Shown here: positions 1 to 64,000 of the stretch, in pieces
Numbering within the stretch: the first letter of the stretch is position 1
Layout: each line of letters begins with the position of its first letter
Source: Thermoplasmatota archaeon
GTDB taxonomy: Archaea; Thermoplasmatota; Penumbrarchaeia; Penumbrarchaeales; Penumbrarchaeaceae
Assembly (NCBI GenBank): GCA_965234725.1
Contig: CBDDUX010000003.1
Coordinates: 1 to 64,000, forward strand
DNA: 64,000 nt
Direction: 5' to 3'
Notes under the pieces: model-generated
What the model saw: the letters and a program-made list of their open reading frames with translations, nothing else
What the model was told of the DNA's origin: nothing
The model's database searches: none
Made by a program: the position numbers and the translations under genes

Positions 1-66
1 TATATTTTGCTGATATCTGATTAAATCACTCATCAACTAACGAAGTAGTACTAATAAATAGATATA

Positions 67-207
67 AATGGGGTATCCACTTTACTCCTAAAAGTTTTAT
101 GATATAATGGCATATAACGGCAGATATTATCTAAAATATATTGATATATAAATATCTTTGTAATTGCAGATTTCATGTGTCTTTGGGAGCTAAGTGGATA
201 CCCCAAT
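67..207. mobile_element. 141-bp MITE, copy 1
   Basis: Imperfect terminal inverted repeats AATGGGGTATCCACTTTACTCCTAAA / rc ATTGGGGTATCCACTTAGCTCCCAAA (22/26). Flanked by 8-bp direct repeat TAGATATA (59-66, 208-215). Identical to 7039-7179. Confidence 0.92.
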
Positions 208-509
208 TAGATATATATTTCACTGAAAAGTGATAGATTTTTTGGTGAATAGGATATTCATAAATTACAGTATACGATTATATGCCTTAAATAAGCCTAT
301 TTATATCATATTATTAATTTTTTTTAATATATTTAAATTAGCACAGATCAATATAATTAAGATAATATTTTAATACCTTATTAGATTTAAAAAATATGTC
401 TATCTCCTAAGGTCGTTGCTAATCTGATCTCTATTCATAGAGAGAGATGATGGAAGGCGCGACTCTTTTAGTTAATATGCTATAAATATAATATATAGGA
501 GAATGTAAT

Positions 510-2159
510 ATGAAAAATAATCAATATTCAATTAGCCCAAAAGGTGAGAGATTCAGAATTCCAGTAGAAGATGAATATTTTGAAGAATATCATCGAATAA
601 AAAGTTTAGTAGAAAAGCATCGAAATAATGGTAAGGAAATTGTTGTTGTTATGGGAGTTGGATTCGTAGGTATAGTAATGGCCGCTGTTGTAGCAGATTC
701 AAAAACCCCTGATGGGAATCATTCAAAATTTGTAATAGGTATGCAAAGGCCATCCGTTCGAAGTTACTGGAAAATTCCAGTCATAAATAAAGGATTATCA
801 CCAGTTAAATCAGAAGATCCAGAAGTTGATATTTTAATTAACAGGTGTGTTAATGAAGTAGAAAACTTAATAGCGACTTATACATATGAAGTATTATCGT
901 TAGCAGATATTGTGGTAGTTGATGTTCAATGTGATTATTTGAAAGAAGAATTAGGAAATGTTGTATCTGGAAAAGCGGAGATGGAAGCTCTTGAAGATTC
1001 AATAGAAATCATTGCCGATAAAATATCTCCAGATTGTTTGGTTTTAATTGAAACAACAGTTGCTCCAGGGACTACTGAACAAGTTGCATATCCAATAATC
1101 AAAAAGAAATTTGAAAAGCGTGGAATAAATACAGAACCTTTATTAGCTCACAGTTATGAAAGAGTAATGCCTGGAAAAGATTATGTTAAATCTATCCGTG
1201 ATTTCTGGAGAGTATGTTCGGGAGTTAATAATGAATCAAAACGAAGAGTTAAAAAATTTTTAGAAGAGGTACTTAATACAGAAGATTATCCTTTAACAGT
1301 TTTAGATAGACCTATTGAATCAGAAACTTCAAAGATTATAGAAAACTCCTACAGAGCGACTATTTTAGCATTCCTTGATGAATGGTCACTTTTTGCTGAA
1401 AGGAATGAAGTTGATTTAAAAAAGGTAATCGATGCAATAAAAGTTAGACCCACCCATTCAAATATAATCTTTCCAGGACCTGGAATTGGCGGATATTGTC
1501 TACCTAAGGATGGAGGATTGGGTGTTTGGTCATATAAACATATTTTTGGCTGGGAGGATGATATTTTTTCCATTACTCCACTAGCAATTGATATTAATGA
1601 CACACGTGCACTCCATGTTGGTACACTAGTAAGAGATGCATTAAGAAATATGGGTAAACCAATTGCAGCTTCAGAAGTTCTAATATTAGGAGCATCATAT
1701 AGAGAAGATGTAGGAGATACTAGATATAGTGGTTCTGAGATAATTGTCAGAAAATTAACAGAAATGGGTGCCTCTGTATCAGTAATGGATCCTTATGTAG
1801 ATCATTGGTGGGAGTTAGAAAATCAAGATTTTTATCCTCATCCTGACTATAGTTGGAAAAGGTTTTTCGAAAGGCAGGAAGATTTATCAAGTATACTAAT
1901 TAAAAATAATATTTGGGATTCACTTGAAGGGGTGGACGCAGTTGTCTTGGCTGTTAGGCATGAGCATTTCTTGAATCTAAATCCAGAAAAGGTGTTCAAA
2001 GCTGTAGGGAAACCATTCGCTATTATTGATTGTTTTTGTATATTAAATGATGAAGATATAAAAAAATATTTTTCTCTTGGTTGTGAAGTTAAAGGGATGG
2101 GAAGAGGACATATTAATAGAATTAAAAGAAATGTAAGAAAGGATTCATATAATAGATAA
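510..2159 (+). CDS. Nucleotide-sugar (UDP-Glc/GDP-Man/UDP-ManNAc family) dehydrogenase
   Basis: GVGFVG Rossmann motif, ETTVAPGTT, GPGIGGYCLPKD catalytic Cys, GASYREDVGDTRYS. Confidence 0.92.
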   Translation: MKNNQYSISPKGERFRIPVEDEYFEEYHRIKSLVEKHRNNGKEIVVVMGVGFVGIVMAAVVADSKTPDGNHSKFVIGMQRPSVRSYWKIPVINKGLSPVKSEDPEVDILINRCVNEVENLIATYTYEVLSLADIVVVDVQCDYLKEELGNVVSGKAEMEALEDSIEIIADKISPDCLVLIETTVAPGTTEQVAYPIIKKKFEKRGINTEPLLAHSYERVMPGKDYVKSIRDFWRVCSGVNNESKRRVKKFLEEVLNTEDYPLTVLDRPIESETSKIIENSYRATILAFLDEWSLFAERNEVDLKKVIDAIKVRPTHSNIIFPGPGIGGYCLPKDGGLGVWSYKHIFGWEDDIFSITPLAIDINDTRALHVGTLVRDALRNMGKPIAASEVLILGASYREDVGDTRYSGSEIIVRKLTEMGASVSVMDPYVDHWWELENQDFYPHPDYSWKRFFERQEDLSSILIKNNIWDSLEGVDAVVLAVRHEHFLNLNPEKVFKAVGKPFAIIDCFCILNDEDIKKYFSLGCEVKGMGRGHINRIKRNVRKDSYNR

Positions 2160-2183
2160 TGTATAAATATCAAAATATTATTA

Positions 2184-2483
2184 TTGAGGATGAGTGAGAA
2201 ATTGAATGTGACTAATAATAAAATAAAAAAATATGTAAAAGAATTTATTATCATGAATTTTAATTATTCAATTAATAAAGATAGTTTAAATGATGATTCA
2301 TCATTCATTGATAATGGTATCATTGATTCTACCGGCGTACTTGAATTAATAGATTTTATTGAAGAAAAATTTAAGATAATAATAGAAAATGATGAAGTAA
2401 TTCCAGAAAATCTTGATTCTATAAATAATATTGTAAAGTATATCAAATCAAAAAACATTTCTGAAATCAGTTTGAAATATTGA
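2184..2483 (+). CDS. Acyl/aminoacyl carrier protein
   Basis: Small acidic core with GIIDSTGVLEL phosphopantetheine-Ser motif and PENLDSI tail; start may be 2190. Confidence 0.9.
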   Translation: MRMSEKLNVTNNKIKKYVKEFIIMNFNYSINKDSLNDDSSFIDNGIIDSTGVLELIDFIEEKFKIIIENDEVIPENLDSINNIVKYIKSKNISEISLKY

Positions 2484-2497
2484 TATAATGTGATAAT

Positions 2498-3466
2498 ATG
2501 AATAAAACTTTATCATACGATTTATTAAATATAAATCCTGAAATAGAATCAAAAAGATTAGAAGAATTTGTAAAAGTATCTGTTAACAAAAAATTAAAGA
2601 AAAAAGGTGTAATTATTGGTTTATCTGGTGGAATTGATAGCTCCTTATGTGGAGCAATATGTACAAAAGCGTTAGGAAAAGATAATGTGATAGGAATTTT
2701 TTCTCCAGAAAAAGAAAGTGAAGATGAAACTAATGTATTAGGAAAAGAAATTGCTGATCACTTAGATATAAAAGTAATTCATGAGGATATTACAGAAGTA
2801 CTTTCAAGTTTGAAATGCTATGAAAGAAGAAATGAGGCTATTCGAAGAATAATCCCTGGTTTTAAAGATAGTTGGGGGATTAAGATAATACAACCAAATC
2901 CTATCACATCAAATATGCTTAATGTCCCAATTATTGTCGTAAGAGATGATGATAATAATGAAATAAAAAAAAGAGTAGACCTTAAGTCCTATCTGCAAAT
3001 AGTATCAGCATCTAATTTTAAGCAAAGAGTAAGAAAAATAATAGAATATTATCATGCAGAAAGACTTAATTATTCTGTTGTTGGAACACCTAATTTCCTA
3101 GAATATGATCTGGGTTTTTTTGTAAAATATGGAGATGGTGCAGCAGATATTAAACCAATTTCACATTTATATAAATCGCAAGTTTTTCAACTTGGAAAGT
3201 ATTACAAAATTCCTGAAAAAATATTAAATAGAATTCCAACTACCGATACTTATTCATTGCCCCAAACACAAGAGGAATTTTATTTCTCTTTACCACTTCA
3301 AAAAATGGATATTTCATTGTATGCCTATAATAATAGTTATTCATTCAAAGAGTTAAGTACATTTTTATCAATTCCAGAGCAAATAGCTAGAAAAATATTC
3401 AATGACATAAAAAATAAAAAAAATATTTCTAATTTATTACTTACTCAACCCTTAGTATTAAATTAA
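2498..3466 (+). CDS. NadE-like ATP pyrophosphatase / amide ligase (glycan-cluster variant)
   Basis: GLSGGIDSS PP-loop, NFKQRVR, GTPN, GFFVKYGDGAADIKPI, PTTD. Confidence 0.85.
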   Translation: MNKTLSYDLLNINPEIESKRLEEFVKVSVNKKLKKKGVIIGLSGGIDSSLCGAICTKALGKDNVIGIFSPEKESEDETNVLGKEIADHLDIKVIHEDITEVLSSLKCYERRNEAIRRIIPGFKDSWGIKIIQPNPITSNMLNVPIIVVRDDDNNEIKKRVDLKSYLQIVSASNFKQRVRKIIEYYHAERLNYSVVGTPNFLEYDLGFFVKYGDGAADIKPISHLYKSQVFQLGKYYKIPEKILNRIPTTDTYSLPQTQEEFYFSLPLQKMDISLYAYNNSYSFKELSTFLSIPEQIARKIFNDIKNKKNISNLLLTQPLVLN

Positions 3467-3479
3467 TGAGTGTGGAATT

Positions 3480-4325
3480 GTGTATGAAAATTTTTTATTT
3501 ATTTATAAAATACTTACTGATGAAGGATTTGACGATTCTTTATATGAAACTCTCAATATTCTAAAATTTTTAAAAAATGATATATTTAATGATATAAATA
3601 TAGATGGTTTAAATGAAAGTAATTTCAATTTATATAATTTTATAAAGAAAAGGAAAGAGCATATACCTATAGAGTATATTTTTAATAAGGCTTATTTTAT
3701 GGAGAGATCTTTTCATTGCTCAAAAGATACACTTATACCCACATTTCATACAAAAATTATGGTAGAAAAAGTTATTGAATTAATTAATGATAATAAAAGA
3801 AAAATATTCAAAATAATTGATATGGGGACTGGTTGTTGTAATATTGCTTTATCAATAGCTTTAGAATGTAAAAATTGTAAATTATATGCTACTGATATTT
3901 CTGAAAAAGCAATAAAGATTGCAAAAAAAAATGTCGATAAATACAATTTGAATAGTAGAATATTTTTATTTTCAGGGGATATGTATGAACCATTTTCTAA
4001 TTCTGAAATAAAGGGTGAAATTGATATTATTGTTTGTAATCCACCTTATATACCAACTGACTCCATTGAGCATTTACCAGATGAAATTAAAAAATATGAG
4101 CCAATCATAGCTCTTGATGCGGGTCCATATGGATTAAATTTTTTTAACAGATTATTAAATGAGTCAAGTAATTTTCTCATTCATAAAGGAATTTTAATAT
4201 TTGAAATTGGAGAGGGTCAAGAGAGGTTAATTTTAAGATTAATAAAAAATAATAATACTTTTATTTTCAAAGATTTTATACAATACCATTCTAAACCAAG
4301 ATTTATTATTTGTGAAAAAAAATAA
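3480..4325 (+). CDS. PrmC/HemK-like SAM-dependent N-methyltransferase
   Basis: PIEYI, TLIP, DMGTGCCNIA, CNPPYI, EIGEGQ motifs. Confidence 0.85.
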   Translation: MYENFLFIYKILTDEGFDDSLYETLNILKFLKNDIFNDINIDGLNESNFNLYNFIKKRKEHIPIEYIFNKAYFMERSFHCSKDTLIPTFHTKIMVEKVIELINDNKRKIFKIIDMGTGCCNIALSIALECKNCKLYATDISEKAIKIAKKNVDKYNLNSRIFLFSGDMYEPFSNSEIKGEIDIIVCNPPYIPTDSIEHLPDEIKKYEPIIALDAGPYGLNFFNRLLNESSNFLIHKGILIFEIGEGQERLILRLIKNNNTFIFKDFIQYHSKPRFIICEKK

Positions 4326-4348
4326 TTGAATATTTAGGATGTTTAATA

Positions 4349-5989
4349 ATGTCTATATTTATCTTGCATTCTAATAATATGAACATTAATAAAGATATGA
4401 TAAATAAAATAAATAAAAATATGGAGCCATATAATATTAGTTATCCTTCTCCCTTAATAATCAAAAATAATGAATATAGTATAGTATTAATAAATAAAAA
4501 CAAATCCATAGATATTTCTAATGAAGGCATCCTTATAGGAAAAATAAATAAGGCAACATCTCAGAAGTGGAATAATATTAGAAGTCCTGCACCCTCAGGT
4601 ACATATATTATCATTAGGTATAAAAATGAAGAGTTAGAAATTTTATCAGATTTTATTGGATCTAACACAGTTTATTATTATTATTATAAAGACAAATATA
4701 TAATTTCAAACTCTATAAGGGCTATAGTTATGTTACTTGGAAGTTTTGTATTAAATAATGAAGTCATATCTTGGTATATTTCATGTGGAAACATGGGTCC
4801 ATTACTATGCTGGGATAAAAGAATAAAGGTACTACCATATAATTCTAAAATTTATATTAAAAATAATCAGTTAAAAATAATACTTGGAGAAAGGTTCTCA
4901 TTTAATAAGAAAACTAATGAAAAACAGAAAATTAAGTTAACAATCAAAAATATTATAGATAATATTTTAGAAAATATAAATTTTAACAAAAATGAAAGAT
5001 GGATCATTCCATTATCTGGAGGATATGATAGTAGGTATTTAATGCTTTTTTATAAAAATAAATTTGATTATATTACATGGGGATTAAAAGATAATGAGAA
5101 TAAAAAAGGAACCGATGCAAATATTTCTAATTTATTAAAATGTAAATATAAATTAAATCATCTTTATGAAAATGTAAATCCTGTTGAAGATTTTAATAAT
5201 TTTTTAGATAATTTTGTTTCAATAAGTGAGGGAAGAGTAGATCATATCTTTGGATACCTTGATAATTTTAATATTTGGAAAGAATTATATAATAAAAATT
5301 ATGATGGAATTATTAGGGGAGATGAGAATTTTGGTTTTTCTAATATGAAATCAGAAAAAAGTGCACAAGGAAAAAATGGATTTCATAGAATAAAAGATAA
5401 CAAATTATTAAAGAAATATTTACCAAATAACGAATTACCAAAACAATATAAAAGGAAAGATAATGAAGAATTAAACGATTTTGCTGATAGATTTTATCAT
5501 GAATTTAGGTACCCAATGATAAGTAGTTCATTAAATTTCATAAAGTCTAAATATATTGAAGTTATTAATCCTTATTTGTTTAATGAATTATTAGATTATA
5601 TTTCTACATTACCAGTAGAATATCGCATTAATAAGATTATATTTAAAGAAATTGTAGATGAATTGGAAAATGATATACCTATTGCATCATATCCTTCCAT
5701 CGGAAACCAAGAATTGTTATTCAATAATGACAATATAAAATCATATTTTGTTGAAAATATTAAAAATGTAAGATTTCCTTATTTTAATAATAATTTTCAA
5801 AGTAAAATTGTTAAAAATTTTTTATTAAATAAATATTATAAAAAAATATTAACAATAAAAAAGAAAGTTATTGAAAAATTATTTAATACAAGAGAACTTG
5901 ATATTAATATAATTGTTTTAAGAATAATTTTAATAAATAAAATAATATTATTATATAATAGTGATTCTAAAATAATTAATAATAAATAG
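4349..5989 (+). CDS. Asparagine synthase-like (AsnB-like) amide ligase lacking N-terminal Cys
   Basis: SDFIGSNTVYY, PLSGGYDSR PP-loop, RGDENFG, NPYL..ELLDYISTLP. Confidence 0.75.
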   Translation: MSIFILHSNNMNINKDMINKINKNMEPYNISYPSPLIIKNNEYSIVLINKNKSIDISNEGILIGKINKATSQKWNNIRSPAPSGTYIIIRYKNEELEILSDFIGSNTVYYYYYKDKYIISNSIRAIVMLLGSFVLNNEVISWYISCGNMGPLLCWDKRIKVLPYNSKIYIKNNQLKIILGERFSFNKKTNEKQKIKLTIKNIIDNILENINFNKNERWIIPLSGGYDSRYLMLFYKNKFDYITWGLKDNENKKGTDANISNLLKCKYKLNHLYENVNPVEDFNNFLDNFVSISEGRVDHIFGYLDNFNIWKELYNKNYDGIIRGDENFGFSNMKSEKSAQGKNGFHRIKDNKLLKKYLPNNELPKQYKRKDNEELNDFADRFYHEFRYPMISSSLNFIKSKYIEVINPYLFNELLDYISTLPVEYRINKIIFKEIVDELENDIPIASYPSIGNQELLFNNDNIKSYFVENIKNVRFPYFNNNFQSKIVKNFLLNKYYKKILTIKKKVIEKLFNTRELDINIIVLRIILINKIILLYNSDSKIINNK

Positions 5990-6001
5990 AATGGTGATAT
6001 C

Positions 6002-6667
6002 TTGAAAAAATCTAAATATAAACCTAAAAAATTAATATTGAGAAAAATATTATATAATTTTAAAATAATAGGTAGAAAATTAGGTTTTTCTATTTCATTT
6101 GAAGATAAATTAAATGATTTTATTGCTAGAGGAATGAAAATAGGAAAAGATGTTATTATTTCGCCAGGAACAATGTTTGATGAATTATATCCATATTTAA
6201 TAAGTATTGGAGATAATTCTATTTTATGTACTGGTACAAGATTAATCTCTCACGATTCAACAATTATAAGTATGACTGGAGGTTACCTAAGGTTGGGTAA
6301 AATAGATATTAAAGAAAACTGTATTATTGGATTGAATGTTATTATTTTACCTGGAGTTACTATTGGTCCAAATGCAATTGTAGCATCAGGATCTGTTGTT
6401 AACAAAGATATTCCTCCCAATTCATGTGTTGCTGGTGTTCCAGCTAGATTTTATGCAAAATATCAAGATGTTCAAAATAAATATAAAGAAGAAATACAAA
6501 AAGGACCCGTTTTTCTATCTGTAGATTTATCAAAAGATGAAGATGAGTTTTTTATAGAAAGAAAACTTAATATAATTAAAAACTCACAAAAAGGAAATGT
6601 ATGGATCAAGGGAAGAGAAAGTAGAAATCCTAAAAAAGTTAAAGATAAGATATATGGTGATCATTAA
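6002..6667 (+). CDS. Hexapeptide-repeat (left-handed beta-helix) acyltransferase
   Basis: ISIGDNS, SHD, IILPGVTIGPNAIVASGSVVNKDIPPNSCVAGVPAR. Confidence 0.9.
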   Translation: MKKSKYKPKKLILRKILYNFKIIGRKLGFSISFEDKLNDFIARGMKIGKDVIISPGTMFDELYPYLISIGDNSILCTGTRLISHDSTIISMTGGYLRLGKIDIKENCIIGLNVIILPGVTIGPNAIVASGSVVNKDIPPNSCVAGVPARFYAKYQDVQNKYKEEIQKGPVFLSVDLSKDEDEFFIERKLNIIKNSQKGNVWIKGRESRNPKKVKDKIYGDH

Positions 6668-7300
6668 TAGTTATTATGATATTGTTGCAAATTACATCGA
6701 GATTATAGCTCCATTACTATCCAAAAGAATTATTGAATTTGCCAGAAGTCTTCCTGATGAATTTAAAAATAATAAGAAATTGTGGATTTCATATGTATCT
6801 GGATTTGATGATATTGTATTTACTAAGAATCCATCGATAGAAAATATTTATAAAATTGTAGAAAATAAACAATTTTTAAAAGTAATAATTAAAGAATTAA
6901 AAAAAGATGACACTTTTAAGTTGATTAATAACATATTATTAAAAGATGTTTTAAAGAGAGTAGATTTTTATAATATAAATATTATACATTCTATGAATAT
7001 TCTAAAAAGAATTATTTATAATAGAATATATTATATTAAATGGGGTATCCACTTTACTCCTAAAAGTTTTATGATATAATGGCATATAACGGCAGATATT
7101 ATCTAAAATATATTGATATATAAATATCTTTGTAATTGCAGATTTCATGTGTCTTTGGGAGCTAAGTGGATACCCCAATTTATATTAATAAGAAAATATT
7201 TAAAAGTAATAAAAATAAGGTAAATATAAATTATTATAGACTTGCTACGAGATTATATTTAATAAAAATGATAATATTATTATATGAAAATAATTCTTAA
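6655..7300 (+). pseudogene. C-terminal remnant of a second AsnB-like gene, interrupted by MITE copy 2
   Basis: YIEIIAPLL..IIEFARSLP matches YIEVINPYL..LLDYISTLP of 4349-5989. Removing the MITE plus one TSD restores the frame to ...RLYLIKMIILLYENNS* (stop 7298-7300), cf. ...RIILINKIILLYNSDS. 5' boundary approximate. Confidence 0.8.
7039..7179. mobile_element. 141-bp MITE, copy 2
   Basis: Identical to 67-207; flanked by its own 8-bp TSD TTATATTA (7031-7038, 7180-7187). Confidence 0.93.
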
Positions 7301-7311
7301 TTATTAAGAAA

Positions 7312-8499
7312 ATGAGGGGTTACATGAATTTATTAATTTATAGTACAAATTCTCCTTTTTACGAAATAACTGGTCCTAATATTGGAGGAGCAGAAGTTTC
7401 TTTAAGAACAATAGCTAAAGAGTATAGTTTATTAGGTAATAAAGTTATTTACTTTACAAAAGGGAAAAAATTTAAAAAAATTAAATTAGATAATATTAAT
7501 ATAATTGTTATAAGATATTTTAGTTTGCCTATAATTAATATATTATTCAATAATATCAGAAATTTTGAAAGATATATTGATGATTTATTAACAATAAGAT
7601 ATTTAAAATATATAATAAAAAAAGAAAATATTAAAATCATTCATACTTACGCTTCATATCCTGATACTTATTTAGCAATATTATCTGTAAAAAATTCCGA
7701 AATTCCTGTATGTCAAAGACTTGGCGGATTACGAGCTTTTGATCTTAAATACTATAAAAATAAAAATATTAAAAAGAAAATCATTTGGAGTTTAAATAAT
7801 GTAAACTATTTTTTACCTGTAACAAAATTTTTAAAAAATGAAATAATTAATAAAATTTATATTAAAAATGTAGAATCTCGAATTTTATCAGTAATAGATA
7901 TTGGTCAAGATATTGTTATAAACAATAATACAATAAAGAAAAATAATAATTTTATATTTATTTCTTCATTTAAAGAAGGTAAATTACATAATATAATATT
8001 AGAAGCTATATCTATATTAAAAAAAAAGAATATAAAAATTTATGTTTCATTTATTGGAGATGGTCCTAAACTTAAAGAAAGTAAAATATTAGCAGGAAAG
8101 TTAGAAATTAATAATTATGTAAAATTTTTAGGAAAAATGAAACGAAATGAAGTTATTTCTAAACTGAATGAATCATATGGATTATTACATGCAACAGAAA
8201 GTGAAGGATTATGCAAATCTATTTTGGAGGCAATGTGTTGTAAAGTTCCAGTGATTGCTTCAAACGTTCCTGCCATAAATGAATATGTTTCTAATGGTTT
8301 TTCAGGTATACTTGTTGATAATGATCCACATCAATTTTCAGATGCTATTGAAAAGTTGATTAATGATGATAATTATGCAGAATATTTATCTTATAATGGG
8401 TACTTTTATGTAAAGAGTAATTTAAATCCAAAAATTCAAATTAAAGAATATGATAATTTATTTAAAAAAATATATGAAGTAGTTCCATTGAACTCTTAA
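7312..8499 (+). CDS. Glycosyltransferase family 4
   Basis: GGAE N-terminal motif, IGDGP, EGLCKSILEAM (EX7E). Confidence 0.9.
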   Translation: MRGYMNLLIYSTNSPFYEITGPNIGGAEVSLRTIAKEYSLLGNKVIYFTKGKKFKKIKLDNINIIVIRYFSLPIINILFNNIRNFERYIDDLLTIRYLKYIIKKENIKIIHTYASYPDTYLAILSVKNSEIPVCQRLGGLRAFDLKYYKNKNIKKKIIWSLNNVNYFLPVTKFLKNEIINKIYIKNVESRILSVIDIGQDIVINNNTIKKNNNFIFISSFKEGKLHNIILEAISILKKKNIKIYVSFIGDGPKLKESKILAGKLEINNYVKFLGKMKRNEVISKLNESYGLLHATESEGLCKSILEAMCCKVPVIASNVPAINEYVSNGFSGILVDNDPHQFSDAIEKLINDDNYAEYLSYNGYFYVKSNLNPKIQIKEYDNLFKKIYEVVPLNS

Positions 8500-8661
8500 G
8501 ATATAATATTTATAATAAATAATTATTACTTTAATTAATAATATGATTAAATGGTATATATTTAGACAATATATCTTTATAATTTTATATTCTATACTCA
8601 ATTTATTTTTTTACTGTAAAGTTAACTATTTCAAAAAAATTATTACGGGGAATTGATTTAA

Positions 8662-9777
8662 ATGAAAATAATGTTAATTGGACCAGGTGGAAAAACCGGA
8701 GGTGCCTCCATTCATACAAGAATGGTAAAAAAATATCTTATACAAAAGGGACATATTGTAAAGTTTATTAATATTTATAATAATAAAGGCCAAACAACAT
8801 CCTTTTCTATAAATAATATATTTGATATTATCTATAAAATTATCAAAAGGGTTTTTATTATACCTATATATATTTTGGTTAATCATAAAAATTATGATAT
8901 AATTCATGTACAATCTTCTGGACCTATTGGTGGATTTTTACATGCAATAACTGCTTCCATATTAAGAAGTTTTATTAAATTTAATTTAATAATAACATTC
9001 CATTACTCAAAAACATCTTTATTTGTTAAAAAGTACCCTAATTTAATGAAATTTGTTATTAAGAATTGTTCTTTGTTTATTGTAGTATCTAAGAAACAAA
9101 AAAATATAATTGAAAAATATTCTTTAGAAAAATTTAGTAGCAAGGTAATTATTATCAATAATGGATTTGAAGAAGTAGAAATTGAAAAAATCAAAAATGT
9201 AGATATATTTTCTAAATACAAAATATCTAAAAATAGTAAAATATTAATTAATGTTGCTTGGCTTCTTGAAAAAAAAGGGCAAATATATTTAATTAAATCT
9301 ATTGAAATATTAATTAAAAAATATAAAAATAAAAATTTTCATTGTTTTATAATAGGTCAAGGTCCATTGTATACATATTTAGATGATTATATAAAGAAAA
9401 ATCAATTAGAAAAATTCATTACATTAACGAATTACATATCAAATAATGAATTATATTCCTTCTTTAATAAAGCAAATATTTTTGTATTATCTAGTTTAGA
9501 AGAAGGGAATCCCCTAGTAATGTTTGAGTCATTAGGATTCGGAATACCATTTATTTCTACAAATGTAGGGGGAATACCAGAAATTATAACTTCTGAAGAG
9601 TTAGGATTATTATGTGATCCAAAGGACATTGATCATTTAGCAAAAAATATAGATTTAGCATTAAATAAAAATTGGAATTATCAATACATTCAAAAGTATG
9701 GTTTGCAATATACATGGTCTAAAATAACCGATAATACCATAAAAGCTTATGAAAAAATTATATATGAAAGTGGATAA
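8662..9777 (+). CDS. Glycosyltransferase family 4
   Basis: TGGASIH, KKGQ, EGNPLVMFESL, TNVGGIPE. Confidence 0.9.
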   Translation: MKIMLIGPGGKTGGASIHTRMVKKYLIQKGHIVKFINIYNNKGQTTSFSINNIFDIIYKIIKRVFIIPIYILVNHKNYDIIHVQSSGPIGGFLHAITASILRSFIKFNLIITFHYSKTSLFVKKYPNLMKFVIKNCSLFIVVSKKQKNIIEKYSLEKFSSKVIIINNGFEEVEIEKIKNVDIFSKYKISKNSKILINVAWLLEKKGQIYLIKSIEILIKKYKNKNFHCFIIGQGPLYTYLDDYIKKNQLEKFITLTNYISNNELYSFFNKANIFVLSSLEEGNPLVMFESLGFGIPFISTNVGGIPEIITSEELGLLCDPKDIDHLAKNIDLALNKNWNYQYIQKYGLQYTWSKITDNTIKAYEKIIYESG

Positions 9778-9778
9778 A

Positions 9779-10879
9779 ATGAAAATTTGTATAATTTCTA
9801 ATACACATTTATTTATAAAAGTAGGAGGAGCTGAACTTCAGACCTATTTGATTTCAAATTTTTTAAGAACGAAAGGATATGAAGTATATTATATATTTAA
9901 TTCTAATATTAATCAAAAATTTCCGGATGATGGTATTATTTATTTTAAAATTAAAAATTATGAAGGAAATCAATATAATTTTTTGAATTATTTTAAATTA
10001 AAAAGAATTTTAAAAAATATTTCACCTGATATTGTATTTCAAAGATCTGTTAATTCTTACAGTGGTTTTCTTTCTTTTTTAAAAAACAAATTAAATTATA
10101 TTTATATTATAAGTTTATCATCTGACATAAATAGTATTAAACATAATAAATATAAGAATAATAAAGTAAAAACTTTAATAAATATTCCAAATAATATTTT
10201 AAGTAATTATGGTTTATTAAAAGCAGATGAAATTATTGTACAATCAAAATATCAAAAAGAAAATATATTAAAAATTTTTCATAGAAATAGTTCTATAATA
10301 TACAATGGATTATCAATTGAAAAAAATGAAAAATCTGATAAATCAGATTTTACTATTTTGTGGGTAGGAAATATTAAACCTCTTAAGCAACCAGAAATAT
10401 TTATTAGGATAGCGAATTATTTTAAAAATTATCAAATTAAATTTATAATGATTGGTGAATTAAAAGAAGACAAATACAGTAATCACATAAGAATATTATT
10501 AAAAAATAGTAATGTAGAATTTTTAGGAAAAAAATCTTTAAAAGAGACTAATAAATATTTTAAAAAATCATCAATATATATTAATACAAGTAAATATGAA
10601 GGTTTTCCAAATACTTATATACAATCTTGGTTAAATGAAGCAATTGTTATTTCATTGAATGTCGATCCTGATAATATTTTAGAAAAAAATCATATAGGTT
10701 TTAAAATTAATAATGAGATAGAAATAAAATATTTAATACTAAAATTATATCAAAATCAAAATATTTTAAATAAAATTGGAAAAAGAGCTTATAAATACGC
10801 TGAAAGCAATCACAATATAAATAAAAATCTTAATAAATTAGTAGAAATAATTGAAAAGTATTCAGAGGAATCTTATTGA
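9779..10879 (+). CDS. Glycosyltransferase family 4
   Basis: GGAELQ, WVGNIKPLKQPE, EGFPNTYIQSW; start taken at MKICII. Confidence 0.88.
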   Translation: MKICIISNTHLFIKVGGAELQTYLISNFLRTKGYEVYYIFNSNINQKFPDDGIIYFKIKNYEGNQYNFLNYFKLKRILKNISPDIVFQRSVNSYSGFLSFLKNKLNYIYIISLSSDINSIKHNKYKNNKVKTLINIPNNILSNYGLLKADEIIVQSKYQKENILKIFHRNSSIIYNGLSIEKNEKSDKSDFTILWVGNIKPLKQPEIFIRIANYFKNYQIKFIMIGELKEDKYSNHIRILLKNSNVEFLGKKSLKETNKYFKKSSIYINTSKYEGFPNTYIQSWLNEAIVISLNVDPDNILEKNHIGFKINNEIEIKYLILKLYQNQNILNKIGKRAYKYAESNHNINKNLNKLVEIIEKYSEESY

Positions 10880-12138
10880 AATTAGATAAATATATCACTC
10901 CTATAAAAAATACGATATTTTTATCTGTAGGTAATGTTTTAAGTACAATAATAACTTTTATAGGTTTTATATATATTGCAAAGATTTTAGGTCCAGAAGA
11001 TTATGGTATTTACACAACAGTTGGAAATTTTGTAGGAATTTTTACGTTTTTTAGTTTGACGGGATTACATAGAGTAATCATTAGAGATGGTTGCGTTCCT
11101 AATACAAAATTGAGAAAAATTTATTCTAATGTTGCTAAATTAAAAATTTTATTATTATTATTTTCAGTATTTATTTGTATTTCATCATTATTATTATTTA
11201 ATTATGAAAATTATATTAAGTTTTTTATTGTAATTTATAGTTTTCAAATTATAACAAGTGGATTAAAAGATTTTTATAAAACCATATTTATAATTAAAGA
11301 ACAAATGCATTATATATCAATTTTATTAATAATTAAAAATGTTTTTAGAGTATCAGTAAGTATTATTTTCTTGTTATTAGGGTATGGAATATTAAGTATT
11401 TTAATTATTAATATTATTTCAGATATTATACCTTTAATTATTGAATTAATATATACTCGAAAATTTGTAGAGTTTAATTATTTTAGTAAAATTAATATAG
11501 ATATAAGTAGAATTAAAAGTACTATAATATTTTCTACTGTAAGTTTAATGATTGGATTAAATACTAAGATTGATATTTTAATGATAGGTTTAATGGGTAA
11601 TCAATATGAAGTTGGTATATATGCAATACCCTATTTCATCACCCACACTTTATTAATGTTTAGAAACACAATGTCCACCGCATTTTTTCCGTTAGTTGTA
11701 AGATCTTCATTTAAAAGATTAAATAGAAATAAAATTATAAAGTTTTCTTTTGTTCTTTTTTTTATTTTATTAATATTTTCATTAATAATATCTTTAATAT
11801 CTAATATAATTATAGAATTAATATTAAGCGATGAATATTTAGAATCTGGGAGAATATTATCGGTATTAATATTTTATATATCTTTATCATATTTTACATT
11901 ACCTTATACAAACTATCTCTCGGCAATTTACAAAGAACATATTACACTTTTTATTACATCAATTACAGCTTTTTTAAATATATTTTTAAATTATATTTTT
12001 TATCAATATTTTAATTTAATAGGAATAGCCTATTCAACATTATTAGTAAGATTAATATCAGCTATCTTAATATTTTTCTTTTTCATAAAATACATAAATA
12101 AAAATTTAAAACTGAATAATATTATAGAAAGTTCATAA
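10876..12138 (+). CDS. Wzx-like oligosaccharide flippase (MOP superfamily)
   Basis: Polytopic membrane protein; ILGPEDYG, KIDILMI, VGIYA motifs. Confidence 0.88.
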   Translation: MKLDKYITPIKNTIFLSVGNVLSTIITFIGFIYIAKILGPEDYGIYTTVGNFVGIFTFFSLTGLHRVIIRDGCVPNTKLRKIYSNVAKLKILLLLFSVFICISSLLLFNYENYIKFFIVIYSFQIITSGLKDFYKTIFIIKEQMHYISILLIIKNVFRVSVSIIFLLLGYGILSILIINIISDIIPLIIELIYTRKFVEFNYFSKINIDISRIKSTIIFSTVSLMIGLNTKIDILMIGLMGNQYEVGIYAIPYFITHTLLMFRNTMSTAFFPLVVRSSFKRLNRNKIIKFSFVLFFILLIFSLIISLISNIIIELILSDEYLESGRILSVLIFYISLSYFTLPYTNYLSAIYKEHITLFITSITAFLNIFLNYIFYQYFNLIGIAYSTLLVRLISAILIFFFFIKYINKNLKLNNIIESS

Positions 12139-12172
12139 ATAAAAAAGAAGAAAATGCATATATGATAAGAGA

Positions 12173-13846
12173 TTGATTATTATGAAAATAAAAAATAAAT
12201 ATTGTTTATTATTAGAAATATTATTAACTATTTTTATAATAATTGTAATATTGTTGAATGGTAATTTGGAAAATTCTTCTGAAATATCGTTAATGGAAAA
12301 TATTCCTATAATATATTGGATTTTAATATCTTTAAATATTCTTATTATTATATATAATACAATTAATTCTAATAATAAATATATTATAATATTCAACACA
12401 TTACTGTTCTTTTTTACTTTATTTTCTTTTATTTTATTTTTTAAAATATCCATTACTCAATCTGATATACATTTTATAAGTAATTTCATATCATTTTTAT
12501 CTAATACTAATTACATCAAAATTTCTGATATAACTTATTATGAGTATCCCATATTTTTTATATATACTTATATATTTTCAAATGTTTTGGGAATTTATTC
12601 ATATAACATAATAAATATTAATCTAATAATATTAATTATTATATTACCATTATCATTATATTTAATGAATAATAATATCAAAGTATACTTTATTAACAGT
12701 ACAATATTTATACTCTTTTCCTTCTTCTTTTTAAATACTCAATTTGTCCCACAATTTTTAGGATTGATTTTCTTATTTTATACTTTTAGTACATTTTCAT
12801 ATTATATTAAAACTAAAAATATAAAAATTTTAGTATTAATATACGTATTTTTTATTTTTTGCATATATACTCACCCCTTTATTTTTATTTTCTTCATATT
12901 AAGTTTAATAATAATAAAAGTATTAAAATATTATAATATGCTTGTTAGAAATAATAAATTCAAGATATTCTTAAATATTTCTGAACTGAAAAACTATAAA
13001 TTTTCCATGTTTCCATTAATAATGATTTATCTCATTTCATTATATTTTCGGTTTAAACATATTCATTATCATCTTAGTCAATCTTATAAATATTCCACAG
13101 AAAAAGGTGAAACTTGGAAAGTTTTGAAAAATTTAACTGGTAATTCAGCAACAATAGAAAAATTGAATTATAGTACATATCCTTTATATAATTTGGTAAG
13201 TAATAATTTTCATTTTGTTATAAGAAATATAAATATATTATTACTATTATTATTAATATTACTAATAATTTTCAGTATATTTAAGACAAATAAAAAACAT
13301 AGAAAAGTATTTGATTTTTCTATTTTTATAAGTACTTTATTATTTTTCGTTTTAGGATTTTATTCTCCTTTCATATTAGGGCAAAGGTCTTTACAAATAA
13401 GTTTTTTACAAATTCCTAAATATTTAAGAAATATTTTAAAGAATAAAAAATTTGTAATATTAATTTCTATGTTGGTTATATTATCAATTAATACTTTCAT
13501 AATAAATTCAATTTTAACATCTAATTTAGTTGGTAATCCATTTCTCGAAGATAAATATACTTTAAATTCTTCAATATTTATTGAAGAAAATATAAATATA
13601 AATGAAACTGTGATAATTTCTAATGAATATTACTATCCTACCGATACAGAAAATGGTTCCAATCTTTACATTACTCCTTTGACCATAGTAAGTGACGTAA
13701 ATATTGATATAAATAATTATACAATTATTTTGTATTCAGAAAAATTAAATAATAATTTAAATTATTATAATATTAACTTAGATATTTTTGAAAATACCTC
13801 AATAGTATATGATATATCAAAATCTAAAATATATATAAATTATTGA
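12173..13846 (+). CDS. Polytopic membrane protein of glycan locus (possible polymerase/ligase or GT-C-like)
   Basis: Many hydrophobic segments; YYEYPIFF, FVPQFLG, YTHPF motifs; context next to flippase. Confidence 0.55.
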   Translation: MIIMKIKNKYCLLLEILLTIFIIIVILLNGNLENSSEISLMENIPIIYWILISLNILIIIYNTINSNNKYIIIFNTLLFFFTLFSFILFFKISITQSDIHFISNFISFLSNTNYIKISDITYYEYPIFFIYTYIFSNVLGIYSYNIININLIILIIILPLSLYLMNNNIKVYFINSTIFILFSFFFLNTQFVPQFLGLIFLFYTFSTFSYYIKTKNIKILVLIYVFFIFCIYTHPFIFIFFILSLIIIKVLKYYNMLVRNNKFKIFLNISELKNYKFSMFPLIMIYLISLYFRFKHIHYHLSQSYKYSTEKGETWKVLKNLTGNSATIEKLNYSTYPLYNLVSNNFHFVIRNINILLLLLLILLIIFSIFKTNKKHRKVFDFSIFISTLLFFVLGFYSPFILGQRSLQISFLQIPKYLRNILKNKKFVILISMLVILSINTFIINSILTSNLVGNPFLEDKYTLNSSIFIEENININETVIISNEYYYPTDTENGSNLYITPLTIVSDVNIDINNYTIILYSEKLNNNLNYYNINLDIFENTSIVYDISKSKIYINY

Positions 13847-13862
13847 CAAAATAAGTGATAAA

Positions 13863-15026
13863 ATGTATAATAAATATGAAATCATTTTTTTAGATTTATA
13901 TGATTGGATAAAAAACCAAGAGTATAAAGGTTGGGATCCTTATGATGGTATAAATAATAATTTTTTAACAAATAATAATCATATCTTAGATGAATTAAAA
14001 ATATTATTAATACAATTTAATAAATATTCTCTTATAAATTTTAGAAAATTTCTTAAAATTAAAAAAGAAAAGGATATTAAAGGAACATCTTTAATATTAC
14101 AATCTTTAAATATTTATAATAATATTTTTAAAAAATCATTGAAAACAGATCATTTAATAAAATATTTGTTAGATTCTAGTTTATATTCCAATTACAATTA
14201 TCATTGTTGGTCTTCACATAAGTATAAATATATAGGTGTTGATAAAAGTATATTGACTCCTAATATTCCAGATATAATTGGTACATCTAATGTTTTAAAG
14301 TCTCTTTCATTTTATAAAAATAGGAACAAAAAAGAAATTTCCTCTATATACAACTATTATTTAAATAATATTGGAATATTCAAAAATAACTATTATTATA
14401 AGTATACACCATTAAACAAAAATAAAATTATAATTAATGCTTCAGCAGAAGCATTATCTTCATTATCAAATAGTTTAAAATTCGTAAATAATGATAGATT
14501 GTTAGAGAATAATCAAGAAATAGTAAAAACGATATTAAAATATCAAAATAAAGATGGTTCATGGCCTTATTCTATTTATCAAAAAAAAGTATATAACCAA
14601 TTTGATTTTCATCAAGGATATATTATATCAGGTCTTTTAGATTATTATAATTTTGTTGATAGCAATAAAATTAGGAAAAAGATAAATCATGCCTTAAAAA
14701 GTGGTATAAAATTTTATTTAAAAATGTTAGATAATAAAGGAAGATTTTATTATAGATATCCAAAATTTTATCCAATAGATATTCACAATCAAAGTCAAGG
14801 AATAATTACCTTTACAAAATTATATAATCATTATGATAAATTTATTTATAAAGAAAAAGCTATTAAAATAGCTAATTGGACTATTAATAATATGTATGAT
14901 AAAAATAAATACTTTTATCATCAAAAATTTAGATTTTTTACAAATAAAATTCCTTATATAAGATGGGGAGAATCATGGATGTTGTTATCTCTATCATATT
15001 TATTTTTTTTGTCAGGTGAGAAATAA
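13863..15026 (+). CDS. Conserved polysaccharide-locus protein, probable (alpha/alpha)-barrel
   Basis: GWDPYDG, QNKDGSWPY, DFHQGY, YPIDIHNQSQGI, IPYIRW. Confidence 0.65.
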   Translation: MYNKYEIIFLDLYDWIKNQEYKGWDPYDGINNNFLTNNNHILDELKILLIQFNKYSLINFRKFLKIKKEKDIKGTSLILQSLNIYNNIFKKSLKTDHLIKYLLDSSLYSNYNYHCWSSHKYKYIGVDKSILTPNIPDIIGTSNVLKSLSFYKNRNKKEISSIYNYYLNNIGIFKNNYYYKYTPLNKNKIIINASAEALSSLSNSLKFVNNDRLLENNQEIVKTILKYQNKDGSWPYSIYQKKVYNQFDFHQGYIISGLLDYYNFVDSNKIRKKINHALKSGIKFYLKMLDNKGRFYYRYPKFYPIDIHNQSQGIITFTKLYNHYDKFIYKEKAIKIANWTINNMYDKNKYFYHQKFRFFTNKIPYIRWGESWMLLSLSYLFFLSGEK

Positions 15027-16093
15027 TGGAAGAAATACCTATAATAATAGAAGATGATTGGGAATTAAAAGGAAATGGCCTGGGCAATGTAGCATCACAC
15101 CAATATTTACCATCTCTTTTCTTTATGAAAATGGCGAAAAAATATAATTTTAATATTTCATTCATGGTAGATGTAGCTCAACAATTGGAATTTCTAAAAA
15201 TAAAAAAAAAAAATATTGATATTCAAACTCAATTATGGAAAAGTATTGTAGAATTGATGAAAATAAATGGTTTTGATGTACAATTACATATTCATCCTCA
15301 ATGGATAAATTCTTCATATATAGAAAATTATTTTCATTTGACAAATAATTGGAACATAGCATTAATAAAGAATAAAAATATCATCAACAATTCTATAAAA
15401 TATTTAAAGGATATAATAAAACCTATTGATATAAATTATAAAATACATTCTTTCAAAGCTGGAGGTTGGGCCATTCAACCTTTTAATAATATTGTAAAAA
15501 ATTTAATAAATAATGATATAAAAATAATTATAGGACCGAGAAAAAATATGAAAAATGATCTGATGAACATAAATTACAAAAATATGCAGGAAGATATTTA
15601 TCCTTATTATCCTGATTATAATGATATTAATAGAATATCCTCAACACAAAAAAATATCTTTGTAATTCCGTTATCTCATATTAAAATTAATTTTTTAGAA
15701 TTATTATATTCTAATCCTATTAATAGTTATATTAATAAAAAACATCAGTTAGAAACATATTTTAAAATACCTTCATATATAAAAAAATTGAAACAGAACA
15801 AAGGGGAAACAATAATAAATAATATTTTTAGAAAAGTTGACACTCATATGAAAATAGGAAATCAACATTATAAATATTTACTAAAAACATTTAATATTAC
15901 TTTAAATAAATATAAAAAATTGGACAAGATAGCTCCAATTATATTTGAAACTCATACAAAAGATTTTATTTATAATTATAAAAATATTGATAAATTCTTT
16001 AATAAAATTACAAAAAATAAAAATATATATTTTATTACATTAACAGAGTTTTATAAAAATAGAAATAAATATTACATAAGGAATAATAATTAA
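15026..16093 (+). CDS. Polysaccharide deacetylase-like protein
   Basis: DDWEL, DVQLHIHPQW, FKAGGW, HTK motifs. Confidence 0.7.
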   Translation: MEEIPIIIEDDWELKGNGLGNVASHQYLPSLFFMKMAKKYNFNISFMVDVAQQLEFLKIKKKNIDIQTQLWKSIVELMKINGFDVQLHIHPQWINSSYIENYFHLTNNWNIALIKNKNIINNSIKYLKDIIKPIDINYKIHSFKAGGWAIQPFNNIVKNLINNDIKIIIGPRKNMKNDLMNINYKNMQEDIYPYYPDYNDINRISSTQKNIFVIPLSHIKINFLELLYSNPINSYINKKHQLETYFKIPSYIKKLKQNKGETIINNIFRKVDTHMKIGNQHYKYLLKTFNITLNKYKKLDKIAPIIFETHTKDFIYNYKNIDKFFNKITKNKNIYFITLTEFYKNRNKYYIRNNN

Positions 16094-16123
16094 GAAATAT
16101 TTTCATTCATAAAAAATATTTAT

Positions 16124-17014
16124 TTAATATTTATTAAAAATATTAGAATTCTGGGATTTATTTTGAAGAAGCGAATTCATTTCATCTATAAGCCCCTTAT
16201 CAAGATTTTCTTTCCATTTAAAATTATAATTTTTTACTTTAGATAAATCTAATGTTTTAAAATATTTTTTATCAAATCCAATGAACTCAGAAATACTATT
16301 AATATAATAGTGAGGATCTTCTGAAAAGTCTTCATAGGTAAATTCTAAAAAGTTATTATTTGTTAGAAGTCCATTTACTTTTTTTTGTTTTTCCACCTCT
16401 TCTAAATGGTATATCCAACTTTTAAAAGAAAATTTGACAATTTCTTCAAATGGATAATAATAACCTCTTCTCAAAAATTGTTGTTTATTTTCTTCAATCT
16501 TTTTCATCTGTTTTTTTCCCCATGAATATGCTACTGCTCTTCCATCTCGAATTATATGAATAATCTTCCCGTCAGGAAAGATTCTGAGAATATCTGGTAT
16601 TCGTAAAGTATTCATAGGACTTTTATTCAGAAAGAAATCAGTTTTAGAGATAGATTGAAAACATCCAAAGACTCCCTTCAACTCAATTTCTAATTGATAA
16701 TCAAAATATTCTCTCCAGACTTTAATATATTTATCAGTATCATACCATATGGGTGGTCGATCTAGATTTGTTGAATACCATGGGTAACCTTTTGGGTCCC
16801 AAATATCATTTGCTTCAGAATAGTTGCATATATCTCTATGTTCTTCTAAAATGTTAGTTAACATTGATGTACCGCTTCTACCACATCCAATAATAAAAAA
16901 TGGATTTTTCAGGAAGCTCATATATTTCTCTGGGTCTTTCCTTCCTAATCTTTTAGCAAATTCTTTTTTTCCTAATCGTAAACTTCCTTCCATTTTATCC
17001 TTAATTGTTGACAA
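16124..17014 (-). CDS. Sulfotransferase
   Basis: IIGCGRSGTSML (5'-PSB), NKSP, HIIRDGRAVAYS (3'-PB), YEDF. Confidence 0.9.
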   Translation of the reverse strand: MSTIKDKMEGSLRLGKKEFAKRLGRKDPEKYMSFLKNPFFIIGCGRSGTSMLTNILEEHRDICNYSEANDIWDPKGYPWYSTNLDRPPIWYDTDKYIKVWREYFDYQLEIELKGVFGCFQSISKTDFFLNKSPMNTLRIPDILRIFPDGKIIHIIRDGRAVAYSWGKKQMKKIEENKQQFLRRGYYYPFEEIVKFSFKSWIYHLEEVEKQKKVNGLLTNNNFLEFTYEDFSEDPHYYINSISEFIGFDKKYFKTLDLSKVKNYNFKWKENLDKGLIDEMNSLLQNKSQNSNIFNKY

Positions 17015-17175
17015 AAATATTCCATCCTGTTTTTTTTTTTATTCGTTTAGTAGTTATTAACTAATTTCATCAACATATTAATAAGTTGTGTTTGACAATC
17101 TTCATTTTTTTTAAATTATTTGATGATATTTAAAGTTTTAAATAAACATTAAATTTTAATAATGAAGGTGGATAA

Positions 17176-18042
17176 ATGGATTTTATATTTATTATAGGAG
17201 TAGCAAGAACAGGATCAAAGATATATAGAAACATTATCAATGATAATACAGATATTGATATTATTAATGAAATCCTTTTATTTCAACCTTTTCTTATTAA
17301 AGATGTGGATTATTATATAAATAAAATATGTAAAAGAAATAAAAATAATGTCAATAATTTAATTGATATAATGTACTCAGGAAATATACTTAGAGGAACT
17401 TTTTGGAAAAATAAGAAAAATAATAGAATATTTGAAATAGATAAGGAAATTCTAAGAAAAAAGATTAGTCAAAGAGAAATATCTACTCAAAATATATTTG
17501 AAAATATATTGATAGAACATGCAAAAGTTAAAAAAAAATCAAGAGGTGGAGCTAAATTCCCTGTAAATATAAAATATTTTAACAATTTATTTTCATGGTT
17601 TCCAAAAGCTTATTATTTACATATAATTAGGGATCCTCGGGCAATTTATTATTCAATGGTAAAAGGTGATTTAAAGAAAAATAAAAGAATATTAAAAACT
17701 TTTATTTATATATTTAGGTTAGTTTACTTAATAGACCAATATAAAGCAGCTCATAAATTACATATAAAAAATATGAATAAATGTAAATATTTATTAATAA
17801 AATTTGAAGATATGGTAAATAACCCAGAACAAAAATTATTAACATTATGTAACTTCATAGATGTAGAATATACAGAAAATATGTTATATCCTAAAATGCA
17901 GAATTCTTCATTTAACATAGAGAAATCCTCAGGAATAAATAAAAAAACTTTAACAAATTGGAGAGAAGGTTCAAATAAATATATAATAAAAATTATAGAA
18001 ATTTTATTGTATAAAGAGATGAAGTATTTCAATTATTTATAA
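17176..18042 (+). CDS. Sulfotransferase
   Basis: IIGVARTGSK, AKFP, HIIRDPRAIYYS, KFEDMV. Confidence 0.88.
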   Translation: MDFIFIIGVARTGSKIYRNIINDNTDIDIINEILLFQPFLIKDVDYYINKICKRNKNNVNNLIDIMYSGNILRGTFWKNKKNNRIFEIDKEILRKKISQREISTQNIFENILIEHAKVKKKSRGGAKFPVNIKYFNNLFSWFPKAYYLHIIRDPRAIYYSMVKGDLKKNKRILKTFIYIFRLVYLIDQYKAAHKLHIKNMNKCKYLLIKFEDMVNNPEQKLLTLCNFIDVEYTENMLYPKMQNSSFNIEKSSGINKKTLTNWREGSNKYIIKIIEILLYKEMKYFNYL

Positions 18043-18242
18043 AAATAAATTTTATATATTTATAGATTATTCAAATGTTACTTATAATTTTTAGACAATT
18101 ATAAAATAATAAATGCTTTTTTGAAAAGCCATGTGTATCATTTTGAAGAGACTAATTATTATATGAAAGTTAATTCATCTTGGATAAACCCTGGGATACC
18201 CCAAAAAACATATTCATATAGATATTTTTAATCGTTCTATCA

Positions 18243-21200
18243 ATGTCCCCATATACAAGAAGAAGATTAATATTATGTAAAATATGTGCATTTATAATAG
18301 TTATATTCTTTTTATCAGATATTCTTGTTAAAAGAGAAGCTATTGAAGTAAACAACTCAATTTTGATTGAATATGAAAATTTTTCTTTTAATGATGTTAT
18401 ATCAAAAGATAACTATTTAAACACTTATTATCTTGATTCTCAAAAAGGAAATGATAATAATAATGGAACAAGCCCCAATTTTCCCTGGAAAACTATCACA
18501 AAGGTTTCTTCAAAAATATTCTATCCTGGTGATAGAATTCTTTTTAAAAGAGGATTAATGTGGAATTGCTCTAATCCATACGATTGGCTCAGAATTAGAG
18601 GAAACGGTAATATAACTCATCCAATAATAATATCTGCTTATGGAGAAGGACATCGTCCTATTATAAACGGGAAATGGATAGGTAAAAATGGTATTAATAT
18701 AGATGGTCAATATATTAATGTAGAACATTTTGAAGTTAAAAATGCTAATGGACACGGAATAGCTATTAATCCACCAGATGGAGCAAGATATAATGATGTT
18801 TATGATTGTATAGTTCATGACTGTAATGGAACTTTAATAGTTGTATGTGAGACTGGTGGGAATAATGTAAGTATTCGAAATTGTCATGTGTATGGAAAAG
18901 GTAATACTGGAATAAGTCTACAGGGTTCTCCTTCACCGATTACCAACACATTAATTGAAAATTGTACGGCAAACAATCTTTCTCATGGTGATGGCATCAA
19001 TATTCATCGTAACATGAAATTAAATGAAGTTGGTAATTATCATATTATAAGAAACAATACATGTTATAATAATGATGAAGAAGGAATTGATTTAAATTCC
19101 GGGACATTTATTATTATCGAAAAAAATCAATGTTATGGAAACACAATGGGTTCTATTGTTTGTGGTATAGGTAGTTCTAATATAATAATTCGAAATAATT
19201 ATTTTCATGATGATAATATTGCAGGACTCAAAACTGGTATAATGATTCAATTGAATAGACCAAATATATTATTTCATAATAATTTAGTTGTAGGGTTTGA
19301 AAATACACGTCATATAATTGGGTTGATGGATTATAATGATTGGAAGGAACCTGAAAACGTTAGAATATCCCATAACACAATAATATCCTTAAAGAGTGAT
19401 TATTCATATCATTCAATATTTCGTCTTTGGGATGAATATGATGGATTGGGAAATATTACAATAGATAATAATATAATTATTGGATCAAGTAAAGTAAATA
19501 ATTATATATCATTTGTTTACTGTAGTGCTGCAGATGAAAGATTCGTTTTACACAACAACTATTATTTTGGAATTGATAAAGAACCAATCTTTTCTTCCAA
19601 TGATAAAAATTCCTTCAATTTCAGTTATTTACAAACTATATTCAAACAAGAAAAATATGGTAAAGTAATCAATCCAAATTTATATGATATTTCAAATCTG
19701 AATTATTCCTTAGAATCTTGTTCACCAGCCATAGATAATGGTCATAATGAATCGGGATTATTATCTGGAGAAGATTTTTTTGAAAATCCAATCTATGGCC
19801 AACCTGATAAAGGGGCGATTGAGTATCAACCTAAATACCAAATAGGAAAGGATCCTATTGATATTACATCTGGAATCAGAATATATTTAGATGGAAAATA
19901 TCGATACGCTTCCCCGGTCATGAGCGGAACAAAAGCTAATCTTTCCCTGGAACCAATCTCGGGATGGCCGAACTTTAAAAAGACAGAGAAAAGGGACCAA
20001 TGGATGGATATTAAAATCAATACATGGAACTTATCAAGTGTTTTCAAAATTAAATGGACAGAATCGAATTATCTGAACTCTGGTGAAAGGGCATACATTA
20101 TTGGAAACTTAATAAGTGAGAATTATTACTATATAAATATAAACAATTTTAATCATTTTTTGATAAGAGCAGATAAAAGTGGAAGTATAAAATTCAATCT
20201 TTCAAATTCAAACGGAAAGAATATAATTGAGATAAATGAATACAATATAGGAGTAGAATACAGCTCTGATTGTGATTTTCAACTTCCTGTTACTGGTGAA
20301 CCTTATACATTGAGGACCTTTATTAAAAACGAAAACGTATTGAAGAACGTCAAAGTGAACTACTGGTTTGATAACGATATCACAAGAAGCAATGTTCAAT
20401 TGGGAGAGAATTTACAATATTTTAAGAACGATACATGGGAATGTACAATTGATATTCCAATAAATGCCACCTATCTCGAATATTATTATACATCTCTTGA
20501 TGTAAATGATTTAGAACAAAGGTCTCATGTGTTCCATTCTAATATCATAGATAATTTGAAACCAGAGATTATAGATAATTCACCTAAAGAGGCATTTGCG
20601 GGTTCTATCTTCGATTTCGATTTCCAAATAACGGATAACATTGGTTTAAGCAAGGTGGTCTTAGAATACTGGTTTGATGGAGATAATCATATAAACAATT
20701 CACTTATCGGAAATAAGATATTCAATTTTAAGATAATAATTCCGAATATAATTAACAATAATCTGTTTTATATTATTCATGCATACGACATATTCGGTAA
20801 TCACAATTACACAAATATCATTACTTTGCATATCATTGATACAATGGTGGAATTGGTCATCGATCATTCCCCATCATTTAGTTATACTGGAGATGAATTT
20901 TTATTTGATATTCAGATAAAGGAATTTGACAAGATCAATCAATCTTACATAATATACTGGTATGAAAATAGTATTAAAAAGCAAATTGTACCACTTATTG
21001 AATCTTTAAATTTTGAGAAAATAGACATTTCATATTATTACATAGGAAATTTATATTATCAATTGATTTTACTTGATTATAATGGAACATATAGGAATTC
21101 AACCATTAAAGAAATTAAAATTTCAGATAATGATCCACCTGTCATCAATTGGATAGATTATCCAAAGGAGGCAAGGTGTGGAGAGGATATTATAATTTTT

Positions 21201-22286
21201 ATGAACATTACGGATAATAGCCAAATTGAGAAGATTGTCATAGAATATTGGGATAATTACAACCACATTTTCAAAGCTGAATTTGAAGCAAACATGGGAT
21301 ATATTTCTCTAATAATCCCCAATTATGCTAAGAACATCACTTTCATTTTATCCGTAAAGGATATCTTTGGAAACATTATAATATCCAAAGAAAACGAAAT
21401 ATCGATAATCGATGACAAGAGGCCGATACTTGAACTACAGGGTGAAAACGGTCTATTATATTTTGATGATAAATTAACATTTTCAATAATTGCATTAGAT
21501 AATATTGGCATATGTGATGTATTCTTAGAATATCTTATATTTGGAGAAAATGAAAAGTTACAACCAATGGTTCTCTTGGGTGACTCCTATATTTACTCAA
21601 TTAATCTCAGTGAAATAAAGGGACAATACTTCAGATACAGATTCAATGTCACGGACACAACTGGTAATTATGTACAGACAAACACCTATGTCTTTTTTAG
21701 AGATGAATACTCTAAATTTAAAGAAATTCACGTTGTGGAACTCAATAATTCTAATACAACTTCCCTGGGAAACCAGATTATTACTCCAGAGATATCTGGA
21801 GACACAACGGTTATTAATTCCTCCAGAAATGACCTCCAGCCTATCCAAAATGGAGTGGGAAACGAAACAATATCCAAAATTGACAATGATGTAATTACAG
21901 ATGAGGAGAAAAATATACTTCAAGGATTTATAGCTAAGAAAAAACCAATGACGGTACTAATTCTGGTGACCTTGTCTATATCCGTTGGATTAATATTGAT
22001 AGTAATAAGGAAAAGAGATAGGAAAAGTGATTCTAATGATTATTTCGAAGAAAATTCCAGTCCATACAATGATGAGATCGGTGAAACTGAATTAATTGAT
22101 AATCAAGAAATTTTAGATATTGATACAATTTGTGAAGAAATAGATGATTTTTTCAAAGTTTACGAGATGGGGGTTCAATGTCCATCCATGACTATTACAC
22201 AAAATCAGAAAGAGGAACCTTATATAGATGATTTGGAACCAGAGTTACAGGAGATTGAGGATATTTTAAATCTTATCAATGGTTGA
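18243..22286 (+). CDS. Large secreted/surface protein: parallel beta-helix plus Ig-like repeats plus C-terminal TM anchor
   Basis: N-terminal hydrophobic segment, YYLDS..GNDNNNGTSP..PWKTI, Asn-rich beta-helix repeats, SPAIDNG/DKGAIEY, repeated D.NP..DxxP units, TM then RKRDRK. Confidence 0.8.
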   Translation: MSPYTRRRLILCKICAFIIVIFFLSDILVKREAIEVNNSILIEYENFSFNDVISKDNYLNTYYLDSQKGNDNNNGTSPNFPWKTITKVSSKIFYPGDRILFKRGLMWNCSNPYDWLRIRGNGNITHPIIISAYGEGHRPIINGKWIGKNGINIDGQYINVEHFEVKNANGHGIAINPPDGARYNDVYDCIVHDCNGTLIVVCETGGNNVSIRNCHVYGKGNTGISLQGSPSPITNTLIENCTANNLSHGDGINIHRNMKLNEVGNYHIIRNNTCYNNDEEGIDLNSGTFIIIEKNQCYGNTMGSIVCGIGSSNIIIRNNYFHDDNIAGLKTGIMIQLNRPNILFHNNLVVGFENTRHIIGLMDYNDWKEPENVRISHNTIISLKSDYSYHSIFRLWDEYDGLGNITIDNNIIIGSSKVNNYISFVYCSAADERFVLHNNYYFGIDKEPIFSSNDKNSFNFSYLQTIFKQEKYGKVINPNLYDISNLNYSLESCSPAIDNGHNESGLLSGEDFFENPIYGQPDKGAIEYQPKYQIGKDPIDITSGIRIYLDGKYRYASPVMSGTKANLSLEPISGWPNFKKTEKRDQWMDIKINTWNLSSVFKIKWTESNYLNSGERAYIIGNLISENYYYININNFNHFLIRADKSGSIKFNLSNSNGKNIIEINEYNIGVEYSSDCDFQLPVTGEPYTLRTFIKNENVLKNVKVNYWFDNDITRSNVQLGENLQYFKNDTWECTIDIPINATYLEYYYTSLDVNDLEQRSHVFHSNIIDNLKPEIIDNSPKEAFAGSIFDFDFQITDNIGLSKVVLEYWFDGDNHINNSLIGNKIFNFKIIIPNIINNNLFYIIHAYDIFGNHNYTNIITLHIIDTMVELVIDHSPSFSYTGDEFLFDIQIKEFDKINQSYIIYWYENSIKKQIVPLIESLNFEKIDISYYYIGNLYYQLILLDYNGTYRNSTIKEIKISDNDPPVINWIDYPKEARCGEDIIIFMNITDNSQIEKIVIEYWDNYNHIFKAEFEANMGYISLIIPNYAKNITFILSVKDIFGNIIISKENEISIIDDKRPILELQGENGLLYFDDKLTFSIIALDNIGICDVFLEYLIFGENEKLQPMVLLGDSYIYSINLSEIKGQYFRYRFNVTDTTGNYVQTNTYVFFRDEYSKFKEIHVVELNNSNTTSLGNQIITPEISGDTTVINSSRNDLQPIQNGVGNETISKIDNDVITDEEKNILQGFIAKKKPMTVLILVTLSISVGLILIVIRKRDRKSDSNDYFEENSSPYNDEIGETELIDNQEILDIDTICEEIDDFFKVYEMGVQCPSMTITQNQKEEPYIDDLEPELQEIEDILNLING

Positions 22287-22309
22287 CCCTATAATAATAA
22301 AGTGATTAG

Positions 22310-23824
22310 ATGTTGCTTCATGAGACTCTATTTGGCAATGATAAGATCGATCCAAATAAAATTGCCTTGTATATGGATAATGAAGAATATAACTATGAGA
22401 GTATTATAAAGGATTCGATATCATTTTCATTTGAAATCATGAAAAGGGGATTAATGAAAGGAGATAGGGTCATTACATTACTTGAGAATTCATATGAATT
22501 CATAATATCAACGTATGGAATTCTTACATCTGGTTGTATTTTAGTTCCCCTTAATCCAAAACTTACCAAAGAGAAAATTGTTTTTATCATCCAAGATACT
22601 GATCCCTCGCTAATATTGATATCTGAAAAAGTCTTCCAATCCATATTCAACGGAGATGAAGATTTTCCTTTTCTTATAATAGAAAAGAATATTTCAAATG
22701 AAAAAAAGGAAAAAAGAAGTAATGTTGAAATCATTGACTGTGATATTGCTGCAATACTATACACCTCGGGTTCGACGGGAATTCCCAAAGGAGTGACACT
22801 GACCCATTTGAACATGGTAACAGCATTGAGGTCAATTACACAATACCTGAACAATTCTTCAAATGACATATTTTTGAATATGTTACCATTCTCATTTGAT
22901 TATGGTCTATATCAAATTTTTCTCTCATTTTTCTGTGGAGGTTCTTTGGTCATCCACAACGATATTATATTTTCGTCGAAAATACCTGAGATAATAAAGA
23001 AAAGGAAAGTAACTGCACTACCGATTGTTCCAGCTCTAGGGCAGATACTTCTCAGGTTGAAACCAGATCCCTACGATCTCGTTTCGATAAGGTATATAAC
23101 TAACACAGCTCAAAATATTCCGGAATCAACTATCAAGGGATTGGTTGACCTCATACCTAAAGTAAAAATATTTTCGATGTATGGACTAACAGAATGCAAA
23201 AGGATTAGCTACCTTGATCCTTCAAAGATCCTATTAAAACCAAATTCTGTAGGAAAAGCTATCCCAAATGTCGAGGTCTTTCTTATAGATAATGAGGGTA
23301 ATAGGATTGAAAAGCCCTATTCCAGAGGTGAATTGGTTGTAAGAGGATCCAATGTTATGCTTGGATATTGGAAAAATAAGATCGAGACAGATAATGCACT
23401 GAGAGAAGGTTACTTTCCAATGGAAAAGGTACTTTTCACAGGAGATATTTTTGAATTTGATGAAGATGGTGACCTTTATTTTATTTCTCGAAAAGATGAT
23501 GTTTTTAAAGTTGGAGGTCAAAAGGTATCTCCTATAGAGATTGAAAAAGCATTACTCCAGCATGGATCTATTAATGAAGCAGCTGTTATCAAGAGCCAAG
23601 ACAAAATATTGGGAAATTCAATTGTCGCAATCGTAAGTGTTGAGGGGGTTATTAATCAAAAGGAAATCAAAGAATATATCAAGGGAAAACTTGAGGATCA
23701 TTTGGTTCCAAGATTAATATTTATTGTTACTTCATTGCCAAAAAATTCAAACGGAAAGGTGGATAAACAGTTACTAGAAAAGACCTATGGAACAAATTTC
23801 AATGAACATAAATCTCTTTTTTGA
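22310..23824 (+). CDS. Stand-alone adenylate-forming (AMP-binding) enzyme
   Basis: YTSGSTGIPKG, FSFDYGLYQ, YGLTE, TGD, RKDD, LPKNSNGKVDK. Confidence 0.92.
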   Translation: MLLHETLFGNDKIDPNKIALYMDNEEYNYESIIKDSISFSFEIMKRGLMKGDRVITLLENSYEFIISTYGILTSGCILVPLNPKLTKEKIVFIIQDTDPSLILISEKVFQSIFNGDEDFPFLIIEKNISNEKKEKRSNVEIIDCDIAAILYTSGSTGIPKGVTLTHLNMVTALRSITQYLNNSSNDIFLNMLPFSFDYGLYQIFLSFFCGGSLVIHNDIIFSSKIPEIIKKRKVTALPIVPALGQILLRLKPDPYDLVSIRYITNTAQNIPESTIKGLVDLIPKVKIFSMYGLTECKRISYLDPSKILLKPNSVGKAIPNVEVFLIDNEGNRIEKPYSRGELVVRGSNVMLGYWKNKIETDNALREGYFPMEKVLFTGDIFEFDEDGDLYFISRKDDVFKVGGQKVSPIEIEKALLQHGSINEAAVIKSQDKILGNSIVAIVSVEGVINQKEIKEYIKGKLEDHLVPRLIFIVTSLPKNSNGKVDKQLLEKTYGTNFNEHKSLF

Positions 23825-25187
23825 TATAATCATCATCAATCCCGTTGACATTGAAATAAAGGGTCCATGATCCTTTGGGAATGATAATTTGCATTGCGGA
23901 TATTGAAGTCCTTCTGGGTTCAAGGTTGATGTAGAAATAATAACCCGTATTATTTATAAGAGGGAATTCTCGATCATTATCAAGATACCATCGTTGTGGA
24001 TCATCTGGGGAAATTGAGATGTTTAACTTTCTCTCGATATCATCAAGGTTTTCAATCCCGAAGTGAAGTTTTAAAGAGTAGTTGCTATCCATCGTGGAAG
24101 GAAACCCACCTGGTTGTCCATAGGGGGATAAAAGATAGAATTTATATCCTTCCTTATTATTCACTATCATATCACCTTCATTGAAAACTACTATTTTTAA
24201 TATTAATTCCCTGTATACTTCATTATCTTTTATTAATTGAAATTTCAGATCATATTTTCCTGATTGATTGATTTTAAAATATAGTGGTGATTGGAACTCA
24301 CCATTGTGTACTATCTTCTCCGTGAAGATGAAACCTGAATTTGGTCCAAGGACGATATTGTTTAAATTGTTCACTATTTGTAGGTTTGTGTTGCTGTTTA
24401 AAAAGAATCTGATCTCATATGTCACACTTTCAAATTCCTTGTTATTGATCCCAAGATATACCATTTTCTCCTCATTTACAAATATATTTTTGGGATAATC
24501 TGAGATCCTCTTCTCAAGGCCAAGGATATAGAATTCAGTGAACTTATCATTTTCATGATAATATTTATACAAATATACTCCTACAGCTGCAGAGATGATA
24601 ATTAGAATAATGAGGGTAGTAGTAATCAATTTGTCCTGAATGGATTCATCGAATGGTGCTTTAAATTTATATGAGAATGTCAATCTTTTATCAAATGGAA
24701 TCTGCTCTCTTCTCCATATGACAAGTCCGGATACTACCATGATGTAAAGGTAAATTGTTAGTAATATAGGGACCAATCTTAAACCGAAAAAATCTTGATT
24801 CAAAGGATATAGTTCATTGAATATGAATCCAATTACTGGAGTGATGCCAAGGGAAAGACCTACGGATAAAACCAATCTGGTAGGACCATCGATAGTTTTA
24901 CCTCGTGTCTTATCCTTTTTTTCGTTACTATTTATTTCTGTCTTCAATAATTCATCGTCATTACCCTTAATTTCATCTTCAACCACATCATATTTCATTG
25001 GCCAAATCACGGATATTGTTACATATCCGGGGAAAAGAAGAAGGAACAAGACACCAAGGATTATTCTTACTAATTCCAGATCAGGAAGTATTAAAACCAA
25101 AAGTGTGAATATAGTACTTAATAGAATTACTAGGTAAATATCCCAGTAACCTTTCTTCAATTCAAAGGCCATTAGTTGCAAATTCAC
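23799..25187 (-). CDS. DUF1616-family archaeal membrane protein
   Basis: LLLFPGY, RLVLSVGLSL, FTEFYILG..DYP; start may be 25172. Confidence 0.8.
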   Translation of the reverse strand: MNLQLMAFELKKGYWDIYLVILLSTIFTLLVLILPDLELVRIILGVLFLLLFPGYVTISVIWPMKYDVVEDEIKGNDDELLKTEINSNEKKDKTRGKTIDGPTRLVLSVGLSLGITPVIGFIFNELYPLNQDFFGLRLVPILLTIYLYIMVVSGLVIWRREQIPFDKRLTFSYKFKAPFDESIQDKLITTTLIILIIISAAVGVYLYKYYHENDKFTEFYILGLEKRISDYPKNIFVNEEKMVYLGINNKEFESVTYEIRFFLNSNTNLQIVNNLNNIVLGPNSGFIFTEKIVHNGEFQSPLYFKINQSGKYDLKFQLIKDNEVYRELILKIVVFNEGDMIVNNKEGYKFYLLSPYGQPGGFPSTMDSNYSLKLHFGIENLDDIERKLNISISPDDPQRWYLDNDREFPLINNTGYYFYINLEPRRTSISAMQIIIPKGSWTLYFNVNGIDDDYIKKEIYVH

Positions 25188-25397
25188 TACTATCTTAAAT
25201 AAGTTGGTCTTTTATTCTCCATCTCTTTTTCTTTCATTCGCCCACTTGATCAGCTTTGGCTTTAATTTTTAAAGAAAGAAATGCAAACATCGTCACTCAT
25301 ATATTAGTCAAAATACATCAAATAAACATTGTTTTATACGTTTTAGTTAAATACTAATTCAACATTAATGCAACATCAATTGCGTTGATTGGAGTGA

Positions 25398-26324
25398 GTG
25401 GAAATGCGTTGTCCAGTATGTGAAAGGTCAGACATGGTCATCAGGAGAGGAAAGAGAGAGACCAAAAAGGGAACCGTTCAGAAGTTGCAATGCAAAAGAT
25501 GCGGCAAATTCTTCAGCTCCAGCCTTCATCCATACAGCTGGTACCCGGACGAAATGGTGTTTAGAGCCATGGAACTCTATAATATAGGTAGGTCTTGGCA
25601 ATATATCTGTGAAAAACTAGAAAGACAATATGGAATCGAAGTTCCAAGAAGAACCATTTATTCCTGGGTCCGAAGATACGTTAAGCAATTTGGAATGTAT
25701 GCTCTCAGAGGTTACAGATGTGATGAAGGGAATGGTCCTTTGGTCAAAAGATCCTATTATGAAAATGCTGAAAATCCCTGGAAGTATCATTCAATTAAGT
25801 TGAAAAGATCCAAAACAAGATGGCCTAAGTTGTATGATCACATTAAAAGGATAGATGAACAATGTACAATACCTTCGATCAAGGATATTCAGATCGAAGA
25901 GGATGATATTACAAGGTATAAAGTTAAGATCAAAGGTCCGGATAAATCATTAAAGGGCCTCTTCTATCTTGTTTCAAAGATGTATGAAGGACCAGACCGG
26001 GAAATGGTAAAGGAATTCCTACTTTTACACCATCCGGAATGCTGGGCCATAGATTTCCCTATATACAAAATGGATCTCGGACCACTGAGCGAGAAACAGA
26101 GATCGTCCATTGTATCCGTGGATATGCTCTTTGTGGATGAAAGCAAAATCAGATTGGTTGATTTCCTCAATTCAGAAAAGGAGATAATGGAAAGGTTCTG
26201 GGAAACCTCACTATTAAGAAAAGCAGTGGTCCACAGCGCTGGTTCGAAATTCGATCAAGTGATGTCATCTTTTATTGTTGGTGACCTGAAATATGATATT
26301 GTATTGAAGAAGCCTCAATCATGA
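25398..26324 (+). CDS. InsA-like zinc ribbon + HTH protein with degenerate PD-(D/E)XK-like C-terminus
   Basis: CPVC...QKLQCKRCGKFF; HTH with TIYSWVRRY; C-terminal AIDFPIY..VDML..IRLVDF. Confidence 0.6.
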   Translation: MEMRCPVCERSDMVIRRGKRETKKGTVQKLQCKRCGKFFSSSLHPYSWYPDEMVFRAMELYNIGRSWQYICEKLERQYGIEVPRRTIYSWVRRYVKQFGMYALRGYRCDEGNGPLVKRSYYENAENPWKYHSIKLKRSKTRWPKLYDHIKRIDEQCTIPSIKDIQIEEDDITRYKVKIKGPDKSLKGLFYLVSKMYEGPDREMVKEFLLLHHPECWAIDFPIYKMDLGPLSEKQRSSIVSVDMLFVDESKIRLVDFLNSEKEIMERFWETSLLRKAVVHSAGSKFDQVMSSFIVGDLKYDIVLKKPQS

Positions 26325-26611
26325 TTGTACTTGGGTCGTTTTCCAGTGATCTCAACGTGATCATCAATTAGCGATCTCCTTCTCCCCTCCAGATCACAAC
26401 CGGGATAGGACCTGTAAATTCTATAATACTCTGCCTCAGGCATAGGAAAGACACCTTCTGTTAAGTGTTCACTCAACATGGACCTAAGAGGACCTGCTCC
26501 AACGTACAGAATATCCTCTTCTCCGGAAAGGACCTCATAGACCATGATGTCATTTCCCTCGATCTCGAGGGAATCCCCTCGAAGTGGCTTCTTCGTACTG
26601 TTTTCCTTCAT
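26315..26611 (-). CDS. Small GIY-YIG-like protein
   Basis: VYEV..ILYVG..LRSML.EH and terminal RPKYN. Confidence 0.6.
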   Translation of the reverse strand: MKENSTKKPLRGDSLEIEGNDIMVYEVLSGEEDILYVGAGPLRSMLSEHLTEGVFPMPEAEYYRIYRSYPGCDLEGRRRSLIDDHVEITGKRPKYNHD

Positions 26612-26760
26612 GGAGAGCACCTGTTATCCATTTGTGAGGGTATATATCAAGGAAATACGAGACATCCCAAGGAAGACCCAATTCATTATTCAAGATCATG
26701 ATATTAAGTTATCAATCTTTATATGGACTTGAGCAGATCGAATAAACGCGAGGAAGGACA

Positions 26761-27156
26761 GTGAGTTTAGAAAGCGATGATCTTCTATGGTCAAAGGACC
26801 TTATAAAAATGCATGGAACGGAAAAGGTCCAGGGAAGACTATCCATTCATTCAAGGAAAATGATATTTGAGGAAAGGGTTGAAAATATGGGGAAGGATCC
26901 TGGTTGGAGAAGTAAATTGGTAACCATATTACCTTCCGCGAATGATATCAGGATAGAGAAAAAGGGTTTTTTCAAGAAAGTGATCATGATCAAGATAGAT
27001 GAACAGGACCAAGAGTTCTACACGATCTCAGAAGAAACTGAAAGGACATTTCAAGAGATAATATCCGCTCTGAAAATAGCAAAGGGTCTGTGTTCTTCGA
27101 GTAATCAGGGTATTCTTAATGGGATAATTAAGACAGGATCGATCCTTGCCAATTGA
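26761..27156 (+). CDS. Hypothetical protein, possibly PH-like fold
   Basis: RBS GAGGAAGG; pattern GRLSIHSRKMIFE..IRIEKKGFFKKV..terminal helix. Confidence 0.55.
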   Translation: MSLESDDLLWSKDLIKMHGTEKVQGRLSIHSRKMIFEERVENMGKDPGWRSKLVTILPSANDIRIEKKGFFKKVIMIKIDEQDQEFYTISEETERTFQEIISALKIAKGLCSSSNQGILNGIIKTGSILAN

Positions 27157-27166
27157 TGTTTACTAA

Positions 27167-27372
27167 CTGGTATTCGTTTATTAACATCATGAACAAACAA
27201 GGGTGAGAGGTCGAATAGTGTAGGATACGCAAGTAAAGGTTCTTGCCGACCTCTCATCTGTTCATCATACAGAGTGTTATTAAGAAATACGGTACAATCG
27301 CTGTAACGAATCCGTACCAATCCAAGGTAAAACTGGAGTGTGAGAAGAAAGATTTTAGCCAGAATGGCCGGC
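27167..27372. ncRNA. Candidate structured RNA between convergent genes
   Basis: Nested stems TGAGAGGTCG/CGACCTCTCA, ATGAACA/TGTTCAT, TAACAT/GTGTTA, inner GCAAG/CTTGC, further hairpins to 27368. Confidence 0.4.
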
Positions 27373-27558
27373 TCACTCAAGTACTATAACCTTGACGACA
27401 TTGTTCCATGGAATTAGGACCGTGTTGAACTTGGTCCTCCTCTTTGACGGATTCAGCACTACTTTGATAAAGGCACCCATATCCTCACCATTACCGCCAG
27501 CGCTTTTCTTCTTCCCGTCAGCGAGGTATATTACTTTCACATTTCCAAGCTTGGTCAT
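27373..27558 (-). CDS. Small basic protein, Sm/SH3-like beta-barrel candidate
   Basis: RBS AGGTGA 5 nt before ATG; beta-rich; C-terminal TVLIPWNNVVKV resembles Sm2 strand. Confidence 0.6.
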   Translation of the reverse strand: MTKLGNVKVIYLADGKKKSAGGNGEDMGAFIKVVLNPSKRRTKFNTVLIPWNNVVKVIVLE

Positions 27559-27767
27559 ATAACATCACCTAATATACATTAAAATCTCAATATATTAACT
27601 TAACCGTTTAAATATCAAAAAAAACGTATTTATCTCGGTGATACATCGAATATGTTGAGATAATTCTATTTCAAATCCCAAGTATACAAATTGTAGAAAT
27701 GATGCAGATCGAATGGAATGTGGCCCCTTCTTTCATCAGGTCCCATTCAATGTTTATTTGATGTTTC

Positions 27768-29309
27768 CTATTTGTTCCTACCCATCTCGTCATGGGAGGA
27801 GACCCATTCAAGGGATGAGATGGCAGCTGCAAGAGATAGTTCTCCTGCAAGAGCTACAGCTGTTACTATCTCTGCGAACTTTCGGACCTTTCCGTCTCCG
27901 TAACAGCCCAAAACCTCAAGGCATTCCCGCTGAGTGGGAAGATTTGTGCCTCCACCATATGTAGCAACGATCAGAGAGGGTAAAGTAAGTGAGATGTAAA
28001 GGTCACCTTCCGGTGTGATCTCAGAATACATTATCCCGCAGGAGGACTCGGCAACGTTAGCAACATCCTGACCTGTGGCGATGAACATGGCGGTTATTGC
28101 ATTAGCTGCCTGAAGTCCGTTATTGTTTGCCCCTGAGATAAATGCTCCAAGTGTTCCTGCCCTGGAATGTGCTTCCAGTGTCTCAGGTTCCACTCTTAGC
28201 TCCCTGAGTAGGACCTTTCTAGGGATGGTTGCTTCAGCTGTCACCCTTTTTCCTCTTGTGTTCAGGATGTTCACCTGGGAACCTTTCTTATCCGTGGCGA
28301 AGTTCGATTCAAGGTAGAAGTTCCGGATCCCCTCGTAGTTCTCCATTATCCATGAACAGGCAAAGAAAGTAGCTTTGCCTACCATGTTCTGGCCCGCGGC
28401 GTCGCCTGTTGTATAATTGAACCTGAGAAAGACGAACTTGTTTGAAAGGAACCTGTCAATGGATTGAAGCTTTGCAACCCTGGAAGTGGTCTCGGCTATC
28501 TTTGCGATCTTCTTCTCATTCTCCTCGACCCACAATGAGAAATCCCTTGCTCCTCTTGCTGAATCGAAAATGAAAACAGGCGCTCTCTGCATCCTATCCA
28601 CTGAAAAGGTGGTTGTCACACCTCCGGACAGGTTAAGGACCTTCATTCCGCGATTGTAGGAAGCAACCAGTGTTCCCTCACTGGCGGCAAGAGGTATTAT
28701 AAAATCACCATTGGCATATTCTCCGTTCACTGTGAGTGGTCCTGCAAAACCAAGAGGGACCTGAGCTACACCTGTGAAGTTCTCGATATTGCCTTTGGTA
28801 ACGTGTGGATCGAATGAATAGGATGAGACATGGTGAAGGTCCACACCGGAATAATCCTTCACGAATTCCTTTCTCTTCTTAATGATCTCATCTTCATAGT
28901 TATTCTCCTTGTCGTAAGGAATGGATATCTTCTTAGTCACATGTGGAGCTGCACGGTCCTCAACATCGAAGGTCAGGACCCCGAACTTCTTTGTCCTGAA
29001 TGAGAGTTCAAGCTTGTAGATCCTGTCCATTTCAAGGTCCATGCCCATCACATAAACGTCTACCTTCTGGCCGATATGGAAGGGTATAGGATTTTCCGGA
29101 GAGATCAATGGTGCCTGGAAGTCCTCTGTGGCCACCCTCAATTTCACCTTTTCCAGGTCTAGGTCCACACCATCGATAGCGACCTTTTTTACCTCTGTCA
29201 ATGTGGAATCAGAGATCTGATTCTTCAAGGCGAACCTGAATCCCTCCTTAACATTCGAAAGGCTGCCATAGGTGTAGAGGTGTCTGAGGATGGATGAGGG
29301 TATTCTCAT
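27768..29309 (-). CDS. hmgA: HMG-CoA reductase with N-terminal extra domain
   Basis: ENFTG, PLAASEGTLVAS, GDAAGQNM, TGQDVA, GELSL, terminal catalytic His; start at MRIPSS. Confidence 0.92.
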   Translation of the reverse strand: MRIPSSILRHLYTYGSLSNVKEGFRFALKNQISDSTLTEVKKVAIDGVDLDLEKVKLRVATEDFQAPLISPENPIPFHIGQKVDVYVMGMDLEMDRIYKLELSFRTKKFGVLTFDVEDRAAPHVTKKISIPYDKENNYEDEIIKKRKEFVKDYSGVDLHHVSSYSFDPHVTKGNIENFTGVAQVPLGFAGPLTVNGEYANGDFIIPLAASEGTLVASYNRGMKVLNLSGGVTTTFSVDRMQRAPVFIFDSARGARDFSLWVEENEKKIAKIAETTSRVAKLQSIDRFLSNKFVFLRFNYTTGDAAGQNMVGKATFFACSWIMENYEGIRNFYLESNFATDKKGSQVNILNTRGKRVTAEATIPRKVLLRELRVEPETLEAHSRAGTLGAFISGANNNGLQAANAITAMFIATGQDVANVAESSCGIMYSEITPEGDLYISLTLPSLIVATYGGGTNLPTQRECLEVLGCYGDGKVRKFAEIVTAVALAGELSLAAAISSLEWVSSHDEMGRNK

Positions 29310-29540
29310 GGTGTCACTTCCTGAGAGGATCGTATCAATGGTCCCGAAATGAGATCTCACTTCTGTATTAATGTCAGGACTTGGACGGGTAATCTAGAAT
29401 GGGAATTAAATGTAACGGTCACTGGATCGAACAATGGATTAAGAAAGATAGCAAAGGGATAGTAATATAATATATACACAAGTTTTTCTTACATATAATA
29501 TGGACCTGGGGGGAAACATACGGGAAATCTAACGAATTCA

Positions 29541-32500
29541 GTGGTCATCTTCTTACTTATAGCATCCTCCATACTCTTTTTTGGAGGTTGGGAGGGGGTA
29601 CAGGCGTCTACATTGACCGTCTCAAAGGATGGTTCGAAGATGTACACCTCGATCCAGGAAGCTGTGAATGCGGCTTTGCCGGGTGATGAGATATTGATCT
29701 CTCCCGGTAACTATTCCGAATATGTCAATATCAGGACAGAAGGATTAGTTCTAAGGGGGGAGGAAGAGACTGGAACTGTGATATCTCCTGGAACAATAGA
29801 AAAGGCAATTTCTATCGAAGCAGCCAATGTAACTATTAAATTCATTAATACCACATTGTGCAGGGTCGGGATATTGATCGAAGGAGTAAATGACACGGAG
29901 ATCGATAACTGTTCTCTTTATGGATCTGATTTCTCGCTGGAATCTAGGGGATGCAGCAGGGTTATTGTTGAAAACAACACCTTGAAAAATGATGTAGAGC
30001 TCAGTTGGACGACCAATGCATATTTCCAGGGGAACACAATGGAGAACTCATGCCTTTCGATCATTGGAGATAGATTGCAGTTCTGGAATTCCCATTCAAT
30101 TGATACTTCCAACAAGGTCAATGGAAAGGACCTTGTTTACATCAATAAGGTCTCCAGTGATAGTTTGAACATAGATGCCGGGCAACTGATAATTGCAGAT
30201 TGTGTATCCGTTTCCATAAATCCTCAGACCATCGCTGGAATTGAATATCCTCTTCAGATAGGTTTCTCCAGTATGATCACTATAACAGGGTCCAATTTCT
30301 CTGACTGTTCGATGGGTATTCGAACCTTCAGGACCTCAGATTCCACCCTGGCAGGATGCCTGATCTCAGATTGTGATCAGGAAGGCATTTTTCTACAGGA
30401 AAGTGATTGGAATTGGATCTCGGAAAATGACATATTCGATTGTGAAAATGGCATCAGGATACTCGATTCAAACAACAACACGATGTCAAAGGACGAAATC
30501 CACGATAACTCTCAAAATGGTATACTTATTCAAACAAGTTTGTTTTCCAAAATGAGCAGGTCGAATATTGTCCAGGAATGCAATATTTTCGGAAACCAGA
30601 AAGGTATCCGTATTCATCACTCACCTGGGAACCTGATCTTGAATTCCAATCTATCATCAAATTGGGTCAACGGAATTGAGATCATTTCGGAAAACATATC
30701 CCCAAACGCCCTATTTAATTCGGTCGAGGATTGCCTTATATCTAATAATCAGATGGTTGGATTGAACCTATACTATGCATCCAAGACTATTGTTGAATCC
30801 ACTACGTTCAAAAAGAATAGGCACCAGGGTTTGACCTCATTCAATAGTGAGGGGTCAATGGTGGGGAACTCGACCTTCGTCGATGAAGATTCCGGACTCT
30901 ATGCATATGGTGGTATCTTTACTTTGAATGGAAACACCTTTCTGGATTGCTCAAACATGGGAGCAGGTATTTTCTTAACTGAAAAAACCTCAGTGTCCGG
31001 AAATTCCTTCATAGGACTTGGATCTGGCCTGTTCATGGGAAATTGCAACAACATCTCCATTTTTCAAAATTCCTTTAACGGATCCTATCTTGATCCCTCT
31101 GATTCCAGGTATTGCAGGGTTTTCAACAATGAGTTCCTTTCAACAGATATTGCAGGAACCGGAACCCATTTTTCCTGGAACATTACAAAGATCCCAGGGA
31201 AGAATATTATCGGTGGATCTTACCTGGGGGGAAATTATTGGTCGAACTATACGGGACTGGACCTTGATGGTGATGGATTGGGAGATACGGAAATCCCTCA
31301 TTGGCCAGGAGATCAACTCCCACTACAGTTCGATCTTGTTCCACCGACGATCACGGACCAAACTGAAGGGAATCCCACCACAGGTGACATCTTCAGGGTA
31401 CGAGCAAGACCACGAGATGAGAGACTCGGGGTCTTTCCAACATTGGAATACTGGTTTGGAAACGATAATACCCATATCAACGAATCCATGATCGTCTGCG
31501 ATCCTTGGGGTGTTGATATCTCCATCTCATCGGATTCACTGGACCCTCTTCATTACATCTGCTCGGTCCGCGATGATGCTGGCAACTGGAATAACACTGG
31601 CATGATCACCAGGGAGGTTCTGGATAACGACCCTCCAGTCTTTTCTCTCTCGATCCAAGGAGGTAACTACAAGGATGTGGGAGAGGAGATCGAGTTCTTG
31701 GCTGCAGGGATGGATAACATCAAGATCGATGATGTGAGACTGGTCTATGTGGATGTCCATGGTGTCGAGCATAACCAGACACAGGGTGTGGAGGATCCGG
31801 ATATTCAAACCTTGAATATTTACTCCCTCCCTCCGCAGGATGCCCCAGGGACGATCACAATGTGGCTCTGGGGTATCGATACCTCTGGAAACATCAACGA
31901 GACAGAAAAGACCACGGTAACGATCCTTGAGAATCCCCCTCCATTGATAGAGATACTCTCAATTGAGAATGGATCATCAATTCGCAGGACCATCGATATC
32001 AGGATCAATGTTACCGATCCCTATGAGGATATCCTCAATGTCGATCTGGAAGTCATAAACAATGAAACGAAGGAATTGATACCCCTGGCAAATTGGACAT
32101 CAGAGGAAGGGATCCTGATTTTCGAATGGAACACCTTAGAGGTCCTTGATGGTGTTTACCTGATCAATGTTAAAGCCAGGGATGCTTCCGACAAGAACAA
32201 TTCCTTCATGATCTGGGTCCGTGTGGACAATACCCCTCCAAGTGCAAATGCTGGAGATGACATTGAGGTTCGCACCGGTGAAGAGGTCCATTTCAACGGG
32301 ACCTCTTCCATTGACAATATGGGACCATTCTCCTTGACATTCATATGGGTGTTCAGGGAAAATGGCATCCCGATCGAATTGCAAGGGCCAGATCCTGTGT
32401 ATATATTCCAAACTGCTGGAACCTATGATGTCCTCCTAACTGTCCTTGACGATGCCGGAAACAATGGTAATGATACGGTTATGGTATTGGTCAAGGAACC

Positions 32501-33200
32501 CCCGAGCACCCCAAGGATATCGTCTACCTCAGTACCTGACGGTGCAATAAATGTGAATCTGGATATATCGATCAAGATCGATTTCACAGAACCTATGGAC
32601 CGTGTATCAATTGGTGACTCCCTAATCCTTTCACCTCTGGAAAGTTATAGACTGGTCTGGGATGATAATAGCAGGGGCGTGCTCATCGAATTCCCTGACG
32701 GATTATCAGAGATCACCAAATATCTGCTGACCCTGGACGGTCCTTTTAGTGAGCAAGGAGTTATCCTATCACCCAGGAATTTCACATTGAATTTCACCAC
32801 ACTTGAAAAAGAGAATATAATAATTGAGATAACCTCTGTTAAGGAGGGTGCCACGGTTGGAAAAGGTGAGGTATTCACCGTATCAGGAAGTATCAACGGA
32901 CTTCCGGGAGGTTCCGAGGTTACCGTGACATTAGGCGGAAGGACCTTCTCAACGACCCTGGGTTCCTCCAACAGCTTCAATATTGATGTTATTGCCCCTG
33001 AGGAGGTAGGAACACATGAGATGCATGTCAGGGCCGGAAACAAAGATAGAATGATAAATATTCGGGTAGTTGATGAAAAGGAGGGAGGCGAGGGTTATCT
33101 TCCAATGATCATAGGTATTATCCTGATCATCCTTGTCATGGTCCTTGCTGGTTATATCTGGATAAGGAAGGGAAATAGAGCTGAGATAATGGAAGAATGA
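29541..33200 (+). CDS. Surface protein: NosD/CASH beta-helix, Ig-like, PKD domains, C-terminal TM
   Basis: YTSIQEAVNAA, GGNYWSNY.GLDLDGDGLGD, PKD (ANAGDD..FNGTSS..GTYDVLLTV), FTEPMD, TM then RKG. Confidence 0.85.
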   Translation: MVIFLLIASSILFFGGWEGVQASTLTVSKDGSKMYTSIQEAVNAALPGDEILISPGNYSEYVNIRTEGLVLRGEEETGTVISPGTIEKAISIEAANVTIKFINTTLCRVGILIEGVNDTEIDNCSLYGSDFSLESRGCSRVIVENNTLKNDVELSWTTNAYFQGNTMENSCLSIIGDRLQFWNSHSIDTSNKVNGKDLVYINKVSSDSLNIDAGQLIIADCVSVSINPQTIAGIEYPLQIGFSSMITITGSNFSDCSMGIRTFRTSDSTLAGCLISDCDQEGIFLQESDWNWISENDIFDCENGIRILDSNNNTMSKDEIHDNSQNGILIQTSLFSKMSRSNIVQECNIFGNQKGIRIHHSPGNLILNSNLSSNWVNGIEIISENISPNALFNSVEDCLISNNQMVGLNLYYASKTIVESTTFKKNRHQGLTSFNSEGSMVGNSTFVDEDSGLYAYGGIFTLNGNTFLDCSNMGAGIFLTEKTSVSGNSFIGLGSGLFMGNCNNISIFQNSFNGSYLDPSDSRYCRVFNNEFLSTDIAGTGTHFSWNITKIPGKNIIGGSYLGGNYWSNYTGLDLDGDGLGDTEIPHWPGDQLPLQFDLVPPTITDQTEGNPTTGDIFRVRARPRDERLGVFPTLEYWFGNDNTHINESMIVCDPWGVDISISSDSLDPLHYICSVRDDAGNWNNTGMITREVLDNDPPVFSLSIQGGNYKDVGEEIEFLAAGMDNIKIDDVRLVYVDVHGVEHNQTQGVEDPDIQTLNIYSLPPQDAPGTITMWLWGIDTSGNINETEKTTVTILENPPPLIEILSIENGSSIRRTIDIRINVTDPYEDILNVDLEVINNETKELIPLANWTSEEGILIFEWNTLEVLDGVYLINVKARDASDKNNSFMIWVRVDNTPPSANAGDDIEVRTGEEVHFNGTSSIDNMGPFSLTFIWVFRENGIPIELQGPDPVYIFQTAGTYDVLLTVLDDAGNNGNDTVMVLVKEPPSTPRISSTSVPDGAINVNLDISIKIDFTEPMDRVSIGDSLILSPLESYRLVWDDNSRGVLIEFPDGLSEITKYLLTLDGPFSEQGVILSPRNFTLNFTTLEKENIIIEITSVKEGATVGKGEVFTVSGSINGLPGGSEVTVTLGGRTFSTTLGSSNSFNIDVIAPEEVGTHEMHVRAGNKDRMINIRVVDEKEGGEGYLPMIIGIILIILVMVLAGYIWIRKGNRAEIMEE

Positions 33201-33202
33201 GA

Positions 33203-34156
33203 TCAGGATCCGTAATATTCATTGTACCATTCAATGAAATTGTGTATACCTTGTTCCAGAGAGGTCACTGGTTCATATCCCAGAAGTTGCTTTGAATGAT
33301 CAATATCTGCATATGTTTTTGGGACATCACCAGGCTGAAGTGGCATGTAATTCTTCTTCGCTTCCTTTCCAAGTTCTTTTTCTATAAGTGATATGAAATA
33401 TTCCAGGTCGGCAGGTCTGTTATTTCCCAGGTTGAAAACCTCATATTTGAAAGGTCTCTCGAGGCAAGCCGTAATACCACTTACGATATCATCAACGTAT
33501 GTGAAGTCCCTCTCCATCTTTCCGAAGTTGAAAACATCGATCGGCTCATCCTCTTTGATAGCTTTTGTGAACTTGAAAAGTGCCATGTCCGGTCTGCCGA
33601 ACGGACCGTAGACGGTAAAGAACCTAAGCCCTGTTGTATTCATTCCGAAAAGATGGGAGTAAACATGGGCCATCAGTTCATTGGATTTCTTTGTTGCTGC
33701 ATAAAGGGAGATGGGTGAATCCACATTATCCTCAACGGAAAATGGTACCTTGGTATTGCCCCCGTACACCGATGATGAGCTGGCATATACAAGGTCCTTG
33801 ATGCCATTATGTCTGCAGGTTTCCAACACGTTGAGGAACCCAACGAGGTTGGAATCAATATAGGTCCTTGGATGTTCCAGGGAATATCTTACACCGGCCT
33901 GAGCAGCAAGATTGCAGAATTTATCAGGTCTATGTTCCTTTACAACTCTATCCAGTTCTTCCCTGTCACAGAGGTCCGCTTTGTGGAAAATATAATTATC
34001 AAATCCGTCCAGAACCTTCATCCTCGATTTCTTAAGGGTGACATCGTAGTACTCATTGACATTGTCATATCCTATGATCTGGTACCCTCTCTTGAGAAGA
34101 TGTCTTGCCAGGTGAAAACCAATAAAACCGGCGGTTCCTGTGATGAGGACTTTCAT
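33203..34156 (-). CDS. NAD-dependent epimerase (UDP-glucuronate 4-epimerase-like)
   Basis: TGTAGFIG, LAAQAGVRYS, YAATKK, GRPDMA. Confidence 0.92.
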   Translation of the reverse strand: MKVLITGTAGFIGFHLARHLLKRGYQIIGYDNVNEYYDVTLKKSRMKVLDGFDNYIFHKADLCDREELDRVVKEHRPDKFCNLAAQAGVRYSLEHPRTYIDSNLVGFLNVLETCRHNGIKDLVYASSSSVYGGNTKVPFSVEDNVDSPISLYAATKKSNELMAHVYSHLFGMNTTGLRFFTVYGPFGRPDMALFKFTKAIKEDEPIDVFNFGKMERDFTYVDDIVSGITACLERPFKYEVFNLGNNRPADLEYFISLIEKELGKEAKKNYMPLQPGDVPKTYADIDHSKQLLGYEPVTSLEQGIHNFIEWYNEYYGS

Positions 34157-34173
34157 AAATGGAGAAAAGACTA

Positions 34174-35139
34174 CTATGATTTCAATTTTATCTCTAAATC
34201 CTTCTTTACCGAGGAATAGCAGACCTCAGCAATGGTAACTGCCCTTAAGCCATCTATACTGGGGATAGGTGGGTCCATATTACCTCTTGCAACCCTCACC
34301 ATGTCTCCAAGGAGGGGAATGATCGTGTTCTTTTCTCTCTTAACTCTCCTCTTTTTCATTTTCCCGTTGTTGACATTGTAGATAGTATCGGTGAGGGTGT
34401 CAACCCAGATGAATCCCTCTTCGAGGTCTACCCTGAGATATCTGGTCCTCTGGTTCGTATTCCTTGAGATCCTGAAAGCTCCCTCCAATCCATCAGAGAG
34501 TTTCAGGTTGCCATAAGCATAATCCTCCCAGACAGGGTTGAGTATTCGTTCTGTCCAGCAGGATGTTGAGACTACCTTTCCCATGAGATGTTCGACCAGG
34601 TCGAAAACATGGACCCCGGTATTCAGAATACACCCTCCCATTGCTCTCTCTTCCATCAACCAGGGGGTTTTTGGAGGTTCCAGCGCACTGACAGCCTCGA
34701 ACCACCTCAAAGGACCCTTATCTTTCAGGATCTCCTTTAGTTCAATTATGGTCGGTGAATATCTGAGGGTCTGGGCTATGGTCAAGCTTCCGTCTGATCC
34801 TTTCTCTGCCTTCACTAAGTCCCTGCATTGATCGGAATTCCCGCACATTGGCTTCTCCAGGAGTACATGTACCCCTTTTTCGAGTCCCTTCAGTGCAAGT
34901 TCATGATGGGTATCGGTAGGGGTTGCAATGATAAGAAGATCGATCCCTTCGGTCAGAAGTCCATCGAGATCTCCGAACGATCCAACATTCTTTTCAAGCC
35001 ATCTCTTTTCAAGTCCCAAGGAAGGATCCGATCTTGTTACTCCTGTGAGTTCCATTTCTGGTATGTCGTTAAGGATATGATCGATGTATCTTGATCCGTG
35101 CCTGCCGGCCCCGGCCACTCCCACCTTGATAGGATCCAT
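34174..35139 (-). CDS. Gfo/Idh/MocA oxidoreductase
   Basis: GAGRHG, ATPTDTH, LEKPM, GGCILNTGVH. Confidence 0.9.
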   Translation of the reverse strand: MDPIKVGVAGAGRHGSRYIDHILNDIPEMELTGVTRSDPSLGLEKRWLEKNVGSFGDLDGLLTEGIDLLIIATPTDTHHELALKGLEKGVHVLLEKPMCGNSDQCRDLVKAEKGSDGSLTIAQTLRYSPTIIELKEILKDKGPLRWFEAVSALEPPKTPWLMEERAMGGCILNTGVHVFDLVEHLMGKVVSTSCWTERILNPVWEDYAYGNLKLSDGLEGAFRISRNTNQRTRYLRVDLEEGFIWVDTLTDTIYNVNNGKMKKRRVKREKNTIIPLLGDMVRVARGNMDPPIPSIDGLRAVTIAEVCYSSVKKDLEIKLKS

Positions 35140-35250
35140 GTACCTGTATAGACATATCTCAACAAAAAACTTGCTCAGATCATCTGAACAATATTGTTAT
35201 TTTGACCTTTTCCATGACCAGTGAAAGGAGGACCAAAAGGATGGTTCCGA

Positions 35251-36033
35251 TCAGTTTATTAGAAGAACAGAGGCACTGGACCTCTTTGCGAAACGGGACC
35301 TCAGGTGAAAATATCCTCTTTTCTTAATCCTTCCAAGTATGATCAGGTCCAGGTCCCTTTCCTTTGCTTTCCTGTATATGAACGAGTCCACCCTTTCATT
35401 GGCAACTTCCTTCCATTTAAGCCTGTTGGCGGTTGAGATCCTGTCAGGCTCATCCTTATCAAGTCTTCCCTCCGGGTCCATGATGAAATAAGGCTCCAAT
35501 CTTGAATTGAATGTTCTTTGGAGGACCTTTGCAGCCCGGGGGGATTTTATATTGGGCCCAAGGTTGGTGCAGAATAGACCTATGTTCTTGATCGGACCGC
35601 CATTCCTTTCGATCCATACCGGGACCGGGGATCGGTCCATTATCCTGTATTTCAGAAGATCATAGGACCTGTATTCCATGATCAACAGGTCAGCTTCCTC
35701 TCTCTCGACCGTGTTGGAAACAGTATCTGAATAACTACCTTTCCTGATAATTAGCTGGACAGGTATGTCTCCAAGTATCTTCTGGGCTTCCTTCTTGAGG
35801 ACATCCTTTGCCATCTTCTCATGGGTCCTTATCATCTTACGTTCCCAGATCTCATGTTCCTTATCCGTGAGAACGTGTGTACTCATCTCCTGGACCTTGT
35901 CAAAGACATTATCCTCGATTATATAGGATACCGCCACCTCTGATCCTAGAGCCCGGGAGATGTCCCTTGCTCGCGAAAGAGCCAGGTCCGGGAACTGTTC
36001 CATGGGTAACGATACCACTATTCTCTTGAACAT
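35251..36033 (-). CDS. Universal stress protein (tandem USP-like)
   Basis: True start MFKRIVV overlaps the transporter stop; ADLLIM, DLIILG, SVLLIN. Confidence 0.8.
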   Translation of the reverse strand: MFKRIVVSLPMEQFPDLALSRARDISRALGSEVAVSYIIEDNVFDKVQEMSTHVLTDKEHEIWERKMIRTHEKMAKDVLKKEAQKILGDIPVQLIIRKGSYSDTVSNTVEREEADLLIMEYRSYDLLKYRIMDRSPVPVWIERNGGPIKNIGLFCTNLGPNIKSPRAAKVLQRTFNSRLEPYFIMDPEGRLDKDEPDRISTANRLKWKEVANERVDSFIYRKAKERDLDLIILGRIKKRGYFHLRSRFAKRSSASVLLIN

Positions 36034-37415
36034 CACCACACCCCTATCAATTTCCAGTATGTATAAGCTATTAACATCACCACTCCCATCGTTACAAGGT
36101 TCGCAACTATTCCTGCCTTGAGCAGGTCCTTCTGAGTGAAGTAACCGGATGAGAAGGAGATAAGGTTGCCGGGAGTGGAGATAAGGAACATGAAGGCCAG
36201 ACCTCCGGAGAGGCCAACAAGCATAGCTCCCATCTCGGGTGGGAGACCTACACTGGTGAACACTGCGAAACCTATTGGCAATAGAATAGATACTGCAGCC
36301 GTATTGGACATGAACTCTGTTAACACCTTGGTCAAAAGGATAACTATAATGATCGATAGGAAAACGCTTCCGGATGTGAGTTTGAGTACCTCGAGTGAGA
36401 GCCATTCGGCTGCTCCGGAATTGGCAAGATGCACACCCATTGAGATGGCACCTCCATATAGGAGGATGATGCCCCAAGGTATCTTGTTCTCCACATCCTC
36501 CCATCTCATGCCTCCAACCAGGAAGATCGCGATCCCACCGATCAAGGCGATCACTGCCAGGTCAACTTCGAGGAAGGAGGGGAGGATAACAAAGCATAGG
36601 ACCACAAACATCAATACCACTATTATCAATACATCTTTGAACCGAACCTTTGGCACCTCCCTGACCTCCTCTTCAATTACAGCCATTCCTTTTCTGAGGT
36701 CCTTGATCTCCGGAGGAAATATCACTATCAGCACTATCCAGACAAGAAGGAGGGAGAGTAAAACGATTGGGAGAGATAGGACCATCCATCTAAGGAAATC
36801 CACCTCTATTCCCTGAGACCTGAGGAATCCTATGGTCAGTGGATTCCTGGCTCCACCAAGAGGAGTTGCCAGGCTTCCTATCGTACATCCGTAAGCTGCA
36901 CCAATCATTACACCTTTGGCCAGGTTCGATCTAAGAGGAACCAATCCCATTCCAACAATCGTGAACATGAGTACTGGGACGATCAATACAATAACACCAT
37001 GTTCCGGCATGATGAATGATAGGAGTGCACCGGATACCATCGTCATCAAAACAAGGGCCGATGGTGAATTTCCAGATAACTTCAGGATACGAAGGGAAAC
37101 CAGTTTGTGAATTGGTGTCCGTTCAATGGTAGCTGCGATCATGAAGGCCCCTATTAGGAAGAACACAGCTGAATTTCCAAAGGATGAGAAGGTCTGATCA
37201 ATGTTCGTAACACCCAGAAGTAGGGGAAGAAGAAGAACAAGGACACCTGCCAATCCGAGGGGGATCGGTTGAAGAAGGAAAGCTGTGGCAGCAAAGGCCA
37301 GGACACCGAACATGGCCTGTCCGTCACTTGAAAGCCCATCCGGTCTCGGTAGTGAGATCACCAATAAAAGCAGAAGGACCGGAAGAGAAAGCCTTGCGAT
37401 CCTTCTTGCATTCAA
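36033..37415 (-). CDS. SLC13/DASS anion symporter (probable sulfate transporter)
   Basis: GSLATPLGGARNP, TEFMSNTA, ISTPGN; in sat/cysC operon. Confidence 0.88.
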   Translation of the reverse strand: MNARRIARLSLPVLLLLLVISLPRPDGLSSDGQAMFGVLAFAATAFLLQPIPLGLAGVLVLLLPLLLGVTNIDQTFSSFGNSAVFFLIGAFMIAATIERTPIHKLVSLRILKLSGNSPSALVLMTMVSGALLSFIMPEHGVIVLIVPVLMFTIVGMGLVPLRSNLAKGVMIGAAYGCTIGSLATPLGGARNPLTIGFLRSQGIEVDFLRWMVLSLPIVLLSLLLVWIVLIVIFPPEIKDLRKGMAVIEEEVREVPKVRFKDVLIIVVLMFVVLCFVILPSFLEVDLAVIALIGGIAIFLVGGMRWEDVENKIPWGIILLYGGAISMGVHLANSGAAEWLSLEVLKLTSGSVFLSIIIVILLTKVLTEFMSNTAAVSILLPIGFAVFTSVGLPPEMGAMLVGLSGGLAFMFLISTPGNLISFSSGYFTQKDLLKAGIVANLVTMGVVMLIAYTYWKLIGVW

Positions 37416-37437
37416 ATAACCACTCCTTCATATGTAT

Positions 37438-37977
37438 TCAGGAGATGAAACCCATCTCCCTAACCTTTGCTACTATAGCATCGATCTCTTCTTCAAGGGT
37501 CTGTTCATGGGAGTAAACTGTCACTTCCGGATCCACAGGGGGTTCGTAGACCCCATCATATCCGGTCAGGTTCGTTATCTCGCCCTTAATAGCTTTGGCA
37601 TAGAGTCCCTTTGGATCCCTTTCTATTCTAACTTCCTTGGTCGATTCGACCATGACCTCAACGAAGTTACCTATTTCCTCTCTGGCCATGTCCCTTACAT
37701 CCTTGAAGGGTGAGATCAGGGAGACTATGTTCGGTATCCCATACTTGGTCATGAGCTTTGCATGGTTGATCACGACCTTATTGTGCATCTTCCTTGATTC
37801 GGCTGAAAAACCGATGTCAGGATAGAGTTTTTTTCTCACAGAATCACCATCGAAGATCTCCAGAGGCAATCCCAAATTCTCAAAGTATTTGCTCAGACCA
37901 TCAGCCAGATAGGTCTTACCTGCTCCGCTAGGTCCTGTTAGCCATATTGTGAATCCTTTGTGTCCGTTTTCTGTCAT
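37438..37977 (-). CDS. cysC: Adenylylsulfate kinase
   Basis: WLTGPSGAGKT, DGD.VR, RDPKGLY, TGYDGVYEPP. Confidence 0.95.
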   Translation of the reverse strand: MTENGHKGFTIWLTGPSGAGKTYLADGLSKYFENLGLPLEIFDGDSVRKKLYPDIGFSAESRKMHNKVVINHAKLMTKYGIPNIVSLISPFKDVRDMAREEIGNFVEVMVESTKEVRIERDPKGLYAKAIKGEITNLTGYDGVYEPPVDPEVTVYSHEQTLEEEIDAIVAKVREMGFIS

Positions 37978-37992
37978 ATAGCATACCTCCTA

Positions 37993-38943
37993 TTATTGTT
38001 CCAATCCTATTTTGGGTCCAAGGATCGAGAGCACATCTTGCACTCTATCACGGGGATAGACGGACCCGACGACCTCACTCTTTCCTCCAGCATTGATCCC
38101 TATTTCCTTCAACTTTGAGATAAGTGCGGCCATATCCATCCTCGAAGCTGTCTCTGAACTAATCCTGAGATAGGTCTGCCCCTTTCCATGGAAATCCCTG
38201 TTAACAACAAGTGCTCCGGCGTATCCTAATTCCCAGACCGCCTTCCTTGCAAGTTTGGAGATCACATTGTAAGGTGTTTCCATATCCATGTAGCAGAACT
38301 CCCCAAACTCCATCCTTGAAGCCAGGGTTTCTTCTATCGTCCTTTCGATCTCTGACAATTTCTTGTTCCATTCCGGATGATCGATCAACCCGGATGGATC
38401 CAACAGAAGGACCTCTCCCACCGCTTTCTCTACAGCTGCAAGGTCCACTGCCAGATAATTGGAATCTATCAGTGAAACAATTTTCAGTGCATCTTCCACT
38501 GTAAGTCCAGCTGAATCCAACTGGCCTTTCACCTTAGGGTGGAGAAGAGCTTTCTCTCCTATATCTCCGATCGCTCCCAGGGAAGAGAGAAGGTCCCATT
38601 GACCGTATCGTTCAGAGATCACAATAGTACAGGATGGGAATCCTTTCGGATCCTCACCGTTTACAAGCGGGTTGATCTGATCGACCAATGGATTTTCGAT
38701 CCTTTCCTGGATATGGTGGTCAATGAAGGTAATCTTCTTCTCCGTATTCTTGATCTCAAGGGGAAGGTTAAGATCGACCACATAGACCTCGACATGTTCG
38801 GAAATGGCATTCCTGATCCTTTCGTTAAAACTGAAATCACCCACTTCCGGGGACATGTTGACATAGTCATTTATCCCGAGGGCGCGAATGAGTTTTGCGG
38901 CGGAGCAGATGCCATCCGTATCCCAGTGGTGAATTATCAGCAT
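37993..38943 (-). CDS. DHH-family phosphoesterase (probable PAP phosphatase)
   Basis: HHWDTDG, VVDL, IDHH, GGK; located between sat and cysC. Confidence 0.85.
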   Translation of the reverse strand: MLIIHHWDTDGICSAAKLIRALGINDYVNMSPEVGDFSFNERIRNAISEHVEVYVVDLNLPLEIKNTEKKITFIDHHIQERIENPLVDQINPLVNGEDPKGFPSCTIVISERYGQWDLLSSLGAIGDIGEKALLHPKVKGQLDSAGLTVEDALKIVSLIDSNYLAVDLAAVEKAVGEVLLLDPSGLIDHPEWNKKLSEIERTIEETLASRMEFGEFCYMDMETPYNVISKLARKAVWELGYAGALVVNRDFHGKGQTYLRISSETASRMDMAALISKLKEIGINAGGKSEVVGSVYPRDRVQDVLSILGPKIGLEQ

Positions 38944-38947
38944 ATTA

Positions 38948-40093
38948 TCATTCCACGAAGGGGTTCTCGAAGGTTCTGATGGTATCGAACACTTCCTTCC
39001 TCATGTGGTATGGTTTCGGGACCTCACCGGATTTGAGCATCTCCCTCATTTTTGTGCCTGAAAGGAAATCATGGTGTTCCTTGTCATGCGGGCAGATCTT
39101 CGAATTGACAATATTGCCACATTTGTGGCAGTGGAAGAATGCCTTGAAGACCATGGGTTCCATTCCAAGGTCCGGGAACTCCTTGAAGATCTCCTGTGCA
39201 TCGAAAGGTCCATAGTAGTTCCCTACGCCGGCATGGTCCCTTCCGATGATGATATGGGTGCATCCGAAGTTCTTTCTCATGATGGCATGATGGATCGCTT
39301 CCTTTGGACCTGCATATTTCATTTCGTACCTGAGTATGGACATATGGGTGATATCCTTGGGATAGTAGTTCTTGATCAACTCTTCGAAGGTCTTCAAGAT
39401 GACATCGTCCTTGAAATCTCCTGATTTCTTCTTGCCTATTACTGGGTTAATAAAGAGTCCGTCCACGAAGGTGGCAGCGGTCTTCTGGAGGAACTCATGG
39501 CCAAGATGGGAAACGTTCCTGGTCTGGAACGCAACAACGGTGTCCCATCCTTTTTCCCTGAACAGGACCCTTGTCTCTGCGGGGCTTAAGGTATGGTCCT
39601 TGTAGGGATTCTCAAGCTCTCCCAGCATTTCGATGTCGCCACCAAGCAAAGTATCATTCATCTCATAGACCCTTTTAACCCCGGGGTGTGCATTATCCGT
39701 GGTCTTGAAGACCGAAGATGAGAATTCCTTCTTATCGAAACCATAGATATCATCCACATACATCCTGGCAAACGGTCTGTCATTGTAGAACAACATGACC
39801 GCATCTCCTTCGTCCATTGTCTCGGGTTTCCTTTCAACATCAAGGACCACCGGTATTGACCAGGGAACATCATCAGGGAGCCTCATATCGACAAGTACAG
39901 ACTGAAGCTCGTCGGACATCATGAATCCATCCAGAGGTGAATAGACCCCGTGTGCAATAGAATGGACGTCAACCGCTGTTGCCTCATTGATGTCGATGCG
40001 AGGATATTCCTTGACCTCTCCGAGTATCCTTTCTGTGATCTTCTTGTTAACCGTTCTTTTTATCAATCGTCCGCCGTGTGGTTTGTTTACCAT
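38948..40093 (-). CDS. sat: Sulfate adenylyltransferase
   Basis: PHGG, FQTRNVSHLGHE, YAGPKEA, GRDHAGVG, SGTKMR. Confidence 0.96.
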   Translation of the reverse strand: MVNKPHGGRLIKRTVNKKITERILGEVKEYPRIDINEATAVDVHSIAHGVYSPLDGFMMSDELQSVLVDMRLPDDVPWSIPVVLDVERKPETMDEGDAVMLFYNDRPFARMYVDDIYGFDKKEFSSSVFKTTDNAHPGVKRVYEMNDTLLGGDIEMLGELENPYKDHTLSPAETRVLFREKGWDTVVAFQTRNVSHLGHEFLQKTAATFVDGLFINPVIGKKKSGDFKDDVILKTFEELIKNYYPKDITHMSILRYEMKYAGPKEAIHHAIMRKNFGCTHIIIGRDHAGVGNYYGPFDAQEIFKEFPDLGMEPMVFKAFFHCHKCGNIVNSKICPHDKEHHDFLSGTKMREMLKSGEVPKPYHMRKEVFDTIRTFENPFVE

Positions 40094-40116
40094 ATAATCA
40101 CCATTCATTGAATTTT

Positions 40117-40344
40117 TCAATCAAGATAGCCCAATGCCCTGAGCCTTTCCTTGACCTTCTCCTCTTCCTCTTCGGAAAAGGCCTCTTCCTTATCATCCTC
40201 TTCAAGGGAAGCGAGAACTTCCCTTAGAACATAGGTAACATAGTCTGAAACCGATGTGAAACCGGTTCCATTTATCCTGGCCTTGATCTTCTTGTATAGG
40301 GGTATCGGGATCGAGACCGTGGTGTGCTTTCTTTCCTCTGTCAT
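40117..40344 (-). CDS. CopG/ribbon-helix-helix protein
   Basis: TTVSIP..LY..I....GF.SVSDYV.YVLR; C-terminal VKERLRALGYLD. Confidence 0.85.
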   Translation of the reverse strand: MTEERKHTTVSIPIPLYKKIKARINGTGFTSVSDYVTYVLREVLASLEEDDKEEAFSEEEEEKVKERLRALGYLD

Positions 40345-40449
40345 GTTATCGCCTCATGGTCTTAATGACATTTAATGCGGAGACATTGAGACTATATATA
40401 TATTGTCATTAGATATTATGTAAGGAAGAATATTGGATCTTGGTTCGGA

Positions 40450-41028
40450 TCAAATATGGGCTTTATTTCGGTATAGGGACATATCAATGGAATCCTTCAT
40501 TTTACTGATATCAAGGTTCTCATCGAAGAATTCATTTATTTCCAGTATCGACATATCAGGATCCAACAGGAGATCGTTGTAGGATATGTAAAGGACCTCC
40601 ATATCCTTTCTTGAGTTTACTGTCTGCTTTAAAAGGACCAGATATCTTTTGAGAAGATCTACCATCTCCTTCTCTGGGACAGCATCAGGGTCCTCACCTC
40701 TTCGGATCATCATCTTCTTCTGTGACCTGATGATCTCATCTATGTTCCTCATCATGAAGACAATCCTATAATCATATCCTGAGGGAAGATGTCTGATAAG
40801 TTCTGCGAGGACCTTGACCACCTTACCTTTTGCATCTTCAAGCCATGAAGTGTCATCGGGCAGGCGCTTCACTCTCTCAAATTCATAGTATCCCTTCGGA
40901 TTATCCTCGTCAGGGGTCCTGATATGGTCGATGAGAGGTTCAAGTCCCCCATTATCGAGCATTCTCATCATCAGGGAGGTTCCTGACCGTGGTAAACCGG
41001 ATACTATGGTGATGACCTGATCGTCCAT
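40450..41028 (-). CDS. Sulfotransferase-family protein
   Basis: VSGLPRSGTSLMM, NPKGYYE, MRNIDEIIRSQ. Confidence 0.88.
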   Translation of the reverse strand: MDDQVITIVSGLPRSGTSLMMRMLDNGGLEPLIDHIRTPDEDNPKGYYEFERVKRLPDDTSWLEDAKGKVVKVLAELIRHLPSGYDYRIVFMMRNIDEIIRSQKKMMIRRGEDPDAVPEKEMVDLLKRYLVLLKQTVNSRKDMEVLYISYNDLLLDPDMSILEINEFFDENLDISKMKDSIDMSLYRNKAHI

Positions 41029-41154
41029 AAGGCACCGCGTTTGTTATTCGGGTTTTATATATCAATCTGTCGTCTGAATCCATGGGTCAGATGAGGAATG
41101 AATATGATGATAAACTGAAAATAGAACCAATGTATATTGGTATGAGGTGAATTA

Positions 41155-41361
41155 ATGGAAATAGACATAGATAATGTGACCTTCATTAGTGAAACGGCAC
41201 TGACAATTCGAGGTACCAGAAGGAGGACAACAGTCCCAAAGACGATCGTGGAGAGGCTATCATTAAATAACGGAGATAAGGTCAGATGGATCCTTTTCAG
41301 GGATGGCAGTATTATGATAAGGAAGGTCATAGATAAGAAATTAAGTGACGATCAGTTATAA
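41155..41361 (+). CDS. AbrB/SpoVT-like DNA-binding protein
   Basis: RTTVPK.I...L.L..GDKVRW; RBS GAGGTGA. Confidence 0.8.
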   Translation: MEIDIDNVTFISETALTIRGTRRRTTVPKTIVERLSLNNGDKVRWILFRDGSIMIRKVIDKKLSDDQL

Positions 41362-41501
41362 GAATGAAAAAAAATATTACATATCGTTATATATTAACAG
41401 ATATCCCACATCATAAGCAATGGCTGCATCAACATGCATATAGGTGGACATGTATTGGATTGAAACCAAGTTATTATAATGCAATATAATTACATATCAT
41501 T

Positions 41502-42506
41502 ATGAAACCTTTCGGATATGTTCTTGTCCTGTTATCGGTCCTGCTTATGACATTGTCCTCATGCTGCATCGATACCGGTGGTGCAGGGGATGACCTCTCA
41601 ACGATAACCCTTTACGGTTTCAGCGTCAAGGGTGAGGTCTTCGAGGAAAGGATCATTCCGGCTTTCAAAGACATGTGGAAGGAAAAGACAGGCGAAACGG
41701 TCCAGTTCGAAACATCGTTTGCTGGGTCTGGTAAGATCACGAATCAGGTCCTTAACGGAGCTCCAGCCGAGGTAATGGTCCTTTCAACTGAATGGGATGC
41801 ACTTCAGCTTAAAAAAGGCGGAATGGTATCGACTGATTGGAACACATTCCCATTCAACGGAACGATTTCAACAACTCCCTGGGTTATTTTGGCAAGGGAA
41901 GGAAACCCCAAGGGCGTGGTCGATCTGCCAGATCTCGCTGATCATGGTATTGAACTCATTCATGCAGATCCTCTCACTTCCGGAGGGGCCTGCTGGTCGA
42001 TATTCTCCCTCTATGGATCTGAACTGAGGAAGATGAACGGCTCATCTGAAGAGGAGGCGAAAGGATCTGCCAGGGATCTTGTAGATGGTGTTGCAGATAA
42101 TGTCATCTCATGGCAGTCCTCTGCGAGGAAGGCACTTTCACAGTTCACAATGGGATATGGTGACTGCTTTCTTACCTATGAGAACGATGCCAAATTATCC
42201 ATTGCCACCGGGGAGGACCTCGAGATCATCTATCCCAGGTCAACGATCTTCTCCGAGCACAAGGTTGTACTGGTAGATGAAAATTCAGACGCAAAGGAAA
42301 GGGAACTCATTCTGGGATTCATTGATTTCCTTTTCACAGATGAAGTCCAGGAATACATGGTAGAATACCATTTCAGATCAGTACTTGAGGACCTGAACGA
42401 TGGACAGGTAGTAATTGAGGACCCCTTTACCGTTGAATACCTTGGAGGTTGGGAGAAAGCAAGGGAGGAACTGATCGAAGGAGTGTTCCGGGATATCAGG
42501 GGGTGA
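41502..42506 (+). CDS. Sulfate ABC transporter substrate-binding lipoprotein (Sbp/CysP-like)
   Basis: Signal with SSCC lipobox-like motif, SFAGSG, GNPKG, DPLTSGGA, YENDA. Confidence 0.88.
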   Translation: MKPFGYVLVLLSVLLMTLSSCCIDTGGAGDDLSTITLYGFSVKGEVFEERIIPAFKDMWKEKTGETVQFETSFAGSGKITNQVLNGAPAEVMVLSTEWDALQLKKGGMVSTDWNTFPFNGTISTTPWVILAREGNPKGVVDLPDLADHGIELIHADPLTSGGACWSIFSLYGSELRKMNGSSEEEAKGSARDLVDGVADNVISWQSSARKALSQFTMGYGDCFLTYENDAKLSIATGEDLEIIYPRSTIFSEHKVVLVDENSDAKERELILGFIDFLFTDEVQEYMVEYHFRSVLEDLNDGQVVIEDPFTVEYLGGWEKAREELIEGVFRDIRG

Positions 42507-42548
42507 GGAACCCTGACCAAGGGATTAAAGGATCCGGCTAAATATGCG

Positions 42549-43322
42549 GTGGTCGGACTTGGGATAATGATATTCTTGTTCCTGATAATGCTTCCACTTT
42601 CTTCACTCCTTCGATTCTCCCTGGAGGATGGGCCTTCAAGTTTCCTGGAAGCGGTAACAAATGAGGATGCCGTCCAGGCATTCAGGAATTCACTCTTCAT
42701 AGCATTTCTATGTACAATTATAAATCTCATTTCAGGGACGGTACTGGCCTTTGCTTTGACAAGGTATCGGTTCGTTGGAAGGTCCTTCCTTAAGGCATTG
42801 ATAGACCTGCCAATAGCGATACCAACTGCGGTAGTGGGTCTTTCACTAATGATGTATTATGGCCCGAAAGGACTCCTCGGCCCATTTCTACAAGATAATG
42901 GGATCGAGGTAGTCATGGCAATGCCAGGTGTAGTCCTGGCCCATGTGTTCGTCACATTCCCCTACATCGTTAGGTCCGTGTCAGTGGTCCTTGAGATGGT
43001 CGACAGAAACCTTGAGGATGCGGCCAGATGTTTAGGAGCCAACCGCGCAAGGACCTTCTTTCATGTAACCCTCCCTTGTATATCAAGTGGTCTTGTGGCC
43101 GGATCTGCAATGACGTTCACAAGGTCCCTTGGTGAGTTCGGAGCAACTCTTTTCATAGCAGGCGGGATGCTTTCAACGGGTCCTCTCCATATTTATGAAC
43201 TATCCGAGGCGAGATTCGACATCCAGGCAGCCTCGTCCGTATCAATCGTTCTGATGGTATTCCCATTCATACTGCTGCTGGTTCTTAATTTCCTTGTCCA
43301 GAAACTGGAGGTGAGGAAATGA
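42549..43322 (+). CDS. Sulfate ABC permease (CysT/W-like)
   Basis: DLPIAIPTAVVG, EDAARCLGA, RSLGEFGA. Confidence 0.9.
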   Translation: MVGLGIMIFLFLIMLPLSSLLRFSLEDGPSSFLEAVTNEDAVQAFRNSLFIAFLCTIINLISGTVLAFALTRYRFVGRSFLKALIDLPIAIPTAVVGLSLMMYYGPKGLLGPFLQDNGIEVVMAMPGVVLAHVFVTFPYIVRSVSVVLEMVDRNLEDAARCLGANRARTFFHVTLPCISSGLVAGSAMTFTRSLGEFGATLFIAGGMLSTGPLHIYELSEARFDIQAASSVSIVLMVFPFILLLVLNFLVQKLEVRK

Positions 43323-44323
43323 GCAGGGGCCTCAAGATAGAAGATCTTCAGGTTAGCTATGGAGATGATAGGATATTGAAAAGTGTCAATATTGAGGTCC
43401 ATGGAGGGGAATTGATGGCTATCCTAGGCCCATCAGGATGCGGAAAATCGACCATGTTGAAAGCCATCGCCGGTTTGATCACGCCTGCAGGTGGAAGGAT
43501 CCAGATAGACGGTAAGGTTCTTGGAGGTATGCCTCCTGAGAAAAGGTCAGTGGGATTTGTGTTTCAGGAGTACACTCTTTTTCCTAAGATGTCTGTCCGA
43601 TCGAATGTTGAGTTCGGACCGAAGATGAGAGGGGTGGGTCGAAATGAAAGGAGAAATCGGTCAGATAGACTGATAGAATTAATGGGGCTATCAGACCAGG
43701 CGGAGAAATATCCACATCAACTATCAGGCGGTCAGAAGCAGAGGGTGGCCATTGCACGGGCTCTTGCAACAGAACCTGATGTTCTTCTCATGGATGAGCC
43801 CTTTTCAGCTCTTGATGCAAAGATCAGGAAAAGGTTGAGGAGGGACTTAAAAGCCCTTATTGAAGAGTTGCGGATAACGACCGTTTTCGTAACCCATGAC
43901 CAGGAAGAAGCTTTCGAACTGGGTGACCGTATAGCCCTTATGAATTGTGGCATTATTGAACAGGTAGGAAGGCCAAGAGACCTGTACGAGGATCCGGTCT
44001 CCCTTTTCGTATCTGGTTTCGTTGGGGTCTGTAACGTTATCGACCTTGGGAACGATCCTCCGATAAAGGTCGTTGTCAGACCTGAGGATATCAGGATCTC
44101 ACCATATGATGGTAGCGTTGATCTTGGGAAGGTGAAAGGGCGACTTCTTTCATATCGTTACATGGGTCCTTTCCTGGAGTGTATAGTATCCCTTCAGAAT
44201 GGAGATGAGCTCAAGGTCTTCCTTTCAAGGGAAGAGTTCAAGCTAAAAGGTCTTAAAAGGGGTATGATGGTCAAGATGAAGGTCCTTAAGTTCCGGTCAT
44301 TTAAGGATGATGTCCTATCCTAG
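43319..44323 (+). CDS. Sulfate ABC ATPase (CysA-like)
   Basis: GPSGCGKST, LSGGQ, DEPF, VTHDQEEA, TOBE-like tail. Confidence 0.9.
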   Translation: MSRGLKIEDLQVSYGDDRILKSVNIEVHGGELMAILGPSGCGKSTMLKAIAGLITPAGGRIQIDGKVLGGMPPEKRSVGFVFQEYTLFPKMSVRSNVEFGPKMRGVGRNERRNRSDRLIELMGLSDQAEKYPHQLSGGQKQRVAIARALATEPDVLLMDEPFSALDAKIRKRLRRDLKALIEELRITTVFVTHDQEEAFELGDRIALMNCGIIEQVGRPRDLYEDPVSLFVSGFVGVCNVIDLGNDPPIKVVVRPEDIRISPYDGSVDLGKVKGRLLSYRYMGPFLECIVSLQNGDELKVFLSREEFKLKGLKRGMMVKMKVLKFRSFKDDVLS

Positions 44324-44433
44324 ACCAATTTCATTTAAGGATCAGGTGCCAGTTTTAAAAAAAAATCTGTTGTTTTTCAATGATTTAATGACAAGTTTTA
44401 AATTCAAACTTCATCGATACATTGGGGAAACCA

Positions 44434-45375
44434 ATGTCTGGAAGAGGCAACAGTGCGGTGATATCAACCACTGGACTGACAAAATCCTATGGGGACCTCA
44501 TGGCCCTGAAAGGCTTGAACCTGGATATCCAACCCGGACCAGTTGGACTGCTGGGTCCCAACGGGGCGGGAAAATCAACTTTCATCAAATGTATCCTGGG
44601 ACTTTTGGAAGCCACCTCGGGGTCCTCGACCGTTCTTGGTTTTTCCTCCGATACACTCTCTGAAAGACTTTCCGCAAGGATGAAGGTGGGATACGTTCCC
44701 GAGAACGATTGCCTCATCAATTCGATGAACGGACTCAAGTTTGTCAAGTACATGGGTGAGATCTCAGGATTGCCTCCATCGGATGCCATGCAGCGAGCCC
44801 ACGAGGTCCTTCATTATGTTGGTATAGGAGATGAGAGGTACCGGAGGATCTCCACCTATTCCACCGGGATGAAACAGAAGATTAAACTTGCTCAAGCCAT
44901 GGTACACGACCCGGACCTTGTCATTCTGGATGAGCCAACTAATGGAATGGATCCCAAGGGAAGGAAGGAGATGTTGGACCTGATAGTTGACATATCAGAT
45001 TCCCATGGCAAGAACGTGTTGTTCTCCTCACATCTTCTCCCGGATGTTGAATACATTTGTGACATGGTTGTTATAATGGACCAGGGAAGGGTCGTAGAAA
45101 AAGGAAGGATACTGGATCTCAAAGGTGAAGTAACATATTACGAGATCAGGATAAAGGGGGATGAGAAGGGATTTGGCGATATATTGAAGGGAATGGGACT
45201 TACCTACGAGAGGGCAGGGTCATTCTTTAAGGTCCCTTATAAAGAGGGTCTCCTTGACGAAATATATTCAGGTATAGATAGAACGGACATTCAGCTAAGA
45301 CATGCAACAAAATCCACCATGTCCTTGGAGGACCTATTCGTGAAGAACATAGGGAAGGAGGGTGGGAATGGATAG
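44434..45375 (+). CDS. ABC exporter ATPase
   Basis: GPNGAGKST, YSTGM, LDEPT, SSH. Confidence 0.92.
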   Translation: MSGRGNSAVISTTGLTKSYGDLMALKGLNLDIQPGPVGLLGPNGAGKSTFIKCILGLLEATSGSSTVLGFSSDTLSERLSARMKVGYVPENDCLINSMNGLKFVKYMGEISGLPPSDAMQRAHEVLHYVGIGDERYRRISTYSTGMKQKIKLAQAMVHDPDLVILDEPTNGMDPKGRKEMLDLIVDISDSHGKNVLFSSHLLPDVEYICDMVVIMDQGRVVEKGRILDLKGEVTYYEIRIKGDEKGFGDILKGMGLTYERAGSFFKVPYKEGLLDEIYSGIDRTDIQLRHATKSTMSLEDLFVKNIGKEGGNG

Positions 45376-47338
45376 TAACGATCTGACCAAGAGGAAGAGG
45401 GGGGAAGGTGGGATAAATGAAGATAAGAAGAGATCATCAGTAAATGGGACCGATAGCAAGGGGAGGAAACAAGGATCATTGAGAGGCCCCACAAAGGATT
45501 ACAGGGAGTTCGAGGGTCAATACGGTGGCAGGGCTTACAGTTTCACGAGGATAATGTTGACCAATTTCAGGGAGTTGGCCTCATCAAGGTGGTCCATTGG
45601 CGTGATGATGATCTCATTCCTTTTCGTTTTCTTCAATATATTGACCCTTGTATTTGGGGGAGGGGAGGAAGATCTCCTTGCCCGTTTCGATCAGCTTGAC
45701 CCCGAGGTCCTATTCTGGATAGAACCGATCGATGGCCAGGAAGGAAGGATATCCGTCAATTTGGGTGACACCTATACACTATCATACAAAGTAACTAACA
45801 CAGGGAAGGAAAGGGATGGTTTGAACGTTCTGATACTTCCGCCAAACTCAAACTGGGAGACAGATCACTGGATCGAAGGGGACAGGATGTTGGGGAAGGG
45901 GGATTCCGTCATTGTTCATGTGAATGTGACAATACCTGGGTCAGTTGCTGAATTCGCCGCACAGGGAGACCTGGATGTGTTCAGGAATCTCGGCTACAGC
46001 GGATGGATGGAAGGAGAGACCATATCCTACAGCAGGCCTTATTCCGATAAAGGAGATGACATTCCCATCGGAAGAGAGACACCATCTGCCAATGCCGTAT
46101 ATCAGTTCAATACGTCCAGGATCCTTGGAGTTGCCGCCATTCCTGACCTACTGATGGATGAAATTTCTGATTACGGATTGGACAATATAGACATCAGGAT
46201 AAGATCGACGGGTACGCTACTCATGCTCGATCCTTCTGATACGGATGTCTCGGAAGAGCTCGGGATAGATATCAATTCCTCTCCTTCGAATCTAAGGATA
46301 TGGATGGGCAGTGATGATGACAAGGTATATAGCAAGTCAATGACAGCACCACAGATCAAGGAGCATAAGGTCCACTTGAAGAACATTGGGCAGGAAACTC
46401 TTCAGGTCGAACTTGACTGTTTCTTAATGCCAATTACGGATCCCAGTTGGGTAGTGTTCATAATGGATCCTGAACAGAAGGAGGTCAATGATCCGGTGGT
46501 GATATTGGGACCCGGGGAGGAGAAGGAGGTGATGGTAACTCTTCAAACAGGTGAAGCCCCTTACAAAGCCCATTATTCCCTTCTAATAACAGCCACCGAT
46601 ATTACAAACGGTTCATTCCATGTAACAGATGCTTACCATATGACAGTATCCATTTCAGGTTCATCGTATGCACCACAGGAACCGGGGGAGAGATATCACG
46701 GAATGCTCTGGGGAGGGGGTTTCAACTATGAAAGGTATCTCTGGCTGATACTTCTATCTGCATTTGCAGGAGCTGGAGTTATCGCGAAGGACCTCCAGGA
46801 GAATTCCATAGCACTCTATCTTTCACGACCGATCACCTGGTATGATTATCTCCTCGCCAAATTCTCCTCACTTGTCCTTCTACTTTCTCTAATAACGATC
46901 TTCCCTGCGATCGTTCTATTCTCAACTGGAATGGCCTTCTCAACGAAGGATATCATCTATATCATTGAGCATCTCTACATTCTTGGAGGGATGATCGCCT
47001 CATATATTGTAGCTTTGATAGTATTTGCCTCCATTTGCATGGCTTTTTCTACAATGATGAGAAAATGGATATTTTCAGGGGTTGGAATATTTGTATTCTT
47101 CATTTTCTCATCCACTGTCTCGGATATTCTCCAAGGTCTGTTCAATAACAATTACCTCAAGCTCCTGAATATCAATCTGGTCATGACAAAATTGTTCATG
47201 CCCCTCTTCGGATTGAAATATCCCACATCAGAGGTAGGACTTGATTGGTACTGGCTTCTCCTTACCCTTATCGGGTTGGTTGCGGGATCATGGTTCCTGG
47301 TGATCTCGAGATTCAGAAAGAAGGAGGTGGCAAAATGA
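45368..47338 (+). CDS. ABC-2-type permease with large extracytoplasmic Ig-like insertion
   Basis: TM1, then a soluble region with VTNTG/LKNIG Ig-like units, then IAKDLQENSIALYLSRPI..YLLAK. Confidence 0.82.
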   Translation: MDSNDLTKRKRGEGGINEDKKRSSVNGTDSKGRKQGSLRGPTKDYREFEGQYGGRAYSFTRIMLTNFRELASSRWSIGVMMISFLFVFFNILTLVFGGGEEDLLARFDQLDPEVLFWIEPIDGQEGRISVNLGDTYTLSYKVTNTGKERDGLNVLILPPNSNWETDHWIEGDRMLGKGDSVIVHVNVTIPGSVAEFAAQGDLDVFRNLGYSGWMEGETISYSRPYSDKGDDIPIGRETPSANAVYQFNTSRILGVAAIPDLLMDEISDYGLDNIDIRIRSTGTLLMLDPSDTDVSEELGIDINSSPSNLRIWMGSDDDKVYSKSMTAPQIKEHKVHLKNIGQETLQVELDCFLMPITDPSWVVFIMDPEQKEVNDPVVILGPGEEKEVMVTLQTGEAPYKAHYSLLITATDITNGSFHVTDAYHMTVSISGSSYAPQEPGERYHGMLWGGGFNYERYLWLILLSAFAGAGVIAKDLQENSIALYLSRPITWYDYLLAKFSSLVLLLSLITIFPAIVLFSTGMAFSTKDIIYIIEHLYILGGMIASYIVALIVFASICMAFSTMMRKWIFSGVGIFVFFIFSSTVSDILQGLFNNNYLKLLNINLVMTKLFMPLFGLKYPTSEVGLDWYWLLLTLIGLVAGSWFLVISRFRKKEVAK

Positions 47339-48258
47339 AGCAGGCCGTGATAGAACTACATAAGGTCTCAAAGTTCTACGGCCAGGTAATGGGTATGAAC
47401 GATGTGACAGTCGATTTCAGCAGCGGTATGACCGGGCTTCTTGGTCCCAATGGTGCCGGAAAATCGACCATGATGAAGATGATAACTGGACAGATCCAAC
47501 CATCCAAAGGTAGAATAAAGGTCATGGGAGAGGATCCCTGGGACAATCCACATTTGAACCTCAACATTGGGTACTGTCCGGAACAGGACTCGTTCTTCAA
47601 GAACATGACAGGATTGCAGTTTGTCATGTTCAATACCAGACTGTCAGGTTTCTCAAGGTCCAGGGCATTCGACCTATCCCTGGATGCCATAGAGAAGGTT
47701 AACATGAAGAAGGATATGGACAGGAATATATCAGAATATTCCAAAGGTATGAGGCAAAGGATCAAGCTTGCACAATCCCTTGTACACGACCCCGATCTGC
47801 TGATCCTTGATGAACCTCTCGCTGGAACTGACCCTATTGGAAGGGTCAGAATAATCGACCTGCTTTTCGAACTCCAGAAAGAGGGAAGACATCTTGTGAT
47901 TTCATCCCACGTCCTCCACGAGGTGGAGAGACTAACAGAGAGGATCGTTCTGATAGACAGAGGGAAACTTGTGGCTGAGGGTGACATACACTCGATCAGG
48001 GATTCCCTTGACAGATATCCTCTTACTATCAGGATCCAGAGCCCGGAGCAGAGAAAACTTGCAAGGCTTCTTACCTACAATCAAGAGGTATCCTCGATTA
48101 CTTTCAGCGATAAAGGAGAACTTCTTGTTAGGACCACGGATCCAAACAGGTTCTTTGGTGAACTCCAGAACCTAATAGTCAAAGAAAAGATAACGATCGA
48201 AGGAGTGGATTCTCCCGATGACAATCTCAATGCGGTCTTCCAATATCTGGTGGAATGA
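47335..48258 (+). CDS. ABC exporter ATPase
   Basis: GPNGAGKST, YSKGM, LDEP, SSH; start MKQAV overlaps upstream stop. Confidence 0.92.
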   Translation: MKQAVIELHKVSKFYGQVMGMNDVTVDFSSGMTGLLGPNGAGKSTMMKMITGQIQPSKGRIKVMGEDPWDNPHLNLNIGYCPEQDSFFKNMTGLQFVMFNTRLSGFSRSRAFDLSLDAIEKVNMKKDMDRNISEYSKGMRQRIKLAQSLVHDPDLLILDEPLAGTDPIGRVRIIDLLFELQKEGRHLVISSHVLHEVERLTERIVLIDRGKLVAEGDIHSIRDSLDRYPLTIRIQSPEQRKLARLLTYNQEVSSITFSDKGELLVRTTDPNRFFGELQNLIVKEKITIEGVDSPDDNLNAVFQYLVE

Positions 48259-49053
48259 ATGAAAGGAAATGGAGAAACACCATTTGCATCCTGGACGAAC
48301 AGAGCATCGGTCCAGGTATTGAGGTCAGTGAAGGACCTTCTGTTCAGTAAATGGATGTTCCTTGCATTTCCACTTATCCTTATACCTTTCTTCATATCGC
48401 TGTATACAATATTCGATCCACCGGAAGGGGTGAAGGAGTGGCCAGAAGCTTTCATTGGCTTTGCAGTTATCTTATACATGCAGATACTGGTCCTCATGTT
48501 CTCACTTATTTACGGAACCTCGATAATGAATGAGGAAATAGATTCAAGGACAATTACCTACCTGATAATGAGGGGTTCAAAGAGGTTCGAGGTACTCCTC
48601 TACAAGTTCCTTGGTGTTTACATATCACTGACTGTCCTTTTCACCATTTCAACACTTTTAACATTCTTCACTCTATCGCTCCATACCTCGATGGATGTGA
48701 TGAAGGACCATATCATGGCCTTGGTGGCATTGATAGGGGCGCAATATTTCGGCATCTTTGCTTACCTTGCACTCTTCACACTTATGGGGGTAATGTTCAA
48801 AAGACCCCTGGTAATTGGACTGATCTTCTCATTCTTCTGGGAGGTATTCATGGTCAATATCGCATTGAACGTGCAACAGGTTACGATAATGTACTATATG
48901 CGATCCATCTTCCTGGGAACCGATGCTGTTAGACGGTATGCTGATATTGATGAGAAAGCAGGTGTCATTGGGTCCATTGTCGCTTTGACATTGATGGGGC
49001 TTGGTTTTCTATCCATTGCCTGTCTTGCATTTTCTCGAAAGGATGTAAATTGA
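48259..49053 (+). CDS. ABC-2-type permease
   Basis: EEIDSRTITYL...K, about 6 TM segments. Confidence 0.85.
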   Translation: MKGNGETPFASWTNRASVQVLRSVKDLLFSKWMFLAFPLILIPFFISLYTIFDPPEGVKEWPEAFIGFAVILYMQILVLMFSLIYGTSIMNEEIDSRTITYLIMRGSKRFEVLLYKFLGVYISLTVLFTISTLLTFFTLSLHTSMDVMKDHIMALVALIGAQYFGIFAYLALFTLMGVMFKRPLVIGLIFSFFWEVFMVNIALNVQQVTIMYYMRSIFLGTDAVRRYADIDEKAGVIGSIVALTLMGLGFLSIACLAFSRKDVN

Positions 49054-49074
49054 TCTTGACAGGTCCGATATTTA

Positions 49075-50529
49075 TCAGGCATAGTCGCTTAAAAGGTGGT
49101 CTTTAAGGACATCCCATGTGAACTGCTCCAGCTTCTTTGGTGTATCATAGAAATATTCTCTAAGATATGGCTCGATCTCTCCCTGCCATATGCTCTTCAT
49201 TTCTAACCTCAGTGCTGGTCCGCTCTTCATGAAGAATGAGATACCTACTTCGAATTTAGGATCGTTGATCTCATGGTTCAAAGCACTGAGGGTGTTGATC
49301 AACTGCTTTGAAGGCAGTTCATTCTTCTCCAGATATTTTGCCAATACTTCGTAATTCGGAGGAATTGTGATGAATGTAAACCTTCTTCTAAGAGCATGGT
49401 CAACGAGAGCGATCGATCTGTCAGCTGTGTTCATGGTTCCGATCAGGTAAACATTGTCCGGGATCCGGAACTTCCTTCCTCCACTGCCCAATGTGACCTC
49501 CTTGTCCCTGTATTCAAGTAGGTACATCAGCTCTCCGAATACCCTTGAAAGCTTTGCCCTGTTTATCTCGTCGATCATCATAACGAACGGCTCGGTGTCA
49601 TTATCCTCTGCTTCCTGACAGAACCTTTTGAAGATCCCATCCTCCATCTCGTATCTGAGGATACGGTTCTCAACGATCGGTCTTAGGCCCTGGATGAAAT
49701 CCTCATAGGTATAGTTGGGATGAAAATATACCAGTTCAACCTTGCCGTCGGTTCCGGCAATGAGGTGGTTTGCCAGCTTCTCAGCAATAAAGGTTTTACC
49801 AGTTCCGGGAGGTCCCTGGAATATCACATTCTTCTTCCTGAATAGCTGTCTCCGCCAGAATTCAACGGTCTCCCTGGGGAATCCGGTCTCTTTGGAGAAT
49901 CTCGTTATTGAATCGTCTGAAAGGTGGATAGAGGAACCGGTCATCCTTTTATTGTATCTGTCAAATACAGTTATAACGGACCTGAGGTCCGATAGGAGAA
50001 CATCATTTTCAGGAATTTCATCTCCATCGTAATAAATATAGGATATGGTGGTTTCTTCGGTCCTGTCCTTCTCCTCATCGAATCCCAATCTCAGGTCCAG
50101 ATTGAATCCCTTTCCGATCAGTCTGTCATAATCTTTTTTGAGTTTGATGTATGGAATGGTATCTCGATCGAACACATCATCCTCTTCTCGGGTCCTTGCG
50201 TTCTGGTGAAGGTAAAGAAAGACTCCGGAAAAATCTTTCTTAAAGATGTAGGCAACATATGTCGCTCCTCTGCGAGGTCTTTCTTCCTCTCTGCCTATGA
50301 TGGATATCCAGTATGCCATGGAGGGAACTTCCATATCACCTGGTGAGAGGACATTCAAGTACTCCCTCTGGTCGATCTCTGGCATTTCTGATATGGACCT
50401 TGCCATACTCTCGAGGGCATCCATCCTGTATACACCTCGACCTTCCTCACCCTTTGAGCCATTAATTATCGAGGTGAGCCATCCATGAAGATCGTAGGTC
50501 CTGAGTTCATCTCCTTTCCCTGATCTCAT
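49075..50529 (-). CDS. mcrB: McrB-family AAA+ GTPase #2 with DUF3578-like N-terminal domain
   Basis: GPPGTGKT, FHPNYTYEDF, IDEINR, MNTADRS, ALRRRF; N-terminal YWISI..YVAYIF..D..VFLYLHQ. Confidence 0.9.
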   Translation of the reverse strand: MRSGKGDELRTYDLHGWLTSIINGSKGEEGRGVYRMDALESMARSISEMPEIDQREYLNVLSPGDMEVPSMAYWISIIGREEERPRRGATYVAYIFKKDFSGVFLYLHQNARTREEDDVFDRDTIPYIKLKKDYDRLIGKGFNLDLRLGFDEEKDRTEETTISYIYYDGDEIPENDVLLSDLRSVITVFDRYNKRMTGSSIHLSDDSITRFSKETGFPRETVEFWRRQLFRKKNVIFQGPPGTGKTFIAEKLANHLIAGTDGKVELVYFHPNYTYEDFIQGLRPIVENRILRYEMEDGIFKRFCQEAEDNDTEPFVMMIDEINRAKLSRVFGELMYLLEYRDKEVTLGSGGRKFRIPDNVYLIGTMNTADRSIALVDHALRRRFTFITIPPNYEVLAKYLEKNELPSKQLINTLSALNHEINDPKFEVGISFFMKSGPALRLEMKSIWQGEIEPYLREYFYDTPKKLEQFTWDVLKDHLLSDYA

Positions 50530-50530
50530 C

Positions 50531-51829
50531 TCATGCACCACCTTCGATAGATTTTTCAGTGTCACGTGTTTGCGGGTCCCCGGGAACTGAACTAGTAAAA
50601 AGATTCTCTTCACTGTGCATGATTATCTTCTTCCTGTGTTTTCTGAAAAGTGATTCAAGGAATCTCCTTCCCGCTTTGTTCAGATCACCCTCAAGAGGGA
50701 AAGGTATGGCCCTGACAATGATCTTGCCAATGTTTGTATCTATTTGATCTTTAAGTGATCTTGGATATGCCAGAATGACCTCTTGACATCCTTTCTTTAC
50801 AGCAAGGGTAACTCCTCTATAGATGTCCCGCTGGATATCCTCCTTTTCATGGTTGTAGATCGTGCAAATGAGGTATTTTGGAACAGATGTATTGGCATCG
50901 TATATGACGATGTCCATTTCATCTTTGATCCCCATGTGAGGTTCGATATCGGTGGACTCCTTCACCCTTAGGGCCAGGTCACGGGAGAGATTTGATCTGA
51001 TCCATTCAGCAACGAAAGATCTGAAAAGGACTTTCATCGATATGGTGATCGGAATGTATGATCTCTGATCAGAATCATTTTCATTGTTGACCTGGTCAAG
51101 GAAGAACTGACAAAGTCTATGTATATACCTGTAATCCTCATTGAGTCTGTTGTATGTTATGGAAAGACAATCTATCGATGTGTGTTTCTTGACGGTAACT
51201 GTGTTCCTCATTACGTGATAGGCCTTCCTGACCTCGGTCCTGGTCGATTCATCCTTGATACCGAACTTGGATACCTTGAGAAGGGTCCAGGCAATTATCG
51301 TATTCTCATCAATGTCCGGAGTATGTTCCTGGTATTCACAGACAAAATTCGTGTCCCCTTTCATGTAATTGCGCATAGTGGCAACCTGGTCCAGTCTTCC
51401 TCTCAGAAAGTTCATGTCCTCTATCTTTGTGATATAATCCTGATAGAGGCCTTTCCTTATCCTGTCATGGACCCTCTTAGCAAGGTCCATGGCAAGCTGA
51501 TCGAAAAGATCTGTTAGGGAATCCATGCAGAAGATCCCTTCCAGATATTGAGTGGCCTTGATCTTGTATGTATATTCCAACATCTGGAATATATTGACCA
51601 ATGGTGCATTTGGAACCAGTTGGAGAGTTATCCTGCCTGGAAGGGATAGCTGACCTATCCCGTCCTTCACCCTAAGAACGTAATTGCGTCCATTCAGGAT
51701 CGAGGGAAATTCCACATCGATCTTATCCGAGAAGTAGCGGTTGAGCAGCACTGCAGTAGATTCATCCAACTGGTCCTCGGGGATGCTTTCCTCACTCATC
51801 TCTGGAATGGATACCAGTTTCATCTCCAT
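50531..51829 (-). CDS. mcrC: McrC-like protein with degenerate nuclease motif
   Basis: IFQMLEY, RKGLYQDY, LRGRLD, DIDEN, YNRLNEDY; start overlaps upstream TGA. Confidence 0.85.
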   Translation of the reverse strand: MEMKLVSIPEMSEESIPEDQLDESTAVLLNRYFSDKIDVEFPSILNGRNYVLRVKDGIGQLSLPGRITLQLVPNAPLVNIFQMLEYTYKIKATQYLEGIFCMDSLTDLFDQLAMDLAKRVHDRIRKGLYQDYITKIEDMNFLRGRLDQVATMRNYMKGDTNFVCEYQEHTPDIDENTIIAWTLLKVSKFGIKDESTRTEVRKAYHVMRNTVTVKKHTSIDCLSITYNRLNEDYRYIHRLCQFFLDQVNNENDSDQRSYIPITISMKVLFRSFVAEWIRSNLSRDLALRVKESTDIEPHMGIKDEMDIVIYDANTSVPKYLICTIYNHEKEDIQRDIYRGVTLAVKKGCQEVILAYPRSLKDQIDTNIGKIIVRAIPFPLEGDLNKAGRRFLESLFRKHRKKIIMHSEENLFTSSVPGDPQTRDTEKSIEGGA

Positions 51830-53307
51830 CAGGTCCACTCCTTTAGATGCCCTTCCTTCAAAGCTTCAAAATTATACATCCTTGATTTTTCAGGTGTATC
51901 ATAGAAATATTCCTCAAGATATGGTTCTATCTCTCCTTTCCAAATATCTGGTAGATCGGCCTTAAGCCTCCTTCCATCATGCATGAAGTAGGAGATACCT
52001 AGGAAATAGTTGGGATCGTTAATCTCCCCATTGATGTCCTTTAATACCTCTATAAGTGACCTGTAGGGAAGGTCGTAACTATCAAGGTAATCCTTTAGAA
52101 CGTCGTAGTCAGGATAGAGATTGAGGAAAGTGAATCTTCTTCTCAAAGCATAGTCCACAATTGCTATGGAACGGTCTGCCGTATTCATCGTCCCGATAAG
52201 GTATACGTTCTCAGGGATCCTGAACCTCTCCCCTGATGCCTCCAGTGTGATGTCCTTATCCCTGTATTCAAGGAGATGCATCAATTCACCAAAGACCCGG
52301 GAGATATTCGCCCTGTTGATCTCATCGATAAGCATGACATAAGGTTCCTCAGGGTCTTTGCTGGCCTCGTGGCAGAATGCCTTGAATGTACCATCCTGCA
52401 GCTCGTATGAAAGCATCTTGTTCCTGAGTACTGGTCTGAAACCCTGTACGAAGTCCTCATAGGTGTAAGATGGATGGAACTGGACAAGGCCGGTTTGGCC
52501 GTTGGTCCCTTCAATGAAATTCCATGCCAGCCTTTCAGCGATATAGGTCTTACCTGTTCCAGGTGGCCCCTGGAATATGATGTTCTTCTTCCTAGAGAGT
52601 TCGGATTTAAGCTGTTCTATCTTCTCAATTGAAAGTCCTGTGTCTTTGGAGAAATCTTCATTTGAATATACCCATAATTTCTTCCTCTTTCTCTTAGGGA
52701 AGGACCTTTTCTCGATAATACCAGCGAGGATAGCTAACGAGTTGACAAGGTCCATCACCATCTCTTTCTCTGAGGTATTGTCAAGATCGAGCACTTTCCT
52801 CAGCAATGTTCGTTTGGATCTGATCCCATCCTCACTTTCAATATTGGTAACCCTTGCAATAAAACCGCTTCTGAGGAGATCCTTGAATATGTCCTTTATG
52901 TCCACCAATCCTTTCTTGGGGCCCTTTTTAGTTGTTGTATAATCAAGATATGGGTCATCGGATCCGAAAGCATTGATCAGGTTGATCTCGACACATGATG
53001 GATCATTGGACACTGTAATGGTTAGGAATGGTATTCCATCCATCCCAATATCATCTTTTTTAAGGTGAGCCAAAATGATCTCCCTACCATTACTTCCGAT
53101 CTTTGGTATCAGGATACTTATTGCACCATTCCGTGTGACTGGAAGGTCATTGATCTGAGTCAACAGGTTGTCCATTTCTTTGGATGTTTTCTTTCCCATC
53201 GACCTCTTATCAAGAATTCTCTTCAATGTTGGGATAAGTGATGTTCTCCCATCCTCGATCATTAACGGATCATCGTCCATATCCATGGAAATCCCCATCT
53301 CCTTCAA
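51829..53307 (-). CDS. mcrB: McrB-family AAA+ GTPase #1
   Basis: GPPGTGKT, QFHPSYTYEDF, IDEINRAN, MNTADRS, ALRRRF. Confidence 0.9.
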   Translation of the reverse strand: MKEMGISMDMDDDPLMIEDGRTSLIPTLKRILDKRSMGKKTSKEMDNLLTQINDLPVTRNGAISILIPKIGSNGREIILAHLKKDDIGMDGIPFLTITVSNDPSCVEINLINAFGSDDPYLDYTTTKKGPKKGLVDIKDIFKDLLRSGFIARVTNIESEDGIRSKRTLLRKVLDLDNTSEKEMVMDLVNSLAILAGIIEKRSFPKRKRKKLWVYSNEDFSKDTGLSIEKIEQLKSELSRKKNIIFQGPPGTGKTYIAERLAWNFIEGTNGQTGLVQFHPSYTYEDFVQGFRPVLRNKMLSYELQDGTFKAFCHEASKDPEEPYVMLIDEINRANISRVFGELMHLLEYRDKDITLEASGERFRIPENVYLIGTMNTADRSIAIVDYALRRRFTFLNLYPDYDVLKDYLDSYDLPYRSLIEVLKDINGEINDPNYFLGISYFMHDGRRLKADLPDIWKGEIEPYLEEYFYDTPEKSRMYNFEALKEGHLKEWT

Positions 53308-53604
53308 CTATATATACGGAGGTCTTACTCCCTCTGCCCATTATAAAAGTTATGGTTCCAGATTCCAATATGATCTGATTTAATCTGAAGAAATTCATAG
53401 AAAAGTAAATGATTCTCTATTAGAGGTGATCAATTACCGATATTGACATTTCAACGAATATTATTAAAAACTAGGAAAATGATATGATGAACTGGGGCAG
53501 GAGGTGTCCCTTAACAGGGGCATTAAGTTTTTACTCATCTATTCTCCTCTCTTCCCAAGATGACCTCCTGCTCCTCTCCGTTTTTCTTAGATGGTTATTG
53601 AGCT

Positions 53605-53821
53605 CTATCGAAGGATCATTTTTTCTACATTACCTCTATATTCGAGGATAATAGGATCAAGATAATGGAACCTGATAATGTCTTCTTTTTATAGGACCGA
53701 ACTGATCAATCATAACCTCATTACCTTCAACAATTCTACCCTTGGGATAGGAAATAGCTATTGCTTCTGTAGCTATTTGGAACGCTGATATTAGTCTTAT
53801 CACCTATCTTTCAGCTTTCTT
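53605..53821 (-). pseudogene. Decayed extra PAS domain downstream of the PAS gene stop
   Basis: In-frame continuation ITD*KKAER*VIRLISAFQIATEAIAISYPKGRIVEGNEVMIDQFG, then frameshift to KEDIIRFHYLDPIILEYR. Confidence 0.7.
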
Positions 53822-55915
53822 TCAATCTGTGATATTCCTCATCACACCAATTAACCCAATAGGTTCTCCTTCTTCGTTCCTCAATAAATTAACATTGATC
53901 TCGGTCCAGATAAAATCTCCGTCCTTGTGCTCAAGTTCTAGTTCAAGACCATATGAATCCATTTCCGCCGATTTCCATTTATCCAAGGGTCCCCATTCTT
54001 TTGAGAATCTTCTTATTATTTCATCAAGAGCTGAGGGTTTCACAAGGTCAAAAAGTGATGTTCCAAGGAGTTCGTCCGCTGTGTAACCCAGGTGATCCTT
54101 GGCAGATGAGCTTATATATGTATATTTCAGGTTGAGGTCAGTCATCCAGATCATATCGGTCAGATTCGAATCCAGAAGTTTGTAGCGCTGCTTCACATCT
54201 ATCAATTTCTCGATCATCTCATTCTTTTCTTGTGTGTCCCTACCGAACTGGACAATATATTCTATATTATCTTTTCCTGTTTTAAAAGGAGAGAAGGACC
54301 ACTCCTGCCAGAACTTTCCATTGGGGAGGAGGATCTTATGCTCGACCCTGAATGGTGTTCCATCCTGGAATATCCTCTTCAGGTCATTTTGAAGGATTTC
54401 CATAGATCCATCTGGAATGAAATCAAGGATGGACCTTCCTATTAAGTTCATACCTTTCATCCCGTATTTCACATCAAGTTCTTTAGTACCCCAAAAATCC
54501 TCGAATACAAAGCTTCGATTGATAAGTCCGATAAATGAACCATGTAGGGAGGAAAGGATGTTCTTCAACTTTGCTTCCTTGTTCTGGAGCTCTTTTTGAG
54601 CTTTTACAATATCTGTGATGTCCCTCAACCTTGCTTGAAGAAGTGACTCTTCCCCAATCTTGATGGATTGAAGTTGTACCTCTGCAAGAAAGGTATCTCT
54701 ATCTTTCCTTTGATGTATCCACTTGAAGGTTATCAACCCTTTCTCAAGGACCTCACTTATCTTCTTCCCTATCTCTGATTCTGTAGGAGCTCCATTCAAC
54801 TGCAATGGAGGTGAGAGGTTTTGGGGTTCCAGACCGATCATATCTTCCTTTCTGGAATACCCGAACATTTTAAGGGTTGAATCGTTGCAATCAATGACCC
54901 CTGTGCCCTTGAGGATCAAGATGGCATCCGATGTGAATTCGTAAAGAAGACGATACCTCTCCTCGCTCTCTGACATCCTCCTCTCGTTTTCCTTCATCTG
55001 GGTAATATCTCTGAATACTCCGAAGGAACCGATGAAATTCCTCGAACTATCAAATCTTGGAGTAGCAGTGAGGAGAATGGTCTTCCGTTTGCCGTCTTCA
55101 GCAAGGATCTCGATCTGATAAGTATCCTTCTTCCCCTTTTTTCTTCTCTCGTTGTGGTTCAGGACCCTCTTTGAATGATCCCCTACCAGGAAATCCATGA
55201 CAGACCTTCCGACAAGTCGCCCCGGACCAACTCCCATGAGTTTCTCCGCTGCGGGATTTGCAAAGATGAAAACATCCTGCGAATCCGTTATACCAACACC
55301 TTCTCCCTGGTTCTCAATTAGTTCCCTGTACCTATCCGTACTATCCTTCAATCTCATTTCAACCAATTTCTGATCTGTGATATTCTCCATTATCAGGGTA
55401 ACTCCATTGCCGCCATCTCCAAGTGTGGAGGGTATGAGCTTGCCCTTGAAATAGCGGACATCCTCTTCCATAATGATCTCCATATCGAAATTGGAACTCT
55501 TTCCATTAATGGCATTCCTGATCTTTTTTTGGCTTTCTCTAGATGTGAAGATCGGAAGGTTAGATTGAAGGAGTGGAACATCCAGGAGCATCTCCTTTTT
55601 TACATGGAAGAACTTCTGGAAATTCTCGTTCACTTCTACTATCCTCATGGAACCGTCAAGTACAAGGATATAATCCGCAGAGAAATCTAAAAGAGCTGAT
55701 ATTGGAACCCTTTGAGATATATAGAACACCTTTGCCCTTCCAAGGGGCCTCATATCGATAAGACCGTTAACCCTTAGTATATCGAGATATTTTGCTGTGG
55801 AGTTCCTGTTCAACCTTATATCTCTTGATACCTCTGTTACTGTCGACCCCTTTAAGTTTGCCCTCAAGAACGATAGGATCCTACTCTTGATCATATCCGC
55901 CTCCGATGTATTCAT
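53822..55915 (-). CDS. wHTH + multi-PAS/PAC sensor protein
   Basis: N-terminal TVTEVSR..LNRNSTAKYL.IL wHTH; repeated PAS ends ENITD/RDITQ/RDITD/RDTQE/RNITD; no kinase domain. Confidence 0.88.
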   Translation of the reverse strand: MNTSEADMIKSRILSFLRANLKGSTVTEVSRDIRLNRNSTAKYLDILRVNGLIDMRPLGRAKVFYISQRVPISALLDFSADYILVLDGSMRIVEVNENFQKFFHVKKEMLLDVPLLQSNLPIFTSRESQKKIRNAINGKSSNFDMEIIMEEDVRYFKGKLIPSTLGDGGNGVTLIMENITDQKLVEMRLKDSTDRYRELIENQGEGVGITDSQDVFIFANPAAEKLMGVGPGRLVGRSVMDFLVGDHSKRVLNHNERRKKGKKDTYQIEILAEDGKRKTILLTATPRFDSSRNFIGSFGVFRDITQMKENERRMSESEERYRLLYEFTSDAILILKGTGVIDCNDSTLKMFGYSRKEDMIGLEPQNLSPPLQLNGAPTESEIGKKISEVLEKGLITFKWIHQRKDRDTFLAEVQLQSIKIGEESLLQARLRDITDIVKAQKELQNKEAKLKNILSSLHGSFIGLINRSFVFEDFWGTKELDVKYGMKGMNLIGRSILDFIPDGSMEILQNDLKRIFQDGTPFRVEHKILLPNGKFWQEWSFSPFKTGKDNIEYIVQFGRDTQEKNEMIEKLIDVKQRYKLLDSNLTDMIWMTDLNLKYTYISSSAKDHLGYTADELLGTSLFDLVKPSALDEIIRRFSKEWGPLDKWKSAEMDSYGLELELEHKDGDFIWTEINVNLLRNEEGEPIGLIGVMRNITD

Positions 55916-56148
55916 GACAGCACTTCCATGCAATGCACTAATGCAAAGCAAATATATAAATATTATAAATAATCACGAATATGTCAGTATTGTTGTTTTT
56001 ATATACTATATACGTGGTATATGCGTGAGGAGTGGGGCTAGGGAGGGGGATTGGATGTAATGAGATCTATGTATCTTTTTATATCCTTCTACCTTATGAT
56101 ACCTCCAGGTTTTATATCATTATTGGGCTTATGGTCCTGTGATCGATA

Positions 56149-57159
56149 ATGAAAGCGGTAATTCTGGCAGGTGGTTCGGGAGAGAGATTCTGGCCTTTAT
56201 CAACACCTGAAACACCAAAACAATTCCTTAAACTCCTTGATGACCGATCACTCATAAGGACCACTTATGATAGACTCTTAAGTAGGTTCGATCCTGATGA
56301 TATTATGGTGATCACCTCGGTTGAACACCTTGAGATGACGAAAAAGGAACTACCTGAGGTCCGATCTCAAAATATTATCGGTGAACCCAGAAGGATGAAT
56401 ACCGCACCAGCATGCGCCCTTGCGTCCCTCCTATGCAAGGAGGATGAGTTTGTCCTAACAGTACCTGCGGACCATTTGATCAGAAATGAGGATGCTTTCT
56501 GGACCTCTTTTGATCTAGCTATAAATGCCCTCCAAAAGCTTGGAGGTCTCTTCACTTTCGGAATAGAACCCAAACGAGCAGAAACAGGTTATGGCTATAT
56601 CGAGATCGGTAAGCAATTGATGGAGGGAGTATTTGATGTTGTCAGGTTTACAGAAAAACCGGACCAGGTAACAGCAGAAGGATTCCTTTCGAAAGGAGGA
56701 TATCTTTGGAACTCTGGTATGTTCCTCTGGAAAGCAGGAGAGTTCATCAGGGAAATGAGGGAATTTTCACCAGGGGTCATGGATCATCTGGATGGTATCG
56801 ACATCACAGACAGCACCTCCCTTCAGAAAGCTTATGGAAAAATGGATAGGATAAGCGTCGACAATGCGGTAATGGAAAGATCATCCAAGGTAAGGGTCGC
56901 CCCTACAGACCCAGGTTGGTCTGATGTAGGTTCCTGGGCATCGATCAGGGAGATCGTTGGAAATACCCGGGAAAGCCCAAATAGGTCCCTTCAGGCTTCA
57001 AATAATATACTCATCAAGGCTCCGATTTCAAGGAAGATAGCTGTTATTGGTCTGAATAACGTAATTGTTGTGGACACAGAGGAAGGTCTTCTCATTCTTA
57101 ATGCAGATCTTGCCCAGGATGTCAGAAAGTCCGCAAGATCTTTTTTAAAGGGATCCTGA
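56149..57159 (+). CDS. manC: Mannose-1-phosphate guanylyltransferase
   Basis: ILAGGSGERFWPLS..PKQF, PADH, TGYGYI, FTEKP, WNSGMF, WSDVGSW. Confidence 0.93.
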   Translation: MKAVILAGGSGERFWPLSTPETPKQFLKLLDDRSLIRTTYDRLLSRFDPDDIMVITSVEHLEMTKKELPEVRSQNIIGEPRRMNTAPACALASLLCKEDEFVLTVPADHLIRNEDAFWTSFDLAINALQKLGGLFTFGIEPKRAETGYGYIEIGKQLMEGVFDVVRFTEKPDQVTAEGFLSKGGYLWNSGMFLWKAGEFIREMREFSPGVMDHLDGIDITDSTSLQKAYGKMDRISVDNAVMERSSKVRVAPTDPGWSDVGSWASIREIVGNTRESPNRSLQASNNILIKAPISRKIAVIGLNNVIVVDTEEGLLILNADLAQDVRKSARSFLKGS

Positions 57160-57210
57160 TTGCCGAAAAGGAATTGAACCATTCCCATATATACCGTATT
57201 GGTGTATAGA

Positions 57211-58125
57211 ATGAAGGGAACAATCAAGGATCTGATCGAACTTGGTAGATTTCCCTTCCTTTTTGGTGGTCTTCTTCTCTACATCCTGGGTGTATTGGTA
57301 TCCGGTAGGATGGGTTATGATATCGACCCCATACGAGCCGTTTTTGGATATCTGGTATTCATGCCAGCCCACCTTTCGGTATCATATTCCAATGACCTTT
57401 TCGACGTATATGCGGATAGTTTCAATGACGGGACCTTATTTTCGGGGGGAAGTGGGGTTCTTAAAAGGAGACCGGAGTTGATGAGAGTCGCATTGTACAT
57501 ATCCATAATCTTGATCCTGATATCAGTATTCCTTTCTATCATATTCACTCTGATCTATTCACTCTCTCCGCTATTTGTTGGACTTGTGATACTTGGGTCT
57601 TTACTGGGTTGGTTCTACACTGCTCCTCCTTTGAAGTTGTCCTACAGAGGTCTGGGAGAGATATCAACTGCTGCTACTGTGGGTGTCCTTGTTCCAATGT
57701 ATGGGTTCATCGTATCAACAGGTACCCTTGATATCTCGTTACTCTATCTCCTCTTTCCAATGTCCCTTTCAGGGTTGGTATTCATAATAAATGTTCAGAC
57801 CCCTGACCTTGAAGCTGATATCAAAGGAGGAAAGAACACCTGGGTCATGCATCTCGGGAGAAAGGGTTCATTGACGATCCTTTTCTTTCTTGTTCTCTTC
57901 CAAACCCTCTATTATGGAGTAGCAGCCCTACTCTCACCTGATCTGAATGGTCTTTCAATAGTACCTTTCCTAATGTTCTCTCTGATCCCATTGACGTTGA
58001 CCCTCCCATGCATCATTTTGAGGTCCGCAAAAAGGAAAACTGTGTCGAAAATTGTAACTGCAAATATGCTGTCCCTTTTCATGTTTAACGGTGGTCTGGA
58101 TATATATTTCCTCATAACTTCCTAG
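57211..58125 (+). CDS. UbiA/MenA-family prenyltransferase
   Basis: NDLFDVYAD, GGSGVL, YTAPPLKLSYRGLGE, PDLEADIKGGK. Confidence 0.88.
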   Translation: MKGTIKDLIELGRFPFLFGGLLLYILGVLVSGRMGYDIDPIRAVFGYLVFMPAHLSVSYSNDLFDVYADSFNDGTLFSGGSGVLKRRPELMRVALYISIILILISVFLSIIFTLIYSLSPLFVGLVILGSLLGWFYTAPPLKLSYRGLGEISTAATVGVLVPMYGFIVSTGTLDISLLYLLFPMSLSGLVFIINVQTPDLEADIKGGKNTWVMHLGRKGSLTILFFLVLFQTLYYGVAALLSPDLNGLSIVPFLMFSLIPLTLTLPCIILRSAKRKTVSKIVTANMLSLFMFNGGLDIYFLITS

Positions 58126-58852
58126 AAACCCTGTTGCTCAAGGTCTCTATGATCCTCTTTGATTCCATAGTTTGAACATTGACCTGATCCAGACAGATCC
58201 TGTCACCATCAATGTTGATCATATTGAAGGATGGGAAGGATCTCCCCTTCAATCTTCTGGTGCATGCAGTTCCAGCTGTTACAAAATGGGTATCCTCAAG
58301 TTTCCAGGTCCATGGTAGATGCTTGTGACCTGAAAGGACCAGATCGAGCTTTATATCCACACAAAGAGCAAGAACATCCCCTGCATCTGTCAGAATATTC
58401 CATTCCCTACCTGTTCTGGGGACCGGGATAACATGATGATGTAATGCAAGTATGGTAACCTTGTCTACCAAGAGTTTTTCCCTGATTGTCAAGTAGTTAT
58501 GCCTTCCGATCGTTCCGTCATGTATGTCAGGTTCGCTGGAATCCATTCCAACAATGGCGACTTCTTCATTGGAAAACGATGGTTTTCTTGTTCCGAATAT
58601 CTCCTCAAAGATCTCATAACCCTGGTTCATGGCATCATGGTTACCAGGAACGACCATCTTCTTAGGTTCCAATCTATCTATGACCTTCATGGCCTCCTCG
58701 AATTCATGAGGGTGGCCATCCATGGTGATATCTCCGGTCACAATTACCAGGTCAACCCCTCCTTCGTTGATCGATCCTATCATTCTATCAGCCCACTCAG
58801 AAACGAAGTAATGGCTGGAAATGTGTAGATCGGAAATATGTGCTATCCTCAT
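58112..58852 (-). CDS. Calcineurin-like metallophosphoesterase
   Basis: SDLH, TGDIT, PGNHD, HHH, SGHKH. Confidence 0.92.
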   Translation of the reverse strand: MRIAHISDLHISSHYFVSEWADRMIGSINEGGVDLVIVTGDITMDGHPHEFEEAMKVIDRLEPKKMVVPGNHDAMNQGYEIFEEIFGTRKPSFSNEEVAIVGMDSSEPDIHDGTIGRHNYLTIREKLLVDKVTILALHHHVIPVPRTGREWNILTDAGDVLALCVDIKLDLVLSGHKHLPWTWKLEDTHFVTAGTACTRRLKGRSFPSFNMINIDGDRICLDQVNVQTMESKRIIETLSNRVSRKL

Positions 58853-58937
58853 GGGAACCTTTAATGACCAGCAAATAATTAACCTAGCCGGAGGTCCCAG
58901 GGTCAAAAGGGTTCAGCGGACCTCTTCGGGGAATGGG

Positions 58938-59495
58938 ATGCTCATCCTCTATATCATCATAATTTCGGTCTCTCTTGCAGTGGATGCTTTCGCGGCTTCT
59001 CTGTCTTGTGGATTGACAAGGACCAATTCCCGTTTCCTTCTCAGCATCAAGGTTTCAACCTTCTTCGGTCTGTTCCAATTCACCTTGTTCCTCATGGGAT
59101 GGATGGTTGGATCGACCTCCAAGGACCTTCTATCTTCACTTACCGTATGGTTAGCTTTTCTACTGCTATTGATAATCGGGGCCAGGATGATATTTGACTC
59201 GGTTAAAAGCTGGAATCAGAACAAGGAATGCCTTCCCTTATCGAATAGGGCCCTCCTGCTACTTTCACTTGCAACCTCTATCGATGCACTTGTGGTTGGT
59301 CTAACCTTTGGATTCCTGGGTATCTCGATAATTGTCCCTGCACTTATTGTAGGTTCGGTAACCTTCCTATTCTCATTGATAGGTGTCCTTATCGGACATG
59401 GATTGCGAGGTCACCTGGACAAATGGGCCGAGATCGGTGCTGGATTGGTTCTTATCGGTCTGGGGATCAGAATGCTTATCGGTGAACTTTTCTGA
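58938..59495 (+). CDS. mntP: Manganese efflux pump MntP family
   Basis: SLAVDAFAAS, FGLFQ, ATSIDALVVG, AEIGAGLVLIGLG. Confidence 0.88.
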   Translation: MLILYIIIISVSLAVDAFAASLSCGLTRTNSRFLLSIKVSTFFGLFQFTLFLMGWMVGSTSKDLLSSLTVWLAFLLLLIIGARMIFDSVKSWNQNKECLPLSNRALLLLSLATSIDALVVGLTFGFLGISIIVPALIVGSVTFLFSLIGVLIGHGLRGHLDKWAEIGAGLVLIGLGIRMLIGELF

Positions 59496-59548
59496 ATGTG
59501 TAATATTTTTTTTCTTTCCAAAAAAGTGGTAAGTCTTAAAGTCGGATC

Positions 59549-61690
59549 CTATAACTCATCATCCATTTCGATGTCGACCTCTGTGAACCGGTCTTTATCC
59601 CAGGACCTCCATATCATAGCAGACAAAACCATTATGATAACCACAATGAAGGCTGCAATTAGCAGATTAATTGGATCTGAGATCCAGGCACTAACCATTG
59701 ATCCTGCTCCTTCATCCTTTTTAAGTTTCAAGGTTCCTACCCAATTCGTATCCCCGGGGACAGCATTGATCGAGAATGAACCCTTGGAGTAACCATCCTT
59801 AGTGAAGTAAAGGGTGACATTCCCCAATTTTTCCTGAATGATAAATGAACCATCCGATCCCGTGGATGCGTATCGTCCTGTATCAAGTGTGACCGTCACA
59901 TCTTCAAGAGCCCTTCCATATGAGTCAACGACCCTCCCTGATATTGAGACCATGTTTGTGAGATGGAACTCCAGGATGGTACTTTCCAGGAAGTTCCCGA
60001 AAAGGTCCTCCCCCTGAAGATAAATCCTATATGACCTTCCGTATTGGATCTCACCCAGAAGGTCGATCGTGGCGGTATTCCCTCTTTCTGTGATATGGCC
60101 TTCGATCTGTTCACTACTTATCTGGAGACTTCCTCTTCTCATCTCCTTGGAGAAAAGGACCTCGATCTCTCCAGGTCTTTTTGTAAGTGTTCCATTGGGA
60201 TTGTAGGACACCACTTTTGGAGGGATCGAATCCCAAAGTGTATCTATAAACAGATCAACGTAATTCCCTGCCAGATCGATGACCTTCAAACCGACCGAAT
60301 GTCTGCCATCATCGAGGTCTCTGATGGTTAACCCATCCATTTTGATAGTTCTCTTCCATTCATCTCCATCAAGGGACCATTGCACCTCTTTTACTCCGGA
60401 TGTTCTATCAAAGGTCTCCCACTCAAGTACCAGGACATTTTTCCGCGATCTCAATGGTGAGCTCTCGGTGATCAGATCAAGTGTGGGAGGAGTTGTATCT
60501 ATCGTTACTTCGATGGAATGGATCGAGGTCCAACCTCCGAGGTCGGTCGCTTCCGCTTCAATATCATGGGTGCCATCGGGAAGGTTAAAAAAGACATGAT
60601 CTGTTTTTGAACCTTTTTCTATCCAGGCTGTCTCATCATACCTTATCCTGTAAACCGGATCGGTCGCGGTATCCGATCCCTCCCAATTCACGGTTAGGGA
60701 ATTCTTTCCATGGAAGGATCCTTCAGGTGGAGAGATGATGTGTATTTCAGGTTGTTCGAGATCGACAGTTATCCAGATGGTATCCATGGAATCATGTCCA
60801 CCCATGTCTGTAGCACTTATGGAAATCTCGTGATCACCCTCGGAGAGACCATTGATAACAAAGGTTCCTCCATTTTTTATGATAACGGGATTCCCTTGAT
60901 CGATGGTGAGTGAGGTTGATGTTATCTCAGTGAACGACTCCTCAATAGTCCATGAGACCAACACAGAAGATGATGAATGGATGGAAGCATTCATGGGTTC
61001 GGTTATCCTGACATCAGGTGGAGTAAGGTCGACCTTGAAAGAAACCGAATCCTCTCCCATGTTCCCCGCAATATCAGAAGCAATGATCCTGATGGAATGG
61101 TCACCTTCGGAAAGGTTATCGAGGATAATGTTGGTCATTTCAACGATCTCCTTTGGAGATGACTCATCCAAGATGAGTTCCGCCCACTTCAAACCACTCC
61201 CTTCGTCTTCGATATCCCATGTGACAGTGACCTTGCCCACTCCAAAAACATTTCCTTCGGATGGTTTTAACAGCTCAACATAAGGTAGGACGTTATCCGC
61301 GGCAGAGGAGACGATCGGTCCATTATCACTCTGGCCAATGTCAGTATCCGTTCTGAGGAAATATGAGTAGGTATTCCCAATTATGATATCCGTATCCTCA
61401 AAGGAAAAGATATCGATATCAAATGAGATCAGAAAATTAAAATCTATACCGTCATCTGACCTGTATAGGGAGAAACCTGTGGCGGTCAGAAATCCGGAAT
61501 TTGGTTCCTCCCAGGTCAGATATATCCTGTCCTTTCCTGGTATGGCAGCGGTTCCAGAGGGTGGAGAGATCACCTGCGGAATAGGGGGGTCTGCATGAGC
61601 TGGATCCGATAGAACAGTAATGGATATCGAGGTCAAAATAAAGAGGACCAGGAAGATGATAACAGGAATCGAAATTGTAGTACGTCCCAT
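59549..61690 (-). CDS. Surface protein: FN3 + tandem Ig-like repeats + C-terminal TM
   Basis: Signal peptide, LTWEEP..FSLYRS, repeated DxTPP..I..P / L.EGDH...A.D.AG, ISGRVVD, TM then acidic tail. Confidence 0.82.
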   Translation of the reverse strand: MGRTTISIPVIIFLVLFILTSISITVLSDPAHADPPIPQVISPPSGTAAIPGKDRIYLTWEEPNSGFLTATGFSLYRSDDGIDFNFLISFDIDIFSFEDTDIIIGNTYSYFLRTDTDIGQSDNGPIVSSAADNVLPYVELLKPSEGNVFGVGKVTVTWDIEDEGSGLKWAELILDESSPKEIVEMTNIILDNLSEGDHSIRIIASDIAGNMGEDSVSFKVDLTPPDVRITEPMNASIHSSSSVLVSWTIEESFTEITSTSLTIDQGNPVIIKNGGTFVINGLSEGDHEISISATDMGGHDSMDTIWITVDLEQPEIHIISPPEGSFHGKNSLTVNWEGSDTATDPVYRIRYDETAWIEKGSKTDHVFFNLPDGTHDIEAEATDLGGWTSIHSIEVTIDTTPPTLDLITESSPLRSRKNVLVLEWETFDRTSGVKEVQWSLDGDEWKRTIKMDGLTIRDLDDGRHSVGLKVIDLAGNYVDLFIDTLWDSIPPKVVSYNPNGTLTKRPGEIEVLFSKEMRRGSLQISSEQIEGHITERGNTATIDLLGEIQYGRSYRIYLQGEDLFGNFLESTILEFHLTNMVSISGRVVDSYGRALEDVTVTLDTGRYASTGSDGSFIIQEKLGNVTLYFTKDGYSKGSFSINAVPGDTNWVGTLKLKKDEGAGSMVSAWISDPINLLIAAFIVVIIMVLSAMIWRSWDKDRFTEVDIEMDDEL

Positions 61691-61760
61691 CTATATGAGA
61701 ACATTCGTGTTATAGCTTAATAATTTTTTATATCATGTGTCACTTGATGCGTCCGGTGGG

Positions 61761-62378
61761 ATGACCATGTTGGATGGAATAGAGTTCATTTCTGTTGACC
61801 TCCAGAACGATTTTGCATCCGAAGGAGGTATATGCTTTGAGGAAAGACCTTCCGTTTCCTTCATCCACGAGACATTGGTCCCATTTTTACGTAACCATGA
61901 GGTGATGGTTTCCGAGATAATGTCGGATTACAGACAACCCAGAAGGGGTGATCCACGTTACTGCTGCATCCCTGGTGAATGGGGATTCAGATCGATCCTT
62001 CCTCGCGATATAGTGAAGGATGAGGTTTGGGTCAAGTCAATGAACGATCCAACTTGGATAAGGAAGAACGGTGGTGTTCAGGAAGAGGAACCTGGAGAAC
62101 CTTATCAGGACCCGGCTGCATTCGATGACTGGTTGGAAAGGAATGTAGGAACTTATGAAGAGGTGGACCTTCTTGTCCTATTCGGATTGACAGCGGACAG
62201 ATGTATCCTTTGTACTGCTCAACAGCTTGCATTCAGAGGATATGATGTTAGGGTCCTGTCCGAAGCAACAGATGTGAGGAGTGGTGATGTCAAGGAGAAG
62301 GAGAAACTCTTAAAATCAACACTCTTCAATTACTGGTCTGATCCCATAACCTTTGCAGAGATATCTCAATTGATCTGA
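61761..62378 (+). CDS. Isochorismatase-like cysteine hydrolase
   Basis: VDLQNDF, VKS, GLTADRCI catalytic D-K-C. Confidence 0.85.
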   Translation: MTMLDGIEFISVDLQNDFASEGGICFEERPSVSFIHETLVPFLRNHEVMVSEIMSDYRQPRRGDPRYCCIPGEWGFRSILPRDIVKDEVWVKSMNDPTWIRKNGGVQEEEPGEPYQDPAAFDDWLERNVGTYEEVDLLVLFGLTADRCILCTAQQLAFRGYDVRVLSEATDVRSGDVKEKEKLLKSTLFNYWSDPITFAEISQLI

Positions 62379-62416
62379 AATGATCATCATTAGGGATCTA
62401 CTACTGATCGGATCGC

Positions 62417-64000
62417 CTATTTTATTTTATTAGTGATGGATGTTCCATTGTTATCCGAGATCATCCTGGCCATAGGCGGAGGAGGTAGATGGGAGCTTTT
62501 CCTTCTTTTATGTATGACAAGAACCAGAACTGATAGGACTAAGAGAAGTACGATGGCGGAGCCGATCAGAACCATGATTAGGAGATCTTGGTTATTGCTT
62601 ACAGGGTCAACAGGATGGCTTTGTGGGTCGCCTGGTGATGTGTTCTCGATGAACTCTCTGAGATTATCATAGCCGTCTCCATCCTTATCCTCAAGGGAAT
62701 CATTTGAATATGGATCAAGTCCGTTCTCATATTCCCAGAGATCGTCCATCCCATCCTTGTCGAGGTCCTCGCCCTGGAGGGGGATCCTCTCTCCCGGTTC
62801 TTTATCCAGGATCTCCTCTACGAACTCAATGATGGTCAGGCTGTATCTACCAGAAGTAATGGAATTTCCAACTGCGTCCGAGACTGAGAATGTTACATAG
62901 AGTGTGCCGAATGATTCCAGGGGGATATCGATGGAATGTAAATAGATCCCATCATTTGGAACAAGGTCCTTTACTGTTGGATCTTCACCGCCAAACCACC
63001 ATTTGACAGAAGTAGCTGAGATCATGATATTATCAAAGCATGTCATGGAAACATTGATAGATGTCCCAGCATCAGCCGAGGAAGGGATAGAGATATTGTG
63101 GATCTCCGGTGGGGTTACATCCTTCACACTTATCGTTCCTGGAACAGATCCATTTGAGTTGCCGGAAAGATCGAAGGCTACGAATCTGTATGATATGTCA
63201 TCGATATTGGAAACAGAAGTTGGTATGACAGTCTGCCATGTTCCTTCCATGAATTGAAGTTGTATTTTCTGACTTGGCCCGGTTCCTTGTTGGTGGAAAA
63301 GGGTCACATTTACAACTCCAATGTTGTCGGTCACGGTAACCTGGAATCGCAGGTCCTCTCCTCCTCCGATAATATTCGGTGTTCCATCCGTAAGGATCCT
63401 TGGGGATTCGCCGTCAATGATGGGAACTGAAGTTACTTCTGTGGAATTCCAGTTCCCGGAATCATCACAAGCATGGAAGATATAATGCCTGTCCTTCAGT
63501 TCATCTTCAGGCGCCTCAAGGTCCAAGATCCAATCACCATCTGAAATTTCCATTGTATCGTTGTTGTGGATATGCCATCCATCCGCCCACCATTCAGCAG
63601 TTACTAGAGAAACGGCGATATTGTCCTCCACAACGGTCCTTAACTGCAGGATCGATGATGTGTTGGTTGAACTATCCGATAGGTCCTGGATGAATACAGG
63701 TCGTTCATCATCATTGACAGAGAAGGAGAATATGGGTGAAGATGCCTGATTTCCCTCCAGGTCCTTGAAACTGAAAGAATAGGTCCGTTCGCCGATCTTA
63801 TCGATCGGCATGATCCGATCATAGGTCCAGTAAGATCCATCCGCCATCATGTTAGCCTTCTCTATCTGGCCCTCACCTATCTGGAACTCAACTTCCACCT
63901 CCTCCAATCCGATATTATCCGAGATCATTACCTTGAAGGTCACTGGATCCCCCGTGGTGGTCTCTCTCTTTGTTTCATCTAAAACAAATGATGGGTCATC
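62417..64000 (-). CDS. Surface protein (5'-partial): Ig-like repeats, DxDxDG Ca-binding motifs, TM anchor
   Basis: Frame stays open to the window edge (DDPSFVLDETKRETTTGDPVTF...); DLDKDGMDD/DKDGDGYDN; TM then HKRRK. Confidence 0.82.
   Translation of the reverse strand, partial: DDPSFVLDETKRETTTGDPVTFKVMISDNIGLEEVEVEFQIGEGQIEKANMMADGSYWTYDRIMPIDKIGERTYSFSFKDLEGNQASSPIFSFSVNDDERPVFIQDLSDSSTNTSSILQLRTVVEDNIAVSLVTAEWWADGWHIHNNDTMEISDGDWILDLEAPEDELKDRHYIFHACDDSGNWNSTEVTSVPIIDGESPRILTDGTPNIIGGGEDLRFQVTVTDNIGVVNVTLFHQQGTGPSQKIQLQFMEGTWQTVIPTSVSNIDDISYRFVAFDLSGNSNGSVPGTISVKDVTPPEIHNISIPSSADAGTSINVSMTCFDNIMISATSVKWWFGGEDPTVKDLVPNDGIYLHSIDIPLESFGTLYVTFSVSDAVGNSITSGRYSLTIIEFVEEILDKEPGERIPLQGEDLDKDGMDDLWEYENGLDPYSNDSLEDKDGDGYDNLREFIENTSPGDPQSHPVDPVSNNQDLLIMVLIGSAIVLLLVLSVLVLVIHKRRKSSHLPPPPMARMISDNNGTSITNKIK

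Follow-up and report, generated by a model that had tools for sequence, protein, structure and literature searches.

A low-GC glycan locus in a Thermoplasmatota archaeon that may hold a conserved carrier-protein cassette in split form

The locus lies at positions 510–23,824 of the window, by which the whole 64,000-nucleotide stretch that was analysed is meant. Its gene run begins with an NDP-sugar 6-dehydrogenase of 549 aa (DH, 510–2159), which carries three UDPG_MGDP_dh domains (PF03720, PF00984 and PF03721) and scores 188.8 bits against TIGR03026, whose cut-off is 189.8. After a gap of 24 nt comes an acyl or aminoacyl carrier protein (ACP, 2184–2483), which is followed by a NadE-like PP-loop ATP pyrophosphatase of subtype A (2498–3466, 14 nt gap), a PrmC/HemK-type NPPY N-methyltransferase of the bacterial type (3480–4325, 13 nt gap), a divergent enzyme of the AsnB superfamily (4349–5989, 23 nt gap) and a left-handed beta-helix (hexapeptide) acyltransferase (6002–6667, + strand, PF00132, 12 nt gap). 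A 160-aa remnant at 6597–7079 on the + strand corresponds to residues ~395–530 of the AsnB-like family and is a truncated second copy. Genes for glycan assembly occupy 7312–18,042 (three GT4, one Wzx-type flippase, two sulfotransferases and three unknowns). The locus ends with a beta-helix surface protein of 1347 aa (18,243–22,286, + strand), syntenic with the ligase in one same-genus genome, and with the ligase itself, a stand-alone VinN-like amino-acid adenylating enzyme (22,310–23,824). An ORF check showed that the genes named in the first-pass annotation are real and correctly placed, all on the + strand; the gaps within the run 510–6667 are short (12–24 nt). The GC content is 17–33% across the locus versus about 45% genome-wide. 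The host genome is archaeal: in a profile search of this genome, which is 97.65% complete, aRF1 scored 538 bits, and the model for bacterial RF1 had no match. A methanogen identity was rejected because McrA was not found in the same genome.

The protein at 2184–2483 scores 20.4 bits against PF00550, just short of the gathering cut-off of 20.8. It was called an ACP despite this, because it matches NCBIfam ACP models (down to E = 2.7e-14) and has a conserved serine: D48-S49 is invariant in an alignment of 13 cassette ACPs, and Ser49 lies within the motif GIIDSTG. The window copy is the sole cassette-type ACP of the genome. Its best NCBIfam name gave a lead to the OlsH ornithine lipids, which was dropped, since the abstracts on OlsH concern a GH3-like enzyme in planctomycetes. 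No PPTase had been seen in the window at first pass, and the profile search agrees: matches to PF01648 occur on contigs C26 and C54 of the genome only. An AcpS-type PPTase was found on C26. There, the gene adjoins a second NadE-like paralog of subtype B (NadE-B), and the same arrangement is present in another genome of the genus (G119).

The NadE-like protein scores 426 bits with the model NF002048 (“NAD(+) synthase”), for which 313 are required; it has the PP-loop motif SGGIDS and belongs to subtype A by sequence identity. It shares its fold (TMt 0.85 to 2e18) and its PP-loop with the NadE of P. horikoshii (2E18), but it is only 24% identical to that enzyme, contains an insertion of about 70 residues and falls into a separate curated subfamily. 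A canonical housekeeping NadE is encoded on contig C27 (217 bits, one continuous match); the window gene is therefore not the sole NAD synthetase of the organism. A predicted complex of the NadE-like dimer with the ACP scored 0.32, and the control scored 0.21, which speaks neither for nor against an interaction.

The neighbourhoods of the genes were compared using 30 metagenome loci of the NF002048-type NadE-like family (L113–L142) as the test set and 49 ordinary-NadE loci (386,620 bases) as the control set. A ligase was found in 17 of the 30 loci, an ACP in 13 and a PrmC-like gene in seven, with any of the three in 23; five of the seven loci without them are contigs under 3.4 kb. In the control set, one locus had a weak ligase match, and none had an ACP or a PrmC-like gene. 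Ordinary NH3-dependent NadE loci thus lack the ACP and ligase context, unlike the NadE-like family, and the ACP, ligase, NadE-like and PrmC-like genes occur together far beyond chance in both bacteria and archaea. A single ORF in one locus (L133:7299–9761) fuses the ligase to a methyltransferase, with AMP-binding and MTS domains. In the archaeal relative G059, the genes for ACP, NadE-B, NadE-A and the PrmC-like protein are consecutive, with the ligase 7 kb off, and in another (G125), ACP, ligase and NadE-B are adjacent. Recurrent neighbours of the cassette are polysaccharide deacetylases, AsnB and aldo/keto reductases, the last in L127, L138 and pSymB of Sinorhizobium meliloti. Two MBOAT genes lie beside the cassette in L136. 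The first-pass annotation had proposed a module of five genes, of which four (ACP, NadE-like, PrmC-like and ligase) form one conserved cassette. The fifth, the AsnB-like gene, stands outside: none of 76 loci of its family, which were found via an 8-sequence alignment, has a NadE-like gene, a PrmC-like gene or an ACP, while a ligase is present in one and a DH in 11. A literature search returned no paper that combines at least four of the terms ACP, NAD synthetase, asparagine synthetase, exopolysaccharide and acyl-CoA ligase.

The PrmC-like protein contains NPPY and passes TIGR03534 (PrmC) narrowly, with 201.1 versus 199.1 bits. Since the curated cut-offs of both NF002048 and TIGR03534 are passed, the annotations could be taken literally, in which case three enzymes would have met by chance in a glycan island: a spare NAD synthetase, a glutamine methyltransferase for release factors or ribosomal proteins, and an asparagine synthetase. 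This is highly improbable, however. A housekeeping NadE is present, and bacterial RF1, one of the two release factors (RF1 and RF2) on which the N5-glutamine methyltransferase PrmC acts, gave no match in the 97.65% complete genome (TIGR00019, an RF1 model). The association with ACP and ligase genes is both strong and specific, and it is missing at ordinary NadE loci; a methyltransferase is fused to a ligase in L133, and the AsnB-like protein lacks the Cys. The best candidate for a housekeeping archaeal HemK2/Mtq2 is C3:99185–99616, which at 70 bits is below the 87-bit cut-off and is not claimed as such.

The AsnB-like protein has no Pfam match of its own and reaches only E = 0.0012 against TIGR01536, but many of its homologues carry PF00733, and the PP-loop SGGxDS is invariant in the family. 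A sequence search of the PDB with the family profile found nothing at E ≤ 0.01, so that a fold search was needed. The AF2 model (pLDDT 89.3) matches AsnB, beta-lactam synthetase and carbapenam synthetase, and its comparison with 1ct9 (Foldseek 1.3e-14) gives the two-domain AsnB fold. The Ntn Cys is indeed missing, as noted at first pass: the protein starts with MSIF, and the family consensus starts with MSK, with Ser at position 2. The AsnB-like protein is a putative independent tailoring enzyme, separate from the conserved cassette. A canonical glutamine-hydrolysing AsnB (GATase_7 plus Asn_synthase) lies beside the cassette in nine of the 15 metagenome loci scanned; such an enzyme is missing from the present genome, in which no full-length PF00733 match was found. 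The archaeal cassette copies hold the NadE-B paralog where the bacterial ones hold AsnB.

The ligase matches PF00501 with 236 bits and contains the motifs FSFDYGLYQ, TNTAQ and TECKRIS. Its best NCBIfam match is TIGR03098, with 384 bits under a cut-off of 592. The best PDB match to the pocket region is VinN (3wv4, E = 4e-29; overall 2e-66 against 3wvn). The VinN residues D230/F231/S299/K330/R331 are D/Y/T/K/R in the ligase, with two of the five positions kept only conservatively (Y for F, T for S), and the shortened loop aligns without a gap. An excerpt of the review PMC11253843 describes the roles of these residues in the binding of 3-methylaspartate and L-Asp as beta-amino acids. Of 13 further cassette ligases that were aligned, 12 retain the K-R pair and 11 the Asp. 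The pocket therefore looks like the VinN type, which activates aspartate-type acids as beta-amino acids. In line with the first-pass idea that an amino acid or acyl group is loaded, the protein resembles the A domains that activate amino acids, not the ligases of fatty acids.

The ligase lies 18 kb from the ACP, and it may not be the partner of the ACP, NadE-like and PrmC-like proteins at all. Its role would then be tied to the beta-helix protein and DUF1616, as in its stand-alone relatives, and either the ACP would be loaded otherwise or the cassette would be incomplete and inactive. The closest homologues of the ligase (52–53% identity, with the same TNTAQ/TECKR) are found in genus g5 (G047, G194 and G129), where they stand alone beside surface beta-helix proteins; none of these three genomes, of which G047 is 95% complete, has a match to NF002048 at E ≤ 1e-40, and one of the three has a cassette ACP. 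G190, a genome of the same genus, has the ligase in synteny with DUF1616 and HMG-CoA reductase, which places the gene in a conserved flank and makes its membership of the island less than obvious. Its GC content (33%) also differs from that of the ACP, NadE-like and PrmC-like genes (21–27%). An unlinked ligase nevertheless appears unlikely, as it is the only VinN-type ligase of the genome (the next best is 32% identical), its pocket motifs equal those of ligases that adjoin cassette ACPs, and the ligase of G059 is also set apart from its ACP, by 7 kb within one locus.

It had been suggested at first pass that the module acts on uronic acids of the glycan. Here, the NadE-like and AsnB-like enzymes would adenylate the C6 carboxylate of a uronic acid, the product of the DH, to give uronamides or amides with the amino acid that the ACP and the ligase supply. 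The DH is located directly upstream (24 nt) and is present in three of four relatives’ loci with a family-level NadE-like gene (L108, L109 and L111, not L110). The lack of the glutaminase Cys in the AsnB-like protein is shared with the beta-lactam and carbapenam synthetases, which use nucleophiles other than ammonia. However, the DH occurs in just one of the 30 NadE-like loci and in 11 of the 76 AsnB-like loci, and the cassette of S. meliloti lies between aldo/keto reductases and minCDE, with sugar genes absent in the 14.7 kb shown. Moreover, an amino acid activated as a thioester needs no second, ATP-dependent activation of the acceptor. The uronic-acid link is thus weak and the reading based on it rather improbable, and the DH is glycan context, not a member of the conserved cassette. 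Because the DH is rarely near the NadE-like family and the S. meliloti copy is outside glycan loci, the amidated carboxylate is more likely the one left free on the amino acid bound to the carrier than that of a uronic acid.

The lack of a polysaccharide context in S. meliloti, together with the recurrent aldo/keto reductases (L127, L138 and pSymB), would also fit a cassette that uses its carrier protein to build a small metabolite or an amino lipid in place of a glycan substituent. Such a product seems quite improbable in view of the glycan genes that surround the cassette in the window, in G059 and G125, at the C26 locus of the same organism and at several of the 15 metagenome loci scanned; these genes encode glycosyltransferases, a flippase-type Polysacc_synt, a sugar transferase or polysaccharide deacetylases.

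The best explanation for the region is that it is a horizontally acquired, low-GC surface-glycan island that holds a split copy of the conserved carrier-protein cassette, and that the cassette loads an aspartate-like amino acid on the ACP, amidates and methylates it and transfers it to a sulfated glycan. A probability of about 45% is given to this reading, including the pathway. The gene identities, folds, co-occurrence and pocket residues are direct results, from which the chemistry is inferred step by step. The AcpS-type PPTase from C26 would prime the ACP. The ligase would then activate an aspartate-type amino dicarboxylic acid via its side-chain carboxyl, i.e., as a beta-amino acid, and pass it to the ACP as a thioester. 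The NadE-like enzyme, a proposed amidoligase on the carrier-bound acid, would adenylate the remaining free carboxylate and form a carboxamide with ammonia. The PrmC-like enzyme might N-methylate the amide or the amine, comparable to the action of PrmC on a glutamine side chain. Finally, an acyltransferase would move the group to a sugar of the sulfated glycan. The hexapeptide enzyme at 6002–6667 is possibly this transferase: related genes are found in four of the 30 cassette loci and in the C26 locus, and no match was listed in the 49 ordinary-NadE control loci, although the link to the cassette is not rigorous. Aspartyl groups, including aspart-4-yl, are N-linked to amino sugars in glycans of Providencia, Proteus and Treponema according to a passage in PMC10609480.

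The number of PP-loop enzymes per cassette is two (AsnB or NadE-B, plus NadE-A), which exceeds the need of one free carboxylate. The AsnB-like enzyme would be a separate ATP-dependent amide former that is unable to use glutamine. It may amidate something else, perhaps a uronic acid made by the DH, or it may fill the place that a canonical AsnB has in the cassettes of bacteria. A more specific proposal, which is doubtful at present, is that relatives of NAD synthetase and of the methyltransferase for release-factor glutamine were recruited to ACP-bound aspartate to make a beta-linked aspartyl alpha-(N-methyl)amide (N-methyl-isoasparaginyl), that this occurs in many bacterial phyla and that archaea received it by gene transfer and use a second type of NadE-like enzyme instead of AsnB. 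If true, N-methyl-isoasparaginyl would be a glycan substituent so far undescribed, and tailoring of this type on a carrier would be new chemistry.

Annotation pipelines label thousands of such genes as nadE, prmC, asnB or fatty-acid ligase; a search with the NadE-like protein found 7990 proteins at E ≤ 1e-20, ordinary NadE enzymes included. Should the product of the cassette be an aminoacyl decoration that is amidated and N-methylated, these labels are wrong, and a widespread modification of surface polymers has been overlooked. The archaeal copy indicates movement of the cassette between domains. As a natural variant, with NadE-B for AsnB and parts scattered in the genome, it helps to define the essential components. 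The proposed steps lend themselves to direct tests by intact-mass spectrometry, for which four proteins, all small and soluble, suffice.

Several known systems resemble the cassette in part. In the D-alanylation of teichoic acids by DltA/DltC, a stand-alone A enzyme and a small carrier also decorate a surface polymer, but DltB and DltD are absent from the window, and the carrier-bound group of the cassette appears to be modified before transfer. The exosortase-A/PEP-CTERM gene set has a TIGR03098 ligase with an ACP, an amidotransferase and a deacetylase. TIGR03098 is also the best NCBIfam match of the window ligase; its score is, however, under the cut-off, and exosortase and PEP-CTERM genes were not seen in the window. 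The abstracts of the literature on PEP-CTERM, ACP, asparagine synthase and deacetylase hold nothing on the cassette. In the vicenistatin system, a PLP decarboxylase removes the free carboxylate. The starter loading by VinN/VinL/VinO (PDB 3WV4/3WVN) shares with the window a stand-alone A enzyme, a pocket of D/aromatic/Ser-Thr/K-R and a stand-alone ACP, but the window has the NadE-like protein, a proposed amidoligase, in place of the decarboxylase, and no PKS follows.

The closest precedent is the cassette itself, which has already been published, without an assigned function, as the operon asnB-ACP-ligase-nadE of S. meliloti pSymB. There, the four genes are consecutive, and the ligase bears FDYGLYQ and TECKR. 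According to the passage of PMC7232532 that cites Ramos-Vega 2009, SMb20650 (the ligase) and SMb20651 (the ACP) are transcribed together; the ligase causes the acylation of this ACP in E. coli, cannot replace FadD and is no fatty-acid CoA ligase. The ACP, ligase and NadE-like proteins belong to the same families as those of the window, and the two NadE-like proteins are 49.6% identical in an alignment that covers 75% of the query. The S. meliloti operon is compact and begins with a canonical glutamine-hydrolysing AsnB, whereas the window copy is split, with the ligase 18 kb away and the PPTase and NadE-B on another contig. To the published operon, the window adds the PrmC-like gene, a non-canonical AsnB-like gene and the setting of an archaeal glycan island.

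A low-GC island (17–33% GC; genome about 45%) occupies the first 26 kb and is cut on its left, where contig C3 and with it the window begins. Its visible part opens with a plus-strand gene run (510–6667; intergenic gaps of 12–24 nt) comprising an NDP-sugar dehydrogenase (510–2159), a 99-residue ACP (2184–2483), a NadE-like protein (2498–3466), a PrmC/HemK-type methyltransferase (3480–4325), a 546-residue AsnB-like protein (4349–5989) and a hexapeptide acyltransferase (6002–6667). Three GT4 glycosyltransferases, a Wzx-type flippase, three unknowns and two sulfotransferases follow, and further downstream lie a 1347-residue beta-helix protein, an AMP-binding enzyme (the ligase; 22310–23824) and a DUF1616 protein.

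The first-pass annotation had combined the ACP, ligase, NadE-like, PrmC-like and AsnB-like genes into a five-gene thiotemplated module. Each gene it named was confirmed individually. The ACP missed the Pfam cut-off by 0.4 bits and matched several NCBIfam ACP models (best E 2.7e-14); the serine of its GIIDSTG motif is invariant across 13 homologues. The NadE-like protein passed the curated subfamily model NF002048 (426 bits; cut-off 313) and carries the PP-loop motif SGGIDS. Its AF2 model (pLDDT 87.7) has the NadE fold (2e18, TMt 0.85, 24% identity), into which some 70 extra residues are inserted. The PrmC-like methyltransferase barely passed TIGR03534 (201.1 vs 199.1) and contains NPPY. The AsnB-like protein has no Pfam match of its own, and many of its 110 homologues carry PF00733. 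Its AF2 model (pLDDT 89.3, pTM 0.90) matches, across its two domains, AsnB (1ct9, 1.3e-14), beta-lactam synthetase, carbapenam synthetase and TsnB9. In this family the PP-loop is invariant and position 2 is not a Cys; judged by its sequence, the protein is unlikely to hydrolyse glutamine, as had been proposed. Overlapping the hexapeptide transferase gene at its 3' end, a 160-residue ORF (6597–7079) aligns with residues ~395–530 of the AsnB-like family. The 80 ORFs that it matched in the 76 AsnB-like loci were all recovered with the AsnB-like protein as query too, and the ORF resembles what is left of a second AsnB-like gene after truncation.

The co-occurrence of these genes was assessed from both sides. 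Around the AsnB-like genes (76 genome loci, nearly all bacterial, 10 kb flanks), no NadE-like, PrmC-like or ACP gene was found; the ligase occurred in one locus and a dehydrogenase in 11, and the usual neighbours were ordinary polysaccharide genes. This places the AsnB-like gene outside the conserved module. The NadE-like family was examined in 30 metagenome loci (36–49% identity), where 17 contained the ligase, 13 the ACP and seven the PrmC-like gene, mostly as immediate neighbours on the same strand. In all, 23 loci have one or more of these genes, and five of the seven loci lacking all of them are contigs below 3.4 kb. The 49 ordinary-NadE control loci from the same scan (24–35% identity; 386,620 bases) yielded one weak ligase match and neither an ACP nor a PrmC-like gene. 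The real carrier-protein module thus has four genes, not five: the ACP, ligase, NadE-like and PrmC-like genes co-occur and the AsnB-like gene drops out. One metagenome locus (L133) encodes a ligase-methyltransferase fusion. According to a Pfam scan, a canonical glutamine-hydrolysing AsnB adjoins the cassette in 9/15 metagenome loci, and polysaccharide deacetylases occur in 3 of the same 15 and in one of three archaeal loci. No canonical AsnB was found in the host genome. Aldo/keto reductase genes recur close to the NadE-like gene, one or two genes away, in L127 and L138 (metagenome) and on Sinorhizobium meliloti pSymB.

Both the separate housekeeping nadE and the PPTase suggested for follow-up were found elsewhere in the genome. 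A canonical NadE is encoded on contig C27 (217 bits, one continuous match), so the NadE-like gene is not the sole NAD synthetase. An AcpS-type PPTase lies on C26, one GT4 gene away from a NadE-like paralogue, and in the same-genus genome G119 the corresponding genes are immediate neighbours. This second glycan locus (C26:78000–97999) also contains several GT2 genes, a FabG-like SDR, a DUF3473 polysaccharide deacetylase, a hexapeptide transferase and, at locus positions 457–1665, a bacterial-type S-adenosylmethionine synthetase. The genome has no other ACP or ligase of the kinds encoded in the window. On C54 (~21274–26421), a 3741-residue open frame combines an ACPS-type PPTase domain with six PP-binding domains in tandem, an architecture similar to that of a PUFA-synthase or PKS-like megasynthase and unusual for an archaeon; the genome's estimated contamination is 2.54%.

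In a sample of 301 genomes from the same phylum, the host included, six passed the NF002048 cut-off, six had the cassette ACP and seven the ligase. All three occur together in the host, G059 and G125; in G094 the locus runs into the end of its contig. In G059, ACP, two NadE genes and the PrmC-like gene are consecutive, with the ligase 7 kb off, and in G125 ACP, ligase and NadE stand side by side. Pairwise identities divide the NadE-like proteins into subtype A (window, G059-a, G094-a and the bacterial copies) and subtype B (C26 paralogue, G059-b, G094-b, G125, G119 and the upstream copy of metagenome locus L139). Directly 3' of the G125 subtype B gene lies a 340-residue protein with a weak DUF7411 match (L110:8479–9501), and next to it a GNAT-like protein; both are possible further cassette partners there.

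The best PDB matches of the ligase are NRPS A domains and VinN (3wvn, 2e-66), the stand-alone A enzyme of vicenistatin biosynthesis, which is the best match in the pocket region by nine orders of magnitude. VinN residues D230, F231, S299, K330 and R331, described in an excerpt of the review PMC11253843 as binding 3-methylaspartate and L-Asp as beta-amino acids, correspond without gaps to D, Y, T, K and R. Among the other cassette ligases the K-R pair is kept in 12/13 and the Asp in 11/13; both are likewise kept in S. meliloti. From these residues, the window ligase probably loads an aspartate-type acid. Its placement in the module is weakened by the 18 kb to the ACP and by its nearest relatives (52–53% identical; G047, G194, G129), which stand alone without a NadE-like gene, the cassette ACP being present in G194 only. 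A fragmented copy in same-genus G190, syntenic with DUF1616 and HMG-CoA reductase genes, is a further weak point.

We infer a route in which an aspartate-type acid would be thioesterified onto the ACP through its side-chain carboxyl, and the NadE-like enzyme would amidate the free carboxylate. The NPPY methyltransferase could then N-methylate the new amide or the amine; bacterial RF1, the release factor it might otherwise act on, was not found in this archaeon (genome 97.65% complete; aRF1 at 538 bits). A transferase, possibly the hexapeptide enzyme (6002–6667), would pass the group to an amino sugar. Such sugars carry aspartyl substituents, aspart-4-yl among them, in Providencia, Proteus and Treponema, according to a portion of PMC10609480. 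A weak point is that one free carboxylate does not account for two PP-loop enzymes per cassette. The earlier interpretation is partly supported: it is kept as to a carrier-protein module and altered as to what is amidated, more likely the amino acid on the carrier than uronic acids of a surface glycan.

Adjoining the island is a full set of genes for sulfate activation and uptake (36033–44323): a Na/sulfate symporter, APS kinase, sulfate adenylyltransferase, a sulfate ABC transporter, a DHH-family protein (possible pAp phosphatase) and a 192-residue sulfotransferase-like ORF. Together with the two sulfotransferases (16124–18042), it points to a sulfated glycan. A 308-residue ORF (25398–26324), conserved in G190, lies where the low-GC region ends on the right; its IS1/IS6 transposase-like and Cys-rich N-terminal matches are weak. 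Further downstream, past the glycan region, a 5-methylcytosine restriction system comprises two McrB-like genes and one McrC-like gene (49075–53307). McrA was not found in the 97.65% complete genome, so the host is not a methanogen.

No functional description of the cassette was found in the literature searched. Its counterpart on S. meliloti pSymB has the order asnB, ACP, ligase, nadE, with the ligase in two ORFs in the strain compared and a NadE 49.6% identical to the window protein over the matched stretch. There, as stated in part of PMC7232532, SMb20650 is cotranscribed with the ACP SMb20651, their co-expression in E. coli yields acylated SMb20651 (citing Ramos-Vega 2009), and SMb20650 cannot replace FadD. 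The window module is a split archaeal variant of this documented, biochemically unsolved cassette.
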